DNA of 64,000 bases from contig QKDN01000046.1 in assembly GCA_003252535.1 (NCBI GenBank), positions 27,183 to 91,182 on the forward strand. Reading direction: 5' to 3'. Within the stretch, counting starts at the first letter, position 1; every line of letters starts with the position of its first letter. The notes beneath the pieces are model-generated. The model had not been told where the DNA came from. It ran no database searches and worked only from the letters and a program-made list of their open reading frames with translations. Shown here piece by piece: positions 1-64,000 of this stretch. The stretch comes from Campylobacterota bacterium. Its GTDB lineage: Bacteria; Campylobacterota; Campylobacteria; Campylobacterales; Sulfurovaceae. The position numbers and the translations under genes were made by a program.

Positions 1-104
1 CGCAGTATCCTTTTTCATTCACCTCTCCTTCTTCATGTTCTGGTATGGTAGTAAAATCTCGATAATAAGAGAAAAAGTTTTTACGATTAGTTGCGCTATG
101 CAAG

Positions 105-716
105 CTATTTATAGAGTTCTCTCTTTCTTTTTTCCCTGACTATATAGAATATACTGATAAAGACCACCCCGGTAAGGGCGATGATCGTTGCGGTGCTCAG
201 GTATTTGCTCACCATCTCTTCGTTCGATCCCAGGAAATATCCGAGCAGCACCAGCACCACGACCCATATCCCGGCACCGAGAGCGGTGTACAGGGAGAAC
301 TTGGCGACATTCATCCTCGAAAGCCCGGCAGGGAGCGAGATGTACTGTCTGATACCCGGGAGCAGCCTGCCGTTGAAGGTCGATACTTCCCCGTGTTTGG
401 CAAAGAAGGTTTCGAGTTTGTTCAGGCTCTCCTCTTTGAGGAATATATATTTGCCGTAGCGTATCAGGAACTTTCTCCCCACGCTGAGGGCAAGGTAGTA
501 GTTGAAAAGGGCGCCAGCCAGCGATCCGCCGATACCGGCAAGTACGGCGAGATAGAGGTTCATCTCACCTTTGAAGGCCAGATACCCGGCGGGGATCATG
601 ACCACTTCACTCGGGAACGGGAAGAAACTGCTCTCGAGGAACATCAGGGCAAAGATGCCGAAGTATCCGATCTCTCCGATACTCTGTACTATCTGGTTGG
701 CTATTTCATGGATCAT
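105..716 (-). CDS. DedA/SNARE-associated family inner-membrane protein
   Basis: 203-aa multi-TM ORF; N-terminal [21 protein letters not shown] motif typical of DedA family. Confidence 0.75.
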
Positions 717-757
717 TGGTAATGTCTCTGGCGGTGAATTATGGGGAGCCTGCGAAT

Positions 758-1693
758 CTATTCGCTGAAGGCCCCTACGGATGTAAGTTTCTGGTACCTT
801 TTCTCAAGAAGCTCGTCGACAGAGAGGGCTTTCAGCTCTGCCAGGGACTCGAGGTAGTAGCGCTTGAGCACTTCTGCCGCTTCTTTTTTGTTGCGGTGGG
901 CACCGATAAGCGGCTCATCGATGATCGCATCGATAAGCTTGTGCTCAAGGAGGTCCTGCGGCGTGATCTTGAGTGCTTTGGTAGCTGTCTCTACTTTCTC
1001 CGGGTCGTTCCAGAGGATCGCGGAGCATCCTTCAGGAGAGATGACCGAGAAAACCGAGTAGCGCATCATCGCAAGCCTGTCAGCTACGCCGATGGCGAGT
1101 GCACCGCCGCTTCCCCCTTCACCGATGACGATGGAGATCATCGGTATCCTGGTGCTTGCGAATTCGAAGAGGTTTCTGGCGATCGCTTCGCTCTGGCCTC
1201 TCTCCTCTGCACCGAGACCGGGGTATGCGCCCGGGGTGTCCACGAGCATAAGTACCGGTATCTCGAACTTCTCGGCAAGCCTGACGGCTCTGAGAGCTTT
1301 TCTGTACCCTTCAGGGTTTGGCATACCGAAGTTTCTTTTGATCTTGTTCTTGGTGCCGCGTCCTTTCTGTTCGCCGATCACCATCGTCTTGACACCATCG
1401 ATCCAGCCGATGTAGCAGACGATCGCCTGGTCGTCACGGAATGCTCTGTCGCCGTGTATCTCGTAGGCTCCATCAAGCATGTAACGGATATAGTCTAGCG
1501 CATAGGGGCGGTCAGGGTGGCGGGCAAGTCTCAGCTTCTGGTAGTCGTTGAGCGAGCCGAACGTCTTCTGAACCTCTTTATCAAGATCGCTTGCGAAGCT
1601 CTCTACAGCATATTCATCGCCGCGTGCCTTGGCTGACTCCAAATCTTGCTGGATAGATTCGATCTTACTCTCAAAATCAAGATATGTTGCCAT
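758..1693 (-). CDS. accA: acetyl-CoA carboxylase carboxyltransferase alpha subunit
   Basis: 311 aa, full-length similarity pattern to AccA ([11 protein letters not shown]..., GGSGGALA region); upstream of fabF/acpP. Confidence 0.9.
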
Positions 1694-1702
1694 CAGGACT
1701 CC

Positions 1703-2920
1703 TTATAGTTTCTTGAATACGACTGCACCGTTGGTCCCGCCAAAACCGAACGAGTTGCTCATGGCAATACTGATCTCGACATTTCTCGACTCGTTCGGAA
1801 TGTAGTCGAGATCGCAGTTCTCATCCGGTGTAGTGTAGTTGATCGTCGGTGGGAGGATACTGTCTCTCATGGACATGAGCGTGACGACCGCTTCGATAGC
1901 GCCTGCAGCTCCGAGGCAGTGTCCGATCTGTCCTTTGATAGAACTTACCGGAGGACAGTTCTCTTTTTCGCCGAAGATCATCTTGATGGCGGCAGTTTCG
2001 TTCTTGTCGTTGGCCGGTGTGCTTGTGCCGTGGGCATTGATATAGTCGACCTTCGGGTTGCCTGCCATATTCATAGCGGCTCTCATGGCTCTGTACGGTC
2101 CGTCGACGACCGGTGAAGTGATGTGGTTGGCATCGCCGCTCTCACCGAATCCGATCACCTCGGCATAGATTCTCGCACCTCTTGCAACTGCGCTCTCGTA
2201 CTCTTCGAGGACCAGCGCACCCGCACCTTCTCCCATGACGAAGCCGCTTCTGTCGGCATCGAAAGGTCTTGAGGCTTTTGTCGGGTTCTCGTTGTCCGTG
2301 CAGAGCGCTTTCATCGCTGCAAAGCCGCCGATACCGGCACCGCAGATCGCTGATTCGGCACCTACGACGAGCATCTGATCGGCACCGCCGATCATGATGG
2401 TCTTGCATGCTTCACCGATAGCGTGTGTACCTGCTGCACAGGCAGTCACGCTTGAAAGGTTTGGTCCTTTGATCCCGTGCTCGATAGAGATGAAGCCTCC
2501 GAGCATATTGACCAGTGATGAGGGGATGAAGAAAGGAGAGATTCTTTTGGGTCCTCTGTTCTCACAGATGACGGAGTTCTTTTCGATGTTCGGGAGCCCG
2601 CCGATACCCGAGGCGGAGGAGACACCGAATCTCTCTTTGTCGATCGATTCGGGAAGATTCGCATCTTCGATAGCCTCTTTGGCAGCTTTGAGTCCCAGCT
2701 GGATGAATCTGTCGGCCTTTTTGACCTCTTTGGGGTCCATTACCGTGTTTGGATCAAAGTCGCTTATTTCACCGGCGATCTGGGCAGAAAACTCTGTCGG
2801 GTCAAAAAGGGTGATCCTTTTGATACCGCACTGACCCTCTACGATCGCTTTAAATGAACTCTCTTTGTCCAAACCAAGGCTGTTGATCATGCCTATACCT
2901 GTAACTACAACTCTTTTCAC
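1703..2920 (-). CDS. fabF: 3-oxoacyl-ACP synthase II
   Basis: 405 aa, MKRVVVTGIGMINSLG... ketoacyl synthase N/C domains, active-site Cys/His/His context; adjacent to acpP. Confidence 0.9.
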   Translation of the reverse strand: MKRVVVTGIGMINSLGLDKESSFKAIVEGQCGIKRITLFDPTEFSAQIAGEISDFDPNTVMDPKEVKKADRFIQLGLKAAKEAIEDANLPESIDKERFGVSSASGIGGLPNIEKNSVICENRGPKRISPFFIPSSLVNMLGGFISIEHGIKGPNLSSVTACAAGTHAIGEACKTIMIGGADQMLVVGAESAICGAGIGGFAAMKALCTDNENPTKASRPFDADRSGFVMGEGAGALVLEEYESAVARGARIYAEVIGFGESGDANHITSPVVDGPYRAMRAAMNMAGNPKVDYINAHGTSTPANDKNETAAIKMIFGEKENCPPVSSIKGQIGHCLGAAGAIEAVVTLMSMRDSILPPTINYTTPDENCDLDYIPNESRNVEISIAMSNSFGFGGTNGAVVFKKL

Positions 2921-3056
2921 TTCTGCTCCTAATCACTGTTTTTTGGGAAATCTGTCAAAATGCCTGCCGGATACGGTCCGGTATGAATGTAGTATTTTGA
3001 GAGATTACCCGATCTTATGGGGACAACCCTTCATCGACTGAAGGGTTATGGCCTGC

Positions 3057-3287
3057 TTACTTGTTCTCTTCGATAAACTTGATCGCGTCTGCAACCGTGA
3101 GAATGCTCTCAGCTTTATCATCAGGAATCTCGATATCGAACTTCTCTTCGAGCGCCATTACAAGCTCCACTACATCAAGGCTGTCTGCGCCGAGATCTTC
3201 GATGAACTTTGACTCCTCTTTTACCTCGTCAGGGCTTACATTGAGTTGCTCAACTACGACCTCTTTAACATCATCAAACAATGCCAT
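3057..3287 (-). CDS. acpP: acyl carrier protein
   Basis: 76 aa, [20 protein letters not shown] phosphopantetheine-attachment motif. Confidence 0.92.
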
Positions 3288-3350
3288 AAATTTCTCCTTC
3301 AGTATAGTTAAAAATTACGCCTAAGTATAGCTAAAAAATGATAAAAGAGA

Positions 3351-3863
3351 CTAGTTGCCACCCGCTTCGAGGAGGGACTTTTTGATAAATGGATCGTGAA
3401 GGTGGCGTCCCTGTAACATAAGTTCGCTCATCCGCTCATAATCGAGGAGCTCGTCCGAGCGGTTTTCATAGGCGCCGAAGCCGTAGCCCATCGGTGTCTG
3501 GTCGATCCGGCTGTACCATGCGTGTTCGGCCTTGATCCATCTGCCGGTATCCTTCGTTCTGGTCATGACGAAATAGTTGTCTGTCGGGTGGACTTTGAGC
3601 CACAATACGACACACCCGATGTCATCGAAGAAATAGGTGATCCCCTCTTTTGTCACGATCTGCGCTGCATAGTGCATATCTTCGATATCCATGTCGCATT
3701 CGGAACACTTGTATTCGAAAGGCTTCAGGGAGATCGGCTTATGCTCCGTGTTCCCCTTCGCAACATATTTCGGCCCGTCCTCCCCGGACTGGGAGAGGAA
3801 AAGTAACACGATAGCTGCTGCCCCGATGAGGACGGAGAGGAGGGTGACAAAGAATTTTTTCAT
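3351..3863 (-). CDS. secreted NosL-like putative metal-binding protein
   Basis: 170 aa, N-terminal signal/TM, CSECDM...HYAAQIVTKEGITYFFDDIGC pattern reminiscent of NosL copper-binding family; weak call. Confidence 0.35.
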   Translation of the reverse strand: MKKFFVTLLSVLIGAAAIVLLFLSQSGEDGPKYVAKGNTEHKPISLKPFEYKCSECDMDIEDMHYAAQIVTKEGITYFFDDIGCVVLWLKVHPTDNYFVMTRTKDTGRWIKAEHAWYSRIDQTPMGYGFGAYENRSDELLDYERMSELMLQGRHLHDPFIKKSLLEAGGN

Positions 3864-4828
3864 AAAAAGGCTCCGGTTTTAATGTAGTATAATAATATAT
3901 ATAAGCTGTTGAGTGTGACAAAAAAGATGAGCAGCCAGAGGGAGAGTCGTTTGAGCCTGGGAAGATGTTCTGAAAAGAAAAGTTTCATGATCACATAGTC
4001 AAGCGCGCTCCACACGCTCAAAAAGAGCAGCCCCCAGAGCAGGTAGCCGACGTAATGGTACTCCTTCTGGAGCATACAGAAAGGGCACTTGTGGGTAGGG
4101 AGCTCATAGACATAAGTGCCGAAAAGATACACGACGCCGTAATAGGCAACGGGCAAAAACGCGATATTGGCCAGCAGCAGCCCGATATCGTTCTCGCCTA
4201 TGTGCATCAGGACGATAAAGAGGAAGAGGAGGTAAAATAGTCCGGCAAGCCGGATCGTATCAAGTCCGAAGGGGAGCATATTGGCCCCGTCGAGCTGGCC
4301 GAATATCACGGAACAGCAAGTGACCGGTTTAACCGTCGAGATATGGGTGAAGTAGAGCAGGTCGAGGAGGTACTCGGCTGCAAAGAGGAGGAACATCCCG
4401 GCAAAGAGCCACGATTTGATCCTGTGCCAGGGGTACTCTCTGGCGCTGAGGTCAAGTCTGTTGATCGATATCCAGAAGAGGCTCAGGAAGAGGAGGACGA
4501 TCTTGAGGGCAAGAAGGACGTTGCCGTAACCGTTAGCCTTGATCACACCGGCCGCGCACATGGCCCCCGGGATGATGAGCGCAAGGCGGTCGAGGGTGTA
4601 GGCGAAGTAGACGAGCAGCAGTGATTTGAGTATCAGGACGAAATAGATGATGCTCATCACGAGATAGGAGCGCTTCTCCAGACGGAGCTGCCCCTCGTCG
4701 AACGAGCTGTAGTCCCATTTGGCTATCAGCGCAGGGAGGGCGATGGCAGCAAGGGTGAGGAGCGCGAAGAGGATCGTTTCAGAGACAAGATAGATGATCA
4801 CTTCGTTGCTGAGCAGTACCTCATTCAT
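3860..4828 (-). CDS. integral membrane protein (multi-TM), unknown function
   Basis: 322 aa, about 8 hydrophobic segments, 4-nt overlap with upstream ORF (operon). Confidence 0.5.
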   Translation of the reverse strand: MNEVLLSNEVIIYLVSETILFALLTLAAIALPALIAKWDYSSFDEGQLRLEKRSYLVMSIIYFVLILKSLLLVYFAYTLDRLALIIPGAMCAAGVIKANGYGNVLLALKIVLLFLSLFWISINRLDLSAREYPWHRIKSWLFAGMFLLFAAEYLLDLLYFTHISTVKPVTCCSVIFGQLDGANMLPFGLDTIRLAGLFYLLFLFIVLMHIGENDIGLLLANIAFLPVAYYGVVYLFGTYVYELPTHKCPFCMLQKEYHYVGYLLWGLLFLSVWSALDYVIMKLFFSEHLPRLKRLSLWLLIFFVTLNSLYILLYYIKTGAFL

Positions 4829-4840
4829 GGGCAGGTACCA

Positions 4841-6172
4841 TCAGAGGATAGGCTTTCTGTTGACGGTCAGAGCGTTCCTGTCATAATCGAATTCGAAGAA
4901 CTTGCCGTCGTCCTTCTCTACCGGTTCGAGGGTCAGCCAAACAAGGGTCAGCTGCGGCAGGTCGAGGAGATAGCTGTAGAGTCCTTTGGAGAGGAGGATA
5001 TCGAGATGGATCGTGGTATAGGGGAGGGCGGTGAGCGGCTGGGCGAGGGCAAGGGTCCAGTTGATATCCTCGGTGATATTGAGCGTGCCCTGGGACTCAA
5101 GCCCGTCAAGCGCCTTTGTACCCCGGTCGGTATAGAGCCTGGAGAGTTTCAGCTCTTTGAGCTGCAGCTGCGTTTTGGGTGTAACGAGGGTGGCGAGGAG
5201 TTTGTCAGTGGCGACCAGTTCCCCCTCCTGCATCTCGTCGAGCACTTTTGTCGAGATGTCTGAGAGTATGATATCGGCGGAGAGGCCGTCGAACATCCAT
5301 ACTGTATGATCGTCCCTGAGCCTGATCTTCGTAGCATCGGCGATCACCCCCAGGTCGAGGCGATGATCGGCATCCTTACCGTCAGTGCTCTTGCCGTGTG
5401 TAGTGATATTGATATCGACGGCTTCGATACCGTTGCCGTCGTCCAGCATCGCGGCAAGTTTGTGCGCGCGGTAGGTAGCGTTGAAATCATAGAGTGTATC
5501 GGGTACTTTCCTGAAAGAGCTTTCGGCCTTCTCCAGCAGGATCGTAAAGTCATGCTCTTTTTTGAGCGTTATTTTCCCGATGTTCAGATAGGAGCCGAGG
5601 AGCGCCGAATCGTTGTATTCGCCGCCGAACTTCGCATCTTTGAGGAGCAGTGTGAGGCTCTCGTCCCCTTCAAAGACGGTATCGATATCCCCGAGGTTCC
5701 CGCTGTACTCGTTCTGCCACTGATCTATATCGATATGGGCCCGGAAAAGTTTTTCACTGATCAGTTTTTCATAGAGTTTATGCTGGAAGGGGGTCGCGTT
5801 CTCTTTGAGCTCTTTGGGGAGATCGAGCAGGTAGAGGTCGGCAGAGAGGGCATGGAAGAACCCTTTGAGATAGCTGATCTCGAGTCCGACCCGAAGCCCT
5901 TTCATGATCGCTGCATCATCGTCACTGATATCGATATCGTAGTGTTCGAGGTAGGCATTGATACGCTGGGTATCGTTGCATGTGATGAGATAGCGGTCCT
6001 TGCTCTCCAGCCGTTCGTCGAGTTTGACATCGAAGCCGTTGAGCTCGAGCTCTTCGAGATACCACGAGACGATGGCCCGGAGCTCAGCGGTGAGCTGCTT
6101 GGCCCCGAAGGTGTAGTAGTACCCCAGTGCGCTGACGATGATGGCAGCGAAGAGGGTGACGATGCGTTTCAT
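4841..6172 (-). CDS. secreted hypothetical protein
   Basis: 443 aa, N-terminal signal-anchor MKRIVTLFAAIIVSALG, no recognisable catalytic motif. Confidence 0.5.
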   Translation of the reverse strand: MKRIVTLFAAIIVSALGYYYTFGAKQLTAELRAIVSWYLEELELNGFDVKLDERLESKDRYLITCNDTQRINAYLEHYDIDISDDDAAIMKGLRVGLEISYLKGFFHALSADLYLLDLPKELKENATPFQHKLYEKLISEKLFRAHIDIDQWQNEYSGNLGDIDTVFEGDESLTLLLKDAKFGGEYNDSALLGSYLNIGKITLKKEHDFTILLEKAESSFRKVPDTLYDFNATYRAHKLAAMLDDGNGIEAVDINITTHGKSTDGKDADHRLDLGVIADATKIRLRDDHTVWMFDGLSADIILSDISTKVLDEMQEGELVATDKLLATLVTPKTQLQLKELKLSRLYTDRGTKALDGLESQGTLNITEDINWTLALAQPLTALPYTTIHLDILLSKGLYSYLLDLPQLTLVWLTLEPVEKDDGKFFEFDYDRNALTVNRKPIL

Positions 6173-6177
6173 TCATA

Positions 6178-7260
6178 TCAGCTTTGGGGATAGAGGGCTT
6201 TGAGGTGATCCATCTTCCTGCCCATATTGAGCAGTACCATATCGGCGAGGACTAGCGCCATCATCGACTCGCAGACAATGCTGCCGCGTATCGCGACGCA
6301 GGGGTCGTGCCGCCCCTTGAGGAAGTAGGTCTGATCGTTGTTGTGGACATCGACCGTCTTCTGCTCGATGAAGATCGACGGAGTAGGCTTGAAATAGACT
6401 TTGGTGATGATATCGTCGCCGTTGCTGATCCCGCCGAGTATCCCCCCGGCGTGGTTGCTCTCGAACCCTTTCGAGGTGATCTGGTCATTGTTACGGCTCC
6501 CTTTGCTGCGGCTGGCAGCCACACCGTCGCCAATCTCGACAGCTTTGACCGCGTTGAGCCCCATCATCGCATCGGCTATGGCACCGTCGAGCTTGCGGTA
6601 CATCGGCTCTCCCAGTCCTGCGGGTGCTCCCGTGACCCTGATATAGGCTGCACCGCCGACCGAATCGTGGGCATTGAGCGCCTGTTCCACGGCTTCTTTC
6701 TGCGCCTCCTCCACCGATGGATCGAGGGCGAATATCTGGCTCTGCTTCGCATGTTCGAAGTCGAGGTTCTCACCGGCATGGATACCGTCTATCTCGACGA
6801 TGCCGCTCATCACCCCTATCCCCAGCTCTCTGAGCATCAGTTTGGCGATCGCTCCCGCCGCTACCCTCGCTGCCGTTTCGCGCGCCGAGCTCCTGCCGCC
6901 GCCGCGGTAGTCCCTGATCCCGTACTTGTGGAAGTAGGTGTAGTCGGCATGGCCCGGGCGGAAGAGGTCCTTGACATTGGAGTAGTCCTTGCTCTTCTGG
7001 TTCTCGTTGTAGATCACCATCGCTATTGGAGTCCCGGTGGTTTTCCCCTCGAAGACCCCCGAGAGGATCTCGACGGTGTCGCTCTCCTTGCGCTGTGTTT
7101 CGAACTTGCTCTTGCCAGGTTTGCGGCGGTCAAGCTCGCTCTGGATGAAGGCTTCGTCGATCTCCAGTCCTGCCGGGACGCCGTCTACGACACACCCGAG
7201 CGCTTTGCCGTGGGACTCTCCGAATGTCGTGAATGCAAATCTCTCTCCGAACCTGTTCAT
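6178..7260 (-). CDS. aroC: chorismate synthase
   Basis: 360 aa, [31 protein letters not shown] conserved AroC N-terminus. Confidence 0.92.
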
Positions 7261-7940
7261 AGTTCCTCCTCACCTTTGAGCTTCTCGAGCGCTACCTTGG
7301 CCGCTTTCTGCTGGGCATCCTTCTTGCTCTTCCCCTGGCCTGCGGCGATCGTCTCGCCGTTCAGCGTGATGGCTACTTCGAACTCTTTCTGGTGGTCGGG
7401 GCCGAACGAGCGGATCAGCTCGTAGGTGGGGGTGACACCGTGGGTAGCCTGGGTAAGCTCCTGGAGAGCTGTCTTGAAGTCCCTTGAGAGGGACTGGAGG
7501 TCGATCTTCTTGTGGGTTTCGTTGAGGAGGCCGATCACGATCTTTTTGACCGTCTCGAGTCCCCCTTCGAGGTAGATGGCTCCCATGACCGCTTCGAATG
7601 CATTGGAGAGGAGGGAGGATTTGTTGCGGCCGTTGTTGTTCTCTTCGGCCGGGGAGAGGTAGATATACTGTCCCAGACCGATCCGCTTGGCTATCATGGT
7701 GAAACCGTTCTCGTTGACCAGTGAGGCGCGGGTCTTGGAGAGGACCCCTTCGTTGGACTCGGGGAACTTCTCGAAGAGATACTCCCCTACGATGAGATCG
7801 AGCACAGCGTCGCCGAGGAACTCTAGGCGCTCGTTGTTGTAGGGTTTTTTGTAGCTCTTGTGGGTGAGAGCCTCAATGATGAGCTCTTTGTTCCTGAAAC
7901 TGTAACCGAGTCTCTTTTCAAGTTCATGAAAGTCGTTCAT
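7257..7940 (-). CDS. rnc: ribonuclease III
   Basis: 227 aa, [13 protein letters not shown] RNase III signature plus C-terminal dsRBD. Confidence 0.92.
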
Positions 7941-7951
7941 TGGTCTTTTCC

Positions 7952-8395
7952 TTAGAGTTTTTCTTTGATCTTAGCCGCTTCTTCACGGGCGAGGCGGTCG
8001 CATATCTCGTTCTCTTCGTGTCCGTTGTGTCCCCTGACCCACTCGGCGCTGACACGGTGGGGTGCGGATACTTGGAGGTACTCCTGCCAGAGATCGACGT
8101 TCTTGACCTTGGCGAAGTGTTTGCGTACCCATCCCTCCAGCCATTCGTTGATCGCTTTGACGACATAGGAGCTGTCGGAGACGATATGGACGGCGCAGGG
8201 CTCTTTGAGCATCTTCATCCCCTCGATGACGGCGCGGAGCTCCATGCGGTTGTTGGTGGTGTGGTCCTCGCCGCCGCTGAACTCCTTGCGGTTCCCTTTG
8301 TACTCGAGTATTCCGCCGTAGCCGCCTGGACCTGGATTGCCGAGACTCGAGCCGTCACAATAGAGAGTAATCTGTTTGAGCGCTCTGTTTGACAA
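7952..8395 (-). CDS. rnhA: ribonuclease HI
   Basis: 147 aa, [17 protein letters not shown] ... RNase H fold motifs. Confidence 0.9.
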
Positions 8396-9401
8396 TCTCT
8401 TCCTCCACTTCTATACGGTTTATCGCCAGACAATGAGGGCAGCGTACGAACGATATGGGGAAGTTCTGTTTGCATTTCTTGCACAGGTAACCAAATGACA
8501 GGTCCCCCTCCTCATATCCGCTCATCCTGCTTGAAAGCAGCATATCCACGGCAAAAATACCGCACGGCTGCGGCGCTCTTTGGCGTAGATATCCCCTGGC
8601 ATAGTAGACTGCCTGAAGCTGTTCATTGTTCGATATTATATCCAAATCGAGTTGTGCATAAGGCAAGTACCACAAAATATCGAGTATCTCGCGCAGTCTT
8701 TGGGTGTCGACCAGCTCCCATGCCTTGCGGGTGTCGAGCCTGAAAAGATGGGTGAGGATTGGGCGGTAGAGCGAGCTGTCCTCTTCGAGCAGCCGCTCAA
8801 GGGCGGCGATCTTCTGGGCTCCGGCCGTTTTCTTTTCCGAGGCGATCATCTCGAAGCGGAGGAAGCGTTCGAGGGCAGCGGTATCCTCTCCCATCGTTTT
8901 GAGCGGCTCGATCGTCTCAAGCGCTTTTTTGTACTCCTTGGTCATCTCGTAGATCACCCCCAGCCTGTAGAGCAGCTTGACATCGCGTGGGTGCTGGCGG
9001 AGTATCTCCAGATAGATCACCCGCGCGCGTTCGAGAAATCCTGCGTGCATATAGGTCTGGGCAAGATGCTTGAGCAGGTCGGTATTGTCGATAGGGTTGG
9101 TGGCGTGTTTGATGAGGTAGAGATAGATGTTGATTGCCTTGTGGTACTGGCCGCTGTTCTCGAATGCATTGGCCAGCAGGGTGAGCGGACGGAGCATCGC
9201 TTCTTCAAAAGGCATATTCGAGGTATCGAGGAGACATTCGCTGTTGTCGAACTTCTCAAGGAACCTGTGGAGGACGCTCTTCTCTTTTTGTTGTTTGTAA
9301 AGACCCCATACGAAGGTCATGATGGCGATGATGAGACTGAGCACCACGATGATAAGGATACTGAAAAGGGGGTCGCGGTATGAGGGGAGTATACTGTCCA
9401 C
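8355..9401 (-). CDS. TPR-repeat membrane-anchored protein with C-terminal CxxC...CxxC zinc ribbon (LapB/YciM-like)
   Basis: 348 aa, N-terminal TM, TPR-like helical repeats, C-terminal CKKCKQ...CPHC rubredoxin-like motif as in LapB. Confidence 0.5.
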   Translation of the reverse strand: MDSILPSYRDPLFSILIIVVLSLIIAIMTFVWGLYKQQKEKSVLHRFLEKFDNSECLLDTSNMPFEEAMLRPLTLLANAFENSGQYHKAINIYLYLIKHATNPIDNTDLLKHLAQTYMHAGFLERARVIYLEILRQHPRDVKLLYRLGVIYEMTKEYKKALETIEPLKTMGEDTAALERFLRFEMIASEKKTAGAQKIAALERLLEEDSSLYRPILTHLFRLDTRKAWELVDTQRLREILDILWYLPYAQLDLDIISNNEQLQAVYYARGYLRQRAPQPCGIFAVDMLLSSRMSGYEEGDLSFGYLCKKCKQNFPISFVRCPHCLAINRIEVEEEIVKQSAQTDYSLL

Positions 9402-9677
9402 CTGTCCTCCTTGGTTTCGTTTGGATACCCCGGTATTATCTCCAATCTACCAATAGAGAGAGCTGAATCAGGATAGATAAAGCAATAATTAATATTAAAT
9501 TGGATAAAATTGCTCCCCCTTAAAACCAGATATTTCAGGTTTTGATGCAAAGGGACTGCGTGAAGAATCTTTGGTTAACACGCACCGATTACTCAAGGAT
9601 TGGATTGCATACACATCCGCAATCCACGCAAAAAAGGGATTTTTCCCAACCAGGTGCAAAAATTCGTAGGAGTCACC

Positions 9678-9791
9678 ATGAAGGTTAGACCATCAGTCAA
9701 AAAAATGTGCGACGATTGCAAAGTAATCAAGCGCAAGGGTATCGTCCGCGTGATTTGTAAAAATCCAAAACATAAACAGAGACAAGGATAA
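9678..9791 (+). CDS. rpmJ: 50S ribosomal protein L36
   Basis: 37 aa [37 protein letters not shown] inside the 9600..9791 ORF; RBS upstream. Confidence 0.85.
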
Positions 9792-9793
9792 TT

Positions 9794-10156
9794 ATGGCTC
9801 GTATTGCAGGTGTTGATTTACCGACAAAAAAGAGAATGGAGTACGCTCTGACTTATATCTACGGTATCGGACTACACACATCAAGAAAAATCCTTGATGC
9901 TACAGGTATCGATTATAACAAAAGAGTTTATGAGATCACGGATGCAGAAGCTGCGGATATCCGTAACGAGATCCAGAACAACTATGTAGTTGAGGGTGAT
10001 TTGAGAAAGCAGGTTGCTATGGACATCAAAGCGTTGATGGACCTTGGTAACTATAGAGGTCTTAGACATAGAAAAGGACTCCCTGTTCGTGGTCAGAAAA
10101 CTAAGACAAATGCAAGAACTCGCAAGGGTAAAAGAAAAACCGTTGGCTCGGCTTAA
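9794..10156 (+). CDS. rpsM: 30S ribosomal protein S13
   Basis: 120 aa, [10 protein letters not shown]... canonical S13. Confidence 0.95.
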
Positions 10157-10172
10157 TCAGGAGTAGTAGAGT

Positions 10173-10547
10173 ATGGCTAAGAAAAAAGCAAAAAAGAGTA
10201 TCGCTAAAGGTGTGGTTTACGTAGCTGCAACTTTCAATAATACTGTGATCACCGTTACAGATGAGATGGGAAATGTTATCTCTTGGAGCAGTGCAGGTGC
10301 ACTCGGATTCAAAGGTAGTAAAAAATCTACTCCGTTCGCAGCACAACAGGCTGTAGACGATGCGCTCACAAAAGCAAAAGAGAACGGTGTCAAAGAAGTT
10401 GGTATCAAAGTACAGGGACCAGGTTCAGGTAGAGACACAGCTGTAAAAGCTATCGGTTCTACTGAAGGTATCCGTGTTACTTTCCTCAAGGACATCACAC
10501 CGCTTCCACACAACGGTTGTAGACCTCCTAAAAAGAGAAGAGTATAA
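10173..10547 (+). CDS. rpsK: 30S ribosomal protein S11
   Basis: 124 aa canonical S11. Confidence 0.95.
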
Positions 10548-10612
10548 TTTTTTTGAGCAGATAGCATACGAGCTGTCTTAAGTATTTTGAATAGAAAAAT
10601 AAAGGTAACATA

Positions 10613-11239
10613 ATGGCAAGATATACAGGTCCAGTTGAAAAACTAGAAAGAAGACTTGGTGTTGATCTTGGGTTGAAAGGTGAGCGTAGACTTGCCGGTA
10701 AGAGCGCTCTTGAGAAGAGACCTTATGCACCGGGTCAGCATGGACAAAGAAGAGCAAAGATCAGCGAATACGGTCTTCAACTTCGTGAAAAACAAAAAGC
10801 TAAGTTCATGTACGGCGTAAGCGAGAAGCAGTTCAGAACTCTTTACAAAGAGGCGAACCGCAAAGAGGGTAACACTGGTAACATCCTTATTCAGCTTCTC
10901 GAGCAGAGACTTGACAACGTAGTATACAGAATGGGCTTCGCTACAACAAGAGCATCTGCAAGGCAGTTCGTAACTCACGGACACATCCTTGTAGACGGTA
11001 AAAGAGTGAACATCCCTTCTTACCGTGTCAAAGCAGGTCAGAAAGTCGAGATCAGAGAAAAAAGCAAAACCAATCCACAAATCGTAAGAAGTATCGAACT
11101 TACAAACCAGACCGGTATCGTAGAATGGGTAGATGTGGACAAAGAGAAACTCTTTGGAATCTACACAAGAGTACCGGAAAGAGAAGAGATTTCAATCCCG
11201 GTTGAAGAGCGTCTAATCGTTGAGCTTTACTCTAAATAA
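10613..11239 (+). CDS. rpsD: 30S ribosomal protein S4
   Basis: 208 aa, MARYTGPV... canonical S4. Confidence 0.95.
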
Positions 11240-11261
11240 TAAACAAGTAAAGGGTTAACCT

Positions 11262-12260
11262 ATGAGAAAAATTAAAATCGCCCCGTTCATGCCTACTGAG
11301 GTTGAAGTCAATGAGGTCTCTGCCAACAGGGCGGAGATTATTGCTTATCCTTTTGAGAGCGGATATGCCGTTACTTTGGCCCACCCGCTTCGAAGATTGA
11401 TTTTGAGTAGCTCAATTGGTTATGCTCCTATCTCTGTGAAGATCGACGGTGCAGCTCATGAGTTCGATAATGTCAGAGGTATGCATGAAGATGTTGCCGT
11501 TTTTATCATCAATCTCAAGAACATCCGTTTCAAGATCAAAGATGAGAGCGACAGAGTAGAGGTCAGCTACTCTTTCGTCGGCCACAAGGATATCACTGCA
11601 GAAGACCTCAACAACGACAAGATCGAAGTGGTCAACGGTGATCTTCACCTTGCTACGCTCAATGAAGATGCTCAACTGAACTTTACGGTCGTGATCTCCA
11701 AAGGTATCGGCTATGTACCGAGCGAGGATCTCGAGAGTGAAGTAGAGCGTGATCATATTCCTCTCGATGCTTTCTTTACCCCGGTAAGAAAGGCCAACTA
11801 CAAGATCGAGCCGATCCTTGTAGAGGACAACCCGAACTACGAAAAGATCACATTCGATATCATGACTGACGGTCAGATCGGTCCTGTCGAGGCGTTCACC
11901 AACGCTCTTGAGACGATGAACAAGCAGCTCTCCGTGTTCAACGGTGTGCTCGATGTCAATATCTCTTCGACACCGATCAAGAGAGGTGCGGATGAAGGCG
12001 AGCTCAAGCCGTTCCTTCAGAGCGTCGATGCACTCGGTCTGAGCGCAAGAAGCTTCAACTCGCTTGACCGCGCAGGTATCAAATACCTTGGCGAACTTGT
12101 ACTCATGAGCGAGAACGAGATCAGAAACATCAAAAACCTCGGTAAAAAGTCTCTTGATGAGATCAATGAGTGTCTGGAGGCTCACGGATATGGTCCGGAA
12201 TTTGAGCTGAACGAAGTTACCAGAGCAAACCTGGTAAAAAAATTAGAGCAACTAAACTAA
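11262..12260 (+). CDS. rpoA: DNA-directed RNA polymerase alpha subunit
   Basis: 332 aa, NTD dimerisation and CTD motifs; conserved position after rpsD. Confidence 0.95.
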   Translation: MRKIKIAPFMPTEVEVNEVSANRAEIIAYPFESGYAVTLAHPLRRLILSSSIGYAPISVKIDGAAHEFDNVRGMHEDVAVFIINLKNIRFKIKDESDRVEVSYSFVGHKDITAEDLNNDKIEVVNGDLHLATLNEDAQLNFTVVISKGIGYVPSEDLESEVERDHIPLDAFFTPVRKANYKIEPILVEDNPNYEKITFDIMTDGQIGPVEAFTNALETMNKQLSVFNGVLDVNISSTPIKRGADEGELKPFLQSVDALGLSARSFNSLDRAGIKYLGELVLMSENEIRNIKNLGKKSLDEINECLEAHGYGPEFELNEVTRANLVKKLEQLN

Positions 12261-12272
12261 TAAAGGATTCCC

Positions 12273-12623
12273 ATGAGACATAAACATGGATATCGTAAGC
12301 TTACGAGAACATCTTCTCACAGAGCTGCACTTTTGAAAAACCTCTCTATCGCTTTGACAAAAGAGGGCAAGATCGAAACAACTTTGCCAAAAGCAAAAGA
12401 GCTTAGAAGATACTATGAGAGACTTATCACCAAGGCGTCAGCAGGTGATTTCAACGCTCACAGAGCTATCTTCGCTATGCTTCAGGACAAAGAGTGCACC
12501 AAGAAGCTCGTAGAAGAGATCGCACCGAGCTACGCTGAAAGAAGCGGCGGTTATACACGTATCATCAAAACTCGTATGAGAAGAGGTGATGCGGCTCCGA
12601 TGGCTATCATCGAACTCGTATAA
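12273..12623 (+). CDS. rplQ: 50S ribosomal protein L17
   Basis: 116 aa canonical L17. Confidence 0.95.
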
Positions 12624-12634
12624 TTTCCCTTTTC

Positions 12635-12662
12635 GTCTGTCCGGCTCCGGTCGGGACAGAAC
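12635..12662. terminator. putative bidirectional rho-independent terminator between convergent rplQ and GGDEF gene
   Basis: GTCTGTCC-GGCTCCGGTCGG-GACAGA hairpin directly after rplQ stop, followed by T-rich stretch. Confidence 0.45.
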
Positions 12663-12715
12663 TCCATTTATTACAATCCCTCCCTTACAAACCCACTCCC
12701 TGAACAAGATATCTT

Positions 12716-14464
12716 CTAATCAGCAATCACTACACTGTTTCGGCCGCTGTTTTTGGCCTTGTAAAGAGCATTGTCGGTCCTTTTTAAAAGTTGGCGTGCT
12801 TCTTCGTCGATCTGATATTCGGCCAGACCCATACTCAGGGTGATATGGATATCGGTACCGAATGTATCTTCGGCGATGGCCTTTCTGATACGTTCGGCGA
12901 TATGGTATGCCCCATCCAGATTAGTATCCGGAAGGATGATGATGAACTCTTCGCCGCCGAACCGTGCAAAAATATCTTCTTCTCGAATCATTTTCTGTAT
13001 ATTTTTCGCCACTTCAATGAGAACTATATCACCGGTATCATGACCGTAAGTGTCGTTGACGTTCTTGAAGTGATCAAGATCGAGAAGGATCAATGAGAAA
13101 TGGAGATAGTGACGGTTCGCTCTGTGCATCTCTTTTTTCAGCATCATGTTGAAAGCATAGCGGTTGAGTATACCTGTAAGGGAATCTGTGGATGCGATGT
13201 TCTCCATCTGCTTATAAGCTTTTGTGAGTTCGTGCGTCCTTTTCTCCACGGTCTCTTCAAGTGAACGGTTGAGCATACTGAGCTGACGGTTCTTTGCGCT
13301 GATGGTAGTATGATAGTGCCGCAGCCGCCTACGGAGAATAACGGACAACTGGTACGAACCGAGCAGCGATACGGCTACAAGCAGTATACTGATCAACAGC
13401 AGCTCCTTGACCTGTGCCTGGTGCGCTGTGTAGAGCTGGTTTTTTCTTTTTTTGATCCGGTTTGCAAGCTCCCCTTTGTAATAGCCGGTGGCGATCACCC
13501 AACCGTTTGTCCTGAGCTGACGGATATAGGTATGTTTCACATCTTTCTGGCCATGAGAAGGGTTCTCCCAGAGGTAGGAGACGAATTTGCCTTTTTTCGA
13601 AAGTGGGTCGTTGTAGATATCATTATAAAGATCTTTGTTCATTCTCTCTTTGAGTGCGAGGATATTGGTACCAACGAGTGACTGGTCATACCCGTGCATG
13701 ATGATCTTGCCCGATTCGTCGAGGACGAAGAAATACTGCTCTTTCGGGGATGCGAAATTACGCACAAAGTCGAACAGGCTGTATGCTATCTCTTTTTGCG
13801 TCGTATCGATGTATTCAGCCGAGCCCATATACCAGTCGAAGCCGTCAAAACGCCTGATATAGGCGAGCTGCTTGTACTGGAGGTTCATTGCATGGCCAGG
13901 TCTGGTGAAGGTATCCCAGAGATAGCCTTCCCCTTCGCTTTTTGCCAATGCGATCTCTTCACGGATGACATAACGTCCTGTAGCATCCTGGAAATCGATG
14001 ATACTTTTACCCTCCTGCTGACGGAGATAGGTTGGGGCAAGTTGGAAAACACCGTTGAAATCGAGAATAAAGATAAAGCTCTCGCCGTCGTTCCAGGTAA
14101 GAGGACGCAGGGAGTTGATAATGTCCTTTTTGATCTCGTCGATACTTTTGACGCCCTTGTATTCATCATAAATGTTTTTTGCGATACTGTAGGCGACATC
14201 TACACGAGCCTTGACCTTTTCCTGAAGTATCTTGTTGGCCATAGATTGTTTGTACTCGATCAGGTTGACGATACTGTTGACCTGTGAGATGATGACCTCC
14301 CTTCTAGTTTCGGTCACGGAAGCCTCCATCTGTTCGACGGAGTTGGCGAACTGCGTATGATTTGCATGGATCATGAGGGCAAAGATCATGATAACGACTG
14401 TAGGGATAAAGATGAAAGGTGCATAGGTGATGATCTGTACTATACGAGAATCATTACTGAACAT
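12716..14464 (-). CDS. diguanylate cyclase with periplasmic double-Cache sensor domain
   Basis: 582 aa; N-terminal TM, periplasmic Cache-like region, second TM, C-terminal GGDEF domain (RFGGEEF motif). Confidence 0.85.
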   Translation of the reverse strand: MFSNDSRIVQIITYAPFIFIPTVVIMIFALMIHANHTQFANSVEQMEASVTETRREVIISQVNSIVNLIEYKQSMANKILQEKVKARVDVAYSIAKNIYDEYKGVKSIDEIKKDIINSLRPLTWNDGESFIFILDFNGVFQLAPTYLRQQEGKSIIDFQDATGRYVIREEIALAKSEGEGYLWDTFTRPGHAMNLQYKQLAYIRRFDGFDWYMGSAEYIDTTQKEIAYSLFDFVRNFASPKEQYFFVLDESGKIIMHGYDQSLVGTNILALKERMNKDLYNDIYNDPLSKKGKFVSYLWENPSHGQKDVKHTYIRQLRTNGWVIATGYYKGELANRIKKRKNQLYTAHQAQVKELLLISILLVAVSLLGSYQLSVILRRRLRHYHTTISAKNRQLSMLNRSLEETVEKRTHELTKAYKQMENIASTDSLTGILNRYAFNMMLKKEMHRANRHYLHFSLILLDLDHFKNVNDTYGHDTGDIVLIEVAKNIQKMIREEDIFARFGGEEFIIILPDTNLDGAYHIAERIRKAIAEDTFGTDIHITLSMGLAEYQIDEEARQLLKRTDNALYKAKNSGRNSVVIAD

Positions 14465-14602
14465 AGTTATCCCTTTTTACTTAGTATAGCAAGATGAATT
14501 ACCAAAATGCAAGAGATAAATTGAAATTATTCATTGTGAAAAGAAAAACAAACAGAAGCACTGTGTACAAGATTCATATGGACCGGGCTACGATCCCGGA
14601 AA

Positions 14603-17212
14603 CTAGTTCCGGGTGAAAAGCGAGAACGGCTGCGGGTAGAGATCGATAGCCAGCTGGCCGCTGCTGTTGTATCCCCATGCCCAGAGGGAACCGTCGCTCT
14701 TGATGGCGAGGGTGTGTTGGTACCCGGCATATACGCCGATCCAGTCGGTGTCGTTGCCTATCTGTACCGGGGAGTGACGCTCACTCTTCGTACCGTCGCC
14801 AAGCTGTCCGTAGTTATTACGACCCCATGCCCAGAGAGTGCCGTTATTCTTGATAGCTACGGTGTGGAATTGACCTCCTGAAGTAGCATTCCAGTCGGTA
14901 CCGATGCCAACCTGCACAGGCTCATTGCGACTGATGTTCGTATCATCGCCGAGCTGGCCGTAGTCGTTATTTCCCCATGTCCAGAGAGTACCGTTCTTTT
15001 TGAGCGCGATGACATGATCGGAACCTGATGATACACTGAGCCAACCAGAGCCTAAACCGGTATCTTTGGGTATCAGACTGTCAGAGTATGTCCCATCACC
15101 AAACTGTCCTTCGCTATTGTCCCCCCATGCATAGATAAACTGCTCCCAGACAGCAATAGAGTGGGCGCGTCCTGTCGCAACACTGTCCCAGATGACATGA
15201 GTTCCGTTTTGAACCGGGATATTGCTGTCGGTTGTAGAGTTATTGCCCAGCTGACCGTAATGGTTGTATCCCCACGCACGGGCAAAACCGTTGAGGGTAT
15301 GTGAATCCCCTGCAGCAATATCTTTCACCAAAAGGCCTGTATCATCGATAAATACCGGAGCCGTACGGTCTGTATTAGAGCCGTCGCCGACCTGGCCGTA
15401 CCAGTTGTCTCCCCATGCCCATATCTCATTAGTGCTTTTGCAGGCGACATTATGATACTTCCCTGCTGCGATACTAACCCATGTATCATCGCTTCCGACC
15501 TGAACAGGGTGATAATGCTGCGTCTTGCTTCCATCGCCGAGTTGTCCGTTGCTATTGTACCCCCATGCCCACAGTGTACCGTCATTCCTGATGGCAAGCG
15601 TATGGCTGCTCCCACCGTCTGCGCGCAGCCACTCGCTTTTTGTAAATTCCTGCTTCGGTGAGAGGCTGCCTATGGGGAGACTGTTGCCCAGCTGTCCGTA
15701 ATTGCTGTAACCCCATACGACAAGCGTACCGTTGCGTTTGACCGATATTGTATGGGAGATTCCCGAAGCGAGCGTGCTCCAGTCGTTCGCGCTCCCCACC
15801 TGTACGGGTGAGTTGTGATCGGTCATACTCTCATCGCCGAGCTGTCCGTAATTATTGTGACCCCACGCCCAGAGGGTAGCATTGGTTTTGACGGCAAATG
15901 TATGGTAGGAGCCGACGGCGAAATCACTCCAGTCGGTATCGACGCCGATCTGAACCGGGGTATCGCGATCGGTCGTCGAAGTATCCCCGATCTGTCCGTA
16001 TTCGTTAGATCCCCATCCCCAGAGAGAGCTGCCGCTTTTGATCGCAATGGTATGGCTCGCTCCTGCACTCACCGTGCGCCAGTCGGTATCGGCGCCCACC
16101 TGGACGGGGGCATTACGGCTGGTAGTGGAGCTGTCACCGAGCTGACCGTAGAAGTTGTATCCCCAAGCCCAGAGAGAACCGTCAGTTTTGATCGCGAGAG
16201 AATGGAAATCCCCCGCCGTAGCGCTGCGCCAGTCGCTTGCACTGCCTACTTGTACAGGAGCATTATGGTTGGTATTCGTCCCGTCGCCAAGCTGACCGTA
16301 AAAGTTGTATCCCCAGGCCCAGAGAGTACCGTCTGCCCTGAGCGCGACAGAGAAGGAGTACCCTCCGTCGACACTGCGCCAGTCGTTTGCCGTGCCGATC
16401 TGGACAGGGGTGGTGCGGTTGATATCGGTGCCGTCACCCAGCTGCCCTTTGTCGTTGAGCCCCCATGCCCAGAGAGTACCGCCTGTCTTGACCGCCAGCG
16501 TATGATATGCCCCGGTCGATACGCTGCGCCAGTCGCTCGCTGTCCCCACCTGCATAGGTGTAGAATTGCTTGTTCGTGTCCCGTCGCCGAGTTGTCCGTA
16601 ATTGTTGTATCCCCATGTCCAGAGTGTACCGTCACTCTTGACCGCAGCAGTGTGGTAGTTTCCTGCGGCGATATGCTTCCAGTAGAGGGAGTGGATCGAG
16701 ACAGAGATATCGACCGTGGCTACACCGTCGGAGATCGTGAAAGTACAGATGTCGGTGGCATTGGTCTCGACAATCTTGTGGTAGCTGACCGTATCGCCCG
16801 TGACGCTGCATGTACCGTAGCTTCCGTTGGTCTTGAGGGCGATGGTGAGGGTGTCGCCGTCATCGTCGCTCGCTGCCGATCCTATCTTCCAGTTGCTTGT
16901 TACCGTCGATTCGTTGACATCGAGTGACATGGAATAGCCGGTTGCAGTCGGCACAGCATTGGCGGGTGTGGGCGAAGTATCGTCGGTGACATCCTGCGCC
17001 GGCTCATCCGGAAGGGTCGTATTGGCTTCATCCCCGGAGGATACGTCGGTGGCAGAGGTGTTGGTATCCGTGATCAAGGGATCCGATATGATCGTGTTGG
17101 TGGTATTGTTGGTATCGGTAGTATCCACCGAACTACCGCCCCCGCCACAGCCGGTCATCAAAGCTATCGTCATACTCAGCAGCAGACGGCGCCAAAGATT
17201 CGTTGTTTGCAT
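14603..17212 (-). CDS. RCC1-repeat (beta-propeller) lipoprotein with Thr/Asp-rich linker and Ig-like domain
   Basis: 869 aa; lipobox LMTGC; about 13 tandem approx 50-aa repeats WAWGxNxYGQLGDGT typical of RCC1/ATS1 family; GC-rich. Confidence 0.8.
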   Translation of the reverse strand: MQTTNLWRRLLLSMTIALMTGCGGGGSSVDTTDTNNTTNTIISDPLITDTNTSATDVSSGDEANTTLPDEPAQDVTDDTSPTPANAVPTATGYSMSLDVNESTVTSNWKIGSAASDDDGDTLTIALKTNGSYGTCSVTGDTVSYHKIVETNATDICTFTISDGVATVDISVSIHSLYWKHIAAGNYHTAAVKSDGTLWTWGYNNYGQLGDGTRTSNSTPMQVGTASDWRSVSTGAYHTLAVKTGGTLWAWGLNDKGQLGDGTDINRTTPVQIGTANDWRSVDGGYSFSVALRADGTLWAWGYNFYGQLGDGTNTNHNAPVQVGSASDWRSATAGDFHSLAIKTDGSLWAWGYNFYGQLGDSSTTSRNAPVQVGADTDWRTVSAGASHTIAIKSGSSLWGWGSNEYGQIGDTSTTDRDTPVQIGVDTDWSDFAVGSYHTFAVKTNATLWAWGHNNYGQLGDESMTDHNSPVQVGSANDWSTLASGISHTISVKRNGTLVVWGYSNYGQLGNSLPIGSLSPKQEFTKSEWLRADGGSSHTLAIRNDGTLWAWGYNSNGQLGDGSKTQHYHPVQVGSDDTWVSIAAGKYHNVACKSTNEIWAWGDNWYGQVGDGSNTDRTAPVFIDDTGLLVKDIAAGDSHTLNGFARAWGYNHYGQLGNNSTTDSNIPVQNGTHVIWDSVATGRAHSIAVWEQFIYAWGDNSEGQFGDGTYSDSLIPKDTGLGSGWLSVSSGSDHVIALKKNGTLWTWGNNDYGQLGDDTNISRNEPVQVGIGTDWNATSGGQFHTVAIKNNGTLWAWGRNNYGQLGDGTKSERHSPVQIGNDTDWIGVYAGYQHTLAIKSDGSLWAWGYNSSGQLAIDLYPQPFSLFTRN

Positions 17213-17350
17213 CCTTGCTCCTTATGTGCACTCTATACATTGTACTGAAAAAAAGTTTCATTTCGATGGTTGATTCAAAAATTAGAGAAATTTATTTGTC
17301 ACCCGCCAAAAATTAATTCATCGATGTCAAAAAATACTAGCACATATGAG

Positions 17351-18646
17351 TTAAAAGGAAAATCTACAATCTGCTTTGTAGACACCGTTGATAGCTCGAT
17401 ATTGGCCAGTGCTTGTCGGATATACCCTATGGGCAAACCCATGGGGGGTGGCAACAATATCTACGTGAGTGCAGGCATCGTAAGTTGGTTGGGTGACTAT
17501 GGACATCGCAGGTGTCTTCCGCATAGGTCTTGAGAAACTCATATTTGTGGTCAATTGTGCAAACCCTCCCGCAAGTCCGTACAGGAAGCCATATCCTTTT
17601 CCATGTGCGTATCCCTGCCAAACATAGGTGGTAATCTCTTCTAATGCTTCTGAATATGTTTTGACAATGGGTGAAACATACCTATCCGTGAGAGTCAATG
17701 CAAAGTCGGTCATATAGATGGTATCGTTGGAAGAGGCTGTAGAGATTGTGATATAAAACCCATTTTCAAAATTTTCATAGTCATTTGAATCGAGTGTGAT
17801 TGTCAAAAGACCATCAGCACTTATAGTGGCTGTCGTAAAATACCGAGTTGTTGTAGAGGGGTTGTCTACAGCACCAAATGTACTGATGGAGAGAGTGGCA
17901 CTTGCAATAGAACCCCTTTGGAATAAGGTAGAAACGGTAAATTTCTTTCCTTTGAATTTTTTAGCAATATCACTGTCAAAGAACTGCCTGATCGAAGATG
18001 ACGTAGCTGTAGTGTGTGTGATCACAATGGCATTTTTGTCGGTCCCCGGGAATGTCCCTTTTGTGGCAGTTGAACCACTGTTCCCCGTCACAAAATATAC
18101 ATCGGCGACATATTTCGTACTGTTGTCAGCGGTCCAGGTAGTATTCCCTTCCTGCCATACATCCATATGCGGATTGAGTGCATAATTGAATGTATGAATA
18201 TTTTGTTCAATATATGTTACCAGTGTTGAGATATATGTTTGTGTGTATGCCATCGCTATCCAGTCATCTACACCAGCAGCCGGTGGATTGGATGAACCTG
18301 AGTGCGTATACCATAGGATATCAGCGGCCAGCACGACCGTCTCCGGTGCTACAGTACCGCTCCCCGTATAGTTGGGATCGTAGCTGCCGTTTGCCAGCGC
18401 CTGGACTATAGCCGTACTCGACACGACCTCAGCGTGCTTGGTATCGATATCCGCACTTGCAGCATTGATACCGGTGATGACCGCTTGCAGCTTTGAGATG
18501 AATGCGGTGATCTCCGGCAGGATGGTCGTTTTCCAGTAGCTCAGCCAGCCGCTTGCTTTGGAGTTGAATGTCGTTTTCCCCTCGGCGATGAGCGGCACAT
18601 CAGGGGCATCGGTAAATTCATGATCTATTTGGTCTATTTGTGGCAT
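17351..18646 (-). CDS. phage tail fibre / receptor-binding protein, paralog 1
   Basis: Start taken at MPQIDQIDHEF (RBS AAGGAG upstream); first about 100 aa identical to next gene, C-terminus divergent, Ser/Thr-rich. Confidence 0.6.
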   Translation of the reverse strand: MPQIDQIDHEFTDAPDVPLIAEGKTTFNSKASGWLSYWKTTILPEITAFISKLQAVITGINAASADIDTKHAEVVSSTAIVQALANGSYDPNYTGSGTVAPETVVLAADILWYTHSGSSNPPAAGVDDWIAMAYTQTYISTLVTYIEQNIHTFNYALNPHMDVWQEGNTTWTADNSTKYVADVYFVTGNSGSTATKGTFPGTDKNAIVITHTTATSSSIRQFFDSDIAKKFKGKKFTVSTLFQRGSIASATLSISTFGAVDNPSTTTRYFTTATISADGLLTITLDSNDYENFENGFYITISTASSNDTIYMTDFALTLTDRYVSPIVKTYSEALEEITTYVWQGYAHGKGYGFLYGLAGGFAQLTTNMSFSRPMRKTPAMSIVTQPTYDACTHVDIVATPHGFAHRVYPTSTGQYRAINGVYKADCRFSF

Positions 18647-18690
18647 TTTTTTCTCCTTAGTATGATTGGATGAAGCTCTCTCGAAGAGGC
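18393..18690. repeat. direct repeat copy A (5' end of tail fibre gene plus about 40 bp upstream), about 90% identical to 19711..20010
   Basis: Direct nucleotide comparison of the two regions in this window. Confidence 0.85.
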
Positions 18691-18797
18691 ATTTGATACA
18701 CCTCTTCAAATGAAGTGTAGTTTCTGAGCCAAGAAATGACTCGAACTCAATATCTTGAAACTCTCAGTTCGCAACGATAAGTTGTGTCATTCTCATG

Positions 18798-19964
18798 CTA
18801 CACTGCGGTGATAGTGCATTGGCGATCAGAACCAATGCCGGGATGTGGTTGACTGTAGTTAGCGATTGCCATAGTAATAGTCAAGGTCGTACTCTCTCCT
18901 GAGGAAAGTGCGGATGTATCAATGGTAGTCGATGTAGTAGTATCACCAACACCAATCGTGACATAACCGTCTCCTCCATCGAAGATAATATAAGATTCAC
19001 CCAGTGATGGCGCATGACCCAATGCTAATGATACATCAACAGATTGTGTCCCTGCCGGTATCTGTATATCCGTTACAGGGAAGTACGCTTCGTAGGGCAT
19101 ATATTCGTCTCCTACTTCAACTGTGATATTGAAGTCGACATCGATGAGGTTCGTTGCTACTACCGGCTTAAAAAAGGTGTACACTTTGGCACTATCGACG
19201 AAGATGAACTGGTTTATCAGTTTTGCCGTATCCACTGATGAGAACGGTGCTGACATTGAGGTGGCTGGGCCGACAGTACCAACAGATTTTTCTGTATATT
19301 TGATATGACCGAATACACCGAGGTCGTGAGCAATCTTTAATATGTCGAGATTCGCATAGTACACAGTTCCGGCGACGAGATTCTGACTGTACGTGACAGA
19401 AAAGCTCCCCGTGATCTGGCAAAATGTACCCTGTCTGATAAGTCTCAAATCTACTTTATGTAGGTACTTTTCGGTTCCGGAAGGGGCTGATATGTCGAGA
19501 ATATCACTATTGCCATATTCTATAAGATAGCTCTCCGAATAGAATCTTGCTTCTCTCATGACGGGTGACACCATGATCCAGTCCACGCTTGATATGTTGG
19601 GCACATCTTCCGTACCGTTCGGCGTGTACCATATCGCGTCGTTGTATGATACTGTCGTATTCGCTGCCACGGTGCCGCTTCCTACATAGTTCGGCATGTA
19701 AGTACCATTCGCCAGCGCCTGGACTATAGCCGTACTCGACACGACCTCAGCGTGCTTGGTATCGATATCCGCGCTGGCTGCATTGATACCGGTGATGACA
19801 TCGCGCAGTTTCGAGATGAATGCGGTGATCTCCGGCAGGATGATTGTCTTCCAGTAGGTCAGCCAGCCGCTTGCTTTGGAGTTGAATGTCGTTTTTCCCT
19901 CGGCGATGAGCGGCACATCAGGGGCATCGGTAAATTCATGGTCTATTTGGTCTATTTGTGGCAT
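18798..19964 (-). CDS. phage tail fibre / receptor-binding protein, paralog 2
   Basis: Start at MPQIDQIDHEF; N-terminal about 100 aa identical to paralog 1; distinct C-terminal domain. Confidence 0.6.
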   Translation of the reverse strand: MPQIDQIDHEFTDAPDVPLIAEGKTTFNSKASGWLTYWKTIILPEITAFISKLRDVITGINAASADIDTKHAEVVSSTAIVQALANGTYMPNYVGSGTVAANTTVSYNDAIWYTPNGTEDVPNISSVDWIMVSPVMREARFYSESYLIEYGNSDILDISAPSGTEKYLHKVDLRLIRQGTFCQITGSFSVTYSQNLVAGTVYYANLDILKIAHDLGVFGHIKYTEKSVGTVGPATSMSAPFSSVDTAKLINQFIFVDSAKVYTFFKPVVATNLIDVDFNITVEVGDEYMPYEAYFPVTDIQIPAGTQSVDVSLALGHAPSLGESYIIFDGGDGYVTIGVGDTTTSTTIDTSALSSGESTTLTITMAIANYSQPHPGIGSDRQCTITAV

Positions 19965-20010
19965 TGCTGCTTCTCCTTCTAGTTTTGTTGTATGAAGCTC
20001 TCTATATCGA
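19711..20010. repeat. direct repeat copy B (see 18393..18690)
   Basis: Direct comparison; same orientation as copy A. Confidence 0.85.
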
Positions 20011-20905
20011 GTGAGCACTGCGACATCGAAGCGTTCTCATAGACCTGCACCATGGAGGTGTAGTATCCGAATTGTAAGAACGCCTCCACGCCGTCCATCA
20101 GTCTGAACATCGTCGCCTTGTTCGAGAGGCTGTCGAGCTTCTTTTTGGCAGCATCGAAGCTGTCCGAGGCAAGCTTGATATCGCAGCTGATAAGGTTGGC
20201 AAGGTCGCCTTTGACGAGCTGCACCTTCCCGAATGCATTCTTCTCCGGTTGCCGCGGATTCACCTGGGTGACCGATGCGCCAAACTGCGTACATCCGATC
20301 CCCTCTGTCCTCCCGGCGACGATAAATGCAAGCTCGGCAGTCGCAGTATCAGGCGTATGTATGATGATCTCTACTTTTTGTGAGAAATCTATAGTAAGCG
20401 GATGCGCTATGTTGGCACGAATGTCGCTGGGTACATCATATAAAAACCAATCATACAGATTGTCCGGCCCGCCATCATCGATGATGTCGTAAGTCGTATC
20501 GGCTATTATATCGCCCGTATCGTTGCGCTCAATCACCTGTACAGAGGCGCCCAGCACCCCCATGATCGCCAGCATATTGCACTTGTTACATGAGAATATC
20601 ACATGGAGATCTCCCACACAGGAACATACTGCCGTGGTCTCGCCGTGCTCGCTCATGATCTGATTGTAGGCGGTCAGCATAGCTTTAGAATTTACAGGCT
20701 GCTGTGGATACCACTTCGCAGACACGTTCGGTAGCTCAGTATCTGCTGTCGTGGTATCCTCGGTACACAGGTAGATATAGTCGTTGTATATCCTGTACTC
20801 ACCGGCTGCCACTACAGCGCCAGATACCCAGTCCGGGTATGTCTCGTCTATGGCATTGGTTTCCAGCTGCTCTATAGCCCTTGGTTCTACTACCTCAAAT
20901 TCCAT
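19979..20905 (-). CDS. phage tail structural protein, putative distal tail protein (Dit-like)
   Basis: 308 aa, located between tape measure and fibres as Dit is in siphovirus tail modules; no motif confirmation. Confidence 0.4.
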   Translation of the reverse strand: MEFEVVEPRAIEQLETNAIDETYPDWVSGAVVAAGEYRIYNDYIYLCTEDTTTADTELPNVSAKWYPQQPVNSKAMLTAYNQIMSEHGETTAVCSCVGDLHVIFSCNKCNMLAIMGVLGASVQVIERNDTGDIIADTTYDIIDDGGPDNLYDWFLYDVPSDIRANIAHPLTIDFSQKVEIIIHTPDTATAELAFIVAGRTEGIGCTQFGASVTQVNPRQPEKNAFGKVQLVKGDLANLISCDIKLASDSFDAAKKKLDSLSNKATMFRLMDGVEAFLQFGYYTSMVQVYENASMSQCSLDIESFIQQN

Positions 20906-20906
20906 C

Positions 20907-23900
20907 TTATGCCCTCGCCTTCACTTCGGTATAGAAGTTGTTCTTTTTTGTAGTCTTGAGCGTCTCTGCCGAGATCGCGTTCATCTCTTTGATCGTCTTT
21001 ATCAGCTCCATATTTTGCGACACCATAGAGCTCATCGACTTCTGCATATCCTGAAAGCTTCGCGTAGATACACGATCGACAGCAGTTGCCAGCTGCGGCG
21101 CCAACAGTCCGAATGACTGCTTGATATCCTGGGAGCCGGAGACGGATGCTTTTGCCGCTGTACTTGCAAGCTGCTGGGCAGTAGACGCAGATGATCTGCG
21201 CGTCCCGGTAGAGGCATTTGCAACCGTGCTCGCCAGTAGAGCCGCTGATTCAGTAATATATTTTTTGTCAGACTCTGATATTTTTTTCCCGGTGTTGGGC
21301 TGGGTGCCACCGCCCTCCCTGGCGATCAGTGCATCTATCATTTTGATCGCCGATGCGTTCACACTCTCGTCGATCTTGAGCAGCGTGGCGTCTATATTCT
21401 CGAGCAGCGCCTGCTCGGGAGGTGTTGCTATCCCCTGTATGTCAGCATTGGCTTTGGTGATCATAGAGATGAATTCCGCTTCGTTCCTAGCCGAGCTCTG
21501 CGCCTTTTCTGCAAAGTTCTGATAGGCGCCGGATACCCCTGCATAGTCACCGTTGTTGATCGCTTGCGACAGGAGTGTTTGGGACTGCGCCACCGTCCCG
21601 ATCGTGTACGAGCGCAGCGTCTCCATAGATGACTCTTTGGCCGAGAGTATGGATTCGCGCAGTGCGTTCGAGGCCTCTATCTCGGCGTTGATCCCGTCGA
21701 TCCTGGTCTGCTCTAGCTCTTTGAGCCTGTCCTTTTCTGCATTCGCCCAGGTATCTATCTGGGAGAGAACATCTTCTGATGCGACGCCCGATCTGATATT
21801 CTTCTGGATACCCGATGCAGTGATTTTGGCCGGCGTCGTATAGGCTGCCTTCGCATCGAGCAGCGTCTGCATAGCCGCCGCCCTCTCGTCTGCGAGCTGT
21901 TGCTCGTTGTCCATGAGCTGCTGCTGCATATCATAGAGTTCTGCGAACTGCGGAGAGAGTTCAAGGAGCTTGTCCTTGAGGGTCTCACCTGTCTTGCCGG
22001 TGAAGCTGAGCGAATCTACCAGATTTTTGAATTCTTCTTTTGTCTGTGGCATAGTGAGCCCAAGTGCATTCATGCTGTTCTGCAAATCTCCGGCAAGCAT
22101 GGAGGCCTGCTCCTCCGTGGAGTAGAAGCTACCTATAAAGCTATCAAGTGCTGCTTGTCTCGTGTCGTTGAGCTGCTGCTCCATATCATAGAGTTCTACG
22201 AACTGCGGAGAGAGTTCAAGGAGCTTGTCCTTGAGGGTCTCTCCCGCTGCTCCGCTGAGACCGAGCGAGTCTGCCAGTTTATTGAATTCTTCTTTCGTCT
22301 TTGGTGTCATCGTGTCTGCGTTTCCACTGAAGCTGAGCGAATCTACCAGATTTTTGAATTCTTCTTTTGTCTGTGGCATAGTGAGCCCAAGTGCATTCAT
22401 GCTGTTTTGCAAATCTCCGGCAAGCATGGAGGCCTGCTCCTCCGTGGAGTAGAAGCTGGAGATGTAGCTGTCCAATGCTGATTGCCTCTTATCCGCGAGC
22501 TGCTGCTCCATGTCGATCATCTTGGCATACTCCGGGGAGAGTGCTATGAGTTCGCCATAGAGCTTGGCACTCTCCTCGTCCGTTACTTTGAATCCCTGGA
22601 TCAGATCGGCAAAACCTTCGGCTGTGTCGGGGAGCTTGATACCAAGAGTCTTGGCCGAGCTTTCCAGGTTGTTTTTGACGATGTTGTACTGTTCCTGGTC
22701 CGAGAGGAAGTTTTGCTGGAATGACTGCATGGCAGACGAGAATGCATCCTGACCACCGGCAGCTTCTACCACATCGAGGGTGGCCTCCTGCGCAGAATAT
22801 ATCTTGCCCCATCCTTTGCCGAAGCTTGCCATTGATGATGCCATTTGTACAGCCATAGAGGAAGCAGCATCCATATCCCCGTTCTGAATAGCTGCTGACA
22901 TGCTCTTAGCCATAGTAGACATGGAGTTGCCGGTCTTATGTGACTTGACTATATTGTCGCCTATGATGACGCCGATATCCTCCAGCTGTGCTGAAGACTG
23001 CTCGTATGTGACCGCCAGACGCCCAAGCGTCTCCAGACCATCCTCCCCTGCCTTGCCGTATTTATCTACCCAGCGGTCGATTTCACCTACGCCGCCAAGT
23101 ACCCCAGAGAAATACTCGCTATACGCCGCCTCTATACGTTTTGATGCCTCTTCTGGCGACAACCCCTCAAGGTCTATCTTGCCGATCTCGACCTCGACCT
23201 TCTTGAGCGCATCTTCGTATTGACCGAGCCCGAGCGTCCCGATCGCCTCGAAGATGAAATCATAACCCTCCTGGAACGCCTCTGTGAAATATGACTGCTG
23301 TTCAGCAGTGAGGTCGATGACGGTATCTTTTGTGTACTGCTTCGTCGACAGCCCGAAATATTTTTTCTTCGTGATGATCTCTGTCGTATACCCCTGTACT
23401 ACGCCATCCATGAAGGTATCGTAGCTTGAAGCCCCCATGATCACTCCGGTGCTGAGCATCTCCCGGGAAGTCGAGCTCCAGATGCCTCCTGATTGCGACG
23501 GCTTGTAGTCAGCCCCCGTCAGGTCGACCCCTGCCGATCCGGCTACGGAAATGGCTTTCCCTATGAGAACGAAGTTCTTGTCCATTGAGGCGAGATACTT
23601 CGTCATCTGGTAGGTAGATTCGAGCAGCGGGTCCTGTGCACTCTCGAATATCCCTTTCAGATTTGCCAGTGACTCGTCTGAGAAGTCCGTGCGCCCTTTG
23701 GCTGCTTCTTTTTCTGCATCGGTGAGGGTATCGGTGAGGGATGACGACAGAAATGAAAGTCCTACCCCGATGGCCATTGCAAAGACATTACCGCTCATCC
23801 CCCCCAGGCTATTGAGCCCGGAGCTTAAGGTGGATGCAAGCGACTCCGAGAGGTTGTTGACTATCGGTTTGACGAGCTCTGAGGAGACTCCATCGACAAA

Positions 23901-25859
23901 ACCTTTGAACGCACCGGAGAAGTCCCCTTTGAAAACACCCCCCAGCAGCCCTTTGAACTCGTCGGTGAAGTCGAGTGCGCCGCCATGGTGTTTCTTCCAC
24001 ATTGCGTCATTGGCTTTAGCGACATCTTCAGCGGTCATTTTCCCGGCAGCCCTGAGCTTCTCGAATTCTTTCTTCGCCTCTGCTGCGTCAAGCTCGAAGA
24101 GTTTTTCCTTCTGTCCTGTCAGCTCCAGGAATTTGCGGTAGGATGATTCCAGGTCTTTGGTGGATGAGGCTGCATTCTTCACGCCTGATGCGTGTTCTTT
24201 TGCCGCATTGACCCCTTTTTTCCCGCTTTCATCAGCCTTTTTCCCCATATCTTCGGTCGCTTTTGACAGCTCTTTGGTAGATGCGGTTTCTTTGGCAGTT
24301 TCCTTTGTTACCTTGCCTGTACCCGAAGCAATCTTTTTCCATGTATCTGCTATCGCATCTGCTGTGGTAGCCTGAGTCTTGTATGCTTCGTTAAGTGATG
24401 CATTTGTGCTTCCCGTATCGATGAGCTTTTTGGTAGATTTCGTTGCAGCTTCGATAGATGATTCGTACGAGCCTATAGATATAACGATAGGCTTGAATGG
24501 GTTTTCCTTTCCCGCTAACGCAAATACATTGTCAAAACCAGAAGAAAACGAATTGATAAACTCCGATACAACCCTGAGCAATCCATTGATCATAGCATAG
24601 AAACCCTCGCCGATAGCATCTACTACAAACTTGAAAGTGTTCTGCATAGATACAGTCAGAGAGTTCCATCCATCGCCTATTACATTGATTCCATCTTCAA
24701 TACCCAGTACTACTTCGTAGAAGCCAACGCGCAAGGTTGCTCCCATGTTCAGGAATCCAAGCCCGGCAAGCTGTGCAGTAGAACCGACATGAACCCCTAG
24801 TGCTGCTATGAGATCAAGAACCCCATTGACCTCGTCTTTGATTTGCAGAAAGTCCAGTGCGCCACCCAAGGCATCACTGATACCTTCACCCACGACAACT
24901 ATTGCTTGAGGAAGATATGAAAAAGTGTCGTATATATCCCCGGCCATCGTGACGAAAGTACCGGTTACGGATTGTCCGATACTGGCTGCTTCTGGTCCGA
25001 GGTCATTGAGTATGCGGGTGAGCTCTTTCGCCCCATCTTTCTGCGCGTCGAATATCGGCTGTGTGATCTTCCCGGCGAACATATCCCATGTCGTGCTGAG
25101 GTTGGACATGGCGTAGGCGTATGTATCCTGCTCGGTACCGGTCTCGCTGAGTTTCTCTTTGAGGAACGCTACTTTGTCCCCGGCGGCAGCGTAGGATTCT
25201 TTGGTGACGCCAAGTGTCTGCATCATCTTGCCGAAACCGCTGTTGGCATCCCATGTGCCGTCCGCCATATCGTTGATCCCGGCTGAGAGATCATCGGTCG
25301 AGAGGTTCAGGTTGGATGCGCTGTTGGTGACGAGCTTGAGTATATCCGCCTGATCCTTGAGCGCCCAGTTGTTGCGCTCCATCCCCGGTTTGGCGAGGGC
25401 ATAGATATCGACGAGCTCGCTCATCCCCCTGCCGGTCTTTGTGCTGGTCTTCTCGAGGAGTGACATCATCGCCGCCACTTCGCCGGATACGAGCTTCTGC
25501 CGCTCCATCGCCGTGACCTGTTGCCCTGTTGTGAGCGTCAACCCTTTGGATGCCAATACGATCGCTGTCAACTTTGCCTTGCTAGCGTCCATGGTCTTGT
25601 TGTATTCAAGACCGCTATGCATGACAAAATCGAATGCCTGTTTGAGCGATATGATCTTTCCGACACTCGAGCCCAGATCGCTGATGGTGTTTTTGATACG
25701 GCCGATGGCAGAGGATGTCTGCGCAGCCTCGGTTTTGAGACTGTCGAACTGTGTCAAGACGACACTTATATCCCCTGTCCTGGCATCGACCGAGAGGACG
25801 ATCTCAAGATTCTGTTGCATTTGCCTGTACCCCCCGCTCGATGGTTTTGATATTTTCAA
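20907..25859 (-). CDS. phage tail length tape measure protein
   Basis: 1650 aa, largely alpha-helical/low complexity, internal tandem repeats (MPQTKEEFKNLVDSLSF...LKDKLLELSPQF.ELYDM), directly downstream of G/GT chaperone pair; possible alternative start at MQQNLEIV (25820). Confidence 0.85.
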   Translation of the reverse strand: MKISKPSSGGYRQMQQNLEIVLSVDARTGDISVVLTQFDSLKTEAAQTSSAIGRIKNTISDLGSSVGKIISLKQAFDFVMHSGLEYNKTMDASKAKLTAIVLASKGLTLTTGQQVTAMERQKLVSGEVAAMMSLLEKTSTKTGRGMSELVDIYALAKPGMERNNWALKDQADILKLVTNSASNLNLSTDDLSAGINDMADGTWDANSGFGKMMQTLGVTKESYAAAGDKVAFLKEKLSETGTEQDTYAYAMSNLSTTWDMFAGKITQPIFDAQKDGAKELTRILNDLGPEAASIGQSVTGTFVTMAGDIYDTFSYLPQAIVVVGEGISDALGGALDFLQIKDEVNGVLDLIAALGVHVGSTAQLAGLGFLNMGATLRVGFYEVVLGIEDGINVIGDGWNSLTVSMQNTFKFVVDAIGEGFYAMINGLLRVVSEFINSFSSGFDNVFALAGKENPFKPIVISIGSYESSIEAATKSTKKLIDTGSTNASLNEAYKTQATTADAIADTWKKIASGTGKVTKETAKETASTKELSKATEDMGKKADESGKKGVNAAKEHASGVKNAASSTKDLESSYRKFLELTGQKEKLFELDAAEAKKEFEKLRAAGKMTAEDVAKANDAMWKKHHGGALDFTDEFKGLLGGVFKGDFSGAFKGFVDGVSSELVKPIVNNLSESLASTLSSGLNSLGGMSGNVFAMAIGVGLSFLSSSLTDTLTDAEKEAAKGRTDFSDESLANLKGIFESAQDPLLESTYQMTKYLASMDKNFVLIGKAISVAGSAGVDLTGADYKPSQSGGIWSSTSREMLSTGVIMGASSYDTFMDGVVQGYTTEIITKKKYFGLSTKQYTKDTVIDLTAEQQSYFTEAFQEGYDFIFEAIGTLGLGQYEDALKKVEVEIGKIDLEGLSPEEASKRIEAAYSEYFSGVLGGVGEIDRWVDKYGKAGEDGLETLGRLAVTYEQSSAQLEDIGVIIGDNIVKSHKTGNSMSTMAKSMSAAIQNGDMDAASSMAVQMASSMASFGKGWGKIYSAQEATLDVVEAAGGQDAFSSAMQSFQQNFLSDQEQYNIVKNNLESSAKTLGIKLPDTAEGFADLIQGFKVTDEESAKLYGELIALSPEYAKMIDMEQQLADKRQSALDSYISSFYSTEEQASMLAGDLQNSMNALGLTMPQTKEEFKNLVDSLSFSGNADTMTPKTKEEFNKLADSLGLSGAAGETLKDKLLELSPQFVELYDMEQQLNDTRQAALDSFIGSFYSTEEQASMLAGDLQNSMNALGLTMPQTKEEFKNLVDSLSFTGKTGETLKDKLLELSPQFAELYDMQQQLMDNEQQLADERAAAMQTLLDAKAAYTTPAKITASGIQKNIRSGVASEDVLSQIDTWANAEKDRLKELEQTRIDGINAEIEASNALRESILSAKESSMETLRSYTIGTVAQSQTLLSQAINNGDYAGVSGAYQNFAEKAQSSARNEAEFISMITKANADIQGIATPPEQALLENIDATLLKIDESVNASAIKMIDALIAREGGGTQPNTGKKISESDKKYITESAALLASTVANASTGTRRSSASTAQQLASTAAKASVSGSQDIKQSFGLLAPQLATAVDRVSTRSFQDMQKSMSSMVSQNMELIKTIKEMNAISAETLKTTKKNNFYTEVKARA

Positions 25860-26058
25860 GCGTATCCAGAGTATCTACGCCATATTTTCTGGCGTACTCG
25901 AATACGGTAGTAGGATCGATATAGATGGCAAATCCATTCCCGATCCTGCTGTTGGCCCATACGCGAATATGCCACAGGCTCCACTCATCCTCGAGGAACA
26001 CCAGTCCGTGCTCCTCTCTGTACCACTCTTTCCTCTTCTCGATCTCCTCGCTGTCCAT
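25804..26058 (-). CDS. tail assembly chaperone T-domain ORF (expressed as G-T fusion by -1 frameshift)
   Basis: 84-aa ORF in the -1 frame relative to upstream G-like gene; open through from slippery site; classic gpG/gpGT arrangement. Confidence 0.6.
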   Translation of the reverse strand: MDSEEIEKRKEWYREEHGLVFLEDEWSLWHIRVWANSRIGNGFAIYIDPTTVFEYARKYGVDTLDTLENIKTIERGVQANATES

Positions 26059-26117
26059 CCCCTCGAAGCCCGGCGTATCGCCGTTCGAGAGCTGTGTAGC
26101 GTAGGAGATGAGGTCTT

Positions 26118-26663
26118 CTACTTTTTTTTACGAGCCTCTGCTGCCAGGCTGGCAAGCTCCTGGTATGCGACCGTGAAGGCGAAGTTGAGCTCTTCGAGAC
26201 GGTTGACGAGCTTCTCTTTCTCAGGTCCGTCCTGGATGCCGATGAGGAACATCTCTTTGGCGATCGCATTGTCGCGTCTGTTTGTCGCTTCGATCTCCTT
26301 CGCACGGCTGTGTCTGGCGTTGATCTCTTCGAACTGGTCTTCGAGCTTTCGCTTGTCCGTTCGCATCGCCTGCACTTCCTGGAGCATCGTCTTCTTGATC
26401 GAAGCGTCCTCTTCGAGCGGGATGATCTGGAGAAGTCCGGAGATATCTTCTGTGACCCGGTTCAGTCTTTTCGAGACAGCTTCTTTCTCTTTTGCCGCAT
26501 CGATGATCGGGGCAAACTCCTCGTCGATCGCTGCGAATCTCTCCTCCATCTCCGGTGTGTCGATGAGCTCTTTGGGAGAGTTGAGATTGGCGGTGATGTG
26601 GTAGGTCTCTACCGTATCGCCCGCTTTGATTTTGAAGTCTAGTTTTGTCGTGTTCTGGATCAT
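26118..26663 (-). CDS. tail assembly chaperone (lambda gpG-like)
   Basis: 181 aa acidic protein between major tail protein and tape measure; ends ...AEARKKK* on the slippery heptamer. Confidence 0.65.
   Translation of the reverse strand: MIQNTTKLDFKIKAGDTVETYHITANLNSPKELIDTPEMEERFAAIDEEFAPIIDAAKEKEAVSKRLNRVTEDISGLLQIIPLEEDASIKKTMLQEVQAMRTDKRKLEDQFEEINARHSRAKEIEATNRRDNAIAKEMFLIGIQDGPEKEKLVNRLEELNFAFTVAYQELASLAAEARKKK
26121..26127 (-). promoter_or_regulatory. programmed -1 ribosomal frameshift slippery heptamer A_AAA_AAG (minus strand) overlapping the G-gene stop
   Basis: Minus strand reads cgt-aaa-aaa-aag-tag; a -1 slip gives GTA GAA GAC ... continuing without stop into ATG GAC AGC of the 25804..26058 ORF; frames verified by coordinate arithmetic. 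Confidence 0.6.
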
Positions 26664-26682
26664 GATATTTCCTTATTTATGA

Positions 26683-27612
26683 CTACGCATGGTATTTGCG
26701 TAGTTCGAAGTTGTCGTCTCCGTTGACCTTGCGGCACTCAAGTGTCCTCTCGATATTGATCAGACCGTCTTTCTTTGGTTTTTTCTGGCTGATCACCACA
26801 CATTTTGGAGCGATGAGCTCCCACTGTTTCGTCCCGTCCACGCTGAAGAGAGGGATGACGAAGTTGAACTCGGTACCGCTCTTGAGGTCGGCGAACGCAC
26901 CTGCATTGTCGGGGTCTGCGACCATCGTGACGGTGAGCTGCGGCTTCGTATCCATCGTGTAGCACGAGCCGCTGCATGTGTCTTTTGGCTGCTTGACATC
27001 TGCGCCCAGCGAGAAGTCCACCTTGGTGAAGTGCGCCTCCTGGCCGTTGACGAGGTATGCCGTACAGTTCTTGGTCATGTAACACTTCTCGAAACTCGGT
27101 ACCGATGGGAGCACGGCATCATCATCCACTGCGTCGAGCGATACCGCTTCATGCAGCTGGCTTACCATCTTGAAGCTCATCAGAGCCGCTTTGCCCACCT
27201 CGAAAGAGAGGTCGACGCTGGCTCTTGCCCCGTAGACCGCCGTGTGCTCTCTCAGACCGAGCTGCTTGAGCGATGCCGTGCTCTTCGATGTCGATGAGTA
27301 GGCGTATGATGTCCCTTCTGCGAATGAGGTACCGACAAGACCGCACATACCAAGCAGCGGCTCGATGAGAGTATGATCGGTCGGGATCTTGATCGAAATA
27401 TCCGTCTCTACCCCTGCGAAGTCCGCGATGACTGTGGTCTCTTTGGAGCCGTGATGCGCTGAGAGCGGATCGTTCTCATCCGTATCTACTTTGGGTTCCC
27501 AGAGGTCGCCCCCTTTTTCCATCGGTAGTACTACATCCGGTTCTACATATGTCCCCGGTACTGCTTCTGTTTTGATCTTGACGACTACGCCGTCTCTTGT
27601 ATATCCTGACAT
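26683..27612 (-). CDS. phage major tail (tube) protein
   Basis: 309 aa, position immediately upstream of G/GT/TMP, conserved synteny. Confidence 0.6.
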   Translation of the reverse strand: MSGYTRDGVVVKIKTEAVPGTYVEPDVVLPMEKGGDLWEPKVDTDENDPLSAHHGSKETTVIADFAGVETDISIKIPTDHTLIEPLLGMCGLVGTSFAEGTSYAYSSTSKSTASLKQLGLREHTAVYGARASVDLSFEVGKAALMSFKMVSQLHEAVSLDAVDDDAVLPSVPSFEKCYMTKNCTAYLVNGQEAHFTKVDFSLGADVKQPKDTCSGSCYTMDTKPQLTVTMVADPDNAGAFADLKSGTEFNFVIPLFSVDGTKQWELIAPKCVVISQKKPKKDGLINIERTLECRKVNGDDNFELRKYHA

Positions 27613-27615
27613 GGT

Positions 27616-27750
27616 TTATTTCTCCTTCTCTTTTTGTGGTGTAGGTTTTTTGGTTGTCCAGCCTTTGGCGATCCAGACAGTTTCCTGGCTCTCTGGTATC
27701 GTAAGCGGCGCGCCGTTCTTTGCATAGATCGTAATCGTTCTTTCTGTCAT
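27616..27750 (-). CDS. small phage tail-module protein (44 aa)
   Basis: MTERTITIYAKNGAPLTIPESQETVWIAKGWTTKKPTPQKEKEK; stop 3 nt before major tail ATG; not in ORF track (<60 aa). Confidence 0.35.
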   Translation of the reverse strand: MTERTITIYAKNGAPLTIPESQETVWIAKGWTTKKPTPQKEKEK

Positions 27751-27758
27751 GCTCTCTC

Positions 27759-28097
27759 CTATCTGATATCTTTGTATGTCACATTGAGCGTACACAGCAG
27801 CAGCCCCGATTCGGTGATGCCCGGCTGTGTCGTATCGGTATTGGATATATCGTATCCGCTCATCGATGCTTCGTAGAGCTTCTCCTCTATATCGTCCACG
27901 GTTGCCTCGAGAGCGGTGAGCGAGAAGTCTGCGACGATTATCCCCAGATGCCTCTCCGTTACCCCGATCTCCAGTCTTTCCATCCCGCCATAGAGGAGGA
28001 ACACCCCGCTCTCATTGACTCCAGTGACATCTGCGTCATTGATCGTCATGGGGGCGAGAGCCTCTCTGAGGGCGGCTTTGCTCGATGCGATACTCAT
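27759..28097 (-). CDS. phage tail completion/terminator-like protein
   Basis: 112 aa, first gene of tail operon next to divergent late-promoter region. Confidence 0.4.
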   Translation of the reverse strand: MSIASSKAALREALAPMTINDADVTGVNESGVFLLYGGMERLEIGVTERHLGIIVADFSLTALEATVDDIEEKLYEASMSGYDISNTDTTQPGITESGLLLCTLNVTYKDIR

Positions 28098-28406
28098 CGG
28101 CAGAGAGCTCCGCCCATCCGTACGCTTTTTCCTGTCCTATGTCCGTCTTCCAATCACTCCTCCTTCAAGTCGTTGTAGAGTCGCAGTATAGCAGTGGGAG
28201 GCGCTCGGGGTCACTCCATATACATGGATATCGAGTGACTTTGCTCCCGGGCTTCTCCTATACTTCATCCGAAACTACACAGGCCGGGTGCCGGCATACG
28301 GCAGGCGGGATATCCCGATAGCAGATATCGGGCAGGCCGGCAGAGAGACCCGGAACGAAGCCCGCTCCGCGCTCCCGCCGACTCCGGCAAGTACAGGACA
28401 AACACA

Positions 28407-28574
28407 ATGAAGATCAAAGAAGAGATCACCGCGATCATGCTCCGTGCAAAGAGTTTCGAGGAGGCGTTCGCCCTCCTTGCCGATGCCTGTCCCGATATGG
28501 ATATGGAAGCGCTTGAAGAGGCGTTCATGGGAGTGATGGAGAACGGGGAGCTGACGGGGACGGAAAGCAGCTGA
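28407..28574 (+). CDS. small acidic hypothetical protein (55 aa)
   Basis: MKIKEEITAIMLRAKSFEEAFALLADACPDMDMEALEEAFMGVMENGELTGTESS; first ORF of rightward late/lysis transcription unit; not in track. Confidence 0.3.
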   Translation: MKIKEEITAIMLRAKSFEEAFALLADACPDMDMEALEEAFMGVMENGELTGTESS

Positions 28575-28663
28575 GTGGAAGAGTGTATGCGGCGTGTGCC
28601 GTTTGGATGATTACGGGCGATTTAACGCCTGTTTAACGCATAGTATATATATGGAGGTGACTG

Positions 28664-29008
28664 ATGTTTGATATATTCGGTAAAGCAAGTGTGTGGATCA
28701 ACGAATCGCAGGTCATGGTCGCGGTGATATTCGGGGCGTTCGTGCAGTTCTTCTTCGGCAAGACGAAGAACGCGAAGGTCGCCGTCACCGTGGTGGTGAG
28801 CTCGATATTCGTCGCGCTCTATATCGTCCCGCCCATCGTGGAGCTCCTCAGGATAGCCAGTGACGGCTCGTGGGCGATCACCCTCTATGCCCTCTCCTCC
28901 GTGGTATCGATAGAGATACTTTCTATGGTGATAGCGATCCTGCCGCTCGCCATGAGGGAACGGGTGGAGGAGTATCTCCAGATCATGGAACATAAGGAGC
29001 CGAAATGA
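28664..29008 (+). CDS. holin-like membrane protein (3 TM)
   Basis: 114 aa, three hydrophobic helices, charged C-terminus, immediately upstream of spanin pair; opposite-strand ORF 28622..28993 is an antisense artefact. Confidence 0.5.
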   Translation: MFDIFGKASVWINESQVMVAVIFGAFVQFFFGKTKNAKVAVTVVVSSIFVALYIVPPIVELLRIASDGSWAITLYALSSVVSIEILSMVIAILPLAMRERVEEYLQIMEHKEPK

Positions 29009-29094
29009 GGATCAGAACAGTCCATTACCCCTACGCGATCATCCTGATAGCGGCAGCGGTACTCATCATCTCTCTGATCGGAGCTGCAAGATGA
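29005..29094 (+). CDS. small single-TM protein (29 aa), possible antiholin/lysis accessory
   Basis: MRIRTVHYPYAIILIAAAVLIISLIGAAR; ATGA overlap with holin stop and with downstream start. Confidence 0.25.
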   Translation: MRIRTVHYPYAIILIAAAVLIISLIGAAR

Positions 29095-29402
29095 TACCGG
29101 GATTTGTCGGCAGATACTGGCCGCTGCTCGTCGCCCTCTCGGGGGTGCTGTATCTGTATCATACGATCGACTCGCTCGGGACGCAGCTGGGAGCGTGTCG
29201 TGCAGAGCTCACGAGGATCGACGCCGTAGCCGCAGAGCAGAAGCGCCGGTACGAGGTCTCTGTGAGGAATTATGAGGATGCCATTATCAAAACGGCCAAT
29301 GCATACGAAGAGGATATCAGGAAGATAGAAGAGTTCAAAGGAGAAGCCAATGAGACGAGCTGTCAGAGCGCTGAGCGTATGTTTGACGGTTTCAGCTATT
29401 AG
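29091..29402 (+). CDS. inner-membrane spanin subunit (Rz-like i-spanin)
   Basis: 103 aa, N-terminal TM then coiled-coil periplasmic domain. Confidence 0.5.
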   Translation: MIPGFVGRYWPLLVALSGVLYLYHTIDSLGTQLGACRAELTRIDAVAAEQKRRYEVSVRNYEDAIIKTANAYEEDIRKIEEFKGEANETSCQSAERMFDGFSY

Positions 29403-29589
29403 CGGCTGCACGGGCACTGCACCGCTGCCGGCACCGCAGCCGTGCGTCACGCCGACGGTAGCCAGACCGGTGATGGACAACAGCCGCTGCGGCGATATCC
29501 TCTGCCGCTCGCGCCAGTGCCTGCACAACTACATCGCCATGCGCGCCTACGCCGAGCGTCTCGAAGCGGCGGCATCGGTATGCCGCTAA
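29350..29589 (+). CDS. outer-membrane lipoprotein spanin subunit (Rz1-like o-spanin), overlapping i-spanin in another frame
   Basis: 79 aa, lipobox AISGC, Pro-rich mature region (APLPAPQPCVTP), starts inside i-spanin gene. Confidence 0.55.
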   Translation: MRRAVRALSVCLTVSAISGCTGTAPLPAPQPCVTPTVARPVMDNSRCGDILCRSRQCLHNYIAMRAYAERLEAAASVCR

Positions 29590-29736
29590 GCCGCTGCGTT
29601 ACCCGCGGCAGACGCCCCGGAAATATGAGTCAAAAAAGATAAAGTTCAGAGAGATGAGGTGAAGCGGATGCGTCCAGACCTCTTTGGAGAAGATATAAAA
29701 AAGAAGATGGATACCCCCGCCGGGCGGCGGATCGGG

Positions 29737-29946
29737 TCATGCGTACTGTCTCTTGGGGGGCAGGTCGATATCCTTGTCCACCTCGACGCTGTGTCTGGCG
29801 TACTCCCTCCAGTAGTCGTCGAAACGGATCGCTTCGATGGTCTGGAATGTAGCGTCGCACTGCGTACACTTGCGGAACCTGTGGGTAGTGGGGCCGCGCA
29901 CCGTACCCACTACGCGGGTCGTCCCCTGACACTTTGGACAATCCAT
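29737..29946 (-). CDS. Ogr/Delta-type C4 zinc-finger late transcription activator
   Basis: 69 aa, CPKCQ...x22...CTQC spacing as in P2 Ogr. Confidence 0.55.
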   Translation of the reverse strand: MDCPKCQGTTRVVGTVRGPTTHRFRKCTQCDATFQTIEAIRFDDYWREYARHSVEVDKDIDLPPKRQYA

Positions 29947-29956
29947 CTCTGACCCC

Positions 29957-30355
29957 CTACAGTTTTTTGATCGCGATGATCACCGCGCTTGCCTGTATTT
30001 TACTCAGAATAGATAAACTTAACGGCATGACACCCACGACCCGTCTGACATAATGCATCAGAGCAGGCTGCGAACTCTCCCGCGCCCTCTCGAGCCACAG
30101 CTTCTCTATCGTCGCTATCTGCGCTCTGGTCGCCATCCCTTCGCGCTCACCCGATATCTCGGGCTCCATCCTGCCGTCCATCACGCCGAGCAGGTTCCTG
30201 AGCTCGTCGATGGAGAGTCTGCCGCTGCTTGCCACGCCGTAGTTTTCCATCAGGAATGCCTCCCACCCGTCGCTCTGTTTGGCGCTTTTGTACCACGGGT
30301 GGATGTGGATGCGCCGCAGCAGGTTCCTGCGGTATATCTGCTGTCCTTCTGTCAT
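29957..30355 (-). CDS. GemA-like (Mu gp16, DUF1018) regulatory protein
   Basis: 132 aa; YRRNLLRRIHI...SIDELRNLLGVMDG pattern matches the GemA family. Confidence 0.55.
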   Translation of the reverse strand: MTEGQQIYRRNLLRRIHIHPWYKSAKQSDGWEAFLMENYGVASSGRLSIDELRNLLGVMDGRMEPEISGEREGMATRAQIATIEKLWLERARESSQPALMHYVRRVVGVMPLSLSILSKIQASAVIIAIKKL

Positions 30356-30816
30356 GGATGCTCCTTTGCTCTGTTCTCCCGTATCCGGGTCTGTATCCTC
30401 TCGAAGCTCTTCCTGAGCTGCTCGTCCTGCGTCAGGATGGCGAACTCTCCGCTGCTGCGTTCATGCGGCGCGTCGTCGCCCCTGTCTGTCGTCTGCTGCT
30501 TCGGCTTCAGCCTCGCCGCTATGTCGCGGAACCATATCTTCCCCTGCATCCGCTCGTCGACAAATATCTGCCGCATCCGGCGCAGCACATCCTCTTTCGT
30601 CCCGGCGAACTCCCGGACGATCCCCGGATGATCGAAGTGCAGCACGAGCGCCCCGCCGTGGATGGAGCCGTAGTGGAAGTACTTCTGCTGCCGCTCGTCA
30701 AGAGCCCCGGCGAGCTTGCGGATCAGCTCTGCCTCGGCGAGCTTCGGCGAAGAGAGGGCGCTCCCGCTCCCGATCTGCTCGTCTGTCCTTTTGCATACTG
30801 CATTGGGTATCATCAT
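30352..30816 (-). CDS. phage hypothetical protein
   Basis: 154 aa, ATGA-coupled to gemA-like. Confidence 0.45.
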   Translation of the reverse strand: MMIPNAVCKRTDEQIGSGSALSSPKLAEAELIRKLAGALDERQQKYFHYGSIHGGALVLHFDHPGIVREFAGTKEDVLRRMRQIFVDERMQGKIWFRDIAARLKPKQQTTDRGDDAPHERSSGEFAILTQDEQLRKSFERIQTRIRENRAKEHP

Positions 30817-30875
30817 CCCTCCTTCTGTATAGATTCATTCGAGCCCACCGCGGTGGGTTCGGTGAAGCTACCGTG

Positions 30876-31451
30876 CTATGCTGCCTCCATGATATTCATC
30901 CCCGCCCGCAGCAGCGCGGAGCGGAAGAGGAGCTTCGTGTTCGCCATCGTCTGCGGCGTCATGGGGATAGCGGGCAGTGACGGGAAGACACTGTGCGCCG
31001 CTTCGACGATCGCAGCGTCCCATCCCCAGTCGGCGATCCTCTCAGCTCCGTAGAAGGTCACTGCCTCGATATAGAGGGCGATCAGGTCGGCGCGTTTGAT
31101 CTGTGGCGTGTCGATCTGCACCCCGAAGTGCTGTTCGATAGCCCGCTCGATCCGCTTCTCCAGGCTCTTGTAGATGCGCCCGGAGTTGGACTTGATGGGT
31201 GAGATCATGTCCCCGGTGTACGCCTCCGCCGCATCGTGCAGCAGGGCGCCGAGCCTGTGCTCCGGCGATACGATCCGCGCTACGAGCATACTGTGTTCGG
31301 CCACGCTGTAGAGGCGCGGCGTGTGTCCGTTGAACCTCCCGATAGCGCTGAGAGAGTGGATGATATCCTCGATGTCTATCTGGGAGCTGTCGATGTGCTT
31401 CCAGAACCAGATGCGCTTGCCGCTGTATGTGTCGAGAAACTGCTCCATCAT
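30876..31451 (-). CDS. HD-domain phosphohydrolase
   Basis: Start at MMEQFL; H..HD motif (HSMLVA...LLHDAAEAYTGD); ATGA overlap with upstream M15 gene. Confidence 0.55.
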   Translation of the reverse strand: MMEQFLDTYSGKRIWFWKHIDSSQIDIEDIIHSLSAIGRFNGHTPRLYSVAEHSMLVARIVSPEHRLGALLHDAAEAYTGDMISPIKSNSGRIYKSLEKRIERAIEQHFGVQIDTPQIKRADLIALYIEAVTFYGAERIADWGWDAAIVEAAHSVFPSLPAIPMTPQTMANTKLLFRSALLRAGMNIMEAA

Positions 31452-31873
31452 CTCCCCCTGATCTTTCGGATATCGTAGACCTCCCTGGCATCCCTCCCCT
31501 CGAGTGTCGTGATCTGCCAGTGGGGCATATCCCAGCCCCATTTCGCATAGCCCCACTCGATGGGGAGATCGTAGCGGCTGATGATCTCCTGCATGGCTGC
31601 CCTGATCCCGGCATAGTAGCGTTCTTCCCACGAGGGTTTGCCGTCGACGAATGCCACCAGGTCGACCGCCAGCCCGTAGAGGTGGCAGGAGTTGTTCGTT
31701 TTGCTCGATCCCTTCGCTACGAGCTTCGCCTGCTCCTCGGGGGTACGCAGCCCGTCGAACACCATGAAGTCCTGCTTTGTGATGGCGATCGCCTGCATCA
31801 CTGCGAACGCCAGGATGGGATGGACGCCGTCAAGCTCTTTGAGTGAGCGTTTTGAAAGTCTGTACCCGCTCAT
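31448..31873 (-). CDS. peptidase M15 (VanY/L-Ala-D-Glu peptidase family), probable endolysin
   Basis: 141 aa; HLYGLAVDL Zn-binding motif and overall M15A pattern. Confidence 0.6.
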   Translation of the reverse strand: MSGYRLSKRSLKELDGVHPILAFAVMQAIAITKQDFMVFDGLRTPEEQAKLVAKGSSKTNNSCHLYGLAVDLVAFVDGKPSWEERYYAGIRAAMQEIISRYDLPIEWGYAKWGWDMPHWQITTLEGRDAREVYDIRKIRGR

Positions 31874-32379
31874 GCTGCATCCTGCTGTATCTTCTCGATG
31901 TTCGGCTGGATGCGGAAGCTGTCTCTGACCGTCTTTCTGAGTCCGAGTTTCACGAGGACGCTGTCGTCGAGCTCCGCGATCTCATCCCTGTCTGGTCGCT
32001 CCTCGTACACGATACATGACTGGTACCCGTACGCCTTGAGGCTCCTGAGCAGCGCTTCGACCCGCTCCCTGGTCCTGGGGATCGAGACCGACTTGACGAG
32101 CCTGTATCCTATCGTGCCGAAGTTGAGCACCCTGGAGCGTCTACTCGCAAACTCCGCTTTGTTGGCTTCGCAGAAGAGCTCGATAGCTTTCTCCAGTTGT
32201 TTTTTGTCGTTGTCGATCTCCTGGGAGATGGCTTTGGCCTCCTCTCTGATCTTGTTGATCTTCAGTGTCGTATCGCCGTCGATCTGGCTCTTTTCGATAT
32301 CTATTTCGGCGATGCGGCGCAGCGCGTTATCCACATCGTCCCAGCTGTTGATCGTTGTTGTTGTATTGGTTGTTTTCAT
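31870..32379 (-). CDS. Mu Gam-like host-nuclease inhibitor protein
   Basis: 169 aa; coiled-coil N-terminus then motif pattern matching the Gam family. Confidence 0.55.
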   Translation of the reverse strand: MKTTNTTTTINSWDDVDNALRRIAEIDIEKSQIDGDTTLKINKIREEAKAISQEIDNDKKQLEKAIELFCEANKAEFASRRSRVLNFGTIGYRLVKSVSIPRTRERVEALLRSLKAYGYQSCIVYEERPDRDEIAELDDSVLVKLGLRKTVRDSFRIQPNIEKIQQDAA

Positions 32380-32397
32380 TGTATTCTCCTTGTTGTT

Positions 32398-32520
32398 TCA
32401 GTTTCTGAGTCCTACCCACGCCATCGTCAGTACGATCACGCACACCGCGGCGGTGGCTCCGTATGTGAGATACTCGAGCACGCGATCCCACCGCTGCATC
32501 CGCGGGGAACGCCTGCTCAT
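32398..32520 (-). CDS. small membrane protein (40 aa)
   Basis: MSRRSPRMQRWDRVLEYLTYGATAAVCVIVLTMAWVGLRN; ATGA overlap with upstream ORF. Confidence 0.3.
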   Translation of the reverse strand: MSRRSPRMQRWDRVLEYLTYGATAAVCVIVLTMAWVGLRN

Positions 32521-32705
32521 CTCTTGTCCCTTTTCGCTTTCCCCGTGGGGCACTTCTCTATGGATGCAGTGGAGCGCATCCTGTGCCTGCATCTTCCGCT
32601 TTTGGCATCGGTACGCGGCAGCCGCACGGCAACCCTGCGTACATGGAAGGGGCACCTGTCGCATCCTAGCGCAAACTCGTGTCTGGTGTATATCCCGATG
32701 TTCAC
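32517..32705 (-). CDS. small Cys-containing protein (GTG start)
   Basis: 62 aa, GTGA overlap with upstream ORF stop. Confidence 0.25.
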   Translation of the reverse strand: MNIGIYTRHEFALGCDRCPFHVRRVAVRLPRTDAKSGRCRHRMRSTASIEKCPTGKAKRDKR

Positions 32706-32929
32706 GATGCCGCCCCGCCGCTGCCGTGCAGCAGCTGCCAGACGCTCATGTACTGCGGCTCTCCCAATGCCGGCACCTCCACGGCAGGGGCGCCGAGCGA
32801 GATCATCGAGGGGCCGCCGTCGTGTTCGTACTCCACACTGTCCATCACCGCGGCAAATACCTTCGCCATCTTCTCATCCTCGGTATCGAGGACGCTCTTT
32901 CTCTCCGCTCTGTATCCGATCATCTTCAT
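32702..32929 (-). CDS. small phage early protein (75 aa)
   Basis: MKMIGYRAERKS...; ATGA overlap with upstream. Confidence 0.3.
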   Translation of the reverse strand: MKMIGYRAERKSVLDTEDEKMAKVFAAVMDSVEYEHDGGPSMISLGAPAVEVPALGEPQYMSVWQLLHGSGGAAS

Positions 32930-33258
32930 CTCTTCTCCTTCTCGAAAAATATCTCCACAGGGTCGATCCCGATCCCTGCACAGAGCCCGGCTATCTTTTC
33001 CTGGCCAGGATTGTTGATCATCCGTATGCCGCCGGCCCAGTATCTTTTTTGCCCCAGTTTTCGGGAGAGGCTGGTGTCGCTCTCTGCCCCCAGCGCCGTC
33101 CGCAGCGCATCGATCACTTCCGATCCGTTTCTCCTCCGCATCCCGGCAGGGAGGGGGATATCGGTCTCTTCGCTCCGCCTCGCCTTCCGTCTGACCGTAA
33201 GCCTCCGGTCTCCCGACGCCATCGCCACCATCTCCTCGAAGGATGGTCTGCTGCTCAT
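32926..33258 (-). CDS. small HTH-like phage early protein (110 aa)
   Basis: Start at MSSRPSFEEM; ...IDALRTALGAESDTSLSRKLGQKRYWAGGI helix-turn-helix-like segment. Confidence 0.35.
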   Translation of the reverse strand: MSSRPSFEEMVAMASGDRRLTVRRKARRSEETDIPLPAGMRRRNGSEVIDALRTALGAESDTSLSRKLGQKRYWAGGIRMINNPGQEKIAGLCAGIGIDPVEIFFEKEKR

Positions 33259-33581
33259 CTGCCGCCTCCTCTCCCGCACGATCCGCACGCATGTTTCACT
33301 ATGGAGAAGTGGTATCCTCCGATACTCACCCCGTCCCTCACCGCCGCGGCGTACTTTCGGCACACTGCGGGATGGATCTCGTCCTCCAGCGCCTCGCATC
33401 GGATGTGCTCCTCTGCGCCGTAGTATTGCTCCAGCAGCTCGTATATCTTCGAGCCGTCCGCTCCGTATTTCCCCGAGCGCAGCAGGGAGATGGCGGTGCG
33501 GCTCCTGCCGATCCTCTCGGCCACCCGCTGCACTACGCCACCCTCTGCCGCTATCGCTCTCTCCAGCAGTTCCGTACTCAT
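33255..33581 (-). CDS. small DNA-binding/Cys-rich phage early protein
   Basis: Start at MSTELLERAI; HTH-like VVQRVAERIGRSRTAISLL, C-terminal Cys cluster. Confidence 0.35.
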   Translation of the reverse strand: MSTELLERAIAAEGGVVQRVAERIGRSRTAISLLRSGKYGADGSKIYELLEQYYGAEEHIRCEALEDEIHPAVCRKYAAAVRDGVSIGGYHFSIVKHACGSCGRGGGR

Positions 33582-33793
33582 ACGCTCGCTCCTGTGTATC
33601 TGTATTCTCTCTCCATGATCCTCCTTGCCGTGTTGGTCTTCACCACGATGCCGCTGCGCTCCCACTCGCTCATCCATCTGGAGAGCTTGAAGAGAGGGTA
33701 GTCGGTGATCACCGCCACATCCCCCAGGCGGAACCCGCTGTTGCGCCGCATATAGCGCAGCACCGCTTCCTTTTTGTATTTAACCCTTGCCAT
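33578..33793 (-). CDS. small phage early protein (71-77 aa)
   Basis: MARVKYKKEAVLRYMRRNSGF...; overlaps MuB-like stop. Confidence 0.3.
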   Translation of the reverse strand: MARVKYKKEAVLRYMRRNSGFRLGDVAVITDYPLFKLSRWMSEWERSGIVVKTNTARRIMEREYRYTGASV

Positions 33794-34481
33794 TTTCCAC
33801 CCCCAGCTCACGGAACGCAGCCAGCGACACGCTCGTGATGTCCTGGAGCTCGCATGCCTTCTCCAGGCGGGTGAGCAGCACCCTGATCTGCCGGAGGTTG
33901 GGGTATTTCCTGGCGAGGTATGCCACCAGGTCGCTCTCCACCTTCACCTCGCACAGCTCGCAGAACTTCCCCACATCGCCCGCACCGATCGCCTCGAACT
34001 CCACCAGCTCCACCACCCGGCTGTAGTAGTGTCGGTGGCGTTTGAGCTTGGCGTTGCTCTCCTCCATCCCGATGAAGAAGAGGATGATGGAGGTCTCGTC
34101 GTGGATATCGCGCAGCAGCTCCAGCGTCCCGATCTTCTCGCCCCGCAGCAGCGCGTCGATCTCGTCGATGATGATGATGCGGGGCTCCCTGCGCAGATCG
34201 TCGATCACCCGCTCGTACATCCTCCCACTCCCTCCCGAGATATCGAGATCGAGCTCGAGGCAGAGTTTTTCCAATAATTGTTTCTTGCTCCATGTCTGGG
34301 CTGCCCGCAGCAGGATGGCGTTCTTCTTGACCGCGATCCGCTCCAGCCCGAAGGTCTTCCCCAGTCCGAAATTCCCGTACCCCAGCCCCATACGCGGCGA
34401 TGACGCGCTCAGGCTCTCGAGCCTCCCGAAGCTCTCCAGCATCGTTACATAGTTGGCGGTATCTACAAATACTTCTTTCAC
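33780..34481 (-). CDS. MuB-like transposition ATPase
   Basis: 233 aa; Walker A GYGNFGLGKT, Walker B IIIDEID; directly downstream of DDE transposase. Confidence 0.7.
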   Translation of the reverse strand: MKEVFVDTANYVTMLESFGRLESLSASSPRMGLGYGNFGLGKTFGLERIAVKKNAILLRAAQTWSKKQLLEKLCLELDLDISGGSGRMYERVIDDLRREPRIIIIDEIDALLRGEKIGTLELLRDIHDETSIILFFIGMEESNAKLKRHRHYYSRVVELVEFEAIGAGDVGKFCELCEVKVESDLVAYLARKYPNLRQIRVLLTRLEKACELQDITSVSLAAFRELGVENGKG

Positions 34482-34507
34482 AGTGTTCTCCTTTTTTGTC
34501 GCGTTAA

Positions 34508-36433
34508 CTACGCGCTGCTTTTAACGCTCTTCTTTGCCATCTCCCATATCTCCGGGTTGGCAGCCGCCAGCGCCCTGTCCTTGTCGTCTATAGTCCCCTC
34601 GCCGAGCTTCCTGACAAAGCGCTCGAGCAGCGAGGCATACTTGACCACCCCTTTGGCTCTTTTCGTACGCTCCTCATCCTGCATCTCCTGCCGCTCTTCA
34701 TCTCTCTCCTCACTCCTTGCCTCCTCATTTTCGCTGCTGTGTACACCGGCGATGATCCTGTCGTACTCTTCGCCCCGTTTCTCCGCCTCTCTGACCGCTT
34801 TGTTGGCTTTGGAGGCGAGGCGGTTGTAGGCGCTGCGAGCCTCTTTGATGATGCTCCGCTTCGCTTCGTCGCTCACTGCCGGATCGCTTGCGGTACAGAT
34901 GAATTTGCCATTCTCCGGGTCGTACACGGCGACGCTGTGCATATCGTCTGGCTCGATCACCCTCACCCTGCGGCCGATCCACTCGACCAATGCGGTCTCC
35001 CAGTAGATGTTCCTGATGCCGTCTGTGGTGATGACGATCCCCTCCTTGGTGACGGTGCGTACTCTCGATACCCCCATCATCAGATCGAGGGAGCGCTCAC
35101 TCGCCACCCGTCTCGTATGGTGGCCGCTCCACCGCTCGGCCGGGCTCATCCCCAGCGAAGAGTGGCGGCGGTGCTCGTACTTCTCCACCCACTGCTCCAG
35201 AGCTTCCCGGAGCTCGTCGGAGGAGATGGGGATATCGACGAACATATCGGCCTCTCCCCGCCGCAGGATCGCCCTGGCGAACCCGCTCTCGCTCCACTGC
35301 TTCTCCTTCCATCTCGCTATCGCCTCCCGCCGCTTCTCGAAGCTCTTGGACGATCGCAGCGCCTGCGCCTCGGCTACATTGTGCCCGACGAAGCCGCGCA
35401 GCGTACGGAAGAGGTCGCGTGTCAGCGTCCCGAAGAACCGCTCGATATGCGGCTTCATCTCCCCGCTGTACGGGGGAACCTCCCTCTTGCCGATCCCCAT
35501 CGCCAGGCAGATATCCTCGATGTGGTTGCTCGTATAATCCCTGCCGTTGTCGACGATCAGCAGCTCGGGCAGTCCCATCTTGAGGATGGCCCCGCGCAGG
35601 TTGCGGCTCACGGCGTAGCTGCTCGTGCTCTTCTCCATCGAGACGAACACACGGCGGCTGTAGACATCGATCGCCCCGTAGATCGTCCACCGCATCCCGT
35701 CGCTCGTCATCACATCCGCAGGGGTGGCGTCGAGCTCCCAGGCGGCATTGGGGTACCGGTAGGCCTCCGATGCGCTGCCTATGGCGGGTTTGTACTGCCC
35801 CTTTGCGCGGTCGGGGTTGGTGGCGTGATCCCAGAGGTGGCGGTTGGCCTGCTTCCATGCCGCTGCCCACCGCTCCACGGTACGCTGCGACGGTGCGTCG
35901 GGGTAGACCTGCCGCAGCCGCTCACAGATGCTGCTCATGAGCGGATGGATGTCGCGGCGGAGCAGCTCGGATCGGACGAACTCCTGCATCGCCTCCGTCA
36001 TCACCGTAGAGCCTTTCGGTCTGCCGCGCCCGTCACGGAGCGCCTCCACGACGCTCTCCCCTCTGGCGTAGGCTCCCTTGTAGAGGCGTATCCACCGCCT
36101 GAGACTCTGCTCGCTCACCCTCGCATCCCCCAGCTCTTCGACGAACCGGCGCAGGCTCCCCGAGCGCCGCAGTGCCATCTGCACCACGGTCACCCGGTGA
36201 TCGTCCCCCATCGATGGCTTGCGCTCGGGTACCGATGTCGCCTTCGGCTCGACCCATATCTCGTAGACCGTACCGCCGTTGCCGCCGACCCCGTCGCGTT
36301 CGCGGTAGAGGTAGCGTGTCGAGCCGCGCTTGCAGGCAGCCTGTATGGCTCGCGAGCTCACACCGTAGACGATGGCCGCTTCGGTGGTGCTCACCCACAT
36401 TGGAGCCCCTCCCAGGGGAGTGAGCCGATCCAC
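34508..36433 (-). CDS. Mu-type DDE transposase (MuA-like)
   Basis: 641 aa; N-terminal HTH, rve core with D (WELDATP), D (IVDNGRDY), E (PHIERFF); acidic C-terminal tail; alternative start at MWVSTTE. Confidence 0.85.
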   Translation of the reverse strand: MDRLTPLGGAPMWVSTTEAAIVYGVSSRAIQAACKRGSTRYLYRERDGVGGNGGTVYEIWVEPKATSVPERKPSMGDDHRVTVVQMALRRSGSLRRFVEELGDARVSEQSLRRWIRLYKGAYARGESVVEALRDGRGRPKGSTVMTEAMQEFVRSELLRRDIHPLMSSICERLRQVYPDAPSQRTVERWAAAWKQANRHLWDHATNPDRAKGQYKPAIGSASEAYRYPNAAWELDATPADVMTSDGMRWTIYGAIDVYSRRVFVSMEKSTSSYAVSRNLRGAILKMGLPELLIVDNGRDYTSNHIEDICLAMGIGKREVPPYSGEMKPHIERFFGTLTRDLFRTLRGFVGHNVAEAQALRSSKSFEKRREAIARWKEKQWSESGFARAILRRGEADMFVDIPISSDELREALEQWVEKYEHRRHSSLGMSPAERWSGHHTRRVASERSLDLMMGVSRVRTVTKEGIVITTDGIRNIYWETALVEWIGRRVRVIEPDDMHSVAVYDPENGKFICTASDPAVSDEAKRSIIKEARSAYNRLASKANKAVREAEKRGEEYDRIIAGVHSSENEEARSEERDEERQEMQDEERTKRAKGVVKYASLLERFVRKLGEGTIDDKDRALAAANPEIWEMAKKSVKSSA

Positions 36434-36615
36434 ACCCCGTCTCTTTTGAGATTGGAGATGGTCTTGCGTACCATCCCCGTCCCGCCGTTCCTCTCGCCGG
36501 TGAGCTTCTCCGCCAGCACCAGCGAGAGGATCGTCTGATTGAGCCCCTTCGCCCTGGCGTAGCTGTTGACCCCGTAGCCTTTTTTCCTGAACCTCTCTCT
36601 GATACTCTCTTCCAT
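36391..36615 (-). CDS. Ner-like DNA-binding protein
   Basis: Start at MEESIRERF; small basic HTH protein immediately upstream of transposase as Ner in Mu. Confidence 0.5.
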   Translation of the reverse strand: MEESIRERFRKKGYGVNSYARAKGLNQTILSLVLAEKLTGERNGGTGMVRKTISNLKRDGVWIGSLPWEGLQCG

Positions 36616-36647
36616 CCGTTCTCCTTTCGTCCCCCTCTCCCGGGTGA

Positions 36648-37607
36648 TCACACTGCTATGTTGTCTGTGTTGTCTATGTTGTATAGATACTTTTTTCCTG
36701 CGACCTTCTTGGTGTAGAACCGCCCTTCAAATTTCTCGAGGACGGCTCTCGCGCTCTTGTTTTCGTGGCTCTCGCCGATCTGTGCGAAAAGCTCCCGCTG
36801 GTTCAGTTCTCCATGCTTCTCCAGCGCCTTGATGACCCGGTCTACGATACTCTGCTCATAGTCGCTCATCCTGACGCTCTCCAGGTCGATCTCCGAGAGC
36901 CGCAGCTCCCCGGTGTCGATCTCCCACCCCTTGTCCAGTACGCTCGCACGCTCCTTCTGCACCTCCGTCCACAGCCGCAGCCGTCCGCCGCCCGAGGGAC
37001 GGGGATGGACACGGTACATCACATCGATGGAGTTGCGGATCTGGTTGGAGCCCTGGTAGTTGCCGCCGTCCTTGTTGGAGTGGTGGAGGACGATGATCGT
37101 CGCTCCGGCCTCGCGGATGTTCATCAGGGCGTTCATGATCTTCGCCATCTTCGCATCGTTGCGCAGGTCGATCGCGGCATCCTTGAGTGAATCGATGACG
37201 AGCACCATGTCGCTGTACGCCTCCCCCACCGCCATCTCCGCCATACGCATCAGGATGCTGAAGGGATCGCTCTGCATAGAGGTGCGGTGGATGAAGGTCA
37301 TCCGCTCGTACGCCCCTATGAGTATCCGGTCCACCCCGCGCTTCTTGAGCTCGCTTGCGGGATTGTCGGCATCGATCACCACCACTTCCATCCCGGTGCT
37401 ATCGAGTATCCGGTGGAGCACGGAGTGGAGGAGCCAGCTCTTGCCTACCCCGCCGTCGGCATACCACAGGCTGATGAGCCCTTTGGGGAGAAATCCCTCA
37501 ATGATATGCTCCGTACTCCGTTCGAACACCCCCTTGTCTATCGCCATCTCTTTGAGATAACGCAATGCTTCGCCATTCACGACTCCTCCTTGTACCTTAT
37601 GACCCAT
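36648..37607 (-). CDS. RecA-superfamily ATPase (AAA_25-like)
   Basis: 319 aa; Walker A YADGGVGKSW, Walker B VLVIDSL, strong RBS AGGAGG; first gene of early operon. Confidence 0.6.
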   Translation of the reverse strand: MGHKVQGGVVNGEALRYLKEMAIDKGVFERSTEHIIEGFLPKGLISLWYADGGVGKSWLLHSVLHRILDSTGMEVVVIDADNPASELKKRGVDRILIGAYERMTFIHRTSMQSDPFSILMRMAEMAVGEAYSDMVLVIDSLKDAAIDLRNDAKMAKIMNALMNIREAGATIIVLHHSNKDGGNYQGSNQIRNSIDVMYRVHPRPSGGGRLRLWTEVQKERASVLDKGWEIDTGELRLSEIDLESVRMSDYEQSIVDRVIKALEKHGELNQRELFAQIGESHENKSARAVLEKFEGRFYTKKVAGKKYLYNIDNTDNIAV

Positions 37608-37846
37608 CGCCCCTCGGGACGATCGGAGATAGGGTTCAGGTGTTCTTGTATGTTGCCGTACGCTCTCCTACGGACTTCTCTGGCCTTTTACTCACCGTTT
37701 TAGAGGTGTCGTCTGCGGACGCTCAGACGAAAAATGTTAATAAACACAATCATTTGCTATAATTAATCAAGTGATTAAGGAATTATAGAGTAAATATTCT
37801 TCAATGTCAAGAGATTTGAAGAAATTTTCATCAAAAAGGGTGATTT

Positions 37847-38488
37847 ATGAACAGGTTGAAGGAAATAAGGGCGTTTCTCGGGCTATCACAGCAGGAAATG
37901 GCAGACCAGATAGGGGAAAAACGGTACAGGATCAACGATATGGAGAATGGCAAGACAAAGATCCAGGTCGATTTTGCAGAGCTTCTTGAAGAAAAATTCA
38001 ACATCAACCCGTGGTGGCTGCTGACAGGCAAGGGGAATATGGAGAAGAAGAGTACCGAGAAGATCGAGCTGGTAATGGATGATACTATCAGGATGCCCTT
38101 CGTCCGCGGCCAGGCACAGGCGGGAAGGGGTAACGATATCTCCGATATCCGCTACGAAGTGGTGGATACCATGTCGATCTCCAGGGCGCTCTTCAAGACA
38201 CCGCCCACCTCCACCGTCCGTATCATCAAGGTAGACGGCTACAGTATGATCCCTACCCTCTACCCCGACAGCTACTGTATCTTCGATGAATGCGGCCGCT
38301 TCATCACCGACGGACTCTATATCATCAATTACGGCAACGAGCTCATGGTCAAGCTCCTGCAACAGTCCCCCGACGGCAAGCTCCACATCAGATCGACCAA
38401 CCCGGACTACGCCAGCTGGACCATAGACCCTGCATCCGACCAGACACACTTACACATTATAGGCAAAGTACTCCGAATCATCATCTGA
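37847..38488 (+). CDS. CI/LexA-like repressor (HTH_XRE + S24 peptidase)
   Basis: 213 aa; N-terminal HTH (LGLSQQEMADQIG), C-terminal S24 with GYSM Ser and MVKL Lys; divergent from early operon. Confidence 0.8.
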   Translation: MNRLKEIRAFLGLSQQEMADQIGEKRYRINDMENGKTKIQVDFAELLEEKFNINPWWLLTGKGNMEKKSTEKIELVMDDTIRMPFVRGQAQAGRGNDISDIRYEVVDTMSISRALFKTPPTSTVRIIKVDGYSMIPTLYPDSYCIFDECGRFITDGLYIINYGNELMVKLLQQSPDGKLHIRSTNPDYASWTIDPASDQTHLHIIGKVLRIII

Positions 38489-38528
38489 TCCCTTTTGGCA
38501 ACGACACCCCTGTCACTGCCAAAAACGA

Positions 38529-38560
38529 TATTCGTCAATGTTCGCCAAATGTTCGCCAAT
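38529..38560. repeat. three tandem approx 11-bp repeats TATTCGTCAA / TGTTCGCCAAA / TGTTCGCCAAT
   Basis: Seen directly; similar CGCCAAA-core sites at 38511..38525 and 17297..17312. Confidence 0.6.
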
Positions 38561-38967
38561 ATTCCCCAACACCGCCCAAGCACGCTCACCGATCACACCG
38601 CCAACCCGCCTTGCCCCAACTCCTGCCCAAAATTGACACCCACCAAAAAGCTCATACCTGACAACATCCCCAACCCCCTGCAATCAAGCACTCCAAGCAC
38701 ATCACAATTAACCATTTTATTTGCTGTTTTACACTGATTATATTGCATTACAGTTGTTTGCCAGATTGAATAGTTCAAATATATGTAGTTGCATCATGTC
38801 ATAAAGCTAGAATATATTAATTCAATCATATACCTCGGGGATGGAAAAAAGGGTACTGTTCCTCGAAAACAGGAACGGCAGACTGACAGAGACCGATATG
38901 GAGAGTGTGGAATTTTACTCGGGCATCAGGTGATACGACCGATACGGGCTGAGTGCCCGTACGGATG

Positions 38968-41900
38968 CTACTCTACCTTTTTCGAGAATTTCAGGTAGAG
39001 GATCGGGAGGATGATCAGCGTCAGGAGGGTGGAGCTGATGAGCCCGTTGATGACGACGATCGCGAGCGGTCGCTGTATCTCTGATCCCGGCCCCGTGGCG
39101 AAGAGGAGTGGGAGGAGACCGAAGGCGGCGATGGTGGCAGTCATGAGGACGGGACGGAGCCGTTTGACCGCCCCTTCCACTACTGTCTTTCTCAGATCAT
39201 ACCCCTGGAGGATGAGGTGATTGAAGTAGTTGATGAGGACGACCCCGTTGAGCACCGCGATACCCAGAAGGGCGATAAACCCGACCGATGCAGGTACCGA
39301 GAGGTACTCGCCGCTGAGGTAGAGTCCTGCGAAGCCCCCGATGAGAGCCAGCGGGACATTGATGAGTACCATCGCCGCCTGTCTGAGCGAACCGAACGAG
39401 ATAAAGAGGAGGATAAACACCAAAAAGAGGGCGAGCGGTACGATCACCATCAGACGGGCAGCCGCACGCTGCTGGTTCTCAAACTCACCGCCGTAGGTGA
39501 GGTAATACCCTGCGGGGAGTTTGACATCCTTCTCTATCTTCTCCTTGACCTCTTCGACGAAGCTCACGAGGTCGCGCCCTTCGACATTGGACTGGACGAT
39601 GGTCTTGCGGTAGCCGTTCTCGTGCGCGATCTGTACCGGCCCTGCGTTCGGGGTGAACCTGACGAAGTTGCTCAGAGGTACCGAAGTACCGTCATCGAGC
39701 GGGTAGTAGAGCTGCGAGAGTTTCTCCAGGGAGTTCTGGATGGCGCCGTCCCCCTTGATCATGAGGCTGATACGGCGCATCCCCTCCTGGACTATCCCCG
39801 CCTCTACGCCGGTGACCATTGCCTTGAGGTAGTCGTTGATCTGCTGCTGGGTGATGCCGTAGTAGGACATCTGCTTCTTGTCGAAGCTCAGCTCGAAGTA
39901 GGAGACCCCTTCGTTGGCTTTCTTGTAGACATCGCTGCTCCCTTTGATCCCTTCGAGGGTCGTTTTGATCTTCTGGGCGATCTCTTCGAGCTTGTCGTTG
40001 TCGCTGCCGAAGATACCGATCGCCAGGTCGCCGCGGACACCCGTGAGCATCTCCGAGACTCTCATCTCGATAGGCTGGGTGAAGCCGTACTCTATCCCGA
40101 CGAAATCATCGAGCACCTTCCGTATCTCTTCGATGACGAAATCCTTGGAGGGCTGGCGCCACTTATCCTTGGGCTGGAGGACGAGGAAGGTATCGGTGTC
40201 GTTGAGTCCCATCGGATCGAGTCCGAGCTCGTCGCTCCCTGTCCTGGCGACGATCTTCTTGATCTCGGGGACGGAGGCGAGGAGCTTCTGCTGCACTTTG
40301 AGGTTGAGGTTCTTACTCTCATCCAGCGAGATGGACGGGAGCATCTCGACCCCGATGATGATACTCCCTTCGTCCATCGTCGGCATGAAGGTTTTCCCCG
40401 TCTTGTAGGCGAGGAAGAGGGAGAGGAGGAAGATCACCACGACCGATGCCAGCACCTGCTTCGAGTACTTGAGGCTCAGTTCGAGGGCAGGTTTGTAGAT
40501 ATTGACGAGTTTGTGGACGAGCCATGACTCCTTGTCGGGTCTCTTGGAGAGGATGAAGGAGCTGAGCACAGGGATGAGGGTCAGCGCGAGTACTAGCGAG
40601 CTGAAGAGGGCGAAGACGATACTCAGTGCCACAGGCTTGAAGAGTTTCCCCTCCAGCCCCTCGAGCGAGAGGAGCGGCATGAAGACGATGATGATGATCA
40701 GTACCCCGGTGACGATGGAGGGAGCCATCTCGATAGCGGCGTTGTAGATGATATGGAGCTTGTTGGTCTCGCTGTGCTTGGGTTCCCCCAGCTCTGCCGT
40801 GATATGCTCGACCATGACGACCGCGGAGTCCACGAGGATACCGATGGCGATCGCCAGACCACCGAGACTCATGAGGTTCGCGCTCAGACCGAAATACTGC
40901 ATCGCTATGAAGCTCATCATCAGCGCGAAGGGGAGGATCAGCGCGACGCTCAGCGCCGAGGCGATATTGCCCAGCATCACGAGGAGGATCACGAGGATCA
41001 GGATCACCGCTTCGACCAGCGCTTTCTTGACCGTATGGGTGGCGAGATCGACGAGCTCGGAGCGGTCGTAGAAGATATCGATCTTCGCGCCGTCGGGGAG
41101 GATCGCCTGGAGCTCTGCTATCTGGGCTTTGACCTTTTCGAGTACCTTGGCGGTGTTGGCGCCTTTGAGACCCAGTACGAGACCCTCTACCGCTTCACCT
41201 TGGCCGTTCTTGCTGACGAAACCGGCTCGGGTGAGGTGGCCTATCTCCACCCTGGCGATCTGGTCGACGGTGATCACCTTGTTGTCCTTCTTGATCACCG
41301 GGAGGGCTGCGATCTCATCGAGGTTCCTGAGTTTCCCTACGCTTCGCACGAGGATACTCTCGACACCCTGCGAGACGCGGCCGGTACCGTCGTTCTGGTT
41401 GTTCTCTTCGAGGGCTTTCATGAGCTGGTCGAGGGTGATCCCCATCGTGCGCATCCTGTCGAGATCGGGGGTGACCTGGTAGGTCTTCACCTCGCCGCCG
41501 AGGGCATTGACCTCAGCGACACCTGCTACGGAGCGGATCTTCGGCGCGATGATCCAGTCGAGCAGCGATCGTTTCTCCTGGAGGGAGAGGGTATCCGACT
41601 CGATGGTGAACATCAGGATATCGCTCAGCGGCGTCGAGATGGGGGCGAGTCCCCCTTCGATATTGGACGGGAGGGAGCCTTTGGTATCATTGAGCCGTTC
41701 GGTCACCTGCTGTCTCGCCCAGTAGATATCTGTGCCGTCCTCGAAGTCGATGGTGATATCGCACAGACCGTACTTGGAAGTAGAGCGCATGATCGTCGCA
41801 TGGGGGATACCCACCATACCCATCTCGATAGGGATCGTGATACGGGACTCGATCTCTTCGGGGGTCATACCGTTTGATTTGATGATCATCTTCACCTGGG

Positions 41901-42030
41901 TGGGGGAGATATCGGGGAAGGCGTCGATGGGGAGTTCATTGTACGACTTGACCCCAAACCCCAGTATCACCACGGCCAAAAGGGAGAAGAAGAGCCTCTG
42001 GGCGAGTGCGAATCCTATGAGCTTATTCAT
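38968..42030 (-). CDS. heavy-metal efflux RND transporter (CusA/CzcA family)
   Basis: 1020 aa, 12-TM RND topology, HME-type conserved N-terminus. Confidence 0.85.
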   Translation of the reverse strand: MNKLIGFALAQRLFFSLLAVVILGFGVKSYNELPIDAFPDISPTQVKMIIKSNGMTPEEIESRITIPIEMGMVGIPHATIMRSTSKYGLCDITIDFEDGTDIYWARQQVTERLNDTKGSLPSNIEGGLAPISTPLSDILMFTIESDTLSLQEKRSLLDWIIAPKIRSVAGVAEVNALGGEVKTYQVTPDLDRMRTMGITLDQLMKALEENNQNDGTGRVSQGVESILVRSVGKLRNLDEIAALPVIKKDNKVITVDQIARVEIGHLTRAGFVSKNGQGEAVEGLVLGLKGANTAKVLEKVKAQIAELQAILPDGAKIDIFYDRSELVDLATHTVKKALVEAVILILVILLVMLGNIASALSVALILPFALMMSFIAMQYFGLSANLMSLGGLAIAIGILVDSAVVMVEHITAELGEPKHSETNKLHIIYNAAIEMAPSIVTGVLIIIIVFMPLLSLEGLEGKLFKPVALSIVFALFSSLVLALTLIPVLSSFILSKRPDKESWLVHKLVNIYKPALELSLKYSKQVLASVVVIFLLSLFLAYKTGKTFMPTMDEGSIIIGVEMLPSISLDESKNLNLKVQQKLLASVPEIKKIVARTGSDELGLDPMGLNDTDTFLVLQPKDKWRQPSKDFVIEEIRKVLDDFVGIEYGFTQPIEMRVSEMLTGVRGDLAIGIFGSDNDKLEEIAQKIKTTLEGIKGSSDVYKKANEGVSYFELSFDKKQMSYYGITQQQINDYLKAMVTGVEAGIVQEGMRRISLMIKGDGAIQNSLEKLSQLYYPLDDGTSVPLSNFVRFTPNAGPVQIAHENGYRKTIVQSNVEGRDLVSFVEEVKEKIEKDVKLPAGYYLTYGGEFENQQRAAARLMVIVPLALFLVFILLFISFGSLRQAAMVLINVPLALIGGFAGLYLSGEYLSVPASVGFIALLGIAVLNGVVLINYFNHLILQGYDLRKTVVEGAVKRLRPVLMTATIAAFGLLPLLFATGPGSEIQRPLAIVVINGLISSTLLTLIILPILYLKFSKKVE

Positions 42031-43111
42031 CGCTCTCTCCGAGGAGGTTCTTGAGCACCGCTACTGATGTGGTCGCGATCTCATGATCGAGCTCCGGGGA
42101 ATGGGCGACATAGTAGTAGCCGGTCTCTTCGCCGATGATCTTCACAGTGTAGGAGTCGAACCCTTCGCCGTTCTTGATGAAGACGATCGGTTTCCCTTTG
42201 TGATAGATCAGAGAGGTCTTGTCGATCATCAGCGCGTCGGCGTTGAGGTTGATCGAAGCTGTGGCACGGTAGCCCGAGAGGAGCGCGATGTCCTTGGGGA
42301 CGAGTATCCTCACATGGCGCGTCTGGTTGACCGGGTTGACGGTGGGAGAGAGCTGGAGGATGGTGGTATCGAAGCTTTGCTGCGCAAGGAGGATATTGAC
42401 CACCTGTCCCTCTTTGAGATTGACGAGCCTTGAGGCTTCGATATCGGTCTCGAGCCAGAGCTCACCCTCTTTCTTGATGATGAAGAGGGCTTCGGAGGAT
42501 GGGGTGGTCTTGCCCGGTGAGGCGGTGAGGGCGATCACACGGCCGTCGACCGTGCTGACGATGGGGATGGTGGGGGAGAGGATGAGGTCGCGCAGGAGCG
42601 TATCGATCATCTCATCGCCCGCGCCGTAGCTGTGGAGGAGCGCTTTGGAGGCTTCGATCCTGATCTTGTCGGCCTCGAGCTCGGCGTTGGCCGCTTCACA
42701 CTCTTTTTTGGGGATGATGTTCTCGTTGCACAGGAGCATCTTGCGCTTGGAGGCGTTGGTGTGGTGGCGCAGTTCGATCGCCTCGGAGATCGCTTTCTGC
42801 TGCGCTTCGATCCACTCCGTACCGCTCACTTCGGCGAGTACCTGCCCCGCTTTGACCTCTTCATAGTTGGCTATGAAGAGCTTTTTGACATTGGCATCAT
42901 AGGGGAGGGAGATCGTGGTGAGGAGCGATGGAGGGGTCGCAACCTCGAAGATGAACTCTCCGAGCGGGAGCGTCTGCACCGGCGTAGGGGTCTGGGTCTT
43001 GATCTGCCAGTTGGTGCGCTGCTGTTCGCTGAGGGTGATCTGGGCTGCATCGAGCGATCCTGCCAGCAGAAGGATGAGCGATAATGGTTTGATGAGTGAT
43101 GGGCGCTTCAT
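42023..43111 (-). CDS. RND efflux periplasmic adaptor (CusB/CzcB-like)
   Basis: 362 aa, signal peptide, membrane-fusion-protein architecture, overlaps cusA-like start. Confidence 0.75.
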   Translation of the reverse strand: MKRPSLIKPLSLILLLAGSLDAAQITLSEQQRTNWQIKTQTPTPVQTLPLGEFIFEVATPPSLLTTISLPYDANVKKLFIANYEEVKAGQVLAEVSGTEWIEAQQKAISEAIELRHHTNASKRKMLLCNENIIPKKECEAANAELEADKIRIEASKALLHSYGAGDEMIDTLLRDLILSPTIPIVSTVDGRVIALTASPGKTTPSSEALFIIKKEGELWLETDIEASRLVNLKEGQVVNILLAQQSFDTTILQLSPTVNPVNQTRHVRILVPKDIALLSGYRATASINLNADALMIDKTSLIYHKGKPIVFIKNGEGFDSYTVKIIGEETGYYYVAHSPELDHEIATTSVAVLKNLLGESDE

Positions 43112-43113
43112 GA

Positions 43114-44298
43114 TTAGTCCTTTTTTTCTATGAGCGAGTAGAGTGTGAAGAGCGACTGGTAGTACTCTTTCTGAGTTGCATAGAGCTGTTGTCTGAGTTC
43201 ATAATATTTCTGTCTGTTGAGCAGGTACTCGATCACCGAGCTCTCGCCGAGATCGTAGCTTTTCTTGATCAGCGGCAGCAGCTGGGTGCGGTACTCCTCG
43301 ATATTAGTCCTGATCGCATCGATCATCTGCGCCTTGGTGCGGAGGTCGTCGCGGATATTCTTGATCTGGCTTCTCTTCTGGTGGATCGTCTCTTCGTACT
43401 TGTAGGTCGCCGCCCGTTCGTTGTGCATTGCGGCTAGGCGTTCCTCCTCGGAGCGTCTGGAGGTGAAGTTGAGCGGGATGGAGACCCCTACGGTGTACCG
43501 ATCCATATCGATCTCCTTGTCGCGGGAGAGGGTGAGGTTGACGGAGTCTATAGGGGCGCTGTGGCGGCTGATGGCCGTCCTGGCGCTGTCGACCCGTTTT
43601 TTGTACGCTTCGGTCGTGAGGGTGAACTGACCCATCGGCAGTCTGACATCCGCAGTGATGGGGTAGGTGTCACGGCAGGAGAGAGTAGCATTTTCGTTCA
43701 GGCGCACCTGTGATAGGAGATAGCGTCGGGAGTTCTCCTTTGCCATCCGGCTCGCTCCCAGCTGTGCGAGGAGCTGCTTCTTCTCGATGGAGAGCTGCAA
43801 GAGTTCGGTTCTCGATATCTCCTGGTACTCGTATGCCTTCTCCTTGTTTTTGTACAATGTCTCGAGATCGTTATAGTTCTGGAGGAGACTCTGGTACTCC
43901 CTGGCGTCGATACAGTGCTGGTGGTAGATGTTCTTGATCGCCTGGGTATAGGTGAGGAGCTGGGAGCTCTCTTCGAGGATATCGGCTTCGTTGTTGAGCC
44001 TGTTGATACGGCGCTCTTTGTCTATGATGGAGCCGAACTTGATGTTCTTGGCAATCCCTACGGAGCTCTCGTATTTTTTCGGAGCATTGAGGGGCATCGC
44101 CTTGGCTCCGTTCATGAAGAGCTCGATAGGATCGGAAGAGGTGTCGGCTCTGTTCTTCGCTTCGAGGGCGAGGCTCTTCTGATCGAGCGAATTGGTAAGT
44201 CTGTTGTATTTCTTGCTTGCCGCTATTACTTTGTCGAGCGTGACGGTCTGCGCTGCGAGCAGACCGGTGAGCAGCGCGGCGATCATAAGGTATCGCAT
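43114..44298 (-). CDS. outer-membrane efflux protein (TolC/CusC family)
   Basis: 394 aa, signal peptide, two coiled-coil repeats. Confidence 0.7.
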   Translation of the reverse strand: MRYLMIAALLTGLLAAQTVTLDKVIAASKKYNRLTNSLDQKSLALEAKNRADTSSDPIELFMNGAKAMPLNAPKKYESSVGIAKNIKFGSIIDKERRINRLNNEADILEESSQLLTYTQAIKNIYHQHCIDAREYQSLLQNYNDLETLYKNKEKAYEYQEISRTELLQLSIEKKQLLAQLGASRMAKENSRRYLLSQVRLNENATLSCRDTYPITADVRLPMGQFTLTTEAYKKRVDSARTAISRHSAPIDSVNLTLSRDKEIDMDRYTVGVSIPLNFTSRRSEEERLAAMHNERAATYKYEETIHQKRSQIKNIRDDLRTKAQMIDAIRTNIEEYRTQLLPLIKKSYDLGESSVIEYLLNRQKYYELRQQLYATQKEYYQSLFTLYSLIEKKD

Positions 44299-44522
44299 GG
44301 TGTTCCTTTGTCTGAAAACGGAAGGGCATCTCTAAAAACTATACCATACTCAAAATACAAATGTGACAAGCCATGCGCCAAACCCTTGAAAAGTGGGAAA
44401 AGCGTTCGCATGGCGCTGGAGCATTTGTATTTTGGGTGGGCTTTTAGAGATGCCCGGAAAATATTCTTCATATACGGTGTTTGCCACCGTACAACGCATC
44501 TATCGAAACAGTGTGAAGAGTA

Positions 44523-44825
44523 TCAGGCTATAGGGGGCTTGTAGGAGGTACCGATGTCCGGGGACGGGGAGGGGAAGGTATAGTCGCTCGTGCGCTTCGA
44601 GCTGTCGATGGACTCTACGGCAGGGTAGGTCACTTCGACGATAGCGATATAGTGGAGGAGGTTGTGGACTTCGCTCAGCTGTACCGCTTTGGGTTTGGCA
44701 TCATGCGAGGGGGAGGTATGGGCATAGATCGTCCTGTTCTCGGTATCGATCATCGAGATGACGATATCATGCATCGCCGAAAACGACAATACGACCAGCA
44801 AAGCACGGATGACAAACGACCGCAT
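44523..44825 (-). CDS. small secreted protein
   Basis: Start at MRSFVIRALLVVLSF signal peptide; about 100 aa. Confidence 0.4.
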   Translation of the reverse strand: MRSFVIRALLVVLSFSAMHDIVISMIDTENRTIYAHTSPSHDAKPKAVQLSEVHNLLHYIAIVEVTYPAVESIDSSKRTSDYTFPSPSPDIGTSYKPPIA

Positions 44826-45139
44826 AGACTCCTCCTTTTTAATTGATGTCAGGCACTTTTTGAGCAAAGCCCAAAAAGCGACAGGGACAAATGTCCCTAC
44901 AACTCCCTGAAGCTAGCCGCACCTTTCGGGTGCGACAGAACAACCGACCATTTCCGCCCTTTTTTACAAAAGTGCGGAAAGTCAGTTTTTTATTTAGCGA
45001 ATTATAAGAAAAGATAACTTTTTTTTTAGCTTAGGAGAATATCTAATTAAATAATTTATCTGGGTTTAAGAAGAGTAAATACACATTTTTTTGATAGGAT
45101 TTCATACAAAATCATACAGGCTCTGTCAGGAGAAGATGC

Positions 45140-45823
45140 ATGGCGTACAAAGAGACAAGACTGAAGATACTGCTCCTCGAAGACGATGGCAGTATCGGTG
45201 AGATCGTTTCAGATTTCCTTGAAGAGTGCGGCTACACCGTCGTCCTGGTCGAGGATGGGCACGATGCTGTGGACAGGGCGTATGAAAGCCATTTCGATCT
45301 CTTCATCTTCGATGTCAAGGTTCCCTCCATGAGTGGCTTTGAAGTCCTCAAAGAGATACGGAGATCACAACCCAAAACCCCTGCGATCTTCATGACATCG
45401 CTCTCAAGTATCGATGATATCTCCAGGGGATATAATGCTGGATGCGACGACTACATCAAAAAACCGTTCGAGCTGCGGGAGCTGGAGTTGCGGCTTGAGA
45501 AACTGATAGAGAAATCGTTCGCACTGAGCGACAACAGGATCAGGATCACCCCGGAGTGGTCGTTCGAGCTCCACAGCGGGAAGCTCACAGGGGCCGAGGG
45601 GGAGATGTACCTCTCCAACAAAGAGTCGAAGATCGTCAAAACGCTCCTCTCCAACCAGGGCGCGCCCGTATCGCATGAGCAGCTCATGAACGAGGTGTGG
45701 GGGTACGATGACGAAGTGAGCAACGAAAACCTCCGGACTCACATCAAAAAACTGCGAAAGATTCTGGGCAAAGAGGTGATAGTGAATATTCGCAAACAAG
45801 GATATATGATTGCTGTCGGCTGA
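45140..45823 (+). CDS. OmpR-family response regulator
   Basis: 227 aa, receiver (D-D-K) + winged-helix trans_reg_C. Confidence 0.85.
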   Translation: MAYKETRLKILLLEDDGSIGEIVSDFLEECGYTVVLVEDGHDAVDRAYESHFDLFIFDVKVPSMSGFEVLKEIRRSQPKTPAIFMTSLSSIDDISRGYNAGCDDYIKKPFELRELELRLEKLIEKSFALSDNRIRITPEWSFELHSGKLTGAEGEMYLSNKESKIVKTLLSNQGAPVSHEQLMNEVWGYDDEVSNENLRTHIKKLRKILGKEVIVNIRKQGYMIAVG

Positions 45824-46976
45824 AAAGCGTTCGCTGCTCCAATTCGTCTCGGTCTTCGTAGGGCTCAACACCCTTTTCCTGATCACCCTTTCGATGCTCT
45901 ATTACGACGATCAGAAGAACATCTATATGCAGATTCGTGAAAGCGCCATGACCAATTATGCGGAGACTGCCTACGAATCGATCTACGATCTGGACGATAT
46001 CAACAGGACTGAGGAGTATCTTCTCCACGATTCCAGGTTTGATACGGCGCTGCTGGACAAACAGGGGCGCGTGCTTTACGCCACGGCGGATGATTTTGGG
46101 ATCACTCACAGGCAGGGGTTCTTCGGGCAGGGAAGATATTTCTTTTATGTGAATACGATAGAGCTTGACAGGATCAAAAATGTCCGTTACCTGGCTCTCA
46201 GGGGCAAAAATATCGATGCTGAACTTACCAAGACGAAGGAGATGCTCTATGTATTCCTCATCGTCTCGATATTATTTTTCGGCGTGACGATCTATATCCT
46301 CTCACGGCTTTTTCTCAGACCGCTTCGGGAGTATATCGAGCTCCTAGATGATTTCATACGCGACGCCGCGCATGAGCTCAATACTCCCGTAGCAGTTCTA
46401 TCAATGAGCCTGGAGCGGATCAGGAAGGAGGAGTTGGGCGAGAAGAATGCCAGAGCGCTCCGCCATATGCAGCTGGCGACCAAAACACTCGAACACCTTT
46501 ACGGCGACCTGAGCTTCCTGATAGCGCAGCCGTCCGATGATGAAGAGTCCGATATCAGGGTCGACCTGCTGGTTCTGGAGAGGGTGGAGTATTTCATGCC
46601 GCTTGCCGATGCCAAAGGTATTTCCTTTGTCACGAAGCTCCGCGGGACGACGATGAGGATCGACAGGCTCGCGCTCAACAGGATCGTCGACAATCTCATC
46701 TCGAATGCTATCAAATACAACAGGAAGAACGGGAAGATCGTTATCACTCTCAACCGCCACGCTTTGAGCGTCATTGACACGGGGGTCGGGTTCGAGAGAG
46801 GGCTGTTTAAAGAGATATTCAACCGCTATCAGCGGTTCGACAGTGCAAATGGCGGATTCGGTCTGGGGCTCGATATCGTCAGAACACTGTGCGACCGGTA
46901 CGGTATCACCATAGCGGTCAGATCGAAAATACAAAAAGGGACGATCTTCAGACTGTCGTGGAAAAGTTCACGGTGA
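45810..46976 (+). CDS. sensor histidine kinase
   Basis: 388 aa, two TM flanking a periplasmic domain, HisKA (HELNTP) and HATPase_c (DTGVG...GLGL). Confidence 0.8.
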   Translation: MLSAEKRSLLQFVSVFVGLNTLFLITLSMLYYDDQKNIYMQIRESAMTNYAETAYESIYDLDDINRTEEYLLHDSRFDTALLDKQGRVLYATADDFGITHRQGFFGQGRYFFYVNTIELDRIKNVRYLALRGKNIDAELTKTKEMLYVFLIVSILFFGVTIYILSRLFLRPLREYIELLDDFIRDAAHELNTPVAVLSMSLERIRKEELGEKNARALRHMQLATKTLEHLYGDLSFLIAQPSDDEESDIRVDLLVLERVEYFMPLADAKGISFVTKLRGTTMRIDRLALNRIVDNLISNAIKYNRKNGKIVITLNRHALSVIDTGVGFERGLFKEIFNRYQRFDSANGGFGLGLDIVRTLCDRYGITIAVRSKIQKGTIFRLSWKSSR

Positions 46977-47048
46977 GTTCACTCCTGAGGGTATACAATT
47001 CGGTTAACACATGAAAATGTGTATCACTTTCCCCAAAGGACTCAAACA

Positions 47049-47216
47049 ATGAAAAAATTACTCGCTCTTCTTCTCGTTCTCGGTTTCTCTTCGGCTTTTG
47101 CTGCTGATATGAAAGCGGAAGCTGCACCGACTGCAAAAAAAATGGTCAAACATCATACGCACAAGCACCAGCATGTAAATACTGCAAAATCAGCCCCTGC
47201 TGAAGCGAAAAAGTAA
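47049..47216 (+). CDS. small secreted His-rich protein
   Basis: MKKLLALLLVLGFSSAFA signal then HHTHKHQH motif. Confidence 0.4.
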   Translation: MKKLLALLLVLGFSSAFAADMKAEAAPTAKKMVKHHTHKHQHVNTAKSAPAEAKK

Positions 47217-47315
47217 ATACCTGTTTCTATCTCTTGCTCCCGTTGATAGAAACTGGGTAACAACTCCTCCAGAGCGGAGAGAAAAACCTACCCCCATAAG
47301 CGGTCTTCTCTCCTG

Positions 47316-48257
47316 TTACCAAACCCCGAAATCTTTCTTCTCTTTATTAAGTTTATCGTAGTCCACCCGCAGATTCCCGATCGACTGTTCGAGCGGTATC
47401 TGCTGGTCTATGTGCCATTGCATCGACTCCCTGTACTCTTTGGATAGGGTATAGCCGGTGCTGGCAGAGACCCAGGTGTAGTCGACCAGCCGTTCGGTGT
47501 TGTTGCCGCAGAGCTTGCTGTAGCTCTCGGGGAGTTCTCCGGTGAGGAGCAGCAGGGTCAGGCCGTTGCCGTAGGCCCCGATCCTGTACGGGTTCCCGGC
47601 GTCCCTGATCTCGTCTCTGAGTCCCCTGGCATAGTCGAGGACATGGAGGCAGACCCTCTTGCCGCCGAGGGTGTTGCCGATACTGTAGTCGAAGTCGATG
47701 CCGAAGTAGATCGCGCTCCCTTTGGGCTGGGAGACGCTCTTCGCCTGTTTCAGGGCGTACTTCGCATCGAGCCGCCCTTCGTCGTAGGGATTCTTGGCGA
47801 CTGTCGGCAGGACGCACCCGGTATCGTTCGCAGTGTCCGGAACGGGGAGCAGGTCGGAGCAGACCACTTCGTTCTGCACGATGACCGGGTAGCCTTTGCT
47901 GTCCTTCTTGCCGAATCTCCCTGTCAGTTTGCACGGGGAGTTGCTGTTGTACTGGTAGACCGACAGGATGCCCAGACCGTTCTTCTTGATCTGTGCGGCT
48001 TCGGCGGGGTTGTCGACCAGGCGCTTCTGGGGGAGGTTGCTCTGTGCGCATCGGCCGTAGTATCGTCCTACGACAGCTACGCCATGCTGTTTCAGATCGG
48101 TGAGATACGGTGATGTATCGGTCGATGTGTCTACGACGAGACCGCTGATGGTCTGCGGCTCATCGGGTGTGGAGACGACCGTGCCGGCGGGGGTCTTTCT
48201 CACGCATCCGGCCAGTAGCATCGCGGCGGCGATGAGTCCGATCATGGTTTTTTTCAT
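47316..48257 (-). CDS. lipoprotein, possible glycoside-hydrolase-like (DUF1906-type) domain
   Basis: 313 aa, lipobox LLAGC; weak family assignment. Confidence 0.35.
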   Translation of the reverse strand: MKKTMIGLIAAAMLLAGCVRKTPAGTVVSTPDEPQTISGLVVDTSTDTSPYLTDLKQHGVAVVGRYYGRCAQSNLPQKRLVDNPAEAAQIKKNGLGILSVYQYNSNSPCKLTGRFGKKDSKGYPVIVQNEVVCSDLLPVPDTANDTGCVLPTVAKNPYDEGRLDAKYALKQAKSVSQPKGSAIYFGIDFDYSIGNTLGGKRVCLHVLDYARGLRDEIRDAGNPYRIGAYGNGLTLLLLTGELPESYSKLCGNNTERLVDYTWVSASTGYTLSKEYRESMQWHIDQQIPLEQSIGNLRVDYDKLNKEKKDFGVW

Positions 48258-48412
48258 TTTTTCACCTCTAGTGTTTTCTTGTTTATTATATTGAAATATA
48301 TGTCAGATAACAAGAATTTTATATCATCAGAAATGAATTGTAAAAGGAGTTGACAGAGCAGGATTCCCGATCGGGTCGGGAATGACGGAAAGGATTAATA
48401 GTGAGGAGAAAG

Positions 48413-49711
48413 TTACTCCTCTATCCCCAGAAATTCCCTGACGACCTCGCGGTCGTCGAAGTGGTGCTTGACCCCTTTGATCTCCTGGTAGTCCTCGTCG
48501 CCTTTGCCGAGTATCAGGAGGACATCAGAGTCTGTGAGCTCGTTCAGGGCGAGGCGGATAGCCTCTCTCCTGTCGACGATCGCTCTGACATTCTCTTTGC
48601 CGCGCAGACCCATCAGTATCTCTTCGATGATGGTCTCGGGCTCTTCGTCGCGCGGGTTGTCGCTGGTGACATAGATACGCTTGGCGAATCTCCCTGCGAC
48701 CGCACCCATCCTCGGGCGTTTCTGGTGATCCCTGTTGCCCCCTGCGCCGAATACCACGGAGATATCCTTGTCCTTGAGCGAGTCGAGCACCTGGTACATC
48801 CCGTCGTCGGTGTGGGCGAAGTCGACGATCACGAGCGGATCGCGGCTGATCACCTCCATCCTCCCGGCTACGCCGCCGAAGTGCTCCACCTCGTCGCATA
48901 CCTCCTGGAGCGGTCTGCCGGTGAGCATGACGACCGAGCCGATCGCCGCCATGAGGTTGTAGACATTGAAGAGTCCCACCATCGGAGAGTAGAACGACGC
49001 CTCTTCCTTGATAGACTTGATCGCTGCGGTGATACCGTTTATCAGCGAGAACGCCTGTACCTTGTAGGTGGCGGGCTCGTCCACGCCGTAGCTCTGGGCG
49101 CCAATGGGGTTGTAGACGATATGTTTGATATCGTCCTTGTTGAGGAGCTTGGGAGCCTCATCGGCGAAGAAGAGACTCTTGACCCGTCTGTACTCCTCGA
49201 CGCTGCCGTGGTAGTCGAGGTGGTCGCTGGTGACATTGGTGTGCACCTTGAGGGCGAATGTGATCCCTTCGATACGCTGTTGGTCGATGGCGTGGGAGCT
49301 CACCTCCATGATGAAGTGGTCGCAGTTGCGATCGAGCGCCATCTTCATATGGCTCAGCGTCTCGAAGATCGAAGGGGTGGTCATCGCCTTCTCCTCGAGC
49401 CTCTCTTCCGCGGCGAAGAATCCCCGTGTCCCCTGTAATGCCGGTCTGTATCCCAGGTCGAGGAGCAGCGAGTAGATCGCAGCGGTGACGCTGGTCTTGC
49501 CGTTGGTGCCGGTGACGCCGACGGCTTTGAGGCTGTCGAGCTCCCACAGCTCTATCAGTTCGTCCGGGGTGATGTAGGCAGGTTTCGGATCAAGCTTGTC
49601 GAAGTATCTGGTGTTCTGTGCTGTTTTGAGGAAGAGGACACCTTCGGCGAGCCTGCCCGTATCGTCGGTGAGGGATGTGAATCCCTCCTTTCTGTCGAAC
49701 GGCGCTATCAC
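48413..49711 (-). CDS. murE: UDP-N-acetylmuramoyl-tripeptide synthetase (Mur ligase, MurE-type)
   Basis: 432 aa; GTNGKT P-loop, DNPR motif characteristic of MurE. Confidence 0.8.
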   Translation of the reverse strand: MIAPFDRKEGFTSLTDDTGRLAEGVLFLKTAQNTRYFDKLDPKPAYITPDELIELWELDSLKAVGVTGTNGKTSVTAAIYSLLLDLGYRPALQGTRGFFAAEERLEEKAMTTPSIFETLSHMKMALDRNCDHFIMEVSSHAIDQQRIEGITFALKVHTNVTSDHLDYHGSVEEYRRVKSLFFADEAPKLLNKDDIKHIVYNPIGAQSYGVDEPATYKVQAFSLINGITAAIKSIKEEASFYSPMVGLFNVYNLMAAIGSVVMLTGRPLQEVCDEVEHFGGVAGRMEVISRDPLVIVDFAHTDDGMYQVLDSLKDKDISVVFGAGGNRDHQKRPRMGAVAGRFAKRIYVTSDNPRDEEPETIIEEILMGLRGKENVRAIVDRREAIRLALNELTDSDVLLILGKGDEDYQEIKGVKHHFDDREVVREFLGIEE

Positions 49712-50286
49712 TTTTTGCTGCCGGTGGCGATATTGTAAAGCTCGTAGATATCCTGGTCGTCGCCGAACGAACCTGCGGCTGCATCGAGGTAGTGGAGCGC
49801 CATCTCGTCGAACCCTTCGGTGGCGAGGTGTCTGACGAAGTCGATGAACTCGCTTTTTTCGGTGATGATCACTTTGGTGGAGAACATGATGTCCTCAAAC
49901 GCTTTCTTGAAGTCGCCCCTGTCGTCGACGAGCTGCATGAAGTCCTCGTAGCGGATACCGTCCTCGTAGTCGACCTGCTCTTTGAGGGGATCGACGAGGA
50001 GGTCCTGGAGTGAGTTCTTTGACTCTTCGAGGGTGGTGATGATATTGTTGATGATCTTGTAAGCGTCCTCTTTTTCGTCTTTGATCACCTGGTAGTAATC
50101 ATAGAGCGCCTGCGCCTCTTCGGCATTCTCGCTCCCAAAATCGCTCAAAAGTACACCCACCTTCGACTCTTCGTGCCCGGGGGAGCTTGCCAGTACCAAA
50201 GCGTAGCTCTGGAGCGCCTGGTCGAAATCACCCGCGGCAAACTGTTTTTCTGCTCTTTTGATTAGATTGTTTATATTGATATTCAT
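49708..50286 (-). CDS. hypothetical protein
   Basis: Start at MNININNLIKRAEKQ; helical. Confidence 0.45.
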   Translation of the reverse strand: MNININNLIKRAEKQFAAGDFDQALQSYALVLASSPGHEESKVGVLLSDFGSENAEEAQALYDYYQVIKDEKEDAYKIINNIITTLEESKNSLQDLLVDPLKEQVDYEDGIRYEDFMQLVDDRGDFKKAFEDIMFSTKVIITEKSEFIDFVRHLATEGFDEMALHYLDAAAGSFGDDQDIYELYNIATGSKK

Positions 50287-50567
50287 TATTTTCCCAATTG
50301 ATCTAGTTTGTCTTCCCATCCAAAAGGTACGTTCACTACTACTATCTCAGGATGAATCAATGCTTTCATCTGCCTCTCTACGCCGAACTTGAGCGTCGTG
50401 CCGCTGCTTGCGCATCCGACACACGCCCCTTTGAGCTGTACATAGACCACGGCGTCTTTGATGGCGATCAGCTCTATATCTCCGCCGTCAAGCTTGATAG
50501 AAGGGCGTACCTTGGCTATCACGTTCTCTACGGCAGGTCTTAACTCTTCATCGGTAAATTGTACCAA
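50286..50567 (-). CDS. NifU-like Fe-S cluster protein (Nfu C-terminal domain)
   Basis: 93 aa, CxxC (GACVGCASSG) motif. Confidence 0.7.
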   Translation of the reverse strand: MVQFTDEELRPAVENVIAKVRPSIKLDGGDIELIAIKDAVVYVQLKGACVGCASSGTTLKFGVERQMKALIHPEIVVVNVPFGWEDKLDQLGK

Positions 50568-50683
50568 TTTTATACCCCTTATAGATGATAAATTGTTTTA
50601 TTATAACAGATAATCCTGTAATATGCAACAATCGGCGCCCGGGCGCTCTGTTCTCTGGTTTATACAGAAAACAGCCTGATTTG

Positions 50684-52483
50684 TCAAGGGATATCGTCCC
50701 TCTGTCGCAAAGTACCGAGCAAATCGAGGAATTTTTCACCATATTTCTCATATTTCTGCTCGCCGATACCGTAGATTTCCAGCATCTCTTCCCTGCTGGC
50801 GGGAAGGGCGGAGACGAGATCGCGGAGGGTCTTGTCGGAAAAGACGAGGTAGGGCGGGATATCCTCGTCGATGGCGATCTCCCGGCGCAGCGCCCGGAGT
50901 GCGTTGAAGAGCTGTTCATCGGCAGAGTCGGTGAAGATGTCGGCTTTGGCATACTCCCTTTTGGTCTTGAGCCTGTCGCTGTCGAGGTCGATCGTGGCCA
51001 GCCCCTTGAGGATATCTGCCCCCTGCTGTGTGAGGCGGTAGACCTTGTATTCGTTGATCTCGAGGGCTTTGAGCTCGAGGAGGCGGTTGGCGACGGTGAG
51101 CCACTGCGCCCGGCTGAACTCCCGGCCGATACCGTAGACCGAGAGTTTGTCATGGGCGTTCTCAAGCACCCTCGCAGCCTGTGATCCCAGCAGGATATCG
51201 ACGATGTAGTGCATACCGAACTTCTGCTCGGTGCGCATGATCGAGGAGAGGAGCTTCCGGGCGGGGGTGGTGATGTCGACGCTTACTGCCGGGGGATTGA
51301 GGCAATTGTCGCATTTGTCCCTGCACTCCTCTATAGTGTCCCCGAAGTAGTCGGCGATGCTCCGGTGGCGGCATACCGACGAATCTATAAAGGAGGTGAA
51401 CTTCTCGATCTTGGCATAGGCGTAGGTCTTATACGGAGTTTCGGGGAGGTCGTCGATAAATCGCTTCTGGAGCAGGGTATCGTGCACCGAGTCGAGCAGC
51501 AGTGATTTGGCCTCGAGCCCGTCTCGCCCGGCACGCCCGATCTCCTGGTAGAAGCTCTCGACGGTCTTGGGGCGGTGCATGTGGACGACGAAGCGGATAT
51601 TGCTCTTGTCTATCCCCATCCCGAAGGCGATCGTAGCGACGACGATATCGATACGGTCGGAGATGAAGTCGTCGTAGGTCTTTTTCTTGGTCTCAGGGCT
51701 GAGTCCCGCGTGGTAGGGTTTGGCCCTGTATCCTTTGGATTCGAGGAAGAGGGCGATCGTCTCGGTGGAGCGGCGGGAGAGGGTATAGACGATCCCGGGC
51801 TGTCCCCTGTGGGCGCCGAGGAAGCTCAGCAACTGTTCTTTCCCCTCCTTGACTCGGTGCTCTATATGGATGGTGAGGTTGGGACGGAAGATCGTCCCCT
51901 GGATGGTGTTGGGCTCCCGCAGACCCAGCTGCGAGATGATATCGTCCCGTACCTGCCCGGTGGCGGTGGCTGTGAAAGCGGCGATAGAGACATCGGGGAA
52001 GAGGCGCCGCAGCAGGGAGAGCTCCCTGTAGTTCTCACGGAACTCATGCCCCCATTCGCTCAGGCAGTGGGCTTCGTCGATCACGAAGAAGTTGATCCTG
52101 ACACGGTGGAGCAGGGAGATGAAATACTCGCTCGCAAACCTCTCGGGGGCGACGAAGAGGAGCTTGATCTTCCCCGAGGTGAGGTCGTTGATGATCGTCT
52201 GGGACTCCTCCATATCCTGCATCGAGCTGAGCATGGCCGCAGGGATACCGTAGGAGTGGAGCGCGGCGACCTGGTCGTGCATCAGGGCGAGCAGCGGGGA
52301 GATCACGACAGTCACCCCATCCATCAGCAGGGAGGGGAGCTGGTAGCACAGCGATTTACCCCCTCCTGTGGGGAGGATCATCAGAAGGTCCTTCCCCTCG
52401 AGGATCGTGTCGATCGCCTCGCCCTGGAGGGGACGAAACTCATCATAGCCGAAGTATTTTTTGAGCAGTTTTTCTTTTTTCAT
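50684..52483 (-). CDS. recQ: ATP-dependent DNA helicase RecQ
   Basis: 599 aa; DEAD/helicase motifs, RQC and HRDC regions. Confidence 0.88.
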   Translation of the reverse strand: MKKEKLLKKYFGYDEFRPLQGEAIDTILEGKDLLMILPTGGGKSLCYQLPSLLMDGVTVVISPLLALMHDQVAALHSYGIPAAMLSSMQDMEESQTIINDLTSGKIKLLFVAPERFASEYFISLLHRVRINFFVIDEAHCLSEWGHEFRENYRELSLLRRLFPDVSIAAFTATATGQVRDDIISQLGLREPNTIQGTIFRPNLTIHIEHRVKEGKEQLLSFLGAHRGQPGIVYTLSRRSTETIALFLESKGYRAKPYHAGLSPETKKKTYDDFISDRIDIVVATIAFGMGIDKSNIRFVVHMHRPKTVESFYQEIGRAGRDGLEAKSLLLDSVHDTLLQKRFIDDLPETPYKTYAYAKIEKFTSFIDSSVCRHRSIADYFGDTIEECRDKCDNCLNPPAVSVDITTPARKLLSSIMRTEQKFGMHYIVDILLGSQAARVLENAHDKLSVYGIGREFSRAQWLTVANRLLELKALEINEYKVYRLTQQGADILKGLATIDLDSDRLKTKREYAKADIFTDSADEQLFNALRALRREIAIDEDIPPYLVFSDKTLRDLVSALPASREEMLEIYGIGEQKYEKYGEKFLDLLGTLRQRDDIP

Positions 52484-52640
52484 AGCTGCAATAGTAGCAC
52501 CGTGTTTTTAAAAAAGTCAAATTATATTTCAAATTGTAATATCTTATCAATTTTTTAATCAAAATATTTTATGAACCAATTCATATAAATTTTATATTCT
52601 TTTTATATACTTACAGGTCAAATCAAAAAACAAAAGGACA

Positions 52641-53336
52641 ATGAATATGGCTCTATATGACAGAGATTATACTCAGAACGAATCGGTTTCTTATGTTCAG
52701 GAAGGTGCCAGCGTCGCCTTCATGAAGAGGACATACCAGCTGTTAGGCGCGAGCATGATCGCTGCCGCAGCAGGTGCGTATGCCACTATGCCTTACGCTC
52801 AGACTGTACTTGAGTACAAATGGTTCATCTTCGGCTTCGAGCTTTTCATGCTCTTCGTCGGTCTTGGAATGACAAGAAACAAACCGGGTCTCAACCTCGC
52901 GGCACTTTTTGTCTTTACCTTCACTACCGGTGTATCGCTTGTACCTCTTTTGGCAAGACTCATCGGTGCGGGCAACGGCGGCGTGATCGGTAATGCGTTC
53001 CTGATGACCGCAGTACTTTTCGGCGCCCTCAGCCTCTTCGCTATCAACAGCAGAAGCGACTTCTCAAGCTGGGGCAAACCGCTCTTTATCACCCTTATCG
53101 TGATCATCGTTGCTTCACTGGTCAATATGTTCATCCTTCAGAGTCCGATGATGCATGTGATCATTACGGCAGGCGTATTGCTCCTCTTCAGTCTCTTCAC
53201 GATCTACGATACGCAGAATATCGCCAACGGTGCGTACGATTCAGAAGTCGATGCGGCAGTATCGCTCTATCTTGACTTTCTTAATATGTTCACTTCGATC
53301 CTCCAGCTTCTTGGAATCTTCGGCAATGACGATTGA
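52641..53336 (+). CDS. Bax inhibitor-1/YccA family membrane protein
   Basis: 231 aa, 7 TM, conserved BI-1 C-terminal pattern. Confidence 0.8.
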   Translation: MNMALYDRDYTQNESVSYVQEGASVAFMKRTYQLLGASMIAAAAGAYATMPYAQTVLEYKWFIFGFELFMLFVGLGMTRNKPGLNLAALFVFTFTTGVSLVPLLARLIGAGNGGVIGNAFLMTAVLFGALSLFAINSRSDFSSWGKPLFITLIVIIVASLVNMFILQSPMMHVIITAGVLLLFSLFTIYDTQNIANGAYDSEVDAAVSLYLDFLNMFTSILQLLGIFGNDD

Positions 53337-53742
53337 TCATGCCAATGACGGTTTGGAGCGGCTCATCGATGCCAATCTGAACCGCCTTGGCGAAGGGATA
53401 CGCGTCATCGAGGATGTATGCAGATACATCTACGATGATACGACCCTCACCCCCCGTCTCAAGTCCATCCGCCACGATCTCCAAAAAGCCCACGATCCCA
53501 GACGACTCATCCACAGAGATATCCAGAACGATATCCTCAAATCATCCACCCCAAGCGAACTCCAGAGAACATCCCTCACCGATATGATGCTCGCGAACTT
53601 CTCCCGTGCAGAGGAATCAGCCAGAGTGCTCGAAGAGAGCTTCAAACTCATCGATGTTGGGCTTGCAGAACTCTTCAAACATATCCGCTATGAGCTCTAT
53701 GACCTCGAGAAGATTTTTTTTGAGGCGCATACTCCTCGCTAA
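53326..53742 (+). CDS. hypothetical protein
   Basis: Start at MTIDHANDG; 138 aa. Confidence 0.4.
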   Translation: MTIDHANDGLERLIDANLNRLGEGIRVIEDVCRYIYDDTTLTPRLKSIRHDLQKAHDPRRLIHRDIQNDILKSSTPSELQRTSLTDMMLANFSRAEESARVLEESFKLIDVGLAELFKHIRYELYDLEKIFFEAHTPR

Positions 53743-53873
53743 GAAAATCATATCAAGGCTACTTTATCGAAGTATTGATTTTGGATTTTTTTTAGTTATA
53801 ATCTACCTGTTTTAAATAGTACCTATTCCTGATTCTCGAGGCGGATTTCAATGATTTTTTTCATAGAGTATGC

Positions 53874-54953
53874 ATGTTAGAAAAACTGATGGCGTTCATT
53901 GAGCATAAAGGTATGCTTCAAGAAAAACATCCGCTTCGTTATCTTCTCTGGGAACCTACTTTGCGTTGCAATCTGGAGTGTCTCCATTGCAGCAATGAAT
54001 GCACCACTGAAAATACCTCAAGACTCAATGAACTGACTACAGAAGAGATCAAGAATGAACTCTCTTCGATAGCGATGCACTATGATCCCAAAGAGATCAC
54101 CTTCGTCGTCACGGGGGGAGAACCTCTGATGCGTCACGACCTGACCGAAGTGGGTGCGTTCGCCAGCTCTCTCGGCTACCAATGGAGTATCACCACCAAT
54201 GGTCTGCTGCTCAATAAAAATACTATCCGATCGTTAAAAGAAGCACATCTCGGGAGTATAGCCGTCAGTCTCGACGGGATAGAAGAGCATCACGACAAGC
54301 TCAGAAACTCTCAGGGAGCCTACCGTCGCACCGTAGAGAACATTCGCAGATTCCTTGCATCAGATAACCCTGCCACATTGAGTATACTGTGCTGTGTGAG
54401 CAGTATCAATGTCCATCATTTGGGAGAATTTGTCAAAGAATTGATGGATATTGGGGTCAGGAGAGTGCGCTTTGGCCCCATATATGGAGCTGGTAGAGCC
54501 CAGGGCGAGTTGATGCTCAGTGATGAAGAGCTGTTAAAACTCCTCGTTTTTATCAGGGAGGAGCGGGTCCGTCAGCGTAACAGAATCGATATTTCACTCA
54601 GCGATGACGGTTACTATGGCGCGGAGTTTGAGTGTCATGTGCGGAGAAATCTTCATTACTGCGGTGCAGGTATAGAGTGGGGAGCGATACTCTATGACGG
54701 ATGTGTGTCGGGATCGACCAACATATCGAGGAAATATAACGAAGGAAATATAAGAAATGACTCTTTCGTAGATATCTGGGAGAACAGATTTGACCGTTAC
54801 CGCAGAGGAAGGGAAACTCTTTTCGCCCCTTATTGTGCAGATTGTGAGGAGTGGATACTGTGTGAAGGTGGAGGGTTTCATCTATTGGATCAATATCTAA
54901 ATGGAACGCAGGAATGTGGTTACAAAAAAATAAGGAGTGCATATGGAAGATAA
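53874..54953 (+). CDS. radical SAM enzyme with C-terminal SPASM/twitch domain
   Basis: 359 aa; CNLECLHC (Cx3Cx2C) near N-terminus; C-terminal Cys-rich region. Confidence 0.8.
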   Translation: MLEKLMAFIEHKGMLQEKHPLRYLLWEPTLRCNLECLHCSNECTTENTSRLNELTTEEIKNELSSIAMHYDPKEITFVVTGGEPLMRHDLTEVGAFASSLGYQWSITTNGLLLNKNTIRSLKEAHLGSIAVSLDGIEEHHDKLRNSQGAYRRTVENIRRFLASDNPATLSILCCVSSINVHHLGEFVKELMDIGVRRVRFGPIYGAGRAQGELMLSDEELLKLLVFIREERVRQRNRIDISLSDDGYYGAEFECHVRRNLHYCGAGIEWGAILYDGCVSGSTNISRKYNEGNIRNDSFVDIWENRFDRYRRGRETLFAPYCADCEEWILCEGGGFHLLDQYLNGTQECGYKKIRSAYGR

Positions 54954-55689
54954 AAAAGGTATGGATAGACGGGTATTTCTGGAGAAATTCGCGAAGATCA
55001 GCACGGCGGCGATCACCATAGGGGTATGTACAGCGTGTCCGGGGACACCTCCAGATTATTTTGGTGTCTTTATCGATGTGTACGATATTGACGGGAGAAG
55101 CTATCTTGATTGGGAAATTACACAGCTTCCTAAACAGCCCAAATTTGTTTTGAGATTTTCACATCCCGTCCTTCCGGATGTAGAAAAACTGGTGGATATT
55201 GCCGATGCAAATTCCAATACGATACCATGTCAAAAATCCTGGCAGAATGAGAGTGATCTGGAGATCACATTCCCCGATGATCCACTCAACTATGGCAGTC
55301 GCTATATACTCAATATCTCCGATGATATCAAGGATAAGAACGGTATGACGATAGACGGATACCTACAACACTATATCTTTGATATCACACATATCAAGCT
55401 TTCAAGCGAAACGATTACCTTGGCTCCCAATGAAGAGGTGAAGGTTGAGATTGAAGCGTTGTATATCGATGATATGATACTTGTCGAGTACGACGGAGTC
55501 TTCGTAGAAAAGCTCTCCAATGATTATTATGAAGAAAATGGCGAAGCCGATGTGACCGTAGAGGGGCAAACAGTGATCGTAAAAGGGCTTAAAGAAGGAA
55601 AAATGATGTTCGGTGTATATATCCTCTATAACGGCAATGAGAACAAACCAAAGACATATCAGACACAAATGTATGTCGAGATTTCCTAG
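54937..55689 (+). CDS. Tat-signal exported protein
   Basis: 250 aa; DRRVFLEKF twin-arginine motif, Cys pair CTACPG after signal; overlaps rSAM gene end. Confidence 0.5.
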   Translation: MHMEDKKGMDRRVFLEKFAKISTAAITIGVCTACPGTPPDYFGVFIDVYDIDGRSYLDWEITQLPKQPKFVLRFSHPVLPDVEKLVDIADANSNTIPCQKSWQNESDLEITFPDDPLNYGSRYILNISDDIKDKNGMTIDGYLQHYIFDITHIKLSSETITLAPNEEVKVEIEALYIDDMILVEYDGVFVEKLSNDYYEENGEADVTVEGQTVIVKGLKEGKMMFGVYILYNGNENKPKTYQTQMYVEIS

Positions 55690-55884
55690 AACACTGGTTC
55701 GTCTCGATCGTCCCCGATGTGTGCACGGGGGTTGTTCGCTTGTATAGGAACCGAAAGCTTTAGCTTCGCCTTTTCTGATGGGTAGAACAGCCGTTTTTGT
55801 CCTATAGTGGTTTCTCCACAAACATCATATACCAAATTAAGACTAAATTTAATACAATTGGACAATAAAACAAAAGGGAGTATC

Positions 55885-56157
55885 ATGCATCTGAGTCAGG
55901 ATATCAAGCCCATTTCCTATCTGAAAGCAAAAACGGCAGAAGCGGTGAGCAGGGTGACAGATACCCAGCGCGCGATGATCATCACGCAAAACGGTGAAGC
56001 CAAGGCGGTGATACAGGATATAAGGAGCTATGAAGAGCTGCAAAACAATCTTGCGATGTTAAAGATGATCATCAAAAGCGAACGGCAGATACGCGAGGGG
56101 AAGGTCACCGCACAGGAAGATGTGTTTGAAAAAATGGAAAAAAAATACTTCGGCTAA
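55885..56157 (+). CDS. type II antitoxin, Phd/YefM family
   Basis: 90 aa from MHLSQDIKPISYLKAKTAEAV; 3-nt gap to toxin gene. Confidence 0.7.
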   Translation: MHLSQDIKPISYLKAKTAEAVSRVTDTQRAMIITQNGEAKAVIQDIRSYEELQNNLAMLKMIIKSERQIREGKVTAQEDVFEKMEKKYFG

Positions 56158-56160
56158 TCG

Positions 56161-56499
56161 ATGCAGACATATACGGTACTCTGGACGGACGACGCTCTCA
56201 AAGATTTTGACCGTATCATCGGGCATATCTCCAATGAGAACAGAACCAATGCCGCAAATATCTATCAGGAGATGAAAAATCAGGCTATATCACTGGAACA
56301 GTTCCCGCTGAGAGGAAGGGTAGTACCTGAGCTGGAGGCATTGGGTTTTACCCATTATAGAGAACTTCTCTTCAAGCGATGGCGTATCATCTATACAGTA
56401 GACGGAACGACAGTGTATATATTGCTGTTATTGGATGGCAGGCAAAATCTCGAGGATCAACTGATCTACAAGATATTGCATAGCGGTCAGATGGAATAG
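56161..56499 (+). CDS. type II toxin, ParE/RelE family
   Basis: 112 aa; ParE-like pattern (FPLRGRVVPEL...WRIIY). Confidence 0.7.
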   Translation: MQTYTVLWTDDALKDFDRIIGHISNENRTNAANIYQEMKNQAISLEQFPLRGRVVPELEALGFTHYRELLFKRWRIIYTVDGTTVYILLLLDGRQNLEDQLIYKILHSGQME

Positions 56500-56566
56500 T
56501 GAGACAGATTTTTTCTTTCCAACATATTGTGCTACAATTACCGATACCAGTTGCGAGGAGCATACG

Positions 56567-57589
56567 ATGTTTGGGATCAAGTATATCAAAGTACCGCCGA
56601 CAAGCTACCTGATCAGGTACAGCGGGGGTGAGATCACGAAGGAGGGGGCGGGAGGTTCATTCTTCTACTACGCCCCGATGACCACGCTGGTCTCCATACC
56701 GATCGGTTCGGTCGATATCCCCTTTATCTTCGAGGAGGTAACGGCAGATTTCCAGAGCGTGACGATACAGGGGCAGATCGCCTACAAGATCAGGGATGCC
56801 AAGAGCATCTCGAAGCTCCTCGACTTCTCGATCGACTCATACAAACATACCTACCAGTCCGACGACCCGCAGAAGCTCTCGCAGCGTATCGTCAACCAGG
56901 TGCAGGTCGTGACCAAGAAAGAGATACAGAAGCTCTCCCTCCAGAGCGCCCTTGTCTCGCTCGATGAGATCGTCGAGAAGATCACGCAGGCGATGGAGCA
57001 CCTCAAAGAGTTCGAAGCGCTGGGTATCGAAGTACTGAGCTTCTCCCTGCTGGCGATCCGTCCGACACCCGAAACCGCGCGGGCACTCGAAGCGAAGGTG
57101 AGAGAGGTGATCCTCAAGGAGGCCGACGAAGCCCTCTACGCCAGACGCAACGCCGCCATCGAACAGGAGCGGGCCATCAAAGAGAACGAGCTCAATACCG
57201 AGATAGCCGTCGAGGAGAAGAAGCGCCAGATACAGGAGACGCAGATGGAGGCCAAAAAAGCGGTCGCCCAGAAAGAGCATGAGCTCCAGACACTCCAGAT
57301 GGTCTCGATGATCGAGATCGAAACGCAGAACAACGAACTTGTCGATCTCCGCGTCGCGAACGCCAGGAAAGAGTCCGACGCCAAGGCCTATGCGCTCGAA
57401 GCGCTGATGAAAGCGGTCTCCCAGAGCGATCCGAAGATACTCCAGGCCATCACTGCATCAGGTATGAGCCCCGAACAGCTCATCGCCCATGCCTTCGGCG
57501 ATATCGCATCCAACTCCGAGAAGATCGGCCAGCTCAATATCACCCCCGACCTCCTCAAAGAGCTCCTTGACAAAGAGAGAAATTATTGA
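56567..57589 (+). CDS. SPFH/band-7 (flotillin-like) protein
   Basis: 340 aa; SPFH domain then long coiled-coil. Confidence 0.7.
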   Translation: MFGIKYIKVPPTSYLIRYSGGEITKEGAGGSFFYYAPMTTLVSIPIGSVDIPFIFEEVTADFQSVTIQGQIAYKIRDAKSISKLLDFSIDSYKHTYQSDDPQKLSQRIVNQVQVVTKKEIQKLSLQSALVSLDEIVEKITQAMEHLKEFEALGIEVLSFSLLAIRPTPETARALEAKVREVILKEADEALYARRNAAIEQERAIKENELNTEIAVEEKKRQIQETQMEAKKAVAQKEHELQTLQMVSMIEIETQNNELVDLRVANARKESDAKAYALEALMKAVSQSDPKILQAITASGMSPEQLIAHAFGDIASNSEKIGQLNITPDLLKELLDKERNY

Positions 57590-58554
57590 GAAACGAAGAG
57601 AAGAAGATCGTTCTCATCACCAGGAAGAGCCGCCTCGACGAGCTCATCTACCGCTTCAACACCCTCTCGCAAGCCCGCTTCTATGTCGAGCACCTCGGAG
57701 GGGATTTCCGGGACTATATCGACGAGCACAGGACATATGAAGAGGTGATCAGGCAGGCGGTGGCGATCCTCTCGTCGCTGGGGAGGGTCACGCAGCTCGA
57801 CCGCGCCTACCTCCCCAACTATATCTTCGGGCGGGACGATACGATCGTCGTCATCGGGCAGGACGGTCTGGTCGCCAATACCATCAAGTACCTCGATTCC
57901 CACCCCCTCATCGCGATCAACCCCGACCCAGCCAGATGGGACGGCAACCTCCTTCCATTCCTTGTCGATGACCTCGCCGAGATTATCCCGCAGGTGTGGT
58001 ACTCGCAGTGCAGCCGCCGCGATATCACCCTCGCCAAAGTCTCGCTCAATACCGGCGAGGAGCTTTACGGGGTTAATGATATCTTCATCGGCCCCCGCAC
58101 CCACCTCTCGCTCCGCTACAATATCTCCCATGGAGGAGCGAGCGAGAACCAGTCCTCGAGCGGTATCATCGTCTCGACCGGGCTGGGCTCCACTGGGTGG
58201 TTCCGCAGCCTGATGGTGGGGGCGCGGGGCGTGGCGCAGAGCTGGGAGAGGAGTTCGGGGGGAACTGTCACGATGACGGAGCCCCCGGAGCAGGGGAACG
58301 ACTACTCCTTCCCGTGGGATGCGAACTACCTCTACTTCACCGTCAGGGAGCCTTTCCCGAGCCAGTATTCACAGACCGACCTTCTCTTCGGGCGGATATC
58401 CCCCGACGCGCCGCTGACGATCAGCTCCTATATGCCTGAGAACGGGGTGATATTCAGCGACGGTATCGAGAAGGACTATATCAATTTCAATTCGGGTACC
58501 GTCGCCACGATAGGGGTGGCGCAGAAAAAAGGGTGCCTTGTGCTCGGTTCCTGA
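57586..58554 (+). CDS. divergent NAD-kinase-fold protein
   Basis: 322 aa; VVIGQDGLVANT in place of GGDGT, PLIAINP like NadK; overlaps band-7 gene stop. Confidence 0.4.
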   Translation: MRNEEKKIVLITRKSRLDELIYRFNTLSQARFYVEHLGGDFRDYIDEHRTYEEVIRQAVAILSSLGRVTQLDRAYLPNYIFGRDDTIVVIGQDGLVANTIKYLDSHPLIAINPDPARWDGNLLPFLVDDLAEIIPQVWYSQCSRRDITLAKVSLNTGEELYGVNDIFIGPRTHLSLRYNISHGGASENQSSSGIIVSTGLGSTGWFRSLMVGARGVAQSWERSSGGTVTMTEPPEQGNDYSFPWDANYLYFTVREPFPSQYSQTDLLFGRISPDAPLTISSYMPENGVIFSDGIEKDYINFNSGTVATIGVAQKKGCLVLGS

Positions 58555-58565
58555 TTTCTCTGATC

Positions 58566-58661
58566 TCTCTTCCTAAGAGGGTGCTCCTGCGCTATGCAAA
58601 CGCTTTTCCCCCCCCCATTTCATGGGTTGGGTGCATAGCTTCTCGCACCCTCTTAGGAAGA
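58566..58661. repeat. 96-nt intergenic palindrome (18-bp perfect outer stem) containing a C9 homopolymer
   Basis: CTCTTCCTAAGAGGGTGC...GCACCCTCTTAGGAAGAG with inner GCGCTATGCA/TGCATAGC pairing; C-run 58607..58615. Confidence 0.7.
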
Positions 58662-58740
58662 GGATGAAGAGTTTTCCGGCTTCCCATATCCATAAAATTT
58701 AAAAATAAATGAATATAATTTATCAAAAAGAGGAGAATCG

Positions 58741-59241
58741 ATGAAAAAAATAGTATTGCTGGCACTGGTCTGCGCCCTGAGTACGCTGAGCGCCGAGACG
58801 GTCAAGAGCTACTACCCCAACGGCAAGCTCAAAAGCGCCGAAGAGTACAAGAATGGCAAACGTACCGGGATGAGCCACGAGTACTATGAGGACGGCGCAA
58901 CCCTCCGCACCGCCAAGCCATACCTCGGCGGTAAGCTCCACGGGATCGTCCAGGCATACTCCTCCAATGCCCTCCTGCGCTACGAAGTCCCCTACAAGAA
59001 CGGACTGGAGAACGGGACGGCGCGCTACTATACCGACGACGGGCTGCTCAAGGCGGAGGTCGACTACAAGGACGGGCTCAAGGACGGGCGGATGAGGCTC
59101 TACTATGAGACGGGGATGCTCAAGATCGAGACCGTATGGGAAAACGGCAAACTTGTCGACGGCTATCTCTTCAACATGGAGAGCAAGAACCGCCGCTTCA
59201 CCAAAGAGGAGTTCGAGATATTCAGAAAGGCCAACGAATAG
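58741..59241 (+). CDS. secreted MORN-repeat (YwqK-like) protein
   Basis: 166 aa, signal peptide, repeated YxxNGKLKxE / Y.DG.L units. Confidence 0.6.
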   Translation: MKKIVLLALVCALSTLSAETVKSYYPNGKLKSAEEYKNGKRTGMSHEYYEDGATLRTAKPYLGGKLHGIVQAYSSNALLRYEVPYKNGLENGTARYYTDDGLLKAEVDYKDGLKDGRMRLYYETGMLKIETVWENGKLVDGYLFNMESKNRRFTKEEFEIFRKANE

Positions 59242-59243
59242 GG

Positions 59244-59918
59244 ATGGGATTTCTGCTGCCCGAGTTCAGACATATCGTCAATAACAGACTCAAGTACATC
59301 TACCTCACCTTCGACGAGGAGGCGAACCTCGTCATCAAGAGCCCCCGGATCACCCAGGCAGAGCTGGAGAAGGTGCTGATCAAAAAGAGCGCGTGGATCG
59401 AAAAGAGCCGCCGGAAGGTCCTCTCCAGGAAAGGGGTGATCTCGCCAGTGGAGGGGAAACAGCAGGTCTATTTCCTCGGCGAAGCCCACGAGGTGAGGCA
59501 CGAGCTCGGGGAGCGCGGGAGAGCCGTGCTGGAGTTTGGCAGCGGGGGATTCGTCTACCGTGCGGCATCTTTTGATCTCGAGGAGTTCCGAAGCGTGCTT
59601 GACCGATTCTACCTCAGGGAGGCGCGGGAGTCGATACCCCGGATGCTCAGAGACTGCTCCGAGCGCTCGGGTCTGGAGCCCGGGAAGCTCTCGCTGCGCA
59701 AGGCCGCCAAGCGGTGGGGGAGCTGCAGCAGCCGCAATGATATCTCGATCAACTACCGGGTGATGAAGCTCCCGCCCGAGCTCATCGAGTATATCCTCTA
59801 CCACGAGCTCGCCCACATCTGCCACAAGAACCACAAGAAGGAGTTCTGGGCATTGGTAGGTGAGCTCATGCCGCACTACAGGGACTGCGAAGTGCAGCTC
59901 AAAACATACAGACCATAG
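59244..59918 (+). CDS. YgjP-like (DUF45/M48-type) metal-dependent hydrolase
   Basis: Start at MGFLLPEF; HELAH zinc motif and WGSCS segment. Confidence 0.6.
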   Translation: MGFLLPEFRHIVNNRLKYIYLTFDEEANLVIKSPRITQAELEKVLIKKSAWIEKSRRKVLSRKGVISPVEGKQQVYFLGEAHEVRHELGERGRAVLEFGSGGFVYRAASFDLEEFRSVLDRFYLREARESIPRMLRDCSERSGLEPGKLSLRKAAKRWGSCSSRNDISINYRVMKLPPELIEYILYHELAHICHKNHKKEFWALVGELMPHYRDCEVQLKTYRP

Positions 59919-59926
59919 GAGACCAA

Positions 59927-60184
59927 ATGGATATCTACCTGATCATATTCCTCATCCTCATCCTCGCAGGGTCGGTGACGATCTACACTTACTACCTGCG
60001 GGAGAAGAAGGTCGAGCTCGATTCGATCAAGCGGGGGTTCTGCCCCTCGTGCCACCAGAACACGATCGAACTGACCGATCAGCGGGGGACAGGGTGCGGT
60101 TCGCCGCGTCTCGTGACCTTCGAGTGCAGCAGCTGCGGCTACCACAACAGCTTCAGCATCGACGGCGGCGGGTGCGGGTTTTAG
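59927..60184 (+). CDS. small membrane-anchored zinc-ribbon protein
   Basis: 85 aa; N-terminal TM, CPSC...CSSC. Confidence 0.4.
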   Translation: MDIYLIIFLILILAGSVTIYTYYLREKKVELDSIKRGFCPSCHQNTIELTDQRGTGCGSPRLVTFECSSCGYHNSFSIDGGGCGF

Positions 60185-60909
60185 AGGAGGGTGTTGTTGA
60201 GGAGGAGATTGTTGGCTCCTGCCTCTTTGAGCTCCCTGCTGCGAAACACTTCCTCCATGTACCTCGCCTGCCTGGCCGAATGGAGATCGCTGCCGAGGAA
60301 ATCGACCATCTCGAAAGCGGAGAGTATCTTTGTATTCTCCTGTACCTCTTTACCGTAAAATCCCGTGAATGATCCGATATTGCACTGGAAGAGTACCTCC
60401 TGTTCTTTGAGCTCGATATATTTCTTTTTCGGAGAAGTGAAATAGAGATAGCGTTCCGGGTGGGCCAGAACCGGTGTATACCCCGCTGCTTTCACTTCAT
60501 AAAGAAGCTTGTCAAGATTGGGCGGCATCGTAAAACGGGATATTTCGAAGAGGAGGTAGTTGTCCCCGAATGTCAGGATGTCATCGTGTGCCATCCGTTG
60601 CAGCAGCTCCGTATCGAGCATATATTCCGCGGCTGCTTCCACTTCTATCCCGATCCCGTTACGGAGCATCTCCTCTTTGAGGATGGCAAGGGTATCCCTG
60701 ATGGTCCGGGTGGCGTTGTTGTAGCGGTGCGACATGACATGGGGGGTGGTGATCACCTTGTGATACCCCATCCGTTCGAGCGAGCGGAGCATCTCGAGAC
60801 TCTCTGCCATATCCTTCGCACCGTCGTCGATACCCGGGAGAATATGGGAGTGAATATCTACAGCAAGCTCCAGCGGGGTATCGTGGCTGAAGATATTGAA
60901 AAGTGCCAT
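60181..60909 (-). CDS. CpsB/CapC-family PHP-domain protein-tyrosine phosphatase
   Basis: 242 aa; DIHSHILPGIDDG signature. Confidence 0.75.
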   Translation of the reverse strand: MALFNIFSHDTPLELAVDIHSHILPGIDDGAKDMAESLEMLRSLERMGYHKVITTPHVMSHRYNNATRTIRDTLAILKEEMLRNGIGIEVEAAAEYMLDTELLQRMAHDDILTFGDNYLLFEISRFTMPPNLDKLLYEVKAAGYTPVLAHPERYLYFTSPKKKYIELKEQEVLFQCNIGSFTGFYGKEVQENTKILSAFEMVDFLGSDLHSARQARYMEEVFRSRELKEAGANNLLLNNTLL

Positions 60910-61078
60910 TGTCGTTCCTTTTTGAACTTTCGTATCGATTGGATGATAGCATACCCTTGCTTACTGATCTTTAATGAAAAATGATTATAATCCACATTAA
61001 TGGACCTTTTCATGCCGTCATTTGAGAGAATGGAGAGCATAGTGCAAAAGGTCAAAAATCAGTATCGGAGACTATACA

Positions 61079-61810
61079 GTGAAGGGGTTATTCTATTTCG
61101 TCGGGGCGCTTGGGTTGATCATAGGGCTAAGCGGGTGCGGCAAACGCGACTATGAGATATTGCAAAGTGATTCGCCTGTCAGGGAAACCAAAAAGATATC
61201 GCTCAAGGAGATCGAGTACAAGATACAGCCCCATGACAGGGTGTCGATCACGATCTATCAGTCTCCCGACCTCACCCCGGTGAATCTGGAGCAGAAAGGG
61301 TTCATCGTCGATGCCGGCGGGTATGTCTCTCTCCCGCTCATCCATCGTGTCAGGGTCGCAGGGCTCACCCAGAGCGCAGCGGCAAGGATACTCGAAAAGA
61401 GGTATGGTGCATTCCTCAGCGACCCTTCGCTCACCCTCGAGGTGCTCAATAAGAAGATCTATGTCCTCGGTGAGGTGAAGACCCAGGGGGTGATCGAGCT
61501 CCAGAACGATTATATGAATATCTTCCAGGTGCTTGCTGCCAGCGGCGGTCTGGCCGACACGGCACGCCGCGACAGTATCTATATCCTCTCGTACGACAAG
61601 AGTATGACGATGCATATGCGCCAGATCGACCTGAGCAGTTTCGCCACGCTCCAGGGGAGCAATACGATCGTCAGACCCAACGATATCGTCTATGTCCGTC
61701 CCAACAACTGGAAACCGTTCCGTGTAGCAGCCGATGACTTCACATCACCGTTCGAGGCGGTGGCGAAGGTCGCAGCACCGTTCGTGACGATCAAGTATCT
61801 CTCCGACTGA
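61079..61810 (+). CDS. polysaccharide export outer-membrane lipoprotein (Wza-like)
   Basis: 243 aa; lipobox LSGC, Poly_export + SLBB pattern. Confidence 0.7.
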   Translation: MKGLFYFVGALGLIIGLSGCGKRDYEILQSDSPVRETKKISLKEIEYKIQPHDRVSITIYQSPDLTPVNLEQKGFIVDAGGYVSLPLIHRVRVAGLTQSAAARILEKRYGAFLSDPSLTLEVLNKKIYVLGEVKTQGVIELQNDYMNIFQVLAASGGLADTARRDSIYILSYDKSMTMHMRQIDLSSFATLQGSNTIVRPNDIVYVRPNNWKPFRVAADDFTSPFEAVAKVAAPFVTIKYLSD

Positions 61811-61825
61811 CGCTCATGCGGAGGA

Positions 61826-62869
61826 TTACATCTCCTCTGCGCCGTCTCCGATCTCGTCCTCGCTCATCGCGAGCATATTGCCCATTCCCAGAGCCTCTTT
61901 GATCTTCGCTTCGATCTCTCTGGCGAGCTCTTTCTCCTCTTTGAGCATTACTTTGACGTTCTCTTTGCCCTGTCCGAGCTTCTTCTCGCCGTAGCTGAAC
62001 CATGCGCCCGACTTGTCGATGATATCGAGTTTCACACCGTAGTCGACGAGCTCACCCTCTTTGGAGATACCCTCGCCGAACATGATATCGAACTCAGCCT
62101 GTCTGAACGGCGGCGCGACCTTGTTCTTGACCACTTTGGCCTTGACACGGTTACCGATCTGCGATTCACCCTGCTTGAGGGTAGCGATACGGCGTACATC
62201 TATCCTGACAGACGCGTAGAACTTGAGGGCATTACCACCTGTCGTGGTCTCGGGTGAGCCGTAGCCCATCATACCGATCTTCATACGGATCTGGTTGATG
62301 AAGATGACGGTGGTGTTCATCTTGTGGAGGATACCCGTGAGCTTGCGGAGCGCCTGAGACATGAGACGCGCCTGGAGACCCACATGCTGGTCACCCATGT
62401 CACCCTCGATCTCGCTTTTGGGGGTGAGCGCCGCTACCGAGTCGACGACGACGAGGTCGACCGCGCCGCTCCTGGCGATCGTCTCCAGGATATCGAGCGC
62501 CTGTTCGCCGAAGTCGGGCTGCGAGACGAGGAGGTTGTCGATATCGACGCCGAGGTTTCTGGCGTAGAGGACATCAAGGGCATGTTCGGCATCGATGAAC
62601 GCACATATCTTCCCCTCTGCCTGCGCCGAAGCAATGGTCTGGAGTGCGAGGGTGGTCTTACCCGATGATTCGGGCCCGTAGACCTCGATGATCCTCCCCT
62701 GCGGGATACCGCCGATCCCAAGAGCCATATCGAGCCCGAGAGAGCCTGTGCTGATCGCCTCGATAGGCTCGATCTCTTTGTCACCCAGACGGATCAGGGT
62801 ACCTTTGCCGAAAGTCTTGTCGATCTGTTTGATAGCCATCTCAAGGGCTTTTTGTTTGTTCGCATCCAT
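61826..62869 (-). CDS. recA: recombinase RecA
   Basis: 347 aa; [10 protein letters not shown]-loop, full-length RecA pattern. Confidence 0.95.
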
Positions 62870-62987
62870 AGTGGTCGATCCTTCGTAGATAAGTTATGAA
62901 ATTCTATCAGCATTATAGTTGCTTTTTGGTGAGGGTGGTGAAAAGATTTCAAATTGACAGATTAATTTTTGCTGCCCTTCCATCGGC

Positions 62988-63692
62988 TCACTCTTCACAC
63001 ATCCCACCCCACACTTCATGGAGGCAGGAGTCGGGATCACGATTCGATTTTTTGCCGAGTAGTTTGTCGGATAGAGGTTTGGCATTCTGATCGAGTTTGA
63101 CCTCGTAGGTACTATCGACACAGCTATGTTTGTCGTCATCGTAATCTCCCGATACCTTCGTGGCGATAAAGCCATTCCCGGTCTTCTTGTATCGCGTATA
63201 GCGGCTGTAGGAGCTGTTCGGTCCATGGAGCCAGAGCATGAGCTGCATCTCACCGTCGGTGTCTATCCCATCGATGACAGGGTAGATATCGTGCGGTTCG
63301 TCCATGCGGTAGATACGAAATTTTTTGTTGATGAGATAGATATTGTAGAGCATATGGCAGTTGAGTCCTTCGACCTCCCCGCTCAGATAGAGAGTACTGT
63401 TGTGATAGTCGATGGGTTTGAGCTCTTTGAACTGTTTTTGTGTCGCAGGCGGGAAGGATGAGAGCGGTTGGCGATAGGCTTTGAAAGATACGAAATACTT
63501 TGTGTCCCTTGGCACCAATACGCCACCTTTATACCTTGCATCATAGGCTCGGACTTCCATATAGAGGATATCATCCCTGAAGTTGAAATCCCTGATCGGG
63601 TCGTATTTGTTCAGGGGTTTGAGCTTCTGCCATTTGGCATATAGAGGAGATGTCAATAGAGAGAGGATGAGGAGAGAGAATAGCCATTTCAT
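62988..63692 (-). CDS. secreted hypothetical protein
   Basis: 234 aa with signal peptide MKWLFSLLILSLLTSPLYA. Confidence 0.5.
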   Translation of the reverse strand: MKWLFSLLILSLLTSPLYAKWQKLKPLNKYDPIRDFNFRDDILYMEVRAYDARYKGGVLVPRDTKYFVSFKAYRQPLSSFPPATQKQFKELKPIDYHNSTLYLSGEVEGLNCHMLYNIYLINKKFRIYRMDEPHDIYPVIDGIDTDGEMQLMLWLHGPNSSYSRYTRYKKTGNGFIATKVSGDYDDDKHSCVDSTYEVKLDQNAKPLSDKLLGKKSNRDPDSCLHEVWGGMCEE

Positions 63693-64000
63693 AGAGACTC
63701 CTTGGTGGTGTAATGATAAAGTAGCATCCTCACTCTTTGTTTGAGCTTGTAAAGGCTTTGAGGTAATACATAGTTATCACAAAAGCCACTGCAATGATTA
63801 TTGCATGTTGATGCTCCCTTAGCGAAGAGTTTGATATTATAAAGAATATAAAAAAATGGGGCTAGACTAGTTTAGAGGTATTAAAGTGCCATAGGAGTAC
63901 GATAATACCGATGAAAAACAAGTATGTAAAAGTTGCCCACATTTCAGAGCCAAAATTTAGAGAGATAATCAAGTATTTTTCAGAGGATCTGACAGCTACA

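Follow-up and report, generated by a model that had tools for sequence, protein, structure and literature searches.

The window, by which we mean the whole 64-kb stretch of DNA analysed here, contains at ~17.35-38.49 kb a Mu-like element combining a transposition module, lysis genes and a siphophage tail operon in open reading frames (ORFs) that all look intact, including those of the transposase and of a 1650-aa tape measure protein. This head-less Mu-like architecture is real: it belongs to a ~21-kb element of an uncultured bacterium, probably a member of the Campylobacterota, represented by one metagenomic contig. The initial annotation had called the element GC-rich, which applies to its early half (57-64% GC) but not to its tail half (45-55%). 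A recA gene is present in the same 64-kb window.

The early module begins with a 213-aa repressor on the plus strand (37847..38488), divergent from the early operon, in which an HTH domain (HTH_19/HTH_3) accompanies a Peptidase_S24 domain (Pfam PF00717, 3e-13) and in whose translation we infer that GYSM and VKLL motifs occupy the positions of the LexA/CI Ser-Lys dyad. The early operon, on the minus strand, starts with a 319-aa AAA_25 ATPase (36648..37607; Pfam AAA_25, 3e-16; phrog_6357, 3.5e-78), whose gene adjoins GemA in related phages and has moved to the operon start in the window. It continues with a small Ner-like HTH protein, 74 aa as called (36391..36615; phrog_925, HTH DNA binding protein, 5e-5), also called on an independently assembled Logan contig and 55% identical to the product of the gene just before the transposase in the closest relative (IMG/VR UViG 3300027985_000870, a 29.9-kb contig). 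Next come a 630-aa MuA-type DDE transposase (34508..36400; Pfam rve and Mu-transpos_C), ~30% identical to the transposases of Mu-like siphophages, with D..D..E columns conserved with Mu MuA and a triad that aligns with MuA D336 and E392, and, adjoining it, a 233-aa MuB-like AAA+ ATPase (33780..34481; Pfam AAA_22 and TniB), 46% identical to its counterpart in the closest relative. Four small ORFs of 77, 108, 110 and 75 aa (32702..33811), called likewise on an independent Logan contig and without a family match in a Pfam search, precede a 169-aa Gam protein (31870..32379; Phage_Mu_Gam, 6e-34). Downstream, the early/middle operon encodes a 141-aa M15 peptidase endolysin (31448..31873; Peptidase_M15_4; 76% identical to that of the closest relative), a 191-aa HD/YfbR-like deoxynucleotide monophosphatase (30876..31451; Pfam YfbR-like; phrog_318, 4e-48), a 153-aa protein (30352..30813) with a weak, below cut-off DciA-like match (Pfam DciA, 0.002) and 71% identity to its counterpart in the closest relative, and a 132-aa GemA (29957..30355; 6e-11). 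The order repressor, Ner-like, A, B, Gam and GemA is that of Mu, with the AAA_25 gene as an extra before the Ner-like gene. The Mu-style early module proposed at the outset is thereby recovered by Pfam and PHROG, as is its apparently intact transposition machinery, the transposase, MuB and Gam all looking intact by Pfam and by comparison of the DDE columns with Mu MuA.

In the position of Mor, as the last gene before the presumed deletion, lies a 69-aa protein with a four-cysteine Zn ribbon (29737..29946, minus strand; weak Zn_ribbon_NrdR match), 58% identical to the Zn-ribbon gene product of one related phage type (L030) and 33-38% to those of two others (L008 and L009). Its position makes it a candidate late activator, but it is a generic Zn ribbon with no Ogr_Delta match, and the Ogr-like identity first given to it is not supported. 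A holin/spanin cassette occupies 28407-29589 on the plus strand, convergent with the early operon and divergent from the tail operon. It comprises a 114-aa holin-like membrane protein (28664..29008; phrog_2359, holin, 3.6e-4) with hydrophobic segments and a GC3 of 0.77 that fits coding sequence, and then (29005..29589) a 29-aa membrane peptide, a 103-aa i-spanin-like protein (29091-29402) and a 79-aa o-spanin-like lipoprotein (29350-29589). The spanin-like genes are also called on a Logan contig, and their translations show an N-terminal transmembrane segment followed by a coiled coil, and an ISGC lipobox; the lipoprotein that ends the lysis cassette of a related phage (L032) has weak similarity to the 79-aa protein (E 6e-5). 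The late activator had been described as followed directly by lysis and tail genes; the cassette is indeed there, but it is inverted relative to the tail, and the endolysin sits in the early/middle operon.

Within the same plus-strand interval, a 55-aa ORF (28407..28574) corresponds to the 3' end (~49 codons) of a Mu-type portal gene and appears to be a deletion scar. By BLASTP it is 37% identical over 49 aa to residues 439-487 of the 495-aa Portal_Mu protein of L030 (E 3e-7), and the match is also found by phmmer (6.5e-5) and by tblastn against the whole window (3e-4). Beside it lies a divergent late control region (28157..28264) with a palindrome, GTCACTC-N15-GAGTGA (28210-28239), that occurs once in the window, two promoter-like sites with TATACT -10 boxes and the ribosome-binding site GGAGGAG. 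This region aligns with the portal/protease intergenic region of L030 with a score of 40, against 18.5 +/- 2.9 for shuffled sequences (0/500 reach 40), and its -10 motif is common to three further related phages (L012, L027 and L009).

The tail-ward operon, on the minus strand, opens with a 112-aa protein of a rare virion-module family (27759..28097), which has seven homologs of 114-121 aa among 1.8 billion representatives; it is 36% identical (E 3e-22) to the product of a 116-aa gene placed between capsid and tube in L030. Proposed initially as the tail terminator, it stands in the right place but obtains no assignment by PDB or profile search, and its AF2 model has a pLDDT of 41.6. A conserved 44-aa ORF (27616..27750), at which homology to the closest relative resumes, directly precedes the gene of the 309-aa tail tube protein (26683..27612), the major tail protein of the initial annotation. 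Its identity is supported by an 88%-identical homolog that matches PF18906 above the curated cut-off and by an AF2 model (pLDDT 86.8) that matches the T5 pb6/p140 and P74-26 tubes with TM 0.6-0.74, a double-domain type. Two ORFs of 181 and 84 aa (25804..26663) occupy the tail-assembly-chaperone position in synteny with all relatives; they match no family in Pfam or PHROG, and the G/GT chaperone identity and frameshift proposed for them are putative. The 1650-aa tape measure protein (20907..25859), which contains an internally duplicated segment, is confirmed by matches to phrog_25966 and phrog_7740. It is followed by a conserved 308-aa tail-tip protein (19979..20905; phrog_6278, 1e-33), whose homologs also follow the tape measure gene in relatives and whose proposed Dit-like identity is putative, and by the two expected fibres, paralogs of 388 and 431 aa from an MPQIDQ start (17351..19964) that share 78% identity over their first 133 aa and none beyond, in their differing C-termini; the fibre of the closest relative shares 42% identity with the proximal paralog. 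No sheath-like ORF or match was found in the element with Pfam or PHROG, which points to a non-contractile tail. The module contains tube, tape measure, tip and fibres, but it is not demonstrably the full tail module first described: a "tail completion or Neck1" gene (phrog_5) conserved in relatives is absent from the element by tblastn, PHROG and phmmer, and tblastn and phmmer likewise did not find three further small neck genes that the relatives conserve.

Searches for head functions gave a consistent picture. With 14 head and neck reference proteins, tblastn returned zero matches in the whole 64 kb, and when 41 reference proteins drawn from three related phage types were compared by phmmer with all element ORFs of at least 25 aa, four matches only came up: the portal relic, the 112-aa protein, the tube and the 308-aa protein. 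The reported lack of terminase, portal, protease/scaffold, capsid and connector genes therefore stands for intact genes, but not for the 49-codon portal relic. By comparison, terminase, portal, protease and capsid lie directly upstream of the tube in each of the 13 relatives of the tube gene that were informative, and L030, the single relative traced through the 112-aa gene, likewise has them at this position, giving 14 related phages with readable context. The uncultured relatives, whose lineage is found in metagenome-assembled Sulfurovum and Sulfurimonas genomes, have in common with the window the whole tail operon as well as the endolysin, HD and 153-aa genes. In the closest relative, two stretches are collinear with the window at 72-80% nucleotide identity, one running from the endolysin to the 153-aa gene and the other from the 44-aa gene to the end of the tail genes, and the region between them measures 11.1 kb there versus 2.6 kb in the window. 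Because all informative relatives carry a head module at this position, sequence comparison indicates that the head-less state is derived and not ancestral. What the initial annotation had named as refuting its reading, related elements with a head module set against a deletion scar here, was essentially found at family level (45-88% tube identity), though not among closely related strains.

The two element-host junctions and the two internal novel junctions all recur, at 100% identity, in the Logan assembly of SRR7216773, which was made independently. The novel junctions, from the Zn ribbon to the inverted lysis cassette and from the 112-aa gene to the 44-aa gene, lie in one Logan contig that reaches the host cus genes, and the fibre-host junction lies in another single contig. 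If the Logan contigs of the same run are set aside, a single contig carries the exact tube and transposase proteins, and no second copy, head-less or otherwise, and no orthologous locus was found in 5.8 billion proteins, GTDB genomes, JGI metagenomes and IMG/VR; head-containing relatives were what these comparisons brought to light. The ends first placed at 17241 and 38752 could not be upheld. The flanks show no terminal inverted repeat (17213-17360 versus 38489-38967 gives an inverted similarity score of 15, below the shuffle mean of 18) and no TG..CA pair with a 5-bp direct repeat; a lost end and unrecognised ends both fit this result.

We consider it probable that the element is a defective prophage of a Mu-like siphophage lineage that has lost its whole head, packaging and neck module. 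In complete relatives, two arms diverge from one late control region beyond the small Zn-ribbon gene that comes after GemA, the inverted arm holding terminase and portal (plus MuF) and the other running from protease, capsid and connectors to the tube and the remaining tail genes. The window retains the control region; of its two arms, one is reduced to the last ~50 portal codons, followed by holin and spanins, and the other starts at the 112-aa gene and proceeds to the 44-aa gene and the tail tube. As the arms are truncated on both sides, at least two deletions and one replacement would have removed the head genes flanking the promoter region. Head-module deletion, listed as an alternative in the initial annotation, is accordingly the explanation favoured by the 14/14 complete relatives, the collinear closest one, the portal fragment and the conserved control region. 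In such a prophage, DNA damage would activate RecA and lead the S24 repressor to cleave itself, switching on the early operon with transposase, MuB, Gam, endolysin, GemA and the Zn-ribbon protein; the latter or another activator would then act on the divergent late promoters at the palindrome, tail proteins would be made, and holin, spanins and endolysin would lyse the cell. Lacking capsids, the element would yield no infectious particles, and, as far as its genes tell, it might express tails and lysis functions and release free phage tails. The combination of cleavable repressor, late control region, lysis genes and tail is compatible with free-tail production, inducibility being a prediction. 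Some features sit uneasily with a merely defective prophage: at least two and probably three separate events struck head genes but left ~10 kb of tail genes, the lysis genes and the promoter region untouched, the retained ORFs look intact, and the pair of fibre paralogs with different C-termini is reminiscent of F-type pyocins, which have duplicated fibre sets. A head-only loss is not an obvious outcome of neutral decay, which hints at selection for the genes that remain.

In an unlikely alternative, the element is a nascent or domesticated F-type (non-contractile) tailocin whose host gains from DNA-free tails that kill competitors. Induction would go through the S24 repressor, the late control region would drive tail and lysis genes, and the Mu transposition module would be either a leftover or a gene-dosage amplifier acting through replicative transposition once induction has occurred. 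The gene set is compatible with the transposable tailocin-like system originally suggested: head genes are gone on both sides of a kept, conserved control region; intact genes remain for the tube, tape measure, tip protein and two fibres, as do the ORFs in the chaperone position; lysis is provided for by holin, spanins and endolysin; and the repressor has an S24 domain, with recA in the same window. The absence of the phrog_5 tail-completion/Neck1 gene and of the three small neck genes weighs against such a function, but neck-protein loss need not abolish activity, as F2 pyocin without its terminator protein forms tails of uncontrolled length that still kill (PMC13455828). Domestication itself finds no support in a single instance across all collections searched, without definable ends, with a portal pseudogene fragment that suggests a young, untidy deletion, and with transposase, MuB and Gam kept, unlike known tailocin loci. 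Those loci have, to our knowledge, shed mobility and replication genes. The more specific proposal of an early stage of domestication on a Mu-type transposable backbone, selection having removed the head genes from both arms of the late control region and kept tails, two alternative fibres and lysis, appears quite unlikely. If true, the tail genes would be amplified by replicative transposition once the repressor is cleaved and before the cell lyses, and the element would be the first tailocin with a transposable siphophage as its ancestor, and also the first with a possible ability to move its own locus.

In the laboratory, helper Mu is known to package mini-Mu elements, and a natural counterpart that keeps its ends, transposase and MuB could replicate by transposition, be packaged in heads supplied by a complete Mu-like phage resident in the same host and add its own tails and fibres. 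The intact-looking transposase, MuB and Gam fit this scheme, as does a size of 21 kb, below a headful (the contig of the closest relative measures 29.9 kb), but we regard it as very improbable, given that the 64-kb window holds no helper phage, that no ends, pac site, target duplication or second transposase insertion site were identified and that we know of no satellite that supplies tails but not heads. An assembly artefact or minority variant, with the head module skipped by the assembler or two elements joined, is just as improbable: the Logan contigs do break at 27625-27651, inside the 44-aa gene, with an overlap of only 27 nt that would fit a graph branch from a related phage in the sample, but the junction-spanning contigs described above, the 100% identity of all Logan contigs to the window, and the portal relic and truncated arms in the sequence itself argue against it.

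The prophage we propose shares with Mu-like transposable siphophages (B3/D3112-like, RcapMu, Pseudoalteromonas HS6 and Ralstonia RS138) the order repressor, Ner-like, MuA, MuB, Gam and GemA and a non-contractile tail. It differs from them, and from the uncultured Campylobacterota relatives, in lacking terminase, portal, MuF, protease/scaffold, capsid and connector, of which the 49-codon portal relic alone is left; its lysis cassette is non-homologous and inverted with respect to that of the relatives, and no Mu-type ends were found in the window, unlike in Mu-like transposable phages. The loci of F-type tailocins have a fixed and conserved place in the chromosome, carry no mobility genes and have been proven to confer killing activity. 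With the F-pyocins of Pseudomonas aeruginosa and the monocin of Listeria the element shares a head-less set of tube, tape measure, tip and fibres, a lysis cassette, a DNA-damage-type regulator and duplicated fibre genes, although it is a single instance with a full transposition module, a pseudogene scar and no identified terminator, whereas monocin has FtbF and F2 pyocin uses a terminator encoded elsewhere. The fold of its tube is related to siphophage tubes (PMC13455828; PMC11830787), being of the double-domain T5 type and not of the lambda or TP901-1 type. Generically decaying cryptic prophages show the same deletion of essential modules, with leftover gene fragments and other modules intact; unlike in generic decay, only head genes were lost here, on either side of a late promoter region that was kept, and what is left is a coherent set of regulator, lysis and tail genes and not a random remnant.

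The phage genes fill about 21.5 kb, mostly on the − strand, between an RCC1-repeat lipoprotein gene on the left (14603-17212, −; 869 aa, containing some twelve RCC1-like repeats, WGxNxYGQLGDG) and a cusA-type efflux gene on the right (38968-42030, −). The Mu-style early module proposed for this element is supported by Pfam for the repressor, transposase, MuB-like ATPase, Gam and GemA. The repressor combines HTH and Peptidase_S24 domains (37847-38488, +; Pfam) and is transcribed divergently. The early operon opens with an AAA_25 ATPase (36648-37607, −; Pfam, phrog_6357), followed on the same strand by a small HTH Ner-like protein (36391-36615; phrog_925), a 630-aa DDE transposase (34508-36400; Pfam rve and Mu-transpos_C), the MuB-like ATPase (33780-34481; Pfam AAA_22/TniB) and, all with Pfam matches, Gam (31870-32379), an M15 peptidase endolysin (31448-31873), an HD phosphohydrolase (30876-31451) and GemA (29957-30355). 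The transposase shares roughly 30% identity with those of known Mu-like siphophages, and its catalytic D..D..E residues line up with those of Mu MuA. GemA is followed by a 69-aa Zn-ribbon protein with four cysteines (29737-29946, −), previously termed Ogr-like; its size and position are alike, but an Ogr_Delta match is absent and the name holds by analogy only. A word-index search with the GemA protein returned only the protein itself.

The reported lack of terminase, portal, capsid and other head genes was upheld by tblastn and phmmer, which leave only a portal fragment. Fourteen head and neck proteins of a complete relative gave zero tblastn matches against the whole 64 kb. When 41 reference proteins from three related phage types were searched with phmmer against all element ORFs of at least 25 aa, matches were limited to the portal fragment, a 112-aa protein, the tail tube and a 308-aa protein, and none of the remaining unassigned ORFs is big enough for a terminase, portal or capsid. 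For small neck proteins the negative result depends on phmmer, because tblastn failed to pick up a 112/116-aa pair (36% identity) that both BLASTP and phmmer recovered.

Homologs of the tube protein number 27 (41-88% identity), and genomic context was drawn from 13 distinct relatives with readable upstream sequence (IMG/VR, ENA, JGI, NCBI and Logan), among them prophages of Sulfurovum and Sulfurimonas MAGs. In 13 of 13 the tube is preceded, in order, by an inverted terminase-portal pair, an S78-type protease, a capsid of about 310 aa and two small connectors; holin and spanins also lie before the tube in several relatives, and a 42-48-aa gene in many. Several relatives are demonstrably Mu-like (GemA, AAA_25, transposase, MuB). 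One type has an integrase in place of the transposition genes, so the module is mosaic. The loci L012/L013 (20499-20936) carry the same head-tail module with a tyrosine integrase after the tail genes, Bro/AntA upstream and no visible transposase, which implies that the structural module is exchanged between transposable and integrase-type temperate phages.

The closest relative, IMG/VR UViG 3300027985_000870, is a 29.9-kb contig collinear with the window. Its transposase and MuB are 31-46% identical at the protein level, and nucleotide identity is 72-78% across the endolysin, HD and 153-aa genes up to window position 30362; homology restarts at 27760 and runs through the tail at 67-79%. The interval between these stretches measures 11.1 kb and holds the head module in the relative, against 2.6 kb in the window. 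Among isolated phages, neither megablast of the whole element nor tblastn of the tube, holin and 308-aa proteins gave a match. We consider it close to certain that the element derives by deletion from a head-encoding Mu-like siphophage.

Two further observations concern the relatives. In both types of relative, terminase and portal oppose the capsid/tail strand across a shared divergent intergenic region in L001, L008, L009, L012, L015-L018, L020, L027 and L030, a layout unusual for siphophages that seems characteristic of this uncultured Sulfurovum/Sulfurimonas phage group. In L009, a complete relative, a TIR/SEFIR-domain gene (19214-20158) lies just after the tail fibre genes and may be a defence or counter-defence gene at the phage end.

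The 2 kb from the Zn-ribbon gene to the 44-aa gene directly upstream of the tube (27616-27750, −) has no homolog in the tube-family relatives. It is tied instead to a second Mu-like siphophage type, L030-L033, by three lines of evidence. The Zn-ribbon protein is 58% identical to its counterpart there; a 55-aa ORF on the + strand is 37% identical to residues 439-487 of the 495-aa portal (E 3e-7; phmmer 6.5e-5); and the divergent intergenic region at 28157-28239 aligns with the portal/protease intergenic region (score 40 against 18.5 +/- 2.9 for shuffles, with 0 of 500 reaching 40). On this similarity the 55-aa ORF is identified as what remains, at the 3' end, of a Mu-type portal gene. Phages of this type begin with the Zn-ribbon gene, inverted Tail_S, Mu_F, Portal_Mu, terminase and DUF1804 genes and the divergent intergenic region; continue with a Mu-type protease, gpT capsid, and 51-aa, 105-aa, 116-aa, 75-aa and 61-aa genes; and end with tube, tape measure, tip protein, fibres, M15 endolysin, holin and spanins.

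Features common to the two control regions include a palindrome, GTCACTC-N15-GAGTGA (28210-28239), unique within the window; a TATACTGC -10 element, also kept before the protease gene in the tube-family relatives; and the RBS GGAGGAG. Sites resembling promoters, with TATACT -10 boxes, face both directions, and their -35 hexamers overlap the palindrome half-sites. Judged from these alignments and motifs, this is a retained late control region with both flanking arms truncated. In one arm both terminase genes, small and large, are gone along with most of the portal gene; MuF and Tail_S are absent, and a holin/spanin set takes their place. In the other, all genes from the protease up to and including the 105-aa gene are missing. 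These losses, together with the swapped lysis set, require at least two deletions and one replacement. A candidate protease relic in the tail-ward arm (the first ~18 codons after the RBS) scored 27, too weak to claim.

The 112-aa gene (27759-28097, −) occupies a possible neck or terminator position. In a HMMER scan of 1.8 billion representatives it had seven homologs, 114-121 aa long and 26-39% identical, one of which is the 116-aa protein of the L030-L033 type; a word-index search returned only the protein itself, and IMG/VR scans with two of the homologs gave no match. Comparison by hhalign with the relatives' two connector families gave no sign of a relationship, PDB sequence profile searches with all three families produced chance matches only, and a single-sequence AF2 model was unusable (pLDDT 41.6).

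The lysis cassette, in the same gap region, comprises a 114-aa holin-like protein (phrog_2359), a 29-aa membrane peptide, a 103-aa i-spanin-like protein and an overlapping 79-aa o-spanin-like lipoprotein with a lipobox. All are on the + strand, and transcription of the cassette runs towards the early operon and away from the tail operon; the cassette is thus inverted, not directly downstream of the late activator as the initial annotation had it. No homologs were found in the tube-family relatives even at lenient thresholds, and the sole match is a weak o-spanin similarity to the L032 type. The early region is likewise rearranged, given that the AAA_25 gene comes first in the window's early operon and immediately upstream of GemA in relatives (L014, 8475-9407; L008, 178-1095).

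The tail module, described initially as a full siphovirus set, stands for tube and tape measure and falls short for the neck and tail-completion genes of the relatives. The 309-aa protein (26683-27612, −) is the tail tube: an 88%-identical homolog exceeds the Pfam Phage_tube_2 cut-off, and an AlphaFold model from 28 homologs (pLDDT 86.8) resembles the double-domain tubes of T5 (pb6, p140), P74-26 and SH-Ab15497 (TM 0.6-0.74). A 1650-aa ORF matches tape-measure PHROGs, and the 308-aa ORF belongs to phrog_6278. A sheath gene is lacking, which marks the tail as non-contractile. In the chaperone position sit ORFs of 181 and 84 aa, with no sign of the frameshift product expected of a G/GT pair. Complete relatives encode a 150-aa protein assigned to phrog_5 ('tail completion or Neck1 protein'); its gene and three further small neck genes have no counterpart in the window by tblastn or phmmer. 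Within the tape measure gene (21316-22482), a segment of about 80-100 aa (SFYSTEEQASMLAGDLQNSMNALGLTMPQTKEEFKNLVDSLSF) is present twice, and both copies map onto a single region of the closest relative's gene; this duplication may account for the greater length (1650 against 1597 aa). Two fibre-like ORFs (17351-19964) share an N-terminal anchor region, 78% identical over the first 133 aa, and diverge beyond it, with unrelated C-termini. The distal fibre is clearly lower in GC than the rest of the element (45.5%, GC3 0.46), which suggests a recently gained receptor-binding cassette.

Neither a terminal inverted repeat nor TG..CA ends with a 5-bp duplication were found at the element ends, and the closest relative's contig ends show no inverted repeat and no similarity to those of the window. 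A 31-nt direct similarity (17297-17328 and 38510-38541) falls within the shuffle range, and TTCGYCAA, repeated near the repressor, shows no enrichment. The ends may be unrecognised, or one may have been lost. Searches for tRNA genes and for tandem repeats were negative. Three C-rich repeats (TCCCCAAC), 50 and 54 nt apart, occupy 38563-38701, between the repressor gene and the cus operon, beside a tandem AATGTTCGCCA present twice (38537-38558) and a 19-nt hairpin (38488-38529). These could be sites bound by the transposase or the repressor at the left end, or belong to the host; none was found to have a counterpart at the fibre end. There, only 138 nt separate the fibre gene stop from the RCC1 lipoprotein start codon, leaving very little space for a transposon end plus a host promoter. 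Exact matches to the CusA and RCC1 proteins are confined to this contig and its own Logan fragments, and those to the transposase to a single contig.

The finding rests on one metagenomic contig, and its best explanation, which we think probable, is a plain decaying prophage: the instance is single, the mobility genes are kept, the portal pseudogene is a scar, the neck genes are missing and the ends were not found. The same points weigh against a nascent tailocin whose remainder is under selection, a reading we rate as possible but doubtful. It draws on several independent events that all struck head genes while the control region and lysis genes were spared along with about 10 kb of intact tail genes, on two alternative fibres, and on an S24-type repressor with recA in the same window. 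That the element is a helper-dependent mini-Mu-like satellite has very little probability.

An assembly artefact is likewise very unlikely. The source is a 91-kb metagenomic contig present in NCBI and JGI, and an independent Logan assembly of run SRR7216773 supplied three informative contigs, all 100% identical to the window. The first runs from the cus genes through the early region, Zn-ribbon gene, inverted lysis cassette and 112-aa gene to position 27625; the second from 27651 into the tape measure gene; and the third from fibre 1 into the host rpoA region. A Logan contig starts within the duplicated fibre region, at 18422. Both novel junctions therefore lie inside single contigs. The sole break (27625-27651) is a 27-nt overlap in the A-rich 3' end of the conserved 44-aa gene before the tube; it may reflect a coverage problem or the presence of a related phage in the sample, and leaves the head-less conclusion unaffected.

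The recA gene (61829-62893) indicates that the host has the co-protease required for autocleavage of an S24 repressor; exact look-ups with RecA and with the 44-aa protein returned no record. From homology, position and motif conservation, RecA would stimulate repressor cleavage, the early operon would be expressed, an activator would work at the palindrome, and the lysis and tail genes would then be transcribed divergently late.

Defective prophages and F-type tailocins are both known kinds; the element described here is a Mu-type transposable siphophage cut down to regulator, transposition, lysis and tail genes, with its scars documented. As a decaying prophage alone it would be an ordinary but cleanly documented example, and relic, breakpoints and the panel of complete relatives together show a route of head-module loss. 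The comparison also brings out a poorly described Mu-like siphophage family of Sulfurovum and Sulfurimonas relatives, marked by inversion of the terminase-portal arm, by a palindrome in the late control region, by a Zn-ribbon gene in the position of Mor and by a tube protein of the T5 double-domain type.

Should the tails be produced and put to use, the range of tailocins would grow to include Mu-type siphophages and the sulfur-oxidising Campylobacterota that live in vents and sediments, and the element would be a phage-tailocin intermediate. That stage is seldom seen, since the tailocin loci on record are old and tidy. A missing terminator need not abolish such a function: F2 pyocin expressed without its terminator forms particles of uncontrolled length that retain killing (PMC13455828). 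Monocin encodes a terminator of its own, FtbF (PMC11830787).

Follow-up and report, generated by a model that had tools for sequence, protein, structure and literature searches.

The locus is an ordinary prophage-host junction zone, a decayed example of a kind already known, in the window analyzed here (the whole stretch of 64,000 nucleotides). The segment 17213..17350 is probably the spacer between the last fibre gene of a defective, head-deleted Mu-like prophage and the host gene for an RCC1-repeat lipoprotein, with attR or its remains lying in the spacer or directly beside it. The 80 bases (17241-17320) that a preliminary description had flagged as a candidate right terminus fall inside this spacer, and the right edge of the prophage is probably nearby. 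All the strings and coordinates quoted in that description are correct, and the AT-rich gap that it reported between the last fibre gene and the RCC1 gene measures 138 bp and has a GC content of 32%.

Judged by its genes, the element belongs to the Mu-like prophages and occupies about 21.5 kb of a Sulfurovaceae chromosome. An HTH/S24 repressor gene (37847..38488, + strand) points toward the left end, as does the repressor gene of Mu, and the early region (29746..37607, - strand) is predicted to encode a Zn-ribbon protein, GemA, an HD protein, an M15 peptidase, Gam, a MuB-like ATPase, a MuA-like transposase and an AAA_25 protein. The predicted MuA-like DDE transposase (34508..36400, - strand; 630 aa) matches PF00665 (rve, E 2.5e-8) and PF09299 (Mu-transpos_C, E 2.3e-11) and aligns to the TnsB catalytic core, with the D and E contexts present; its relatives occur in Sulfurovum, Sulfuricurvum and other Campylobacterales. 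The gene for the MuB-like ATPase (33780..34481, - strand; AAA_22, E 6e-14, and TniB, E 3e-5) lies directly downstream of the transposase gene, and Gam and GemA were matched by Phage_Mu_Gam (E 6e-34) and GemA (E 6e-11), respectively. The AAA_25 (RepA/RecA-like) gene (36648..37607, - strand) lies between the repressor and transposase genes. Since its homologue is located just before GemA in three related prophages (L002, L003 and L184, introduced below), the early region has been rearranged.

Beyond the early region, gene calls and homology identified a lysis cassette of holin-like, i-spanin-like and o-spanin-like genes (28664..29588, + strand). The tail module then runs toward the right end and comprises genes for a phrog_6278 protein, a 1650-aa tape measure, a 181-aa chaperone-like protein, a 309-aa tube-like protein and a 112-aa protein (19979..28097, - strand), followed by two fibre-like genes. 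The last of these encodes 452 aa (17351..18709, - strand) and has no family match, so that its putative role as a tail fibre is assigned from its position; the preceding fibre-like gene encodes 406 aa (18798..20018, - strand) and has its N-terminal part in common with the last one. At the DNA level, the two share a 300-nt stretch of 89% identity (18338..18637 and 19656..19955) that codes for the N-terminal part, after which they diverge, and a contig of an independent Logan assembly breaks within this repeat. The tape-measure gene also contains internal tandem duplications of about 255-327 nt that are 85-88% identical (21908..22514). Both prophage-host junctions are continuous in the independent Logan assembly (two contigs, SRR7216773). 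CzcA, encoded on the opposite flank, shares 85% identity with CzcA from a Sulfurovaceae MAG. The host DNA to the right of the czc operon carries a 29-nt inverted repeat (44395..44423 and 58582..58610), the arms of which are 90% complementary and 14 kb apart.

On the basis of its gene set, the prophage is defective and has lost its head genes. A portal remnant (28275..28559, + strand) retains coding sequence for only ~95 residues at the C-terminus of a Mu-type portal protein. It is 33% identical to the L184 portal over residues 341-435 (E 6e-15), has stop codons just upstream in frame and marks the deletion. A tblastn search with the proteins of the related prophages detected no trace of the terminase, MuF, tail_S or protease genes, and the capsid gene is also absent; a complete set of virion genes is thus lacking. 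An intact holin/spanin cassette, a complete-looking tail module and the transposition genes have been kept beside the remnant (context 27600..29950). Given the large deletions that the prophage has undergone, it is a real possibility that its right end is eroded or has been lost.

The closest relatives that we identified are Mu-like prophages of uncultured Sulfurovum/Sulfurovaceae, namely L002, L003 (FAXN01000021.1), L184 and L185/L186. Their transposases are 43-53% and their repressors 63-73% identical to those encoded here, and they share with the present element the order of the early genes and a tandem of three 11-bp units at the inner edge of attL. Unlike the present element, they have kept the terminase, Portal_Mu, Mu_F and protease genes. 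The gene order in L184, L003 and L002 is early genes, GemA and Zn-ribbon, then an inverted block of tail_S, Mu_F, lysis, Portal_Mu and terminase, and then the protease and following genes in the early direction. The tail genes of these relatives run toward the right end, which makes the spacer the zone in which attR would be expected.

The left terminus could be defined in L002, L185/L186 and L003, because their mutual similarity stops just outside TGAG(C/T)TACA(C/G)C-TGTGGGAAGACGGAAA. Flank divergence thus gives TGAGYTACASC-TGTGGGAAGACGG as the left terminus of the relatives (TGAGYTACASCTGTGGG... in three of them), located at 2367 in L002, about 7229 in L185 (reverse strand) and 7661 in L003 and reading 5'-TGAGYTACASCTGTGGGAAGACGGAAA. 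The first bases are TGAGCTA in L002 and TGAGTTA in L185/L186, compared with TGAACTA at window position 38777. The relatives differ from the present element in this left terminus (TGAGYTACASCTGTGGGAAGACGG) and in their repeated core, which is ACGGAA and not TTGG/CCAA. In L002 and L003, the subsites with the ACGGAA core are about 20, 109 and 131 nt from the terminus, a spacing that resembles the L1, L2, L3 layout of Mu as taken from the Mu sequence. We also observed that, in different assemblies, the same host loci are occupied by related prophages: L187 and L189-L192 by a TetR gene, and L002, L185 and L186 by exbB-exbD. As L187 and L189-L192 represent one insertion beside the TetR gene, they are unable to define a terminus. 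The L187 type has another repeated motif at its left end, GTTTTAC, and one copy of this motif also lies in the window (38725..38731).

Comparison with phage Mu itself shows the same overall plan, with a repressor gene directed toward the left end, the A and B proteins, Gam, GemA and tail genes directed toward the right end. The repressor of Mu is Mu c, whereas that of the present element is a CI/LexA-type S24 protein. Moreover, unlike in Mu, no subsite consensus is demonstrable at both ends here, no 5-bp duplication is visible and the word shared between the two ends is in direct orientation; inside its left end, the present element additionally has three 11-bp units in tandem and an array of CCAA motifs. 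In Mu, there are three MuA sites at each end with differing spacings, of which L1, R1 and R2 form the core (PMC3145075). The inducible prophage CMLP1 (CJIE1) of Campylobacter jejuni RM1221 is another Campylobacterota Mu-like prophage that encodes MuA and MuB homologues, and its S24 repressor shares about 41% identity with the one found here. CMLP1 has TG termini flanked by the 5-base direct repeat TATGC (PMC539331), whereas the present element shows no such target duplication and has no head genes. From the gene content, we infer a mechanism of the Mu type for the ends of this element. A functional end would then act as in Mu: the MuA-like DDE transposase would bind several subsites near each end and pair the ends, nick the DNA at the 3' CA, and join them to a target whose two strands are cut 5 bp apart.

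The 250 bp that follow the repressor gene are highly non-random. An imperfect palindrome, TTTTGGCAacGACAccccTGTCacTGCCAAAA, lies directly after the repressor stop codon (38493..38526, no strand); it folds (z = -2) but has no T tail. Its right arm is TGTCACTGCCAAAAA (38511..38525, + strand). There are also three tandem 11-bp units (38537..38569, + strand), which read inward as ATTGGCGAACA, TTTGGCGAACA and TTGACGAATA, and the same stretch holds two copies of TGTTCGCCAA, at 38539 and 38550 (+ strand). Homologous triplets, reading inward ATTsrnsGAACA, are found in L002 (2587..2622), L003 (7889..7925), L185/L186 (6986..7019 in L185) and L188 (1379..1413), and the sequence of the unit differs from element to element in this clade of Campylobacterota Mu-like prophages. 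Since these triplets are at the same place in the relatives, the left 250 bp after the repressor gene belong to the element. The segment 38519..38696 carries 11 CCAA motifs on a single strand (+), often 10-11 bp apart. This density is about 20-fold above the window average of about 0.5 per 250 bp. The same segment also looks like two diverged direct repeats of ~105-110 bp (GTGCTTGG ... GTTGGGGA ... TTTTTGGnnGTGnCA).

To place the left terminus, we scored all 23 CA positions of the left side against the 32-nt terminus of the relatives. The highest score, 17/32 against the L002 terminus, was obtained for 38777 (38746..38777, - strand), which reads inward as TGAACTATTCAATCTGGCAAACAACTGTAATG; the background of 32-mers has a mean of 9.7 (sd 2.4), and only 0.47% of the TG-starting 32-mers in the window reach 17 or more, which after correction for the 23 candidates corresponds to about P=0.1. 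Position 38763 scored 15/32, and 38752, the partner end proposed in the preliminary description (CATTACA, 38746..38752, + strand), scored 8/32, below the background mean. The distance to the tandem triplet is 219 bp from 38777 and 194 bp from 38752, compared with 223-230 bp in the relatives. Because of both the terminus match and the triplet spacing, 38777 is preferred over 38752 and is, tentatively, the most likely left terminus, and the position proposed earlier is probably 25 bp off. Either of 38763 and 38752 taken individually is a rather unlikely candidate.

On the right side, the spacer (17213..17350, no strand) extends from the stop codon of the last tail-fibre gene to the start of the RCC1 gene, which encodes a protein of 869 aa with a lipoprotein signal peptide and is preceded by a strong AAGGAG ribosome-binding site. 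The spacer contains 10 TG dinucleotides, of which TGTACTG (17241..17247, + strand), the candidate right terminus of the preliminary description, is one, and no feature marks out any of the 10 as the terminus. Neither a terminator nor another structured element was detected in it by RNA folding (z = 0). Its single non-random element is the word TTGTCACCCGCCAAAAA (17296..17312, + strand), which includes the CCAAAAA site quoted earlier (TGTCACCCGCCAAAAA, 17297..17312, + strand). It matches TTGACACCCACCAAAAA (38633..38649, + strand) at the other end at 15 of 17 positions in direct orientation, and it is the sole spacer word common to the other end above chance. The TG at 17297 stands at the start of this word, and a related sequence, TGTCAAAAAAT, is found 21 nt further in. 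A 15/17 match occurred in 0.7% of shuffles, or in 1.3% when either orientation was counted, with the word length k=17 having been picked after the fact. A degenerate form of the 17-mer was found in the two end regions only within the 64-kb window, even with three mismatches allowed, a result that is partly circular as the pattern was built from these two copies. The word belongs to the motif family TGWCAC-N-CCAAAA, of which there are three copies at the repressor end and a single copy in the right spacer. The left end thus carries the 11 CCAA motifs, the tandem triplet and the three TGWCAC..CCAAAA copies as possible repeated subsites. We regard the 17-bp word as a candidate protein-binding site, which may represent an oppositely oriented subsite like Mu R3.

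We considered the possibility that the spacer is essentially host DNA, namely the promoter region of the RCC1 gene, and that the right terminus either abuts the fibre stop codon or has been deleted. The TG at 17347, which is 4 nt from that stop codon, reads TGAGTTA, the same 7 nt with which the left terminus of L185/L186 begins, and this sequence is also close to the TGAGCTA of L002 and the TGAACTA at 38777. A complete promoter-like site, TCGAAA-16-TACAAT (17239..17266, - strand), occupies part of the spacer about 30 nt upstream of the RCC1 start and its ribosome-binding site, with seven consecutive T just before the -10 box. In addition, the prophage has lost its head genes at least, and an eroded or missing right end predicts the lack of both target duplication and inverted similarity that we observed. 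However, with 10 candidates a 7-nt match would arise by chance with a probability of roughly 0.03-0.08, the flanks (ACATA and AATAT) do not match, and a terminus at this position would place the transposase-binding sites in the fibre coding sequence, where no matching motifs were seen. The promoter scan found one site against 1.0 expected, which is not above chance; TACAAT is well placed as the -10 box of the RCC1 gene, but the promoter call is only suggestive. This explanation would also turn the shared 17-bp word into a coincidence (P about 0.01). We therefore consider it unlikely in comparison with an attR zone in or beside the spacer.

The preliminary description had proposed an exact element from 17241 (TGTACTG...) to 38752 (...CATTACA), with ATGGTTRATT and CCAAAAA as transposase-binding repeats in mixed orientation. 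This pair conforms to the 5'-TG...CA-3' rule, and both of its ends read TGTA like the left end of Mu; since the right spacer has 10 TG and the left region 23 CA positions, the conformity is trivial. It has also to be noted that the ends of Mu are inverted-repeated only weakly. A T run after the presumed second subsite lies 104-108 nt from 38752, compared with about 114-116 nt from the TGAG terminus in the relatives (106-111 from a provisional TGTGGG), so that the agreement is weaker than with the provisional terminus. Against the proposal, the matches between its two ends are those expected by chance. TG-starting 7-mer pairs that match at 6 or more of 7 positions across the two regions numbered 9 versus a shuffle mean of 4.4, and at least one such pair of the TGTACTG/TGTAATG type occurred in 98% of the shuffles. 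ATGGTTGATT (17266..17275, + strand) matches ATGGTTAATT (38706..38715, - strand; AATTAACCAT on the + strand) at nine of 10 positions and was the only inverted 10-mer pair that differed at no more than one position, against 1.9 expected; a 9/10 inverted match like ATGGTTRATT was found in 82% of dinucleotide-preserving shuffles. Furthermore, two of the three far-end motifs had been assigned to the wrong strand: ATGGTTAATT does read inward as described, but TGTCACTGCCAAAAA and the TGTTCGCCAA repeats share the + strand with the 17297 site, and therefore constitute direct and not inverted repeats.

Broader comparisons gave the same picture. The best local alignment of the spacer with the reverse complement of 38489..38967 scored 15, compared with a shuffle mean of 18, and extension of the right side by 290 bp into the fibre gene again revealed no inverted similarity to the left-end region. 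In a list of the longest inverted-repeat pairs of the window, there was none that joins the spacer to the left-end region. Terminal transposase-binding sites in inverted orientation at both ends were thus not found, the inverted similarity being no greater than the shuffle expectation, and among the shared features only the CCAAAAA word beats chance (P~0.01). The flanking 5-mers of the proposed pair, TACAT and GTTGT, agree at only one of five positions, which confirms the mismatch already reported in the preliminary description. Among all TG..CA pairs, there was no exact 5-bp (or 4-6 bp) target duplication except for two implausible ones, and the six pairs with a 4/5 flank match are about the number expected by chance. 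The terminus pairs 17227/38793, 17267/38714, 17297/38506 and 17347/38777 were tried as well, and each lacks a matching duplication. A 9-mer direct repeat, GTTGTTTGC (17202..17210 and 38753..38761), was rejected as a target duplication because its first copy is located inside RCC1 codons 1-4, downstream of the RCC1 ribosome-binding site, and because chance alone would give about 0.3 such matches; its second copy starts directly outside 38752, and the pair is probably a coincidence. Finally, a terminus at 17241 would split the TACAAT -10 box, which TGTACTG overlaps on the RCC1 strand. Taken together with the low score of 38752, these results make the exact pair improbable. What stands of the suggested resemblance to Mu att ends is the Mu-like nature of the element, the direction of the tail genes toward the right end in the relatives and the dense repeats at the repressor-proximal end; the heptamer and ATGGTTRATT are at chance level, the CCAAAAA motif is direct and the 5-bp duplication is absent. 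The caveat of the preliminary description that the exact termini are not established remains valid.

A further possibility is that the element is a head-less Mu derivative that has been kept for its intact tail module, its lysis genes and its regulators, which would make it a tailocin-like unit of the F type that still has transposition genes. It may also have unusual, asymmetric ends, with a phased one-strand array of 11 repeats and the tandem of three 11-bp units at attL and a single direct copy of the site at attR, and the tandem triplet would perhaps be an end-proximal enhancer-like element without a Mu counterpart. We consider this combination very unlikely. It is also very unlikely that the RCC1 lipoprotein gene, alone or together with the GGDEF gene next to it, is right-end cargo and that the true terminus is in 14465..14602 or 12624..12715: Mu-like phages often carry accessory right-end genes, and the RCC1 gene directly follows the tail genes on their strand and has a GC content (0.53-0.58) similar to that of the element, but neither gap shows left-end similarity in either orientation, no TG in them has both a matching 5-bp flank and a plausible left partner, the sole exact 5-mer matches (14562, AGCAC) pair with CA 38686 and 38695 inside the repeat array with a terminal identity of 7-8/25, the gene has its own lipoprotein signal peptide, ribosome-binding site, promoter-like site and terminator hairpin, and the ribosomal genes rplQ and rpoA come immediately after.

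An empty site, with which the preliminary description had proposed to fix the junctions, was not found in the searched collections; exact look-ups with CzcA and RCC1 matched the occupied site only, in one Logan sample. Among the genome contigs scanned with CzcA, the best match was 85% identical and had neither synteny nor alignable DNA downstream of czcA. Among the metagenome contigs scanned with the CzcA C-terminus, the best matches were 82-89% identical, with no RCC1, GGDEF or rplQ gene beside czcA. The 90% clusters of CzcA, CzcB, the GGDEF protein and the repressor have one member each, and the searched collections thus contain no strain-level relative. Neither the transposase nor the phrog_6278 protein had a match among the viral contigs scanned. 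For the latter, the protein search and the phage records yielded no homologue either, and the terminal 16-mer of the relatives gave only chance matches in viral contigs.

The main outcome of this analysis is the correction of an over-reading, in that the prophage is crippled and its resemblances to Mu ends are at chance level. For specialists in transposable phages, the clade offers features of modest interest, namely the TGAGYT termini, the Mu-like spacing of the three ACGGAA subsites and the conserved tandem triplet. If its ends can be defined, the element would represent one more (defective) Mu-like prophage from uncultured sulfur-oxidising Campylobacterota, and it would inform on the end architecture of a poorly known clade.

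Follow-up and report, generated by a model that had tools for sequence, protein, structure and literature searches.

Tandem putative tail-fibre genes with a common N-terminal module and unrelated distal parts in a Mu-like prophage of a Campylobacterota bacterium

We analysed a 64,000-nucleotide stretch of DNA from a Campylobacterota bacterium (the window), in which two adjacent genes of a Mu-like prophage, A and B, share an N-terminal region and have unrelated distal parts. The reading that we favour, with a probability of roughly 0.6, is that A and B encode alternative receptor-binding tail fibres built on one common attachment module.

Two genes with a common 5' region

Genes A and B, read from the ATG that gives MPQIDQ..., match the database calls P0001 and P0002 with 100% identity and 100% coverage. 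Both ORFs are intact and both have good ribosome-binding sites (RBSs). The genes and the repeat that joins them are:

18798-19964, minus strand: gene A, proposed resident fibre, 388 aa, with anchor 1-87, neck 88-133 and an orphan C-terminal part 134-388
17351-18646, minus strand: gene B, proposed additional fibre, 431 aa, with anchor 1-87, neck 88-133 and an Xp10-p26-like distal module 154-427
19656-19955, minus strand: direct repeat D3, copy 1, at the 5' end of gene A (repeat search)
18338-18637, minus strand: direct repeat D3, copy 2, at the 5' end of gene B (repeat search)

The copies of D3 are 300 nt long, 89% identical and spaced 1318 nt apart. Over codons 1-87 the two genes are 93% identical in nucleotides and 83/87 (95%) in residues, and over codons 88-133 only 21/46 residues agree, giving 104 identical residues out of 133 in the protein alignment (BLASTP E = 2e-68). 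Past residue 133, BLASTP finds no alignable sequence between A and B. The original prediction had described identical 5' ends in a repeat of about 300 bp; the 300-nt direct repeat is there, but its copies are similar (89-93% identity) rather than identical. The same prediction held that the C-terminal two thirds are unrelated, and profile-profile comparison of the distal parts agrees, with no detectable homology between A and B (hhalign probability 0.5%, E = 0.12).

Within the first 300 nt the repeat copies differ at 31 positions and retain identical runs of 62, 44 and 37 nt. Codons 1-87 hold 13 synonymous and 5 non-synonymous differences (dS 0.25, dN 0.025, dN/dS ~0.1), and over codons 88-133 dS is saturated. 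The low dN/dS of the shared tract could mirror the history of that tract rather than current selection on both copies. Composition changes at about codon 133 as well: GC3 is 0.52-0.65 in anchor and neck and 0.61-0.67 in the genes for the tape measure protein (TMP), the 308-aa protein upstream and the major tail protein, and 0.43 and 0.40 in the distal parts of A and B, respectively.

Tail module and shared anchor

The tail module runs in the order major tail protein, chaperones, TMP, 308-aa tip protein, A and B. Both genes thus close the phage tail module and lie directly behind the following two genes:

20907-25859, minus strand: TMP, 1650 aa, matching phrog_25966 and phrog_7740 'tail length tape measure protein' (E = 8e-16)
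19979-20905, minus strand: 308-aa tail-tip protein, matching phrog_6278 (function unknown; E = 9.6e-34) and ending ...LDIESFIQQN*

The TMP is syntenic with the 1597-aa TMP of the related locus L001, and the 308-aa gene is the sole gene separating TMP from the fibres. Homologues of its product occupy the same position in L001 (47% identity), L014 (35%, E = 2e-33) and L007 (25%, 8e-15), and the tip proteins of relatives end in an IESF(I/V) motif, that of L014 reading SIESFVKGNN. The order TMP, tip protein, fibre is the same in L001, L007, L013 and L014. A fibre gene follows the tip-protein homologue in each of L001, L014 and L007, the anchor being matched by sequence in the first two and by eye only in the L007 fibre. 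In total, the shared N-terminus stands directly behind a tip-protein gene in four other loci with three kinds of C-terminus, to which B of the window adds a fourth. The proteins that begin with it are P0004, whose C-terminus is A-type, P0029, which continues into LamG, and P0037, with a small beta domain like that of the L007 fibre. These arrangements support the view that, in the relatives, the anchor is an exchangeable and movable module behind the tip-protein gene. Every one of the four other loci is short or ends near the fibre gene, and tandem fibres in relatives are therefore possible.

The anchor family has no match in Pfam or PHROG and was previously unannotated; we set the module boundary at about residue 133. 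Residues 1-87 are predicted to be helical, with weak coiled-coil-like similarity, and residues 22-142 show faint similarity to the trimeric coiled-coil needle gp26 of P22 (E = 0.03-0.04). Conserved synteny makes the 308-aa protein the presumed docking partner of the anchor.

Relatives of the distal parts

Comparison with fibres of related elements, as had been proposed, was informative for gene A. Its full-length orthologue is P0004 (43% identity, same synteny), the only fibre-position gene of the closest relative, IMG/VR UViG_3300027985_000870 (loci L001, L003 and L008), whose contig ends 110 nt past P0004. Both proteins terminate in C(T/V)ITAV. Over codons 1-87, A agrees with B at 83/87 residues versus 35/87 for P0004; over codons 88-133 the order is reversed, with 28/46 for A and P0004, 21/46 for A and B and 18/46 for B and P0004. 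The C-terminal part of A has no match in Pfam, PHROG, PDB or cultured phages, and P0004 is the only relative detected for its distal part. AlphaFold2 single-sequence models reached pLDDT values of 32.8 and 36.4, too low for use. It is the position of gene A that suggests a receptor-binding role.

For gene B, the distal module could be traced further:

17366-18187, minus strand: tail-fibre distal module of gene B, residues 154-427, made up of a CBM4/9-like jelly roll and, after it, a conserved ~100-aa C-terminal domain

The scores against a leave-one-out profile built from 18 relatives, with gene B and Xp10 p26 both excluded, were 147.7 bits (B) and 139.6 bits (residues 199-498 of Xp10 p26). 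Direct pairwise comparison of B and Xp10 p26 gives no significant similarity, and the connection is made via the profile only. By that profile match, residues 154-427 of gene B belong to the Xp10 p26 family of virion tail fibres. Among 33 scanned sequences (B plus 32 hits), 26 matched phrog_4492 'tail fiber protein', and in all 104 hits of an exhaustive search the 154-428 region is C-terminal, in proteins of 55-1219 aa. Searched against PDB, the B family profile matches CBM4 of laminarinase (1gui, E = 1.4e-7) and vibriophage NO16 GP13 (9t9r, E = 9e-8). The earlier description of both C-termini as receptor-binding thus fits B, a member of a tail-fibre family, but gains less from A, which has no relative besides the one orthologue.

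A tip-gene relic and the probable acquisition of gene B

The duplication extends upstream of the two start codons. The repeat search gave 24 nt at 83% identity (18658-18681 versus 19980-20003), which local alignment lengthened to 33 nt with a score of 34; 500 shuffles scored 15.8 +/- 2.0, and none exceeded 25. The claim that about 35 bp upstream, including the RBS context, is duplicated therefore stands at ~33 nt. The features of this region are:

19971-20003, minus strand: upstream duplicated tract, copy 1, covering both the gene A RBS and the end of the 308-aa gene, its final 7 codons plus stop (ESFIQQN*)
18651-18681, minus strand: upstream duplicated tract, copy 2, including the gene B RBS, AAGGAG, 7 nt before the ATG
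18657-18746, minus strand: relic between A and B, derived from the 3' end of a further 308-aa-type gene, frame ...NYTSFEEVYQMPLRESFIQSY*
18676-18714, minus strand: hairpin of 13 bp between A and B that lacks a following U-tract (RNA fold of 18647-18800, z = -2.1)

The final 8 codons of the relic, ESFIQSY*, fall within the 33-nt duplicated tract. The longer peptide read from the relic can be aligned to YTSMVQVYENASMSQCSLDIESFIQ in the 308-aa protein, an equal score being reached in 4 of 1000 shuffles. Upstream of -33 the relic again diverges strongly and carries a 21-nt indel. Gene B looks foreign because this relic is present and because the high-identity tract is flanked by far older divergence. 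In this respect the suggestion of a duplicated or acquired cassette can be narrowed: the relic, the mosaic identity and the break in composition point to acquisition of B and not to simple duplication.

On the minus strand between A and B, neither a terminator-like nor a promoter-like site was found. The hairpin in the spacer, for which Rfam gives no match, might attenuate or stabilise the transcript.

An element without head genes

The window element is a Mu-like transposable prophage, with a DDE transposase MuA, a MuB ATPase, Gam, GemA and a divergent repressor (phrog_310 transposase, 5.7e-78; phrog_296, 3.5e-35; phrog_491 Gam, 2.5e-33; PF06252 GemA, 5.8e-11; phrog_4 repressor, 6.5e-40). All tail ORFs are intact, including the 1650-codon TMP. 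Terminase, portal, protease and capsid genes are absent anywhere in the window and present in the relative at L003; a complete Mu-like virion module (terminase, portal, MuF, protease, capsid) is thus missing from the window element. A search for Mu-type ends or inverted terminal repeats found none. Holin-like and spanin-like ORFs are present, and the lysis cassette is inverted relative to the tail operon. Because it has no terminase, portal or capsid genes, the prophage cannot form infectious virions unaided, and for the same reason the proposal that the second cassette broadens target range is weakened. The prophage may be inert, a relic that makes use of neither fibre.

No inverted repeats longer than 32 nt occur in 15-23 kb. 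PHROG and Pfam scans of the ORFs in 17.3-38.5 kb gave no recombinase other than the Mu-type transposase, no reverse transcriptase was found in the element, and when the whole window was searched with both distal parts by sensitive blastn, neither had another copy that could be a template repeat. Repeat search and domain scans agree with the earlier observation that the repeats are direct and are accompanied by neither an invertase nor a reverse transcriptase.

Comparison with known systems

Receptor-binding proteins (RBPs) in which the N-terminal anchor is conserved and the distal domains can be exchanged have been described (PMC10684548, PMC12692247), as have phages with several RBPs (PMC11414711, PMC13352976). 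The locus resembles the modular RBPs in its conserved N-terminal part, in the sharp boundary to unrelated distal parts, which here is compositional too, and in having more than one RBP gene per tail module. In the branched systems (KP32, K1-5/SP6, Ackermannviridae), the second RBP docks on the first via a different N-terminal peptide or domain, whereas the near-identical anchors of A and B would use or compete for one site. A branched dual-RBP arrangement of the KP32, K1-5 or CBA120 type does not fit the 95% identity of the N-terminal 87 residues. Neither a T4-gp10-like domain nor any other Pfam domain was found in A or B.

Xp10 p26 is a virion protein named as a tail fibre, and the host-range mutations of OP1 map to the homologous gene, as domain duplications in the N-terminal 118 aa, outside the shared distal module (PMC2248197). 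The p26 tail fibres of the Xanthomonas siphophages Xp10, OP1 and Xop411 have a distal module akin to that of B and N-terminal parts unrelated to it. The closest relative, UViG_3300027985_000870, encodes the major tail protein, chaperone, TMP, 308-aa protein and fibre in the same order as the window element but differs in having one fibre gene, a full head module and an anchor only 40% identical to those of A and B. GP13 is the trimeric vertex spike of the non-tailed vibriophage NO16 and a proposed binder of host carbohydrate. The B-family jelly roll aligns with its N-terminal beta-sandwich (CBM) and with CBM4 of laminarinase 16A; the likeness is limited to one common domain, is a match of the family profile and not of B alone, and concerns another virion context.

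Mu, P1 and e14 carry invertible fibre-gene segments (the G segment with Gin, the C segment with Cin, and Pin, respectively), in which the N-terminal part of the fibre stays constant and is joined to either of two distal parts, so that two host specificities result. The alternatives face opposite ways, with inverted repeats on either side; a serine invertase exchanges them, and they are expressed one at a time. The window element is, like Mu, a Mu-type transposable phage, but an invertase-driven switch of the Mu G, P1 C or e14 P kind is at odds with two complete genes on the same strand, direct repeats and the lack of a serine invertase. A diversity-generating retroelement of the BPP-1 Mtd type likewise gained no support, as neither a reverse transcriptase nor a template repeat was found.

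A tailocin is a cluster of tail and lysis genes, without head or replication genes, that makes bactericidal particles. The window element is similar in having a tail module, fibres and lysis-type genes and no head genes; it differs in that it keeps the Mu-type transposase, MuB, Gam and repressor, has inverted lysis genes and is known from genes alone. We think it rather improbable that the head-less element is a domesticated, F-type-like flexible-tail tailocin derived from a transposable siphophage, with two anchor-sharing fibres and two killing specificities (on phage tail-like bacteriocins, including the F-type, see also bioRxiv 10.1101/2024.10.29.620980). If true, the lineage would represent a new origin of tailocins, with dual targeting built in.

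Alternative explanations

Gene B could be a leftover and not a working second fibre. It would have arrived through adjoining Mu-like prophages or through illegitimate recombination with a co-infecting phage: a deletion would have fused the end of one prophage, after A, to the 3' end of a tip-protein gene in another, leaving B stranded in an already decaying element. The relic of a second tip-protein gene directly upstream of B would be explained in this way, as would the lost head genes, the inverted lysis cassette and the lack of recognisable ends; the closest relative also seems to stop ~110 nt past its single fibre gene, which puts B at the expected ancestral right end. Yet B is intact over 431 codons and has a strong RBS, the anchor tract shows a dN/dS of ~0.1, the tail ORFs are unbroken through the long TMP gene, and the high-identity tract is exactly the portion that would need to fit the resident tail. 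We therefore regard a stranded B as unlikely. A and B might instead be other parts of the tail tip (hub, Tal-like or tip-associated enzymes) with a common N-terminal assembly domain. A single 308-aa gene from TMP to A is little for a siphovirus tip, the distal part of A is an orphan and the structure models are of low pLDDT. This reading is doubtful in view of the B distal module, which falls in the Xp10 p26 virion fibre family and has a CBM-type jelly roll, of an N-terminus predicted to be helical and not gp27-like, and of the lectin-type (LamG) and other small distal domains carried by the anchors of relatives.

The repeats themselves allow two further interpretations. They could act as a functional switch, with the A cassette deleted or amplified often enough for the population to alternate between dual-fibre and B-only states as a strategy of host or killing range. 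The length and 89-93% identity of the copies, their identical runs and their common reading register would suit such exchange, and a crossover would place a chimeric B gene, still in frame, immediately after the tip-protein gene. However, the element has no site-specific recombinase, a deletion is irreversible, homologous recombination would be lowered by the 7-11% divergence, and the repeats are old enough for a dS of 0.25; assembly breaks in the copies are the outcome of any repeat. We consider a switch very unlikely. The original prediction also raised the concern that the repeat is artificial and stems from false duplication of a segment during assembly. Nothing beyond the general risk of repeats in draft assemblies speaks for this, and we judge it extremely improbable: the 31 differences in 300 nt are mostly synonymous over codons 1-87, and the copies run into different intact ORFs. 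A separate short-read assembly, Logan SRR7216773, is 100% identical to the window, and its contigs stop, in both copies, inside the longest stretches of identity (nt 54 in A, nt 225 in B), as expected if both are real.

Proposed history and implications

If A and B are alternative receptor-binding fibres, residues 1-87 would be the anchor by which a fibre attaches to the tail tip, likely via the 308-aa protein encoded upstream, residues 88-133 would be a more diverged neck, and the distal modules would differ beyond it. Gene A would be the resident fibre of the phage lineage. Gene B would be a cassette from a related phage, bringing an Xp10-p26-type module with a carbohydrate-binding jelly roll and still bearing the final codons of the donor's tip protein and its RBS. 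Gene conversion or recombination would later have homogenised a tract of ~320 nt, from -33 to about +290, and the anchor of B would therefore suit the resident tail. Both genes are probably transcribed together as part of the late operon, and tails could then bear one fibre, the other or both. RecA-type recombination between the direct repeats would remove the distal part of A without breaking the reading frame; only one B-type gene would remain, and the change would be irreversible and not a programmed switch.

Sharing an anchor among varied binding ends is a well-known means by which phages vary their targets, and the locus is a clean but ordinary case of it. It alters no concept, and in an element without the ability to build heads its current role is uncertain. 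It does offer a tidy natural example of a phage tail acquiring a second receptor-binding protein, in which a foreign cassette would have arrived with the end of its own upstream gene and its attachment domain would then have been homogenised to the resident tail. In the loci found, the N-terminal anchor module is always encoded directly behind phrog_6278 tip proteins, and its definition could aid both the annotation of fibres in Mu-like siphophages and the design of chimeric fibres.

Tandem fibre genes with a shared N-terminal module

Two adjacent tail-fibre genes are arranged head to tail on the minus strand:

18798-19964, minus strand: gene A, 388 aa from its ATG, exactly as in the public call P0001
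17351-18646, minus strand: gene B, 431 aa from its ATG, exactly as in the public call P0002

A repeat search detected a 300-nt direct repeat (89% identity; 18338-18637 versus 19656-19955, spacing 1318 nt), together with a second, 24-nt repeat upstream of the two 5′ ends, which local alignment lengthens to 33 nt (score 34 versus a shuffled-control maximum of 25). The original prediction had described tandem fibre genes with identical 5′ ends, a duplicated upstream stretch and unrelated C-termini. The tandem repeat, its direct orientation (same register in both copies), the upstream duplication and the unrelated C-termini are all borne out, but at 89–93% identity the 5′ ends are not identical.

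At the protein level, 104 of 133 residues are identical (E = 2e-68) and the alignment stops at residue 133, beyond which a clean profile-profile comparison with hhalign found no homology between the C-terminal parts (probability 0.5%). Over codons 1–87 the genes share 93% nucleotide and 95% amino-acid identity (dS 0.25, dN 0.025), versus 46% amino-acid identity and saturated dS over codons 88–133. The shared N-terminus (residues 1 to ~87), hereafter the anchor, is thus a distinct module, followed by a neck (88–133) and a distal part. Single-sequence AlphaFold2 models of A and B (pLDDT 32.8 and 36.4) are too low in confidence to use; the anchor is predicted to be helical in these low-confidence models and is faintly similar to the P22 gp26 needle's trimeric coiled coil (E = 0.03–0.04).

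An assembly artefact, which the original prediction had named as the finding that would overturn it, is rejected. The repeat is real because 31 of the first 300 nt are not the same in the two copies, with mostly synonymous differences in codons 1–87, and because Logan contigs (SRR7216773, another assembler), which are 100% identical to the window, end within the longest identical runs of both copies, at window position 19911 (nt 54 of A) and 18422 (nt 225 of B). The identical runs within the repeats measure 62, 44 and 37 nt.

Prophage context

The two fibre genes close a tail module that is encoded on the minus strand in this order:

minus strand: 309-aa tail protein (phrog_290), the first of the tail-module genes listed here
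minus strand: 181-aa and 84-aa chaperone-like ORFs, between the 309-aa tail protein and the tape measure protein (TMP)
minus strand: TMP, 1650 aa, preceding the gene for the 308-aa protein
minus strand: 308-aa tail-tip protein (phrog_6278), followed by A and B

Upstream of the tail module lie genes for GemA, Gam, a MuB-like ATPase, a Mu-type transposase, a Ner-like HTH protein and a divergent CI/LexA-type repressor. Given these transposition and repressor genes and the tail module, the element is a Mu-like transposable prophage with a siphovirus-type tail. It is flanked to the left of B by genes for an RCC1-repeat lipoprotein, a GGDEF protein and then rplQ-rpoA-rpsD, and to the right of the repressor by an RND efflux operon. 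The RCC1-repeat gene (14603-17212, minus strand; 869 aa with a lipoprotein signal peptide) lies directly downstream of B, has its own promoter-like site at 17266-17239, and has a GC3 of 0.63, similar to the tail genes; it could be phage cargo or a host gene.

No tRNA was found within the window and no Rfam family in 17.0–20.2 kb. Searches for Mu-type terminal repeats by exact seeds, by the motif TGTTCGCCAA and by Smith-Waterman alignment of the left-end region to four candidate right ends found none, all of them rising no higher than shuffle level. The presumed left end of the prophage (38489-38967) carries a tandem 11-mer, TGTTCGCCAAA/TGTTCGCCAAT, at 38539-38559, a possible binding site for the transposase or the repressor; none of the candidate right ends had a matching inverted copy.

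Further contig breaks were observed in the Logan data. The TMP gene contains internal direct repeats at 21908-22514 (199 nt at 88%, D6, and 142 nt at 85%, D8) that encode repeated 'FYSTEEQASMLAGDLQNSMNALGLTMPQTKEEFKNLVDSLSF' units, and Logan contigs break there too, at 21973 and 22428. Two Logan contigs, both matching the window at 100% identity, also adjoin at 27625-27651, just upstream of the major tail gene. No within-window repeat accounts for this break, which could reflect a further prophage related to this one, or a structural variant, elsewhere in the same genome or sample.

Relatives and gene order

In word-indexed homology searches, A, B and the 308-aa protein hit nothing beyond the proteins of the window itself. 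Cultured phages, searched by megablast and tblastn, gave no match to the region, to the 308-aa protein or to the two distal parts, and Pfam and PHROG scans of A and B gave no match even at E <= 10. An exhaustive HMMER search with B returned 104 proteins, among them P0004 (392 aa), a full-length orthologue of A with 43% identity and the same C-terminal C(T/V)ITAV. P0004 is encoded on the closest relative, IMG/VR UViG_3300027985_000870, in the gene order major tail, chaperone, TMP, 308-aa homologue (47% identity), fibre. That contig stops 110 nt past the fibre gene, and similarity between the stretch after this gene and the window's A–B spacer spans only ~25 nt after the stop codon.

A tip-protein gene also immediately precedes a fibre gene at three other loci. 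At L014 the tip-protein homologue is 35% identical (E = 2e-33) and is followed by fibre P0037, which matches the anchor; at L007 it is 25% identical and is followed by a 233-aa fibre whose likeness to the anchor is judged by eye only; and at L013 the gene before fibre P0029, which matches the anchor, is a positional equivalent only, its homology not being significant. None of the three has a second anchor-bearing gene after the fibre within the sequence available. When the collections were scanned with the anchor, viral contigs yielded a single true relative, the IMG/VR one (as L001), and metagenome contigs none; a match in a Telluria MAG (L002) covered 14 residues and was rejected as spurious. 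Scans with P0029 and P0037 gave no match.

Distal modules

Among these relatives the anchor is joined to distal parts of three different types: A-type (P0004), a LamG lectin domain (P0029) and a small beta domain (P0037), which the distal part of the L007 fibre resembles. Gene B adds a fourth, Xp10-type kind.

Residues 154–427 of B belong to a large family that is always C-terminal, in proteins of 55–1219 aa, and when B was scanned together with 32 hits, 26 of these 33 sequences matched phrog_4492, 'tail fiber protein'. With B left out, a profile of 18 relatives gives bit scores of 147.7 for B and 139.6 for Xp10 p26, versus ~0–5 for A and P0004. Xp10 p26 has been found in virions as a tail fibre, and OP1 mutants altered in host range map in the homologous gene (PMC2248197). 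The B-family profile also matches the CBM4 of a laminarinase (1gui, E = 1.4e-7) and, in vibriophage NO16, the carbohydrate-binding beta-sandwich of GP13, a trimeric receptor spike (9t9r, E = 9e-8). From the family, profile, CBM4 and GP13 matches, B is predicted to be a tail fibre with a CBM-type distal module. The distal part of A is an orphan, to which a fibre role is assigned only from position and orthology.

Residues 278–292 of A (VEVGDEYMPYE) resemble residues 312–326 of B and the B-family consensus (QLEeGxxATpFE) at the end of a presumed jelly roll; the likeness is below significance (hhalign E = 0.12), and the distal parts might share a common fold. A Y/W-rich, hairpin-like motif occurs at residues ~29–50 of the 308-aa protein (GAVVAAGEYRIYNDYIYLCTED) and at ~89–130 in the A and B necks (GSGTVAANTTVSYNDAIWYTPNG), with a tblastn E value of 0.15. 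We take it to resemble the CBM5/12-type motifs common in fibre proteins.

Origin of gene B

Over codons 1–87, A is nearest to B (83/87) versus 35/87 for its orthologue P0004, and over codons 88–133 it is nearer to P0004 (28/46) than to B (21/46). The 308-aa gene's final seven codons and stop (ESFIQQN*) fall within the 33-nt tract before A, and the tract before B reads ESFIQSY*. Farther upstream in the A–B spacer, in the same frame, lies a diverged tip-protein C-terminus (NYTSFEEVYQ...MPLRESFIQSY*) with a 21-nt deletion, the relic of a second tip-protein gene; its alignment to the tip-protein C-terminus is matched in score by 4 of 1000 shuffles. The tip proteins of the relatives share a terminal IESF(I/V) motif. 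GC3 is 0.52–0.65 over codons 1–133, near the 0.61–0.67 of the remaining tail module, and 0.43 (A) and 0.40 (B) in the distal parts.

We infer the following history. A related phage may have supplied B as a cassette cut out at its 'tip gene – fibre gene' junction, and a tract of ~320 nt (-33 to about +290) would later have been homogenised with gene A; alternatively, the -33 to +290 tract may have been exchanged in an earlier phage recombination. The distal modules of both genes would differ in compositional origin from the tail backbone.

Expression, docking and recombination

Both A and B have good ribosome-binding sites. The coding strand between them shows neither a terminator-like nor a promoter-like site, its sole feature being a 13-bp hairpin that lacks a U-tract, and the two genes are therefore probably co-transcribed with the tail operon. 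Having the same anchor, the two proteins should attach to one site on the tail tip, for which the 308-aa protein is a candidate docking partner because the anchor gene always comes right after its gene. One particle could then bear either or both distal modules.

Since the direct repeats share one register and include identical runs, homologous recombination between them could remove the distal part of A and leave an in-frame B-type gene. Such a loss would be one-way, and there is no sign of programming. An invertase switch is rejected, as the repeats are direct, the genes are co-oriented and no invertase was found in the element. A diversity-generating retroelement (DGR) is likewise rejected, since the element contains no detectable reverse transcriptase or template repeat. 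The absence of invertase and reverse transcriptase had been claimed from the sequence alone and agrees with these searches.

Missing head genes

In the IMG/VR relative (L003), MuF, large terminase, portal, protease, major capsid and holin genes occupy ~11 kb from a GemA-like gene to the major tail gene. The corresponding interval in the window is only 2.6 kb (27760-30364) and holds small ORFs, including:

28664-29008, plus strand: holin-like ORF with a weak match to phrog_2359 (E = 3.6e-4)
29091-29402, plus strand: Rz-like ORF
29350-29589, plus strand: embedded lipoprotein (Rz1-like) ORF with lipobox ISGC

These three ORFs (28664-29589) lie on the strand opposite to all other phage genes, and the minus-strand ORFs of this interval appear to be non-coding junk, which suggests that inversion of the holin/Rz stretch accompanied the loss of the head genes. 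No terminase, portal, MuF, protease or capsid gene was found in the prophage stretch at 17351-38900 or anywhere else in the 64-kb window; thus, the element cannot make infectious virions by itself.

Of two alternatives, a rearranged, decaying prophage seems to us likelier than a tail-only derivative retained for some other purpose. Every tail ORF is intact, which fits recent deletion and selection alike. A tailocin that derives from a transposable phage and has two specificities is, in our view, an improbable reading of the element.

Gene order differs from the relative in another respect. The AAA_25 / phrog_6357 ATPase gene lies between the repressor and the Ner-like gene in the window (36648-37607, minus strand) and downstream of the early region, adjoining GemA, in the relative (L003 997-1929), a further rearrangement between the two. 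At L003 5819-8502 the large terminase and portal genes are on the strand opposite to the remaining structural genes, an unusual order.

Comparison with known systems

In function, the nearest analogue among Mu-type phages is the G-segment system, which is defined by inverted repeats, opposite orientation and an invertase. In contrast, all three were tested at the A/B locus and all are absent. The locus also differs from branched dual-RBP systems, in which the second receptor-binding protein (RBP) docks through a different peptide. Conserved N-terminal anchors joined to interchangeable distal domains, and phages with several RBP genes, are well established (PMC10684548, PMC12692247, PMC11414711, PMC13352976), and the A/B locus belongs to this theme of modular and multiple RBPs. 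New here are an undescribed anchor family, the orphan distal module of A and the Xp10-type distal module of B, placed in tandem in a head-less Mu-like element.

What the first reader, a model, noticed from the sequence alone, without database searches (positions are those of the whole stretch)
25804..26663. Conserved G/GT-type programmed -1 frameshift on an A_AAA_AAG heptamer overlapping the stop codon
The G-like chaperone gene ends cgt aaa aaa aag tag on the minus strand. A -1 slip on A_AAA_AAG puts ribosomes into the frame of the downstream 84-aa ORF. That frame is open from the slip site (GTA GAA GAC ...) through its ATG, and I verified the frame relationship from the coordinates. This is the hallmark tail-assembly-chaperone frameshift of long-tailed phages. 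It confirms the module is a real siphovirus-type tail cluster and that the 25804..26058 ORF is not an independent gene.
Basis: partly seen in the sequence, partly recalled or inferred. Interest (0 to 1): 0.5.

Follow-up and report, generated by a model that had tools for sequence, protein, structure and literature searches.

The report
Phage tail-chaperone G/GT frameshift site
This is a genuine but ordinary example of the programmed -1 ribosomal slip that long-tailed phages use to make two versions of their tail-assembly chaperone. Here it occurs in a previously unclassified chaperone family of Mu-like phages whose relatives infect vent and sediment Campylobacterota.

Summary
The 181-aa gene (26118..26663, minus strand) ends cgt aaA AAA AAG TAG. 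The -1 frame is closed by TAA immediately 5' of the A-run and open for 105 codons from the G at 26121. The two frames therefore overlap by only 10 nt, which are the slippery site itself.

The pattern alone is not decisive, because two unrelated sites in the same window meet the same naive criteria. The comparative evidence is decisive. In 17 distinct related loci (tube proteins 41-88% identical) the T-like domain is always in the -1 frame. An in-register heptamer (16x A_AAA_AAG, 1x A_AAA_AAC) always lies 0-4 codons before the G stop. The conserved T motif YAxQL..G..P starts 6 codons after the slip, upstream of any start codon in 16 of 17 loci. Third-codon-position variability peaks in the -1 frame.

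The neighbouring 309-aa protein models as a T5/P74-26-type duplicated tail-tube protein, and a 1641-aa tape measure follows. No conserved downstream RNA structure was found, and the upstream SD-like element is not convincing. G and T match no Pfam or PHROGs family.

Side note: the window's Mu-like element has no head genes.

The parts
26683..27612 (-). Major tail (tube) protein gene, 309 aa, with the duplicated-domain T5 pb6 / P74-26-type fold
   Evidence: AlphaFold model from a 31-sequence alignment has pLDDT 87.3. Foldseek against PDB gives 8xan, 7qg9, 8ed0, 9iny and 5ngj at E 1e-11 to 1e-6, TM 0.53-0.72. 11 of 31 family members hit Pfam PF18906 Phage_tube_2. phrog_290 matches at 8e-6.
26118..26663 (-). 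G-like tail assembly chaperone ORF (zero frame), 181 aa, including the TAG stop
   Evidence: It lies between the tube and tape-measure genes, and the same layout occurs in all related loci. It has no Pfam, PHROGs or PDB sequence match.
26121..26127 (-). Slippery heptamer A_AAA_AAG in the X_XXY_YYZ register of G
   Evidence: It is conserved in register in 17 of 17 distinct loci (16x AAAAAAG, 1x AAAAAAC).
26122..26129 (-). A8 homopolymer run containing the heptamer (the run is 6-8 nt long across the family)
26118..26120 (-). Zero-frame TAG stop of G, immediately 3' of the heptamer ('shifty stop' context)
   Evidence: The stop is adjacent in 8 of 17 loci and 1, 2 or 4 codons later in the others.
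26130..26132 (-). TAA stop in the -1 frame immediately 5' of the A-run, which limits the 0/-1 overlap to 10 nt
25804..26121 (-). T segment: the -1-frame continuation, 105 codons plus TGA. It is translated only as the C-terminal part of the 286-aa G-T fusion
   Evidence: It is 88% identical to L001 from the ATG onward, against 63% for G. The exhaustive search finds only 14 clusters of short T-like ORFs.
26056..26058 (-). ATG of the 84-aa ORF as a gene caller sees it; not conserved in the family and downstream of the conserved YAxQL motif
20907..25832 (-). Tape measure protein gene, 1641 aa. Its ATG overlaps the last codons of T
   Evidence: PHROGs tape-measure hits at 1e-15. Homologues in the relatives carry Pfam TMP_3. 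The start was chosen by homology with L001.
26046..26105 (-). Window-specific predicted RNA hairpin starting 16 nt 3' of the heptamer; not conserved in relatives and of uncertain relevance
   Evidence: MFE -26.7 kcal/mol, z = -2.63. RNAalifold on 17 loci predicts 0 pairs.
27616..27750 (-). Small ORF (about 45 aa from the ATG at 27750) conserved upstream of the tube gene; marks the upstream limit of synteny with related phages
   Evidence: tblastn hits in L001, L007, L009, L011, L012 and L019.

Best explanation
This is a programmed -1 ribosomal frameshift of the phage lambda G/GT type. Most ribosomes translating the 181-aa chaperone gene decode ...AAA AAG and terminate at the adjacent TAG, giving G. 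A minority slip back one nucleotide when the two tRNA-Lys occupy AAA (P site) and AAG (A site) of A_AAA_AAG, re-pairing with AAA AAA. Alternatively, the P-site tRNA-Lys slips alone while the TAG waits in the A site. These ribosomes then read GUA GAA GAC ... for 105 more codons, giving a 286-aa G-T fusion. By analogy with lambda, the G part binds the tape measure protein and the T part recruits the tube protein, so a fixed G:GT ratio sets up tail-tube polymerisation. What is shown: the sequence anatomy, its conservation, and coding constraint in the -1 frame upstream of any start codon. What is inferred: that slippage is ribosomal, its efficiency (probably a few percent), and the binding roles of G and T.
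For: The anatomy is established: an in-register A_AAA_AAG, a TAG directly after it, and a TAA in the -1 frame directly before the A-run, so the only place to change frame is the 10-nt slippery site. Conservation: 17 distinct loci (tube proteins 41-88% identical, G 16-63%) all have T in the -1 frame and an in-register heptamer 0-4 codons before the G stop. The A-run length varies from 6 to 8 and the upstream sequence differs. The base after the A-run is G in 16 of 17 loci, although the amino acid it begins differs (Val in 8, Glu in 8). That G is the feature that matters for tRNA-Lys slippage (PMC5009743). L008 has a G protein that is not detectably related (hhalign probability 1.2%) but keeps the heptamer and T. 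The conserved T motif YAxQL..G..P starts 6 codons after the slip and precedes any ATG/GTG/TTG in 16 of 17 loci; the entropy by codon position in the -1 frame is 0.82/0.61/1.34. Context: the tube gene lies upstream and the tape measure gene downstream, which is the canonical position (PMC5009743; PMC10274946). T-like ORFs in a 1.84-billion-protein library are all 54-102 aa with starts scattered along the domain.
Against: There is no direct evidence for a fusion protein. No conserved downstream stimulatory structure exists: RNAalifold predicts 0 pairs and single-sequence z-scores range from +0.3 to -3.3 with different stems. The upstream SD-like GAGG/GGAG is enriched (Mann-Whitney p = 7e-6), but this is explained equally well by a conserved Glu-Ala, and codon choice there is not significantly biased (6 GAG versus 3 GAA, p = 0.31). 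G and T match no known chaperone family, and the G-T structure model was unusable (pLDDT 49.6). The host's tRNA-Lys repertoire is unknown. Eleven of 17 loci have an A8 run, which could also support some transcriptional slippage.
Confidence: 0.86

Rival explanations
1. Transcriptional slippage: RNA polymerase stutters on the A8 template run and inserts one extra A in a fraction of mRNAs, so ordinary translation of those transcripts gives the same G-T fusion.
For: The window and 10 other loci carry A8. Inserting one A gives exactly the -1 frame. Transcriptional slippage on A/T runs is a documented alternative route to the same products in other systems (PMC5009743).
Against: Two loci have only A6 and four have A7, and no locus reaches the 9 or more residues typical of utilised transcriptional slippage sites (own knowledge; PMC5009743). 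The 3' G of the heptamer is conserved in 16 of 17 loci while the encoded residue varies, which is irrelevant to polymerase slippage. This route may contribute a minor share in the A8 loci.
Confidence: 0.07
2. Two ordinary genes: T is initiated independently at the ATG at 26058 as an 84-aa protein, and the heptamer is a by-product of a lysine-rich G tail.
For: Gene callers annotate an 84-aa ORF here and in L001. Two other sites in the window pass the naive frameshift filter by chance. G tails are Lys-rich throughout the family.
Against: The ATG is not conserved; the first possible start falls at codon 5-61 in different loci, and three loci had no T gene called at all. The 21 codons upstream of the ATG are conserved as protein in the -1 frame, including the YAxQL..G..P motif. 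In the window the GAGG before the ATG is only 2 nt away (direct reading).
Confidence: 0.03
3. Artefact or pseudogene: a homopolymer-length sequencing error or a recent mutation split what is really one continuous G-T gene.
For: Homopolymer runs are error-prone, and the prophage lacks a head module and could be decaying.
Against: Seventeen independently assembled loci from different samples, with run lengths of 6, 7 and 8, all show the same two-frame arrangement with a zero-frame stop 0-4 codons after the heptamer. An identical junction was recovered from a second assembly (L003). All tail ORFs in the window are intact.
Confidence: 0.01

Closest known systems
Phage lambda gpG/gpGT and the conserved tail-assembly-chaperone frameshift of long-tailed dsDNA phages (Levin et al. 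1993; Xu et al. 2004; reviewed in PMC5009743; more than 2,300 annotated cases in PMC10274946)
   Same: Two overlapping ORFs lie between the major tail protein gene and the tape measure gene. The second ORF is in the -1 frame without its own conserved start. A slippery heptamer sits a few codons before the first stop. The T end abuts or overlaps the tape measure start.
   Different: Lambda slips on G_GGA_AAG; here the heptamer is A_AAA_AAG. G (181 aa, with a long Glu/Lys-rich helical middle) and T have no detectable sequence similarity to lambda G/T or to any Pfam or PHROGs chaperone family. In 8 of 17 loci the heptamer is bracketed by stops in both frames, giving a 10-nt overlap.
E. coli dnaX gamma/tau -1 frameshift cassette and IS3-family (for example IS911) A_AAA_AAG frameshifts
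   Same: The slippery heptamer is identical, and its efficiency depends on the single tRNA-Lys(UUU) pairing weakly with AAG (PMC5009743).
   Different: dnaX combines an upstream Shine-Dalgarno-like element with a strong hairpin a few nt downstream. Here the SD-like element is inconclusive and no downstream structure is conserved. In dnaX the shift leads to early termination; here it leads to extension.
Siphophages T5, DT57C and P74-26 (tail tubes built from a duplicated-domain tube protein)
   Same: The tube protein encoded directly upstream of G has the same two-domain fold (TM 0.65-0.72), followed by a long tape measure.
   Different: Sequence identity is only 8-13%. The genome type is different, since the relatives are Mu-like temperate phages. 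Whether T5 or P74-26 use a comparable G/GT slip was not checked here.
Mu-like transposable siphophages (for example Pseudomonas B3/D3112 types; own knowledge) and F-type tailocins
   Same: MuA/MuB/Gam early genes lie next to a non-contractile tail module. Like a tailocin, the window's element has tail and lysis genes but no head genes.
   Different: Relatives of this tail module (L001 and others) do carry terminase, portal, protease and capsid genes. There is no evidence that the head-less copy is functional or domesticated.

Membership tests
G/GT tail assembly chaperone frameshift class (Xu et al. 2004) | Two overlapping ORFs located between the major tail (tube) gene and the tape measure gene | tested here: met
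   The order is tube 26683..27612, G 26118..26663, T 25804..26121, TMP 20907..25832. The order is the same in all fetched relatives.
G/GT tail assembly chaperone frameshift class (Xu et al. 2004) | The second ORF is in a shifted frame, lacks a conserved start of its own, and is conserved as protein from the overlap onward | tested here: met
   The -1 frame holds in 17 of 17 loci. The YAxQL motif precedes any start codon in 16 of 17 loci. The entropy peak is at the third position of the -1 frame.
G/GT tail assembly chaperone frameshift class (Xu et al. 2004) | A conserved slippery sequence within the frame overlap, near the end of G | tested here: met
   A_AAA_AAG occurs in 16 loci and A_AAA_AAC in 1, always in register and 0-4 codons before the stop.
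G/GT tail assembly chaperone frameshift class (Xu et al. 2004) | Two products, G and G-T, made in a fixed ratio, both needed for tail assembly and absent from virions | not testable with these tools
   This needs protein analysis and genetics.
Known chaperone sequence families (lambda gpG/gpT and the Pfam/PHROGs tail-assembly-chaperone families) | Significant sequence or profile match of G or T to a described family | tested here: not met
   No Pfam or PHROGs hit for the window's G or T. No chaperone family was hit by any of 15 G members or by T members. The PDB profile search gives only coiled-coil noise. tblastn against 50,697 phage records finds nothing.
Known chaperone sequence families (lambda gpG/gpT and the Pfam/PHROGs tail-assembly-chaperone families) | Chaperone-like fold of G | tested here: inconclusive
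   The single-sequence AlphaFold model has pLDDT 49.6.
Non-contractile (siphovirus-type) tail module | Tail-tube protein fold, a tape measure protein, and no sheath gene | tested here: met
   Tube fold. Tape measure: and TMP_3 in the relatives. Only small ORFs (42-147 aa) lie between capsid and tube in the relatives.
dnaX-type -1 frameshift cassette | A_AAA_AAG heptamer | tested here: met
dnaX-type -1 frameshift cassette | Upstream Shine-Dalgarno-like stimulator at a functional spacing | tested here: inconclusive
   GAGG/GGAG lies 6-10 nt upstream in about 10 of 17 loci and is enriched over G-internal windows (p = 7e-6). It is confounded by conserved Glu-Ala codons and by relatedness, and the codon-choice test gives p = 0.31.
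dnaX-type -1 frameshift cassette | Stable downstream hairpin or pseudoknot 5-9 nt after the heptamer, conserved | tested here: not met
   RNAalifold predicts 0 pairs. Individual stems differ and start 3-16 nt downstream. There is no Rfam match.
Utilised transcriptional slippage site | Homopolymer run long enough (typically 9 or more A/T) and conserved in length | tested here: not met
   Runs are 6 (2 loci), 7 (4 loci) and 8 (11 loci) nt long.
Complete Mu-like prophage | Transposase A, transposition protein B, Gam, plus head and tail modules | tested here: not met
   MuA, MuB, Gam and an M15 endolysin are present. No terminase, portal, protease or capsid homologue is found anywhere in the 64-kb window.

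The most novel reading that the evidence does not exclude
The tail module carrying this frameshift sits in a roughly 24-kb Mu-type element. The element has transposition, lysis and a complete set of intact tail genes but no head genes. It could be a domesticated flexible-tail (F-type) tailocin rather than a decaying prophage, with the G/GT recoding site kept functional by selection on the host. A second minor possibility is that the stop-bracketed 10-nt A_AAA_AAG cassette works without any RNA stimulator.
Probability: 0.12. Interest if true: 0.5.

Novelty: new member of a known kind. Interest (0 to 1): 0.22.

Why it matters
It allows correct annotation: one recoded G/G-T gene pair instead of two 'hypothetical proteins'. 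It also identifies an orphan protein pair as the tail assembly chaperone of a poorly known group of Mu-like siphophages of Sulfurovum/Sulfurimonas-type hosts from vents and sediments. The family gives a clean natural series (A-run of 6-8 nt, stop 0-4 codons away, one A_AAA_AAC variant, no conserved RNA structure). That series could be used to test how much a bare A_AAA_AAG plus an adjacent stop contributes to -1 slippage outside E. coli. It does not change what is known about the mechanism.

Tried and rejected
- Near-identical or protein-level relatives among 50,697 deposited phage genomes: none for the region, the G-T fusion or the tube protein.
- First scans with G-based patterns found only one relative. 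The tube protein had to be used as the anchor.
- Downstream stimulatory structure: individual folds are inconsistent, there is no consensus structure, and there is no Rfam family. A 12-bit match to 'Mu-gpT-DE' at 25763..25809 is far below its 49-bit threshold and has E = 8.9, so I treat it as chance.
- Upstream SD-like stimulator: the apparent enrichment is not supported by the codon-choice test.
No fold search was run on it.
- G-family profile search: saturated by K/E-rich words, with only 4 members returned.
- Mu-type terminal inverted repeats at the presumed element ends (about 14.5 kb and 38.5-38.9 kb): none found with an ungapped score of 11 or more, so the element boundaries remain approximate.
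- L008's short G as a truncated homologue of the family: rejected (hhalign probability 1.2%).
- The T5 literature was checked for a comparable chaperone frameshift, but the paper read did not address it.
Full report
OBSERVATION. On the minus strand, the ORF 26118..26663 encodes a 181-aa protein ending ...A-E-A-R-K-K-K, with the nucleotides GCT CGT AAA AAA AAG TAG. The A-run is 8 nt (26129..26122). The heptamer A_AAA_AAG (26127..26121) is in the X_XXY_YYZ register of that ORF, and TAG follows directly (26120..26118). After a -1 slip the next codons are GTA GAA GAC CTC ... The frame stays open for 105 codons to TGA at 25806..25804. The 84-aa ORF listed by an ORF finder (25804..26058) is the distal four-fifths of this stretch, and the predicted fusion is 286 aa. 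The -1 frame is closed by TAA (26132..26130) immediately 5' of the A-run, so the two frames are simultaneously open over only 10 nt, which are the slippery site itself. The T stop overlaps the ATG (25832) of a 1641-aa ORF. Every statement in the finding is therefore correct. The only quibble is that the heptamer abuts rather than overlaps the stop.

IS IT MORE THAN CHANCE? Not from this sequence alone. AAAAAAG occurs 35 times on the two strands of the window. A naive filter (in-register heptamer near the end of a >=100-codon ORF, with the -1 frame open >=60 codons beyond) is also passed at (-)43126 and at (+)17249. The first is an ordinary junction between an outer-membrane efflux gene and a HlyD-family gene; the second lies in an ORF antisense to a real gene. 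Lysine codon usage in the element is balanced (AAA 49.5%). A second in-frame A_AAA_AAG lies 14 codons before the tape-measure stop without leading anywhere. The case rests on comparison.

COMPARATIVE TEST. G itself is very rare. A search of 5.8 billion proteins returned only itself and one relative at 63% identity. That relative lies on a 29.9-kb viral contig (L001) with the same gene order. Its junction reads cgc gcA AAA AAG TAG: the same heptamer and adjacent stop, but only an A6 run and a different upstream sequence. Using the better conserved upstream 309-aa protein as an anchor (31 homologues at 41-88% identity), I fetched loci from metagenomes, IMG/VR and GTDB genomes. After removing duplicates there are 17 distinct loci.

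- In all 17, the T-like domain (found by similarity, not by assumption) is in the -1 frame relative to the upstream ORF.
- In all 17, a heptamer in the correct register lies in the frame overlap: A_AAA_AAG in 16 and A_AAA_AAC in one.
- The A-run is 6 nt in 2 loci, 7 nt in 4 and 8 nt in 11.
- The G stop follows after 0 codons in 8 loci, 1 codon in 2, 2 codons in 1 and 4 codons in 6.
- The frame overlap ranges from 10 to 139 nt.
- The base after the run is G in 16 of 17, although the residue it begins differs (Val in 8, Glu in 8, Gln with the C variant).
- G proteins are only 16-63% identical to the window's.
- In one locus (L008) G is a 98-aa protein with no detectable relationship to the others (hhalign probability 1.2%), yet the heptamer and T are retained.

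T IS NOT AN INDEPENDENT GENE. Aligning the -1-frame translations from the slip site shows a conserved motif YAxQL..G..P beginning 6 codons after the slip (7-8 in two loci with indels). The first ATG/GTG/TTG in that frame lies at codon 5 to 61 depending on the locus, and it is downstream of the motif in 16 of 17. The window's ATG (codon 22) is shared only with L001. Over the first 54 nt after the slip, column entropy by codon position is 0.82/0.61/1.34 in the -1 frame, which is the signature of coding sequence. Gene callers found no T gene at all in three relatives. An exhaustive HMMER search of 1.84 billion representatives found only 14 T-like clusters, all 54-102 aa, with starts scattered along the domain. 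This is what a domain without its own initiation site would produce.

CONTEXT. The 309-aa protein upstream gives a confident model (pLDDT 87.3). Its best structural matches are the major tail proteins of SH-Ab15497, T5 (pb6), DT57C and P74-26, with E 1e-11 to 1e-6 and TM up to 0.72. This is the duplicated-domain tube protein of certain siphophages. Eleven of 31 family members also hit Pfam Phage_tube_2. The 1641-aa downstream protein hits tape-measure PHROGs, and its homologues carry Pfam TMP_3. In the relatives only small ORFs separate capsid and tube, with no sheath-sized gene. The position is thus the canonical one for the tail assembly chaperone pair. In lambda the G:GT ratio of about 30:1 is needed for assembly: G binds the tape measure and T binds the tube protein (PMC5009743). 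Thousands of such frameshifts are annotated (PMC10274946). Three relatives come from Sulfurovum and Sulfurimonas MAGs. The window's own host was not identified (window G+C 52.7%).

MECHANISM AND STIMULATORS. A_AAA_AAG is the most shift-prone heptamer in E. coli. In bacteria with a single tRNA-Lys(UUU), that tRNA pairs more weakly with AAG than with AAA (PMC5009743). Whether that holds in this host could not be tested. I looked for stimulators.

- Downstream structure: ten junctions folded individually give z-scores from +0.3 to -3.3, with different stems starting 3-16 nt after the heptamer. The window has a -26.7 kcal/mol hairpin (z = -2.6) starting 16 nt downstream that its closest relative does not clearly share.
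- RNAalifold on all 17 predicts no pairs, and no Rfam family matches.
- Upstream: a GAGG/GGAG lies 6-10 nt 5' of the heptamer in about 10 loci and is enriched relative to G-internal windows (p = 7e-6). It coincides with a conserved Glu-Ala, and Glu codon choice there (6 GAG, 3 GAA) does not differ from background (p = 0.31).

The only recurrent context feature is the stop codon directly after the heptamer (8 of 17 loci), a known enhancer of slippage ('shifty stop', PMC5009743). My best reading is a low-efficiency, largely stimulator-free slip on a very slippery heptamer. The efficiency is not known.

RIVALS. Transcriptional slippage on the A-run would give the same protein. It may add a little in A8 loci. 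However, runs of 6 and 7 nt occur, none reaches 9, and the conserved 3' G is irrelevant to polymerase stuttering. Independent initiation of T is contradicted by the conserved, start-less N-terminal motif. An assembly error is excluded by 17 independent assemblies with three different run lengths and the same two-frame layout, and by an identical second assembly of the window's junction (L003).

COMPARISON WITH THE KNOWN. It works like lambda G/GT and meets every sequence-testable defining feature of that class. By sequence it is not a member of any described chaperone family: Pfam, PHROGs, PDB and 50,697 phage genomes are all negative. Its fold could not be assessed. It shares the heptamer with dnaX and IS3-type cassettes but not their hairpin. 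I rate it a new member of a known kind, of low general interest.

SIDE OBSERVATION. Upstream on the same strand lie Mu-type transposase A and B, Gam and an M15 endolysin. Synteny with related phages stops at the small ORF just upstream of the tube gene. None of their terminase, portal, protease, capsid or connector genes has a match anywhere in the 64-kb window. The element, roughly 14.6-38.7 kb between a GGDEF gene and an AcrB-type efflux operon, therefore has intact tail, lysis and transposition genes but no head module. No terminal repeats were found to fix its ends. A recently head-deleted prophage is the simplest reading. A tailocin-like element is not excluded.

Noticed in passing
window 14600..38700 (breakpoint near 27750..27760): The Mu-like element (MuA 34508..36433, MuB 33780..34481, Gam 31870..32379, M15 endolysin 31448..31873) carries an intact tail module but no terminase, portal, protease or capsid genes. 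Related loci have these directly upstream of the tube gene. It is either a head-deleted prophage or a tailocin-like element.
   Followed up: partly
L008 4959..5255: In this Sulfurovum MAG relative the G gene is a 98-aa protein with no detectable similarity to the other G proteins (hhalign probability 1.2%). It still ends in the same in-register A_AAA_AAG and is followed by a homologous T domain. The junction and T are kept while G is exchanged.
   Followed up: yes
window 26072..26082 (-); alignment A6 columns 55-65: A 3-bp mini-hairpin lies over the conserved G-[DE]-x-P codons of T, about 42 nt 3' of the heptamer. One pair covaries at third codon positions (CG5, GC3, AU2, UA2, UG2). 86% of cells are paired against 71% in shuffles (0 of 500 reach the observed value). 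It is too short and too distant to be a canonical stimulator, and its significance is unknown.
   Followed up: partly
window 43120..43126 (-): An in-register A_AAA_AAG lies one codon before the stop of the outer-membrane efflux gene (43114..44298), with the next gene (HlyD family, 42023..43111) in the -1 frame. It is most likely coincidental, since the downstream gene has its own ATG. It shows that the pattern alone gives false positives.
   Followed up: partly
window 20943..20949 (-): A second in-frame A_AAA_AAG in the prophage lies 14 codons before the tape-measure stop. The next gene is in the +1 frame, not the -1 frame, so no extension would result.
   Followed up: yes
window 20907..25832 (-), residues about 1129-1277 of the tape measure protein: The tape measure contains an internal direct duplication: an identical 40-aa segment at residues 1129 and 1238, about 109 aa apart. 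At 1641 aa the protein would correspond to a tail of about 246 nm at 0.15 nm per residue.
   Followed up: no
window 14603..17212 (-): An 869-aa protein made of about 13 RCC1 repeats (Pfam E 1e-146) sits at the distal end of the tail module, next to host genes. It may be a receptor-binding or fibre protein and has no counterpart in the fetched relatives.
   Followed up: no
window 17351..18709 and 18798..20018 (-): The N-terminal 128 residues or so of the 452-aa ORF resemble the N-terminus of the neighbouring 406-aa ORF; both match the same L001 protein at 40-42% identity. This suggests a partial duplication or module exchange among the distal tail proteins.
   Followed up: no
window 28664..29589 (+): Three plus-strand ORFs lie between the Mu-like early/lysis genes and the tail genes. 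From reading their translations only, they look like a holin (several hydrophobic segments), an i-spanin-like protein and an embedded lipoprotein with a lipobox-like ...AISGC. This was not tested with any tool, and they have no match in the relatives' head-tail regions.
   Followed up: no
window 26683..27612 (-): The tube protein has the duplicated-domain fold of T5 pb6 / P74-26 (TM up to 0.72), which forms trimeric rather than hexameric rings in those phages. Here it is combined with a classical G/GT chaperone pair in a Mu-like phage lineage.
   Followed up: partly
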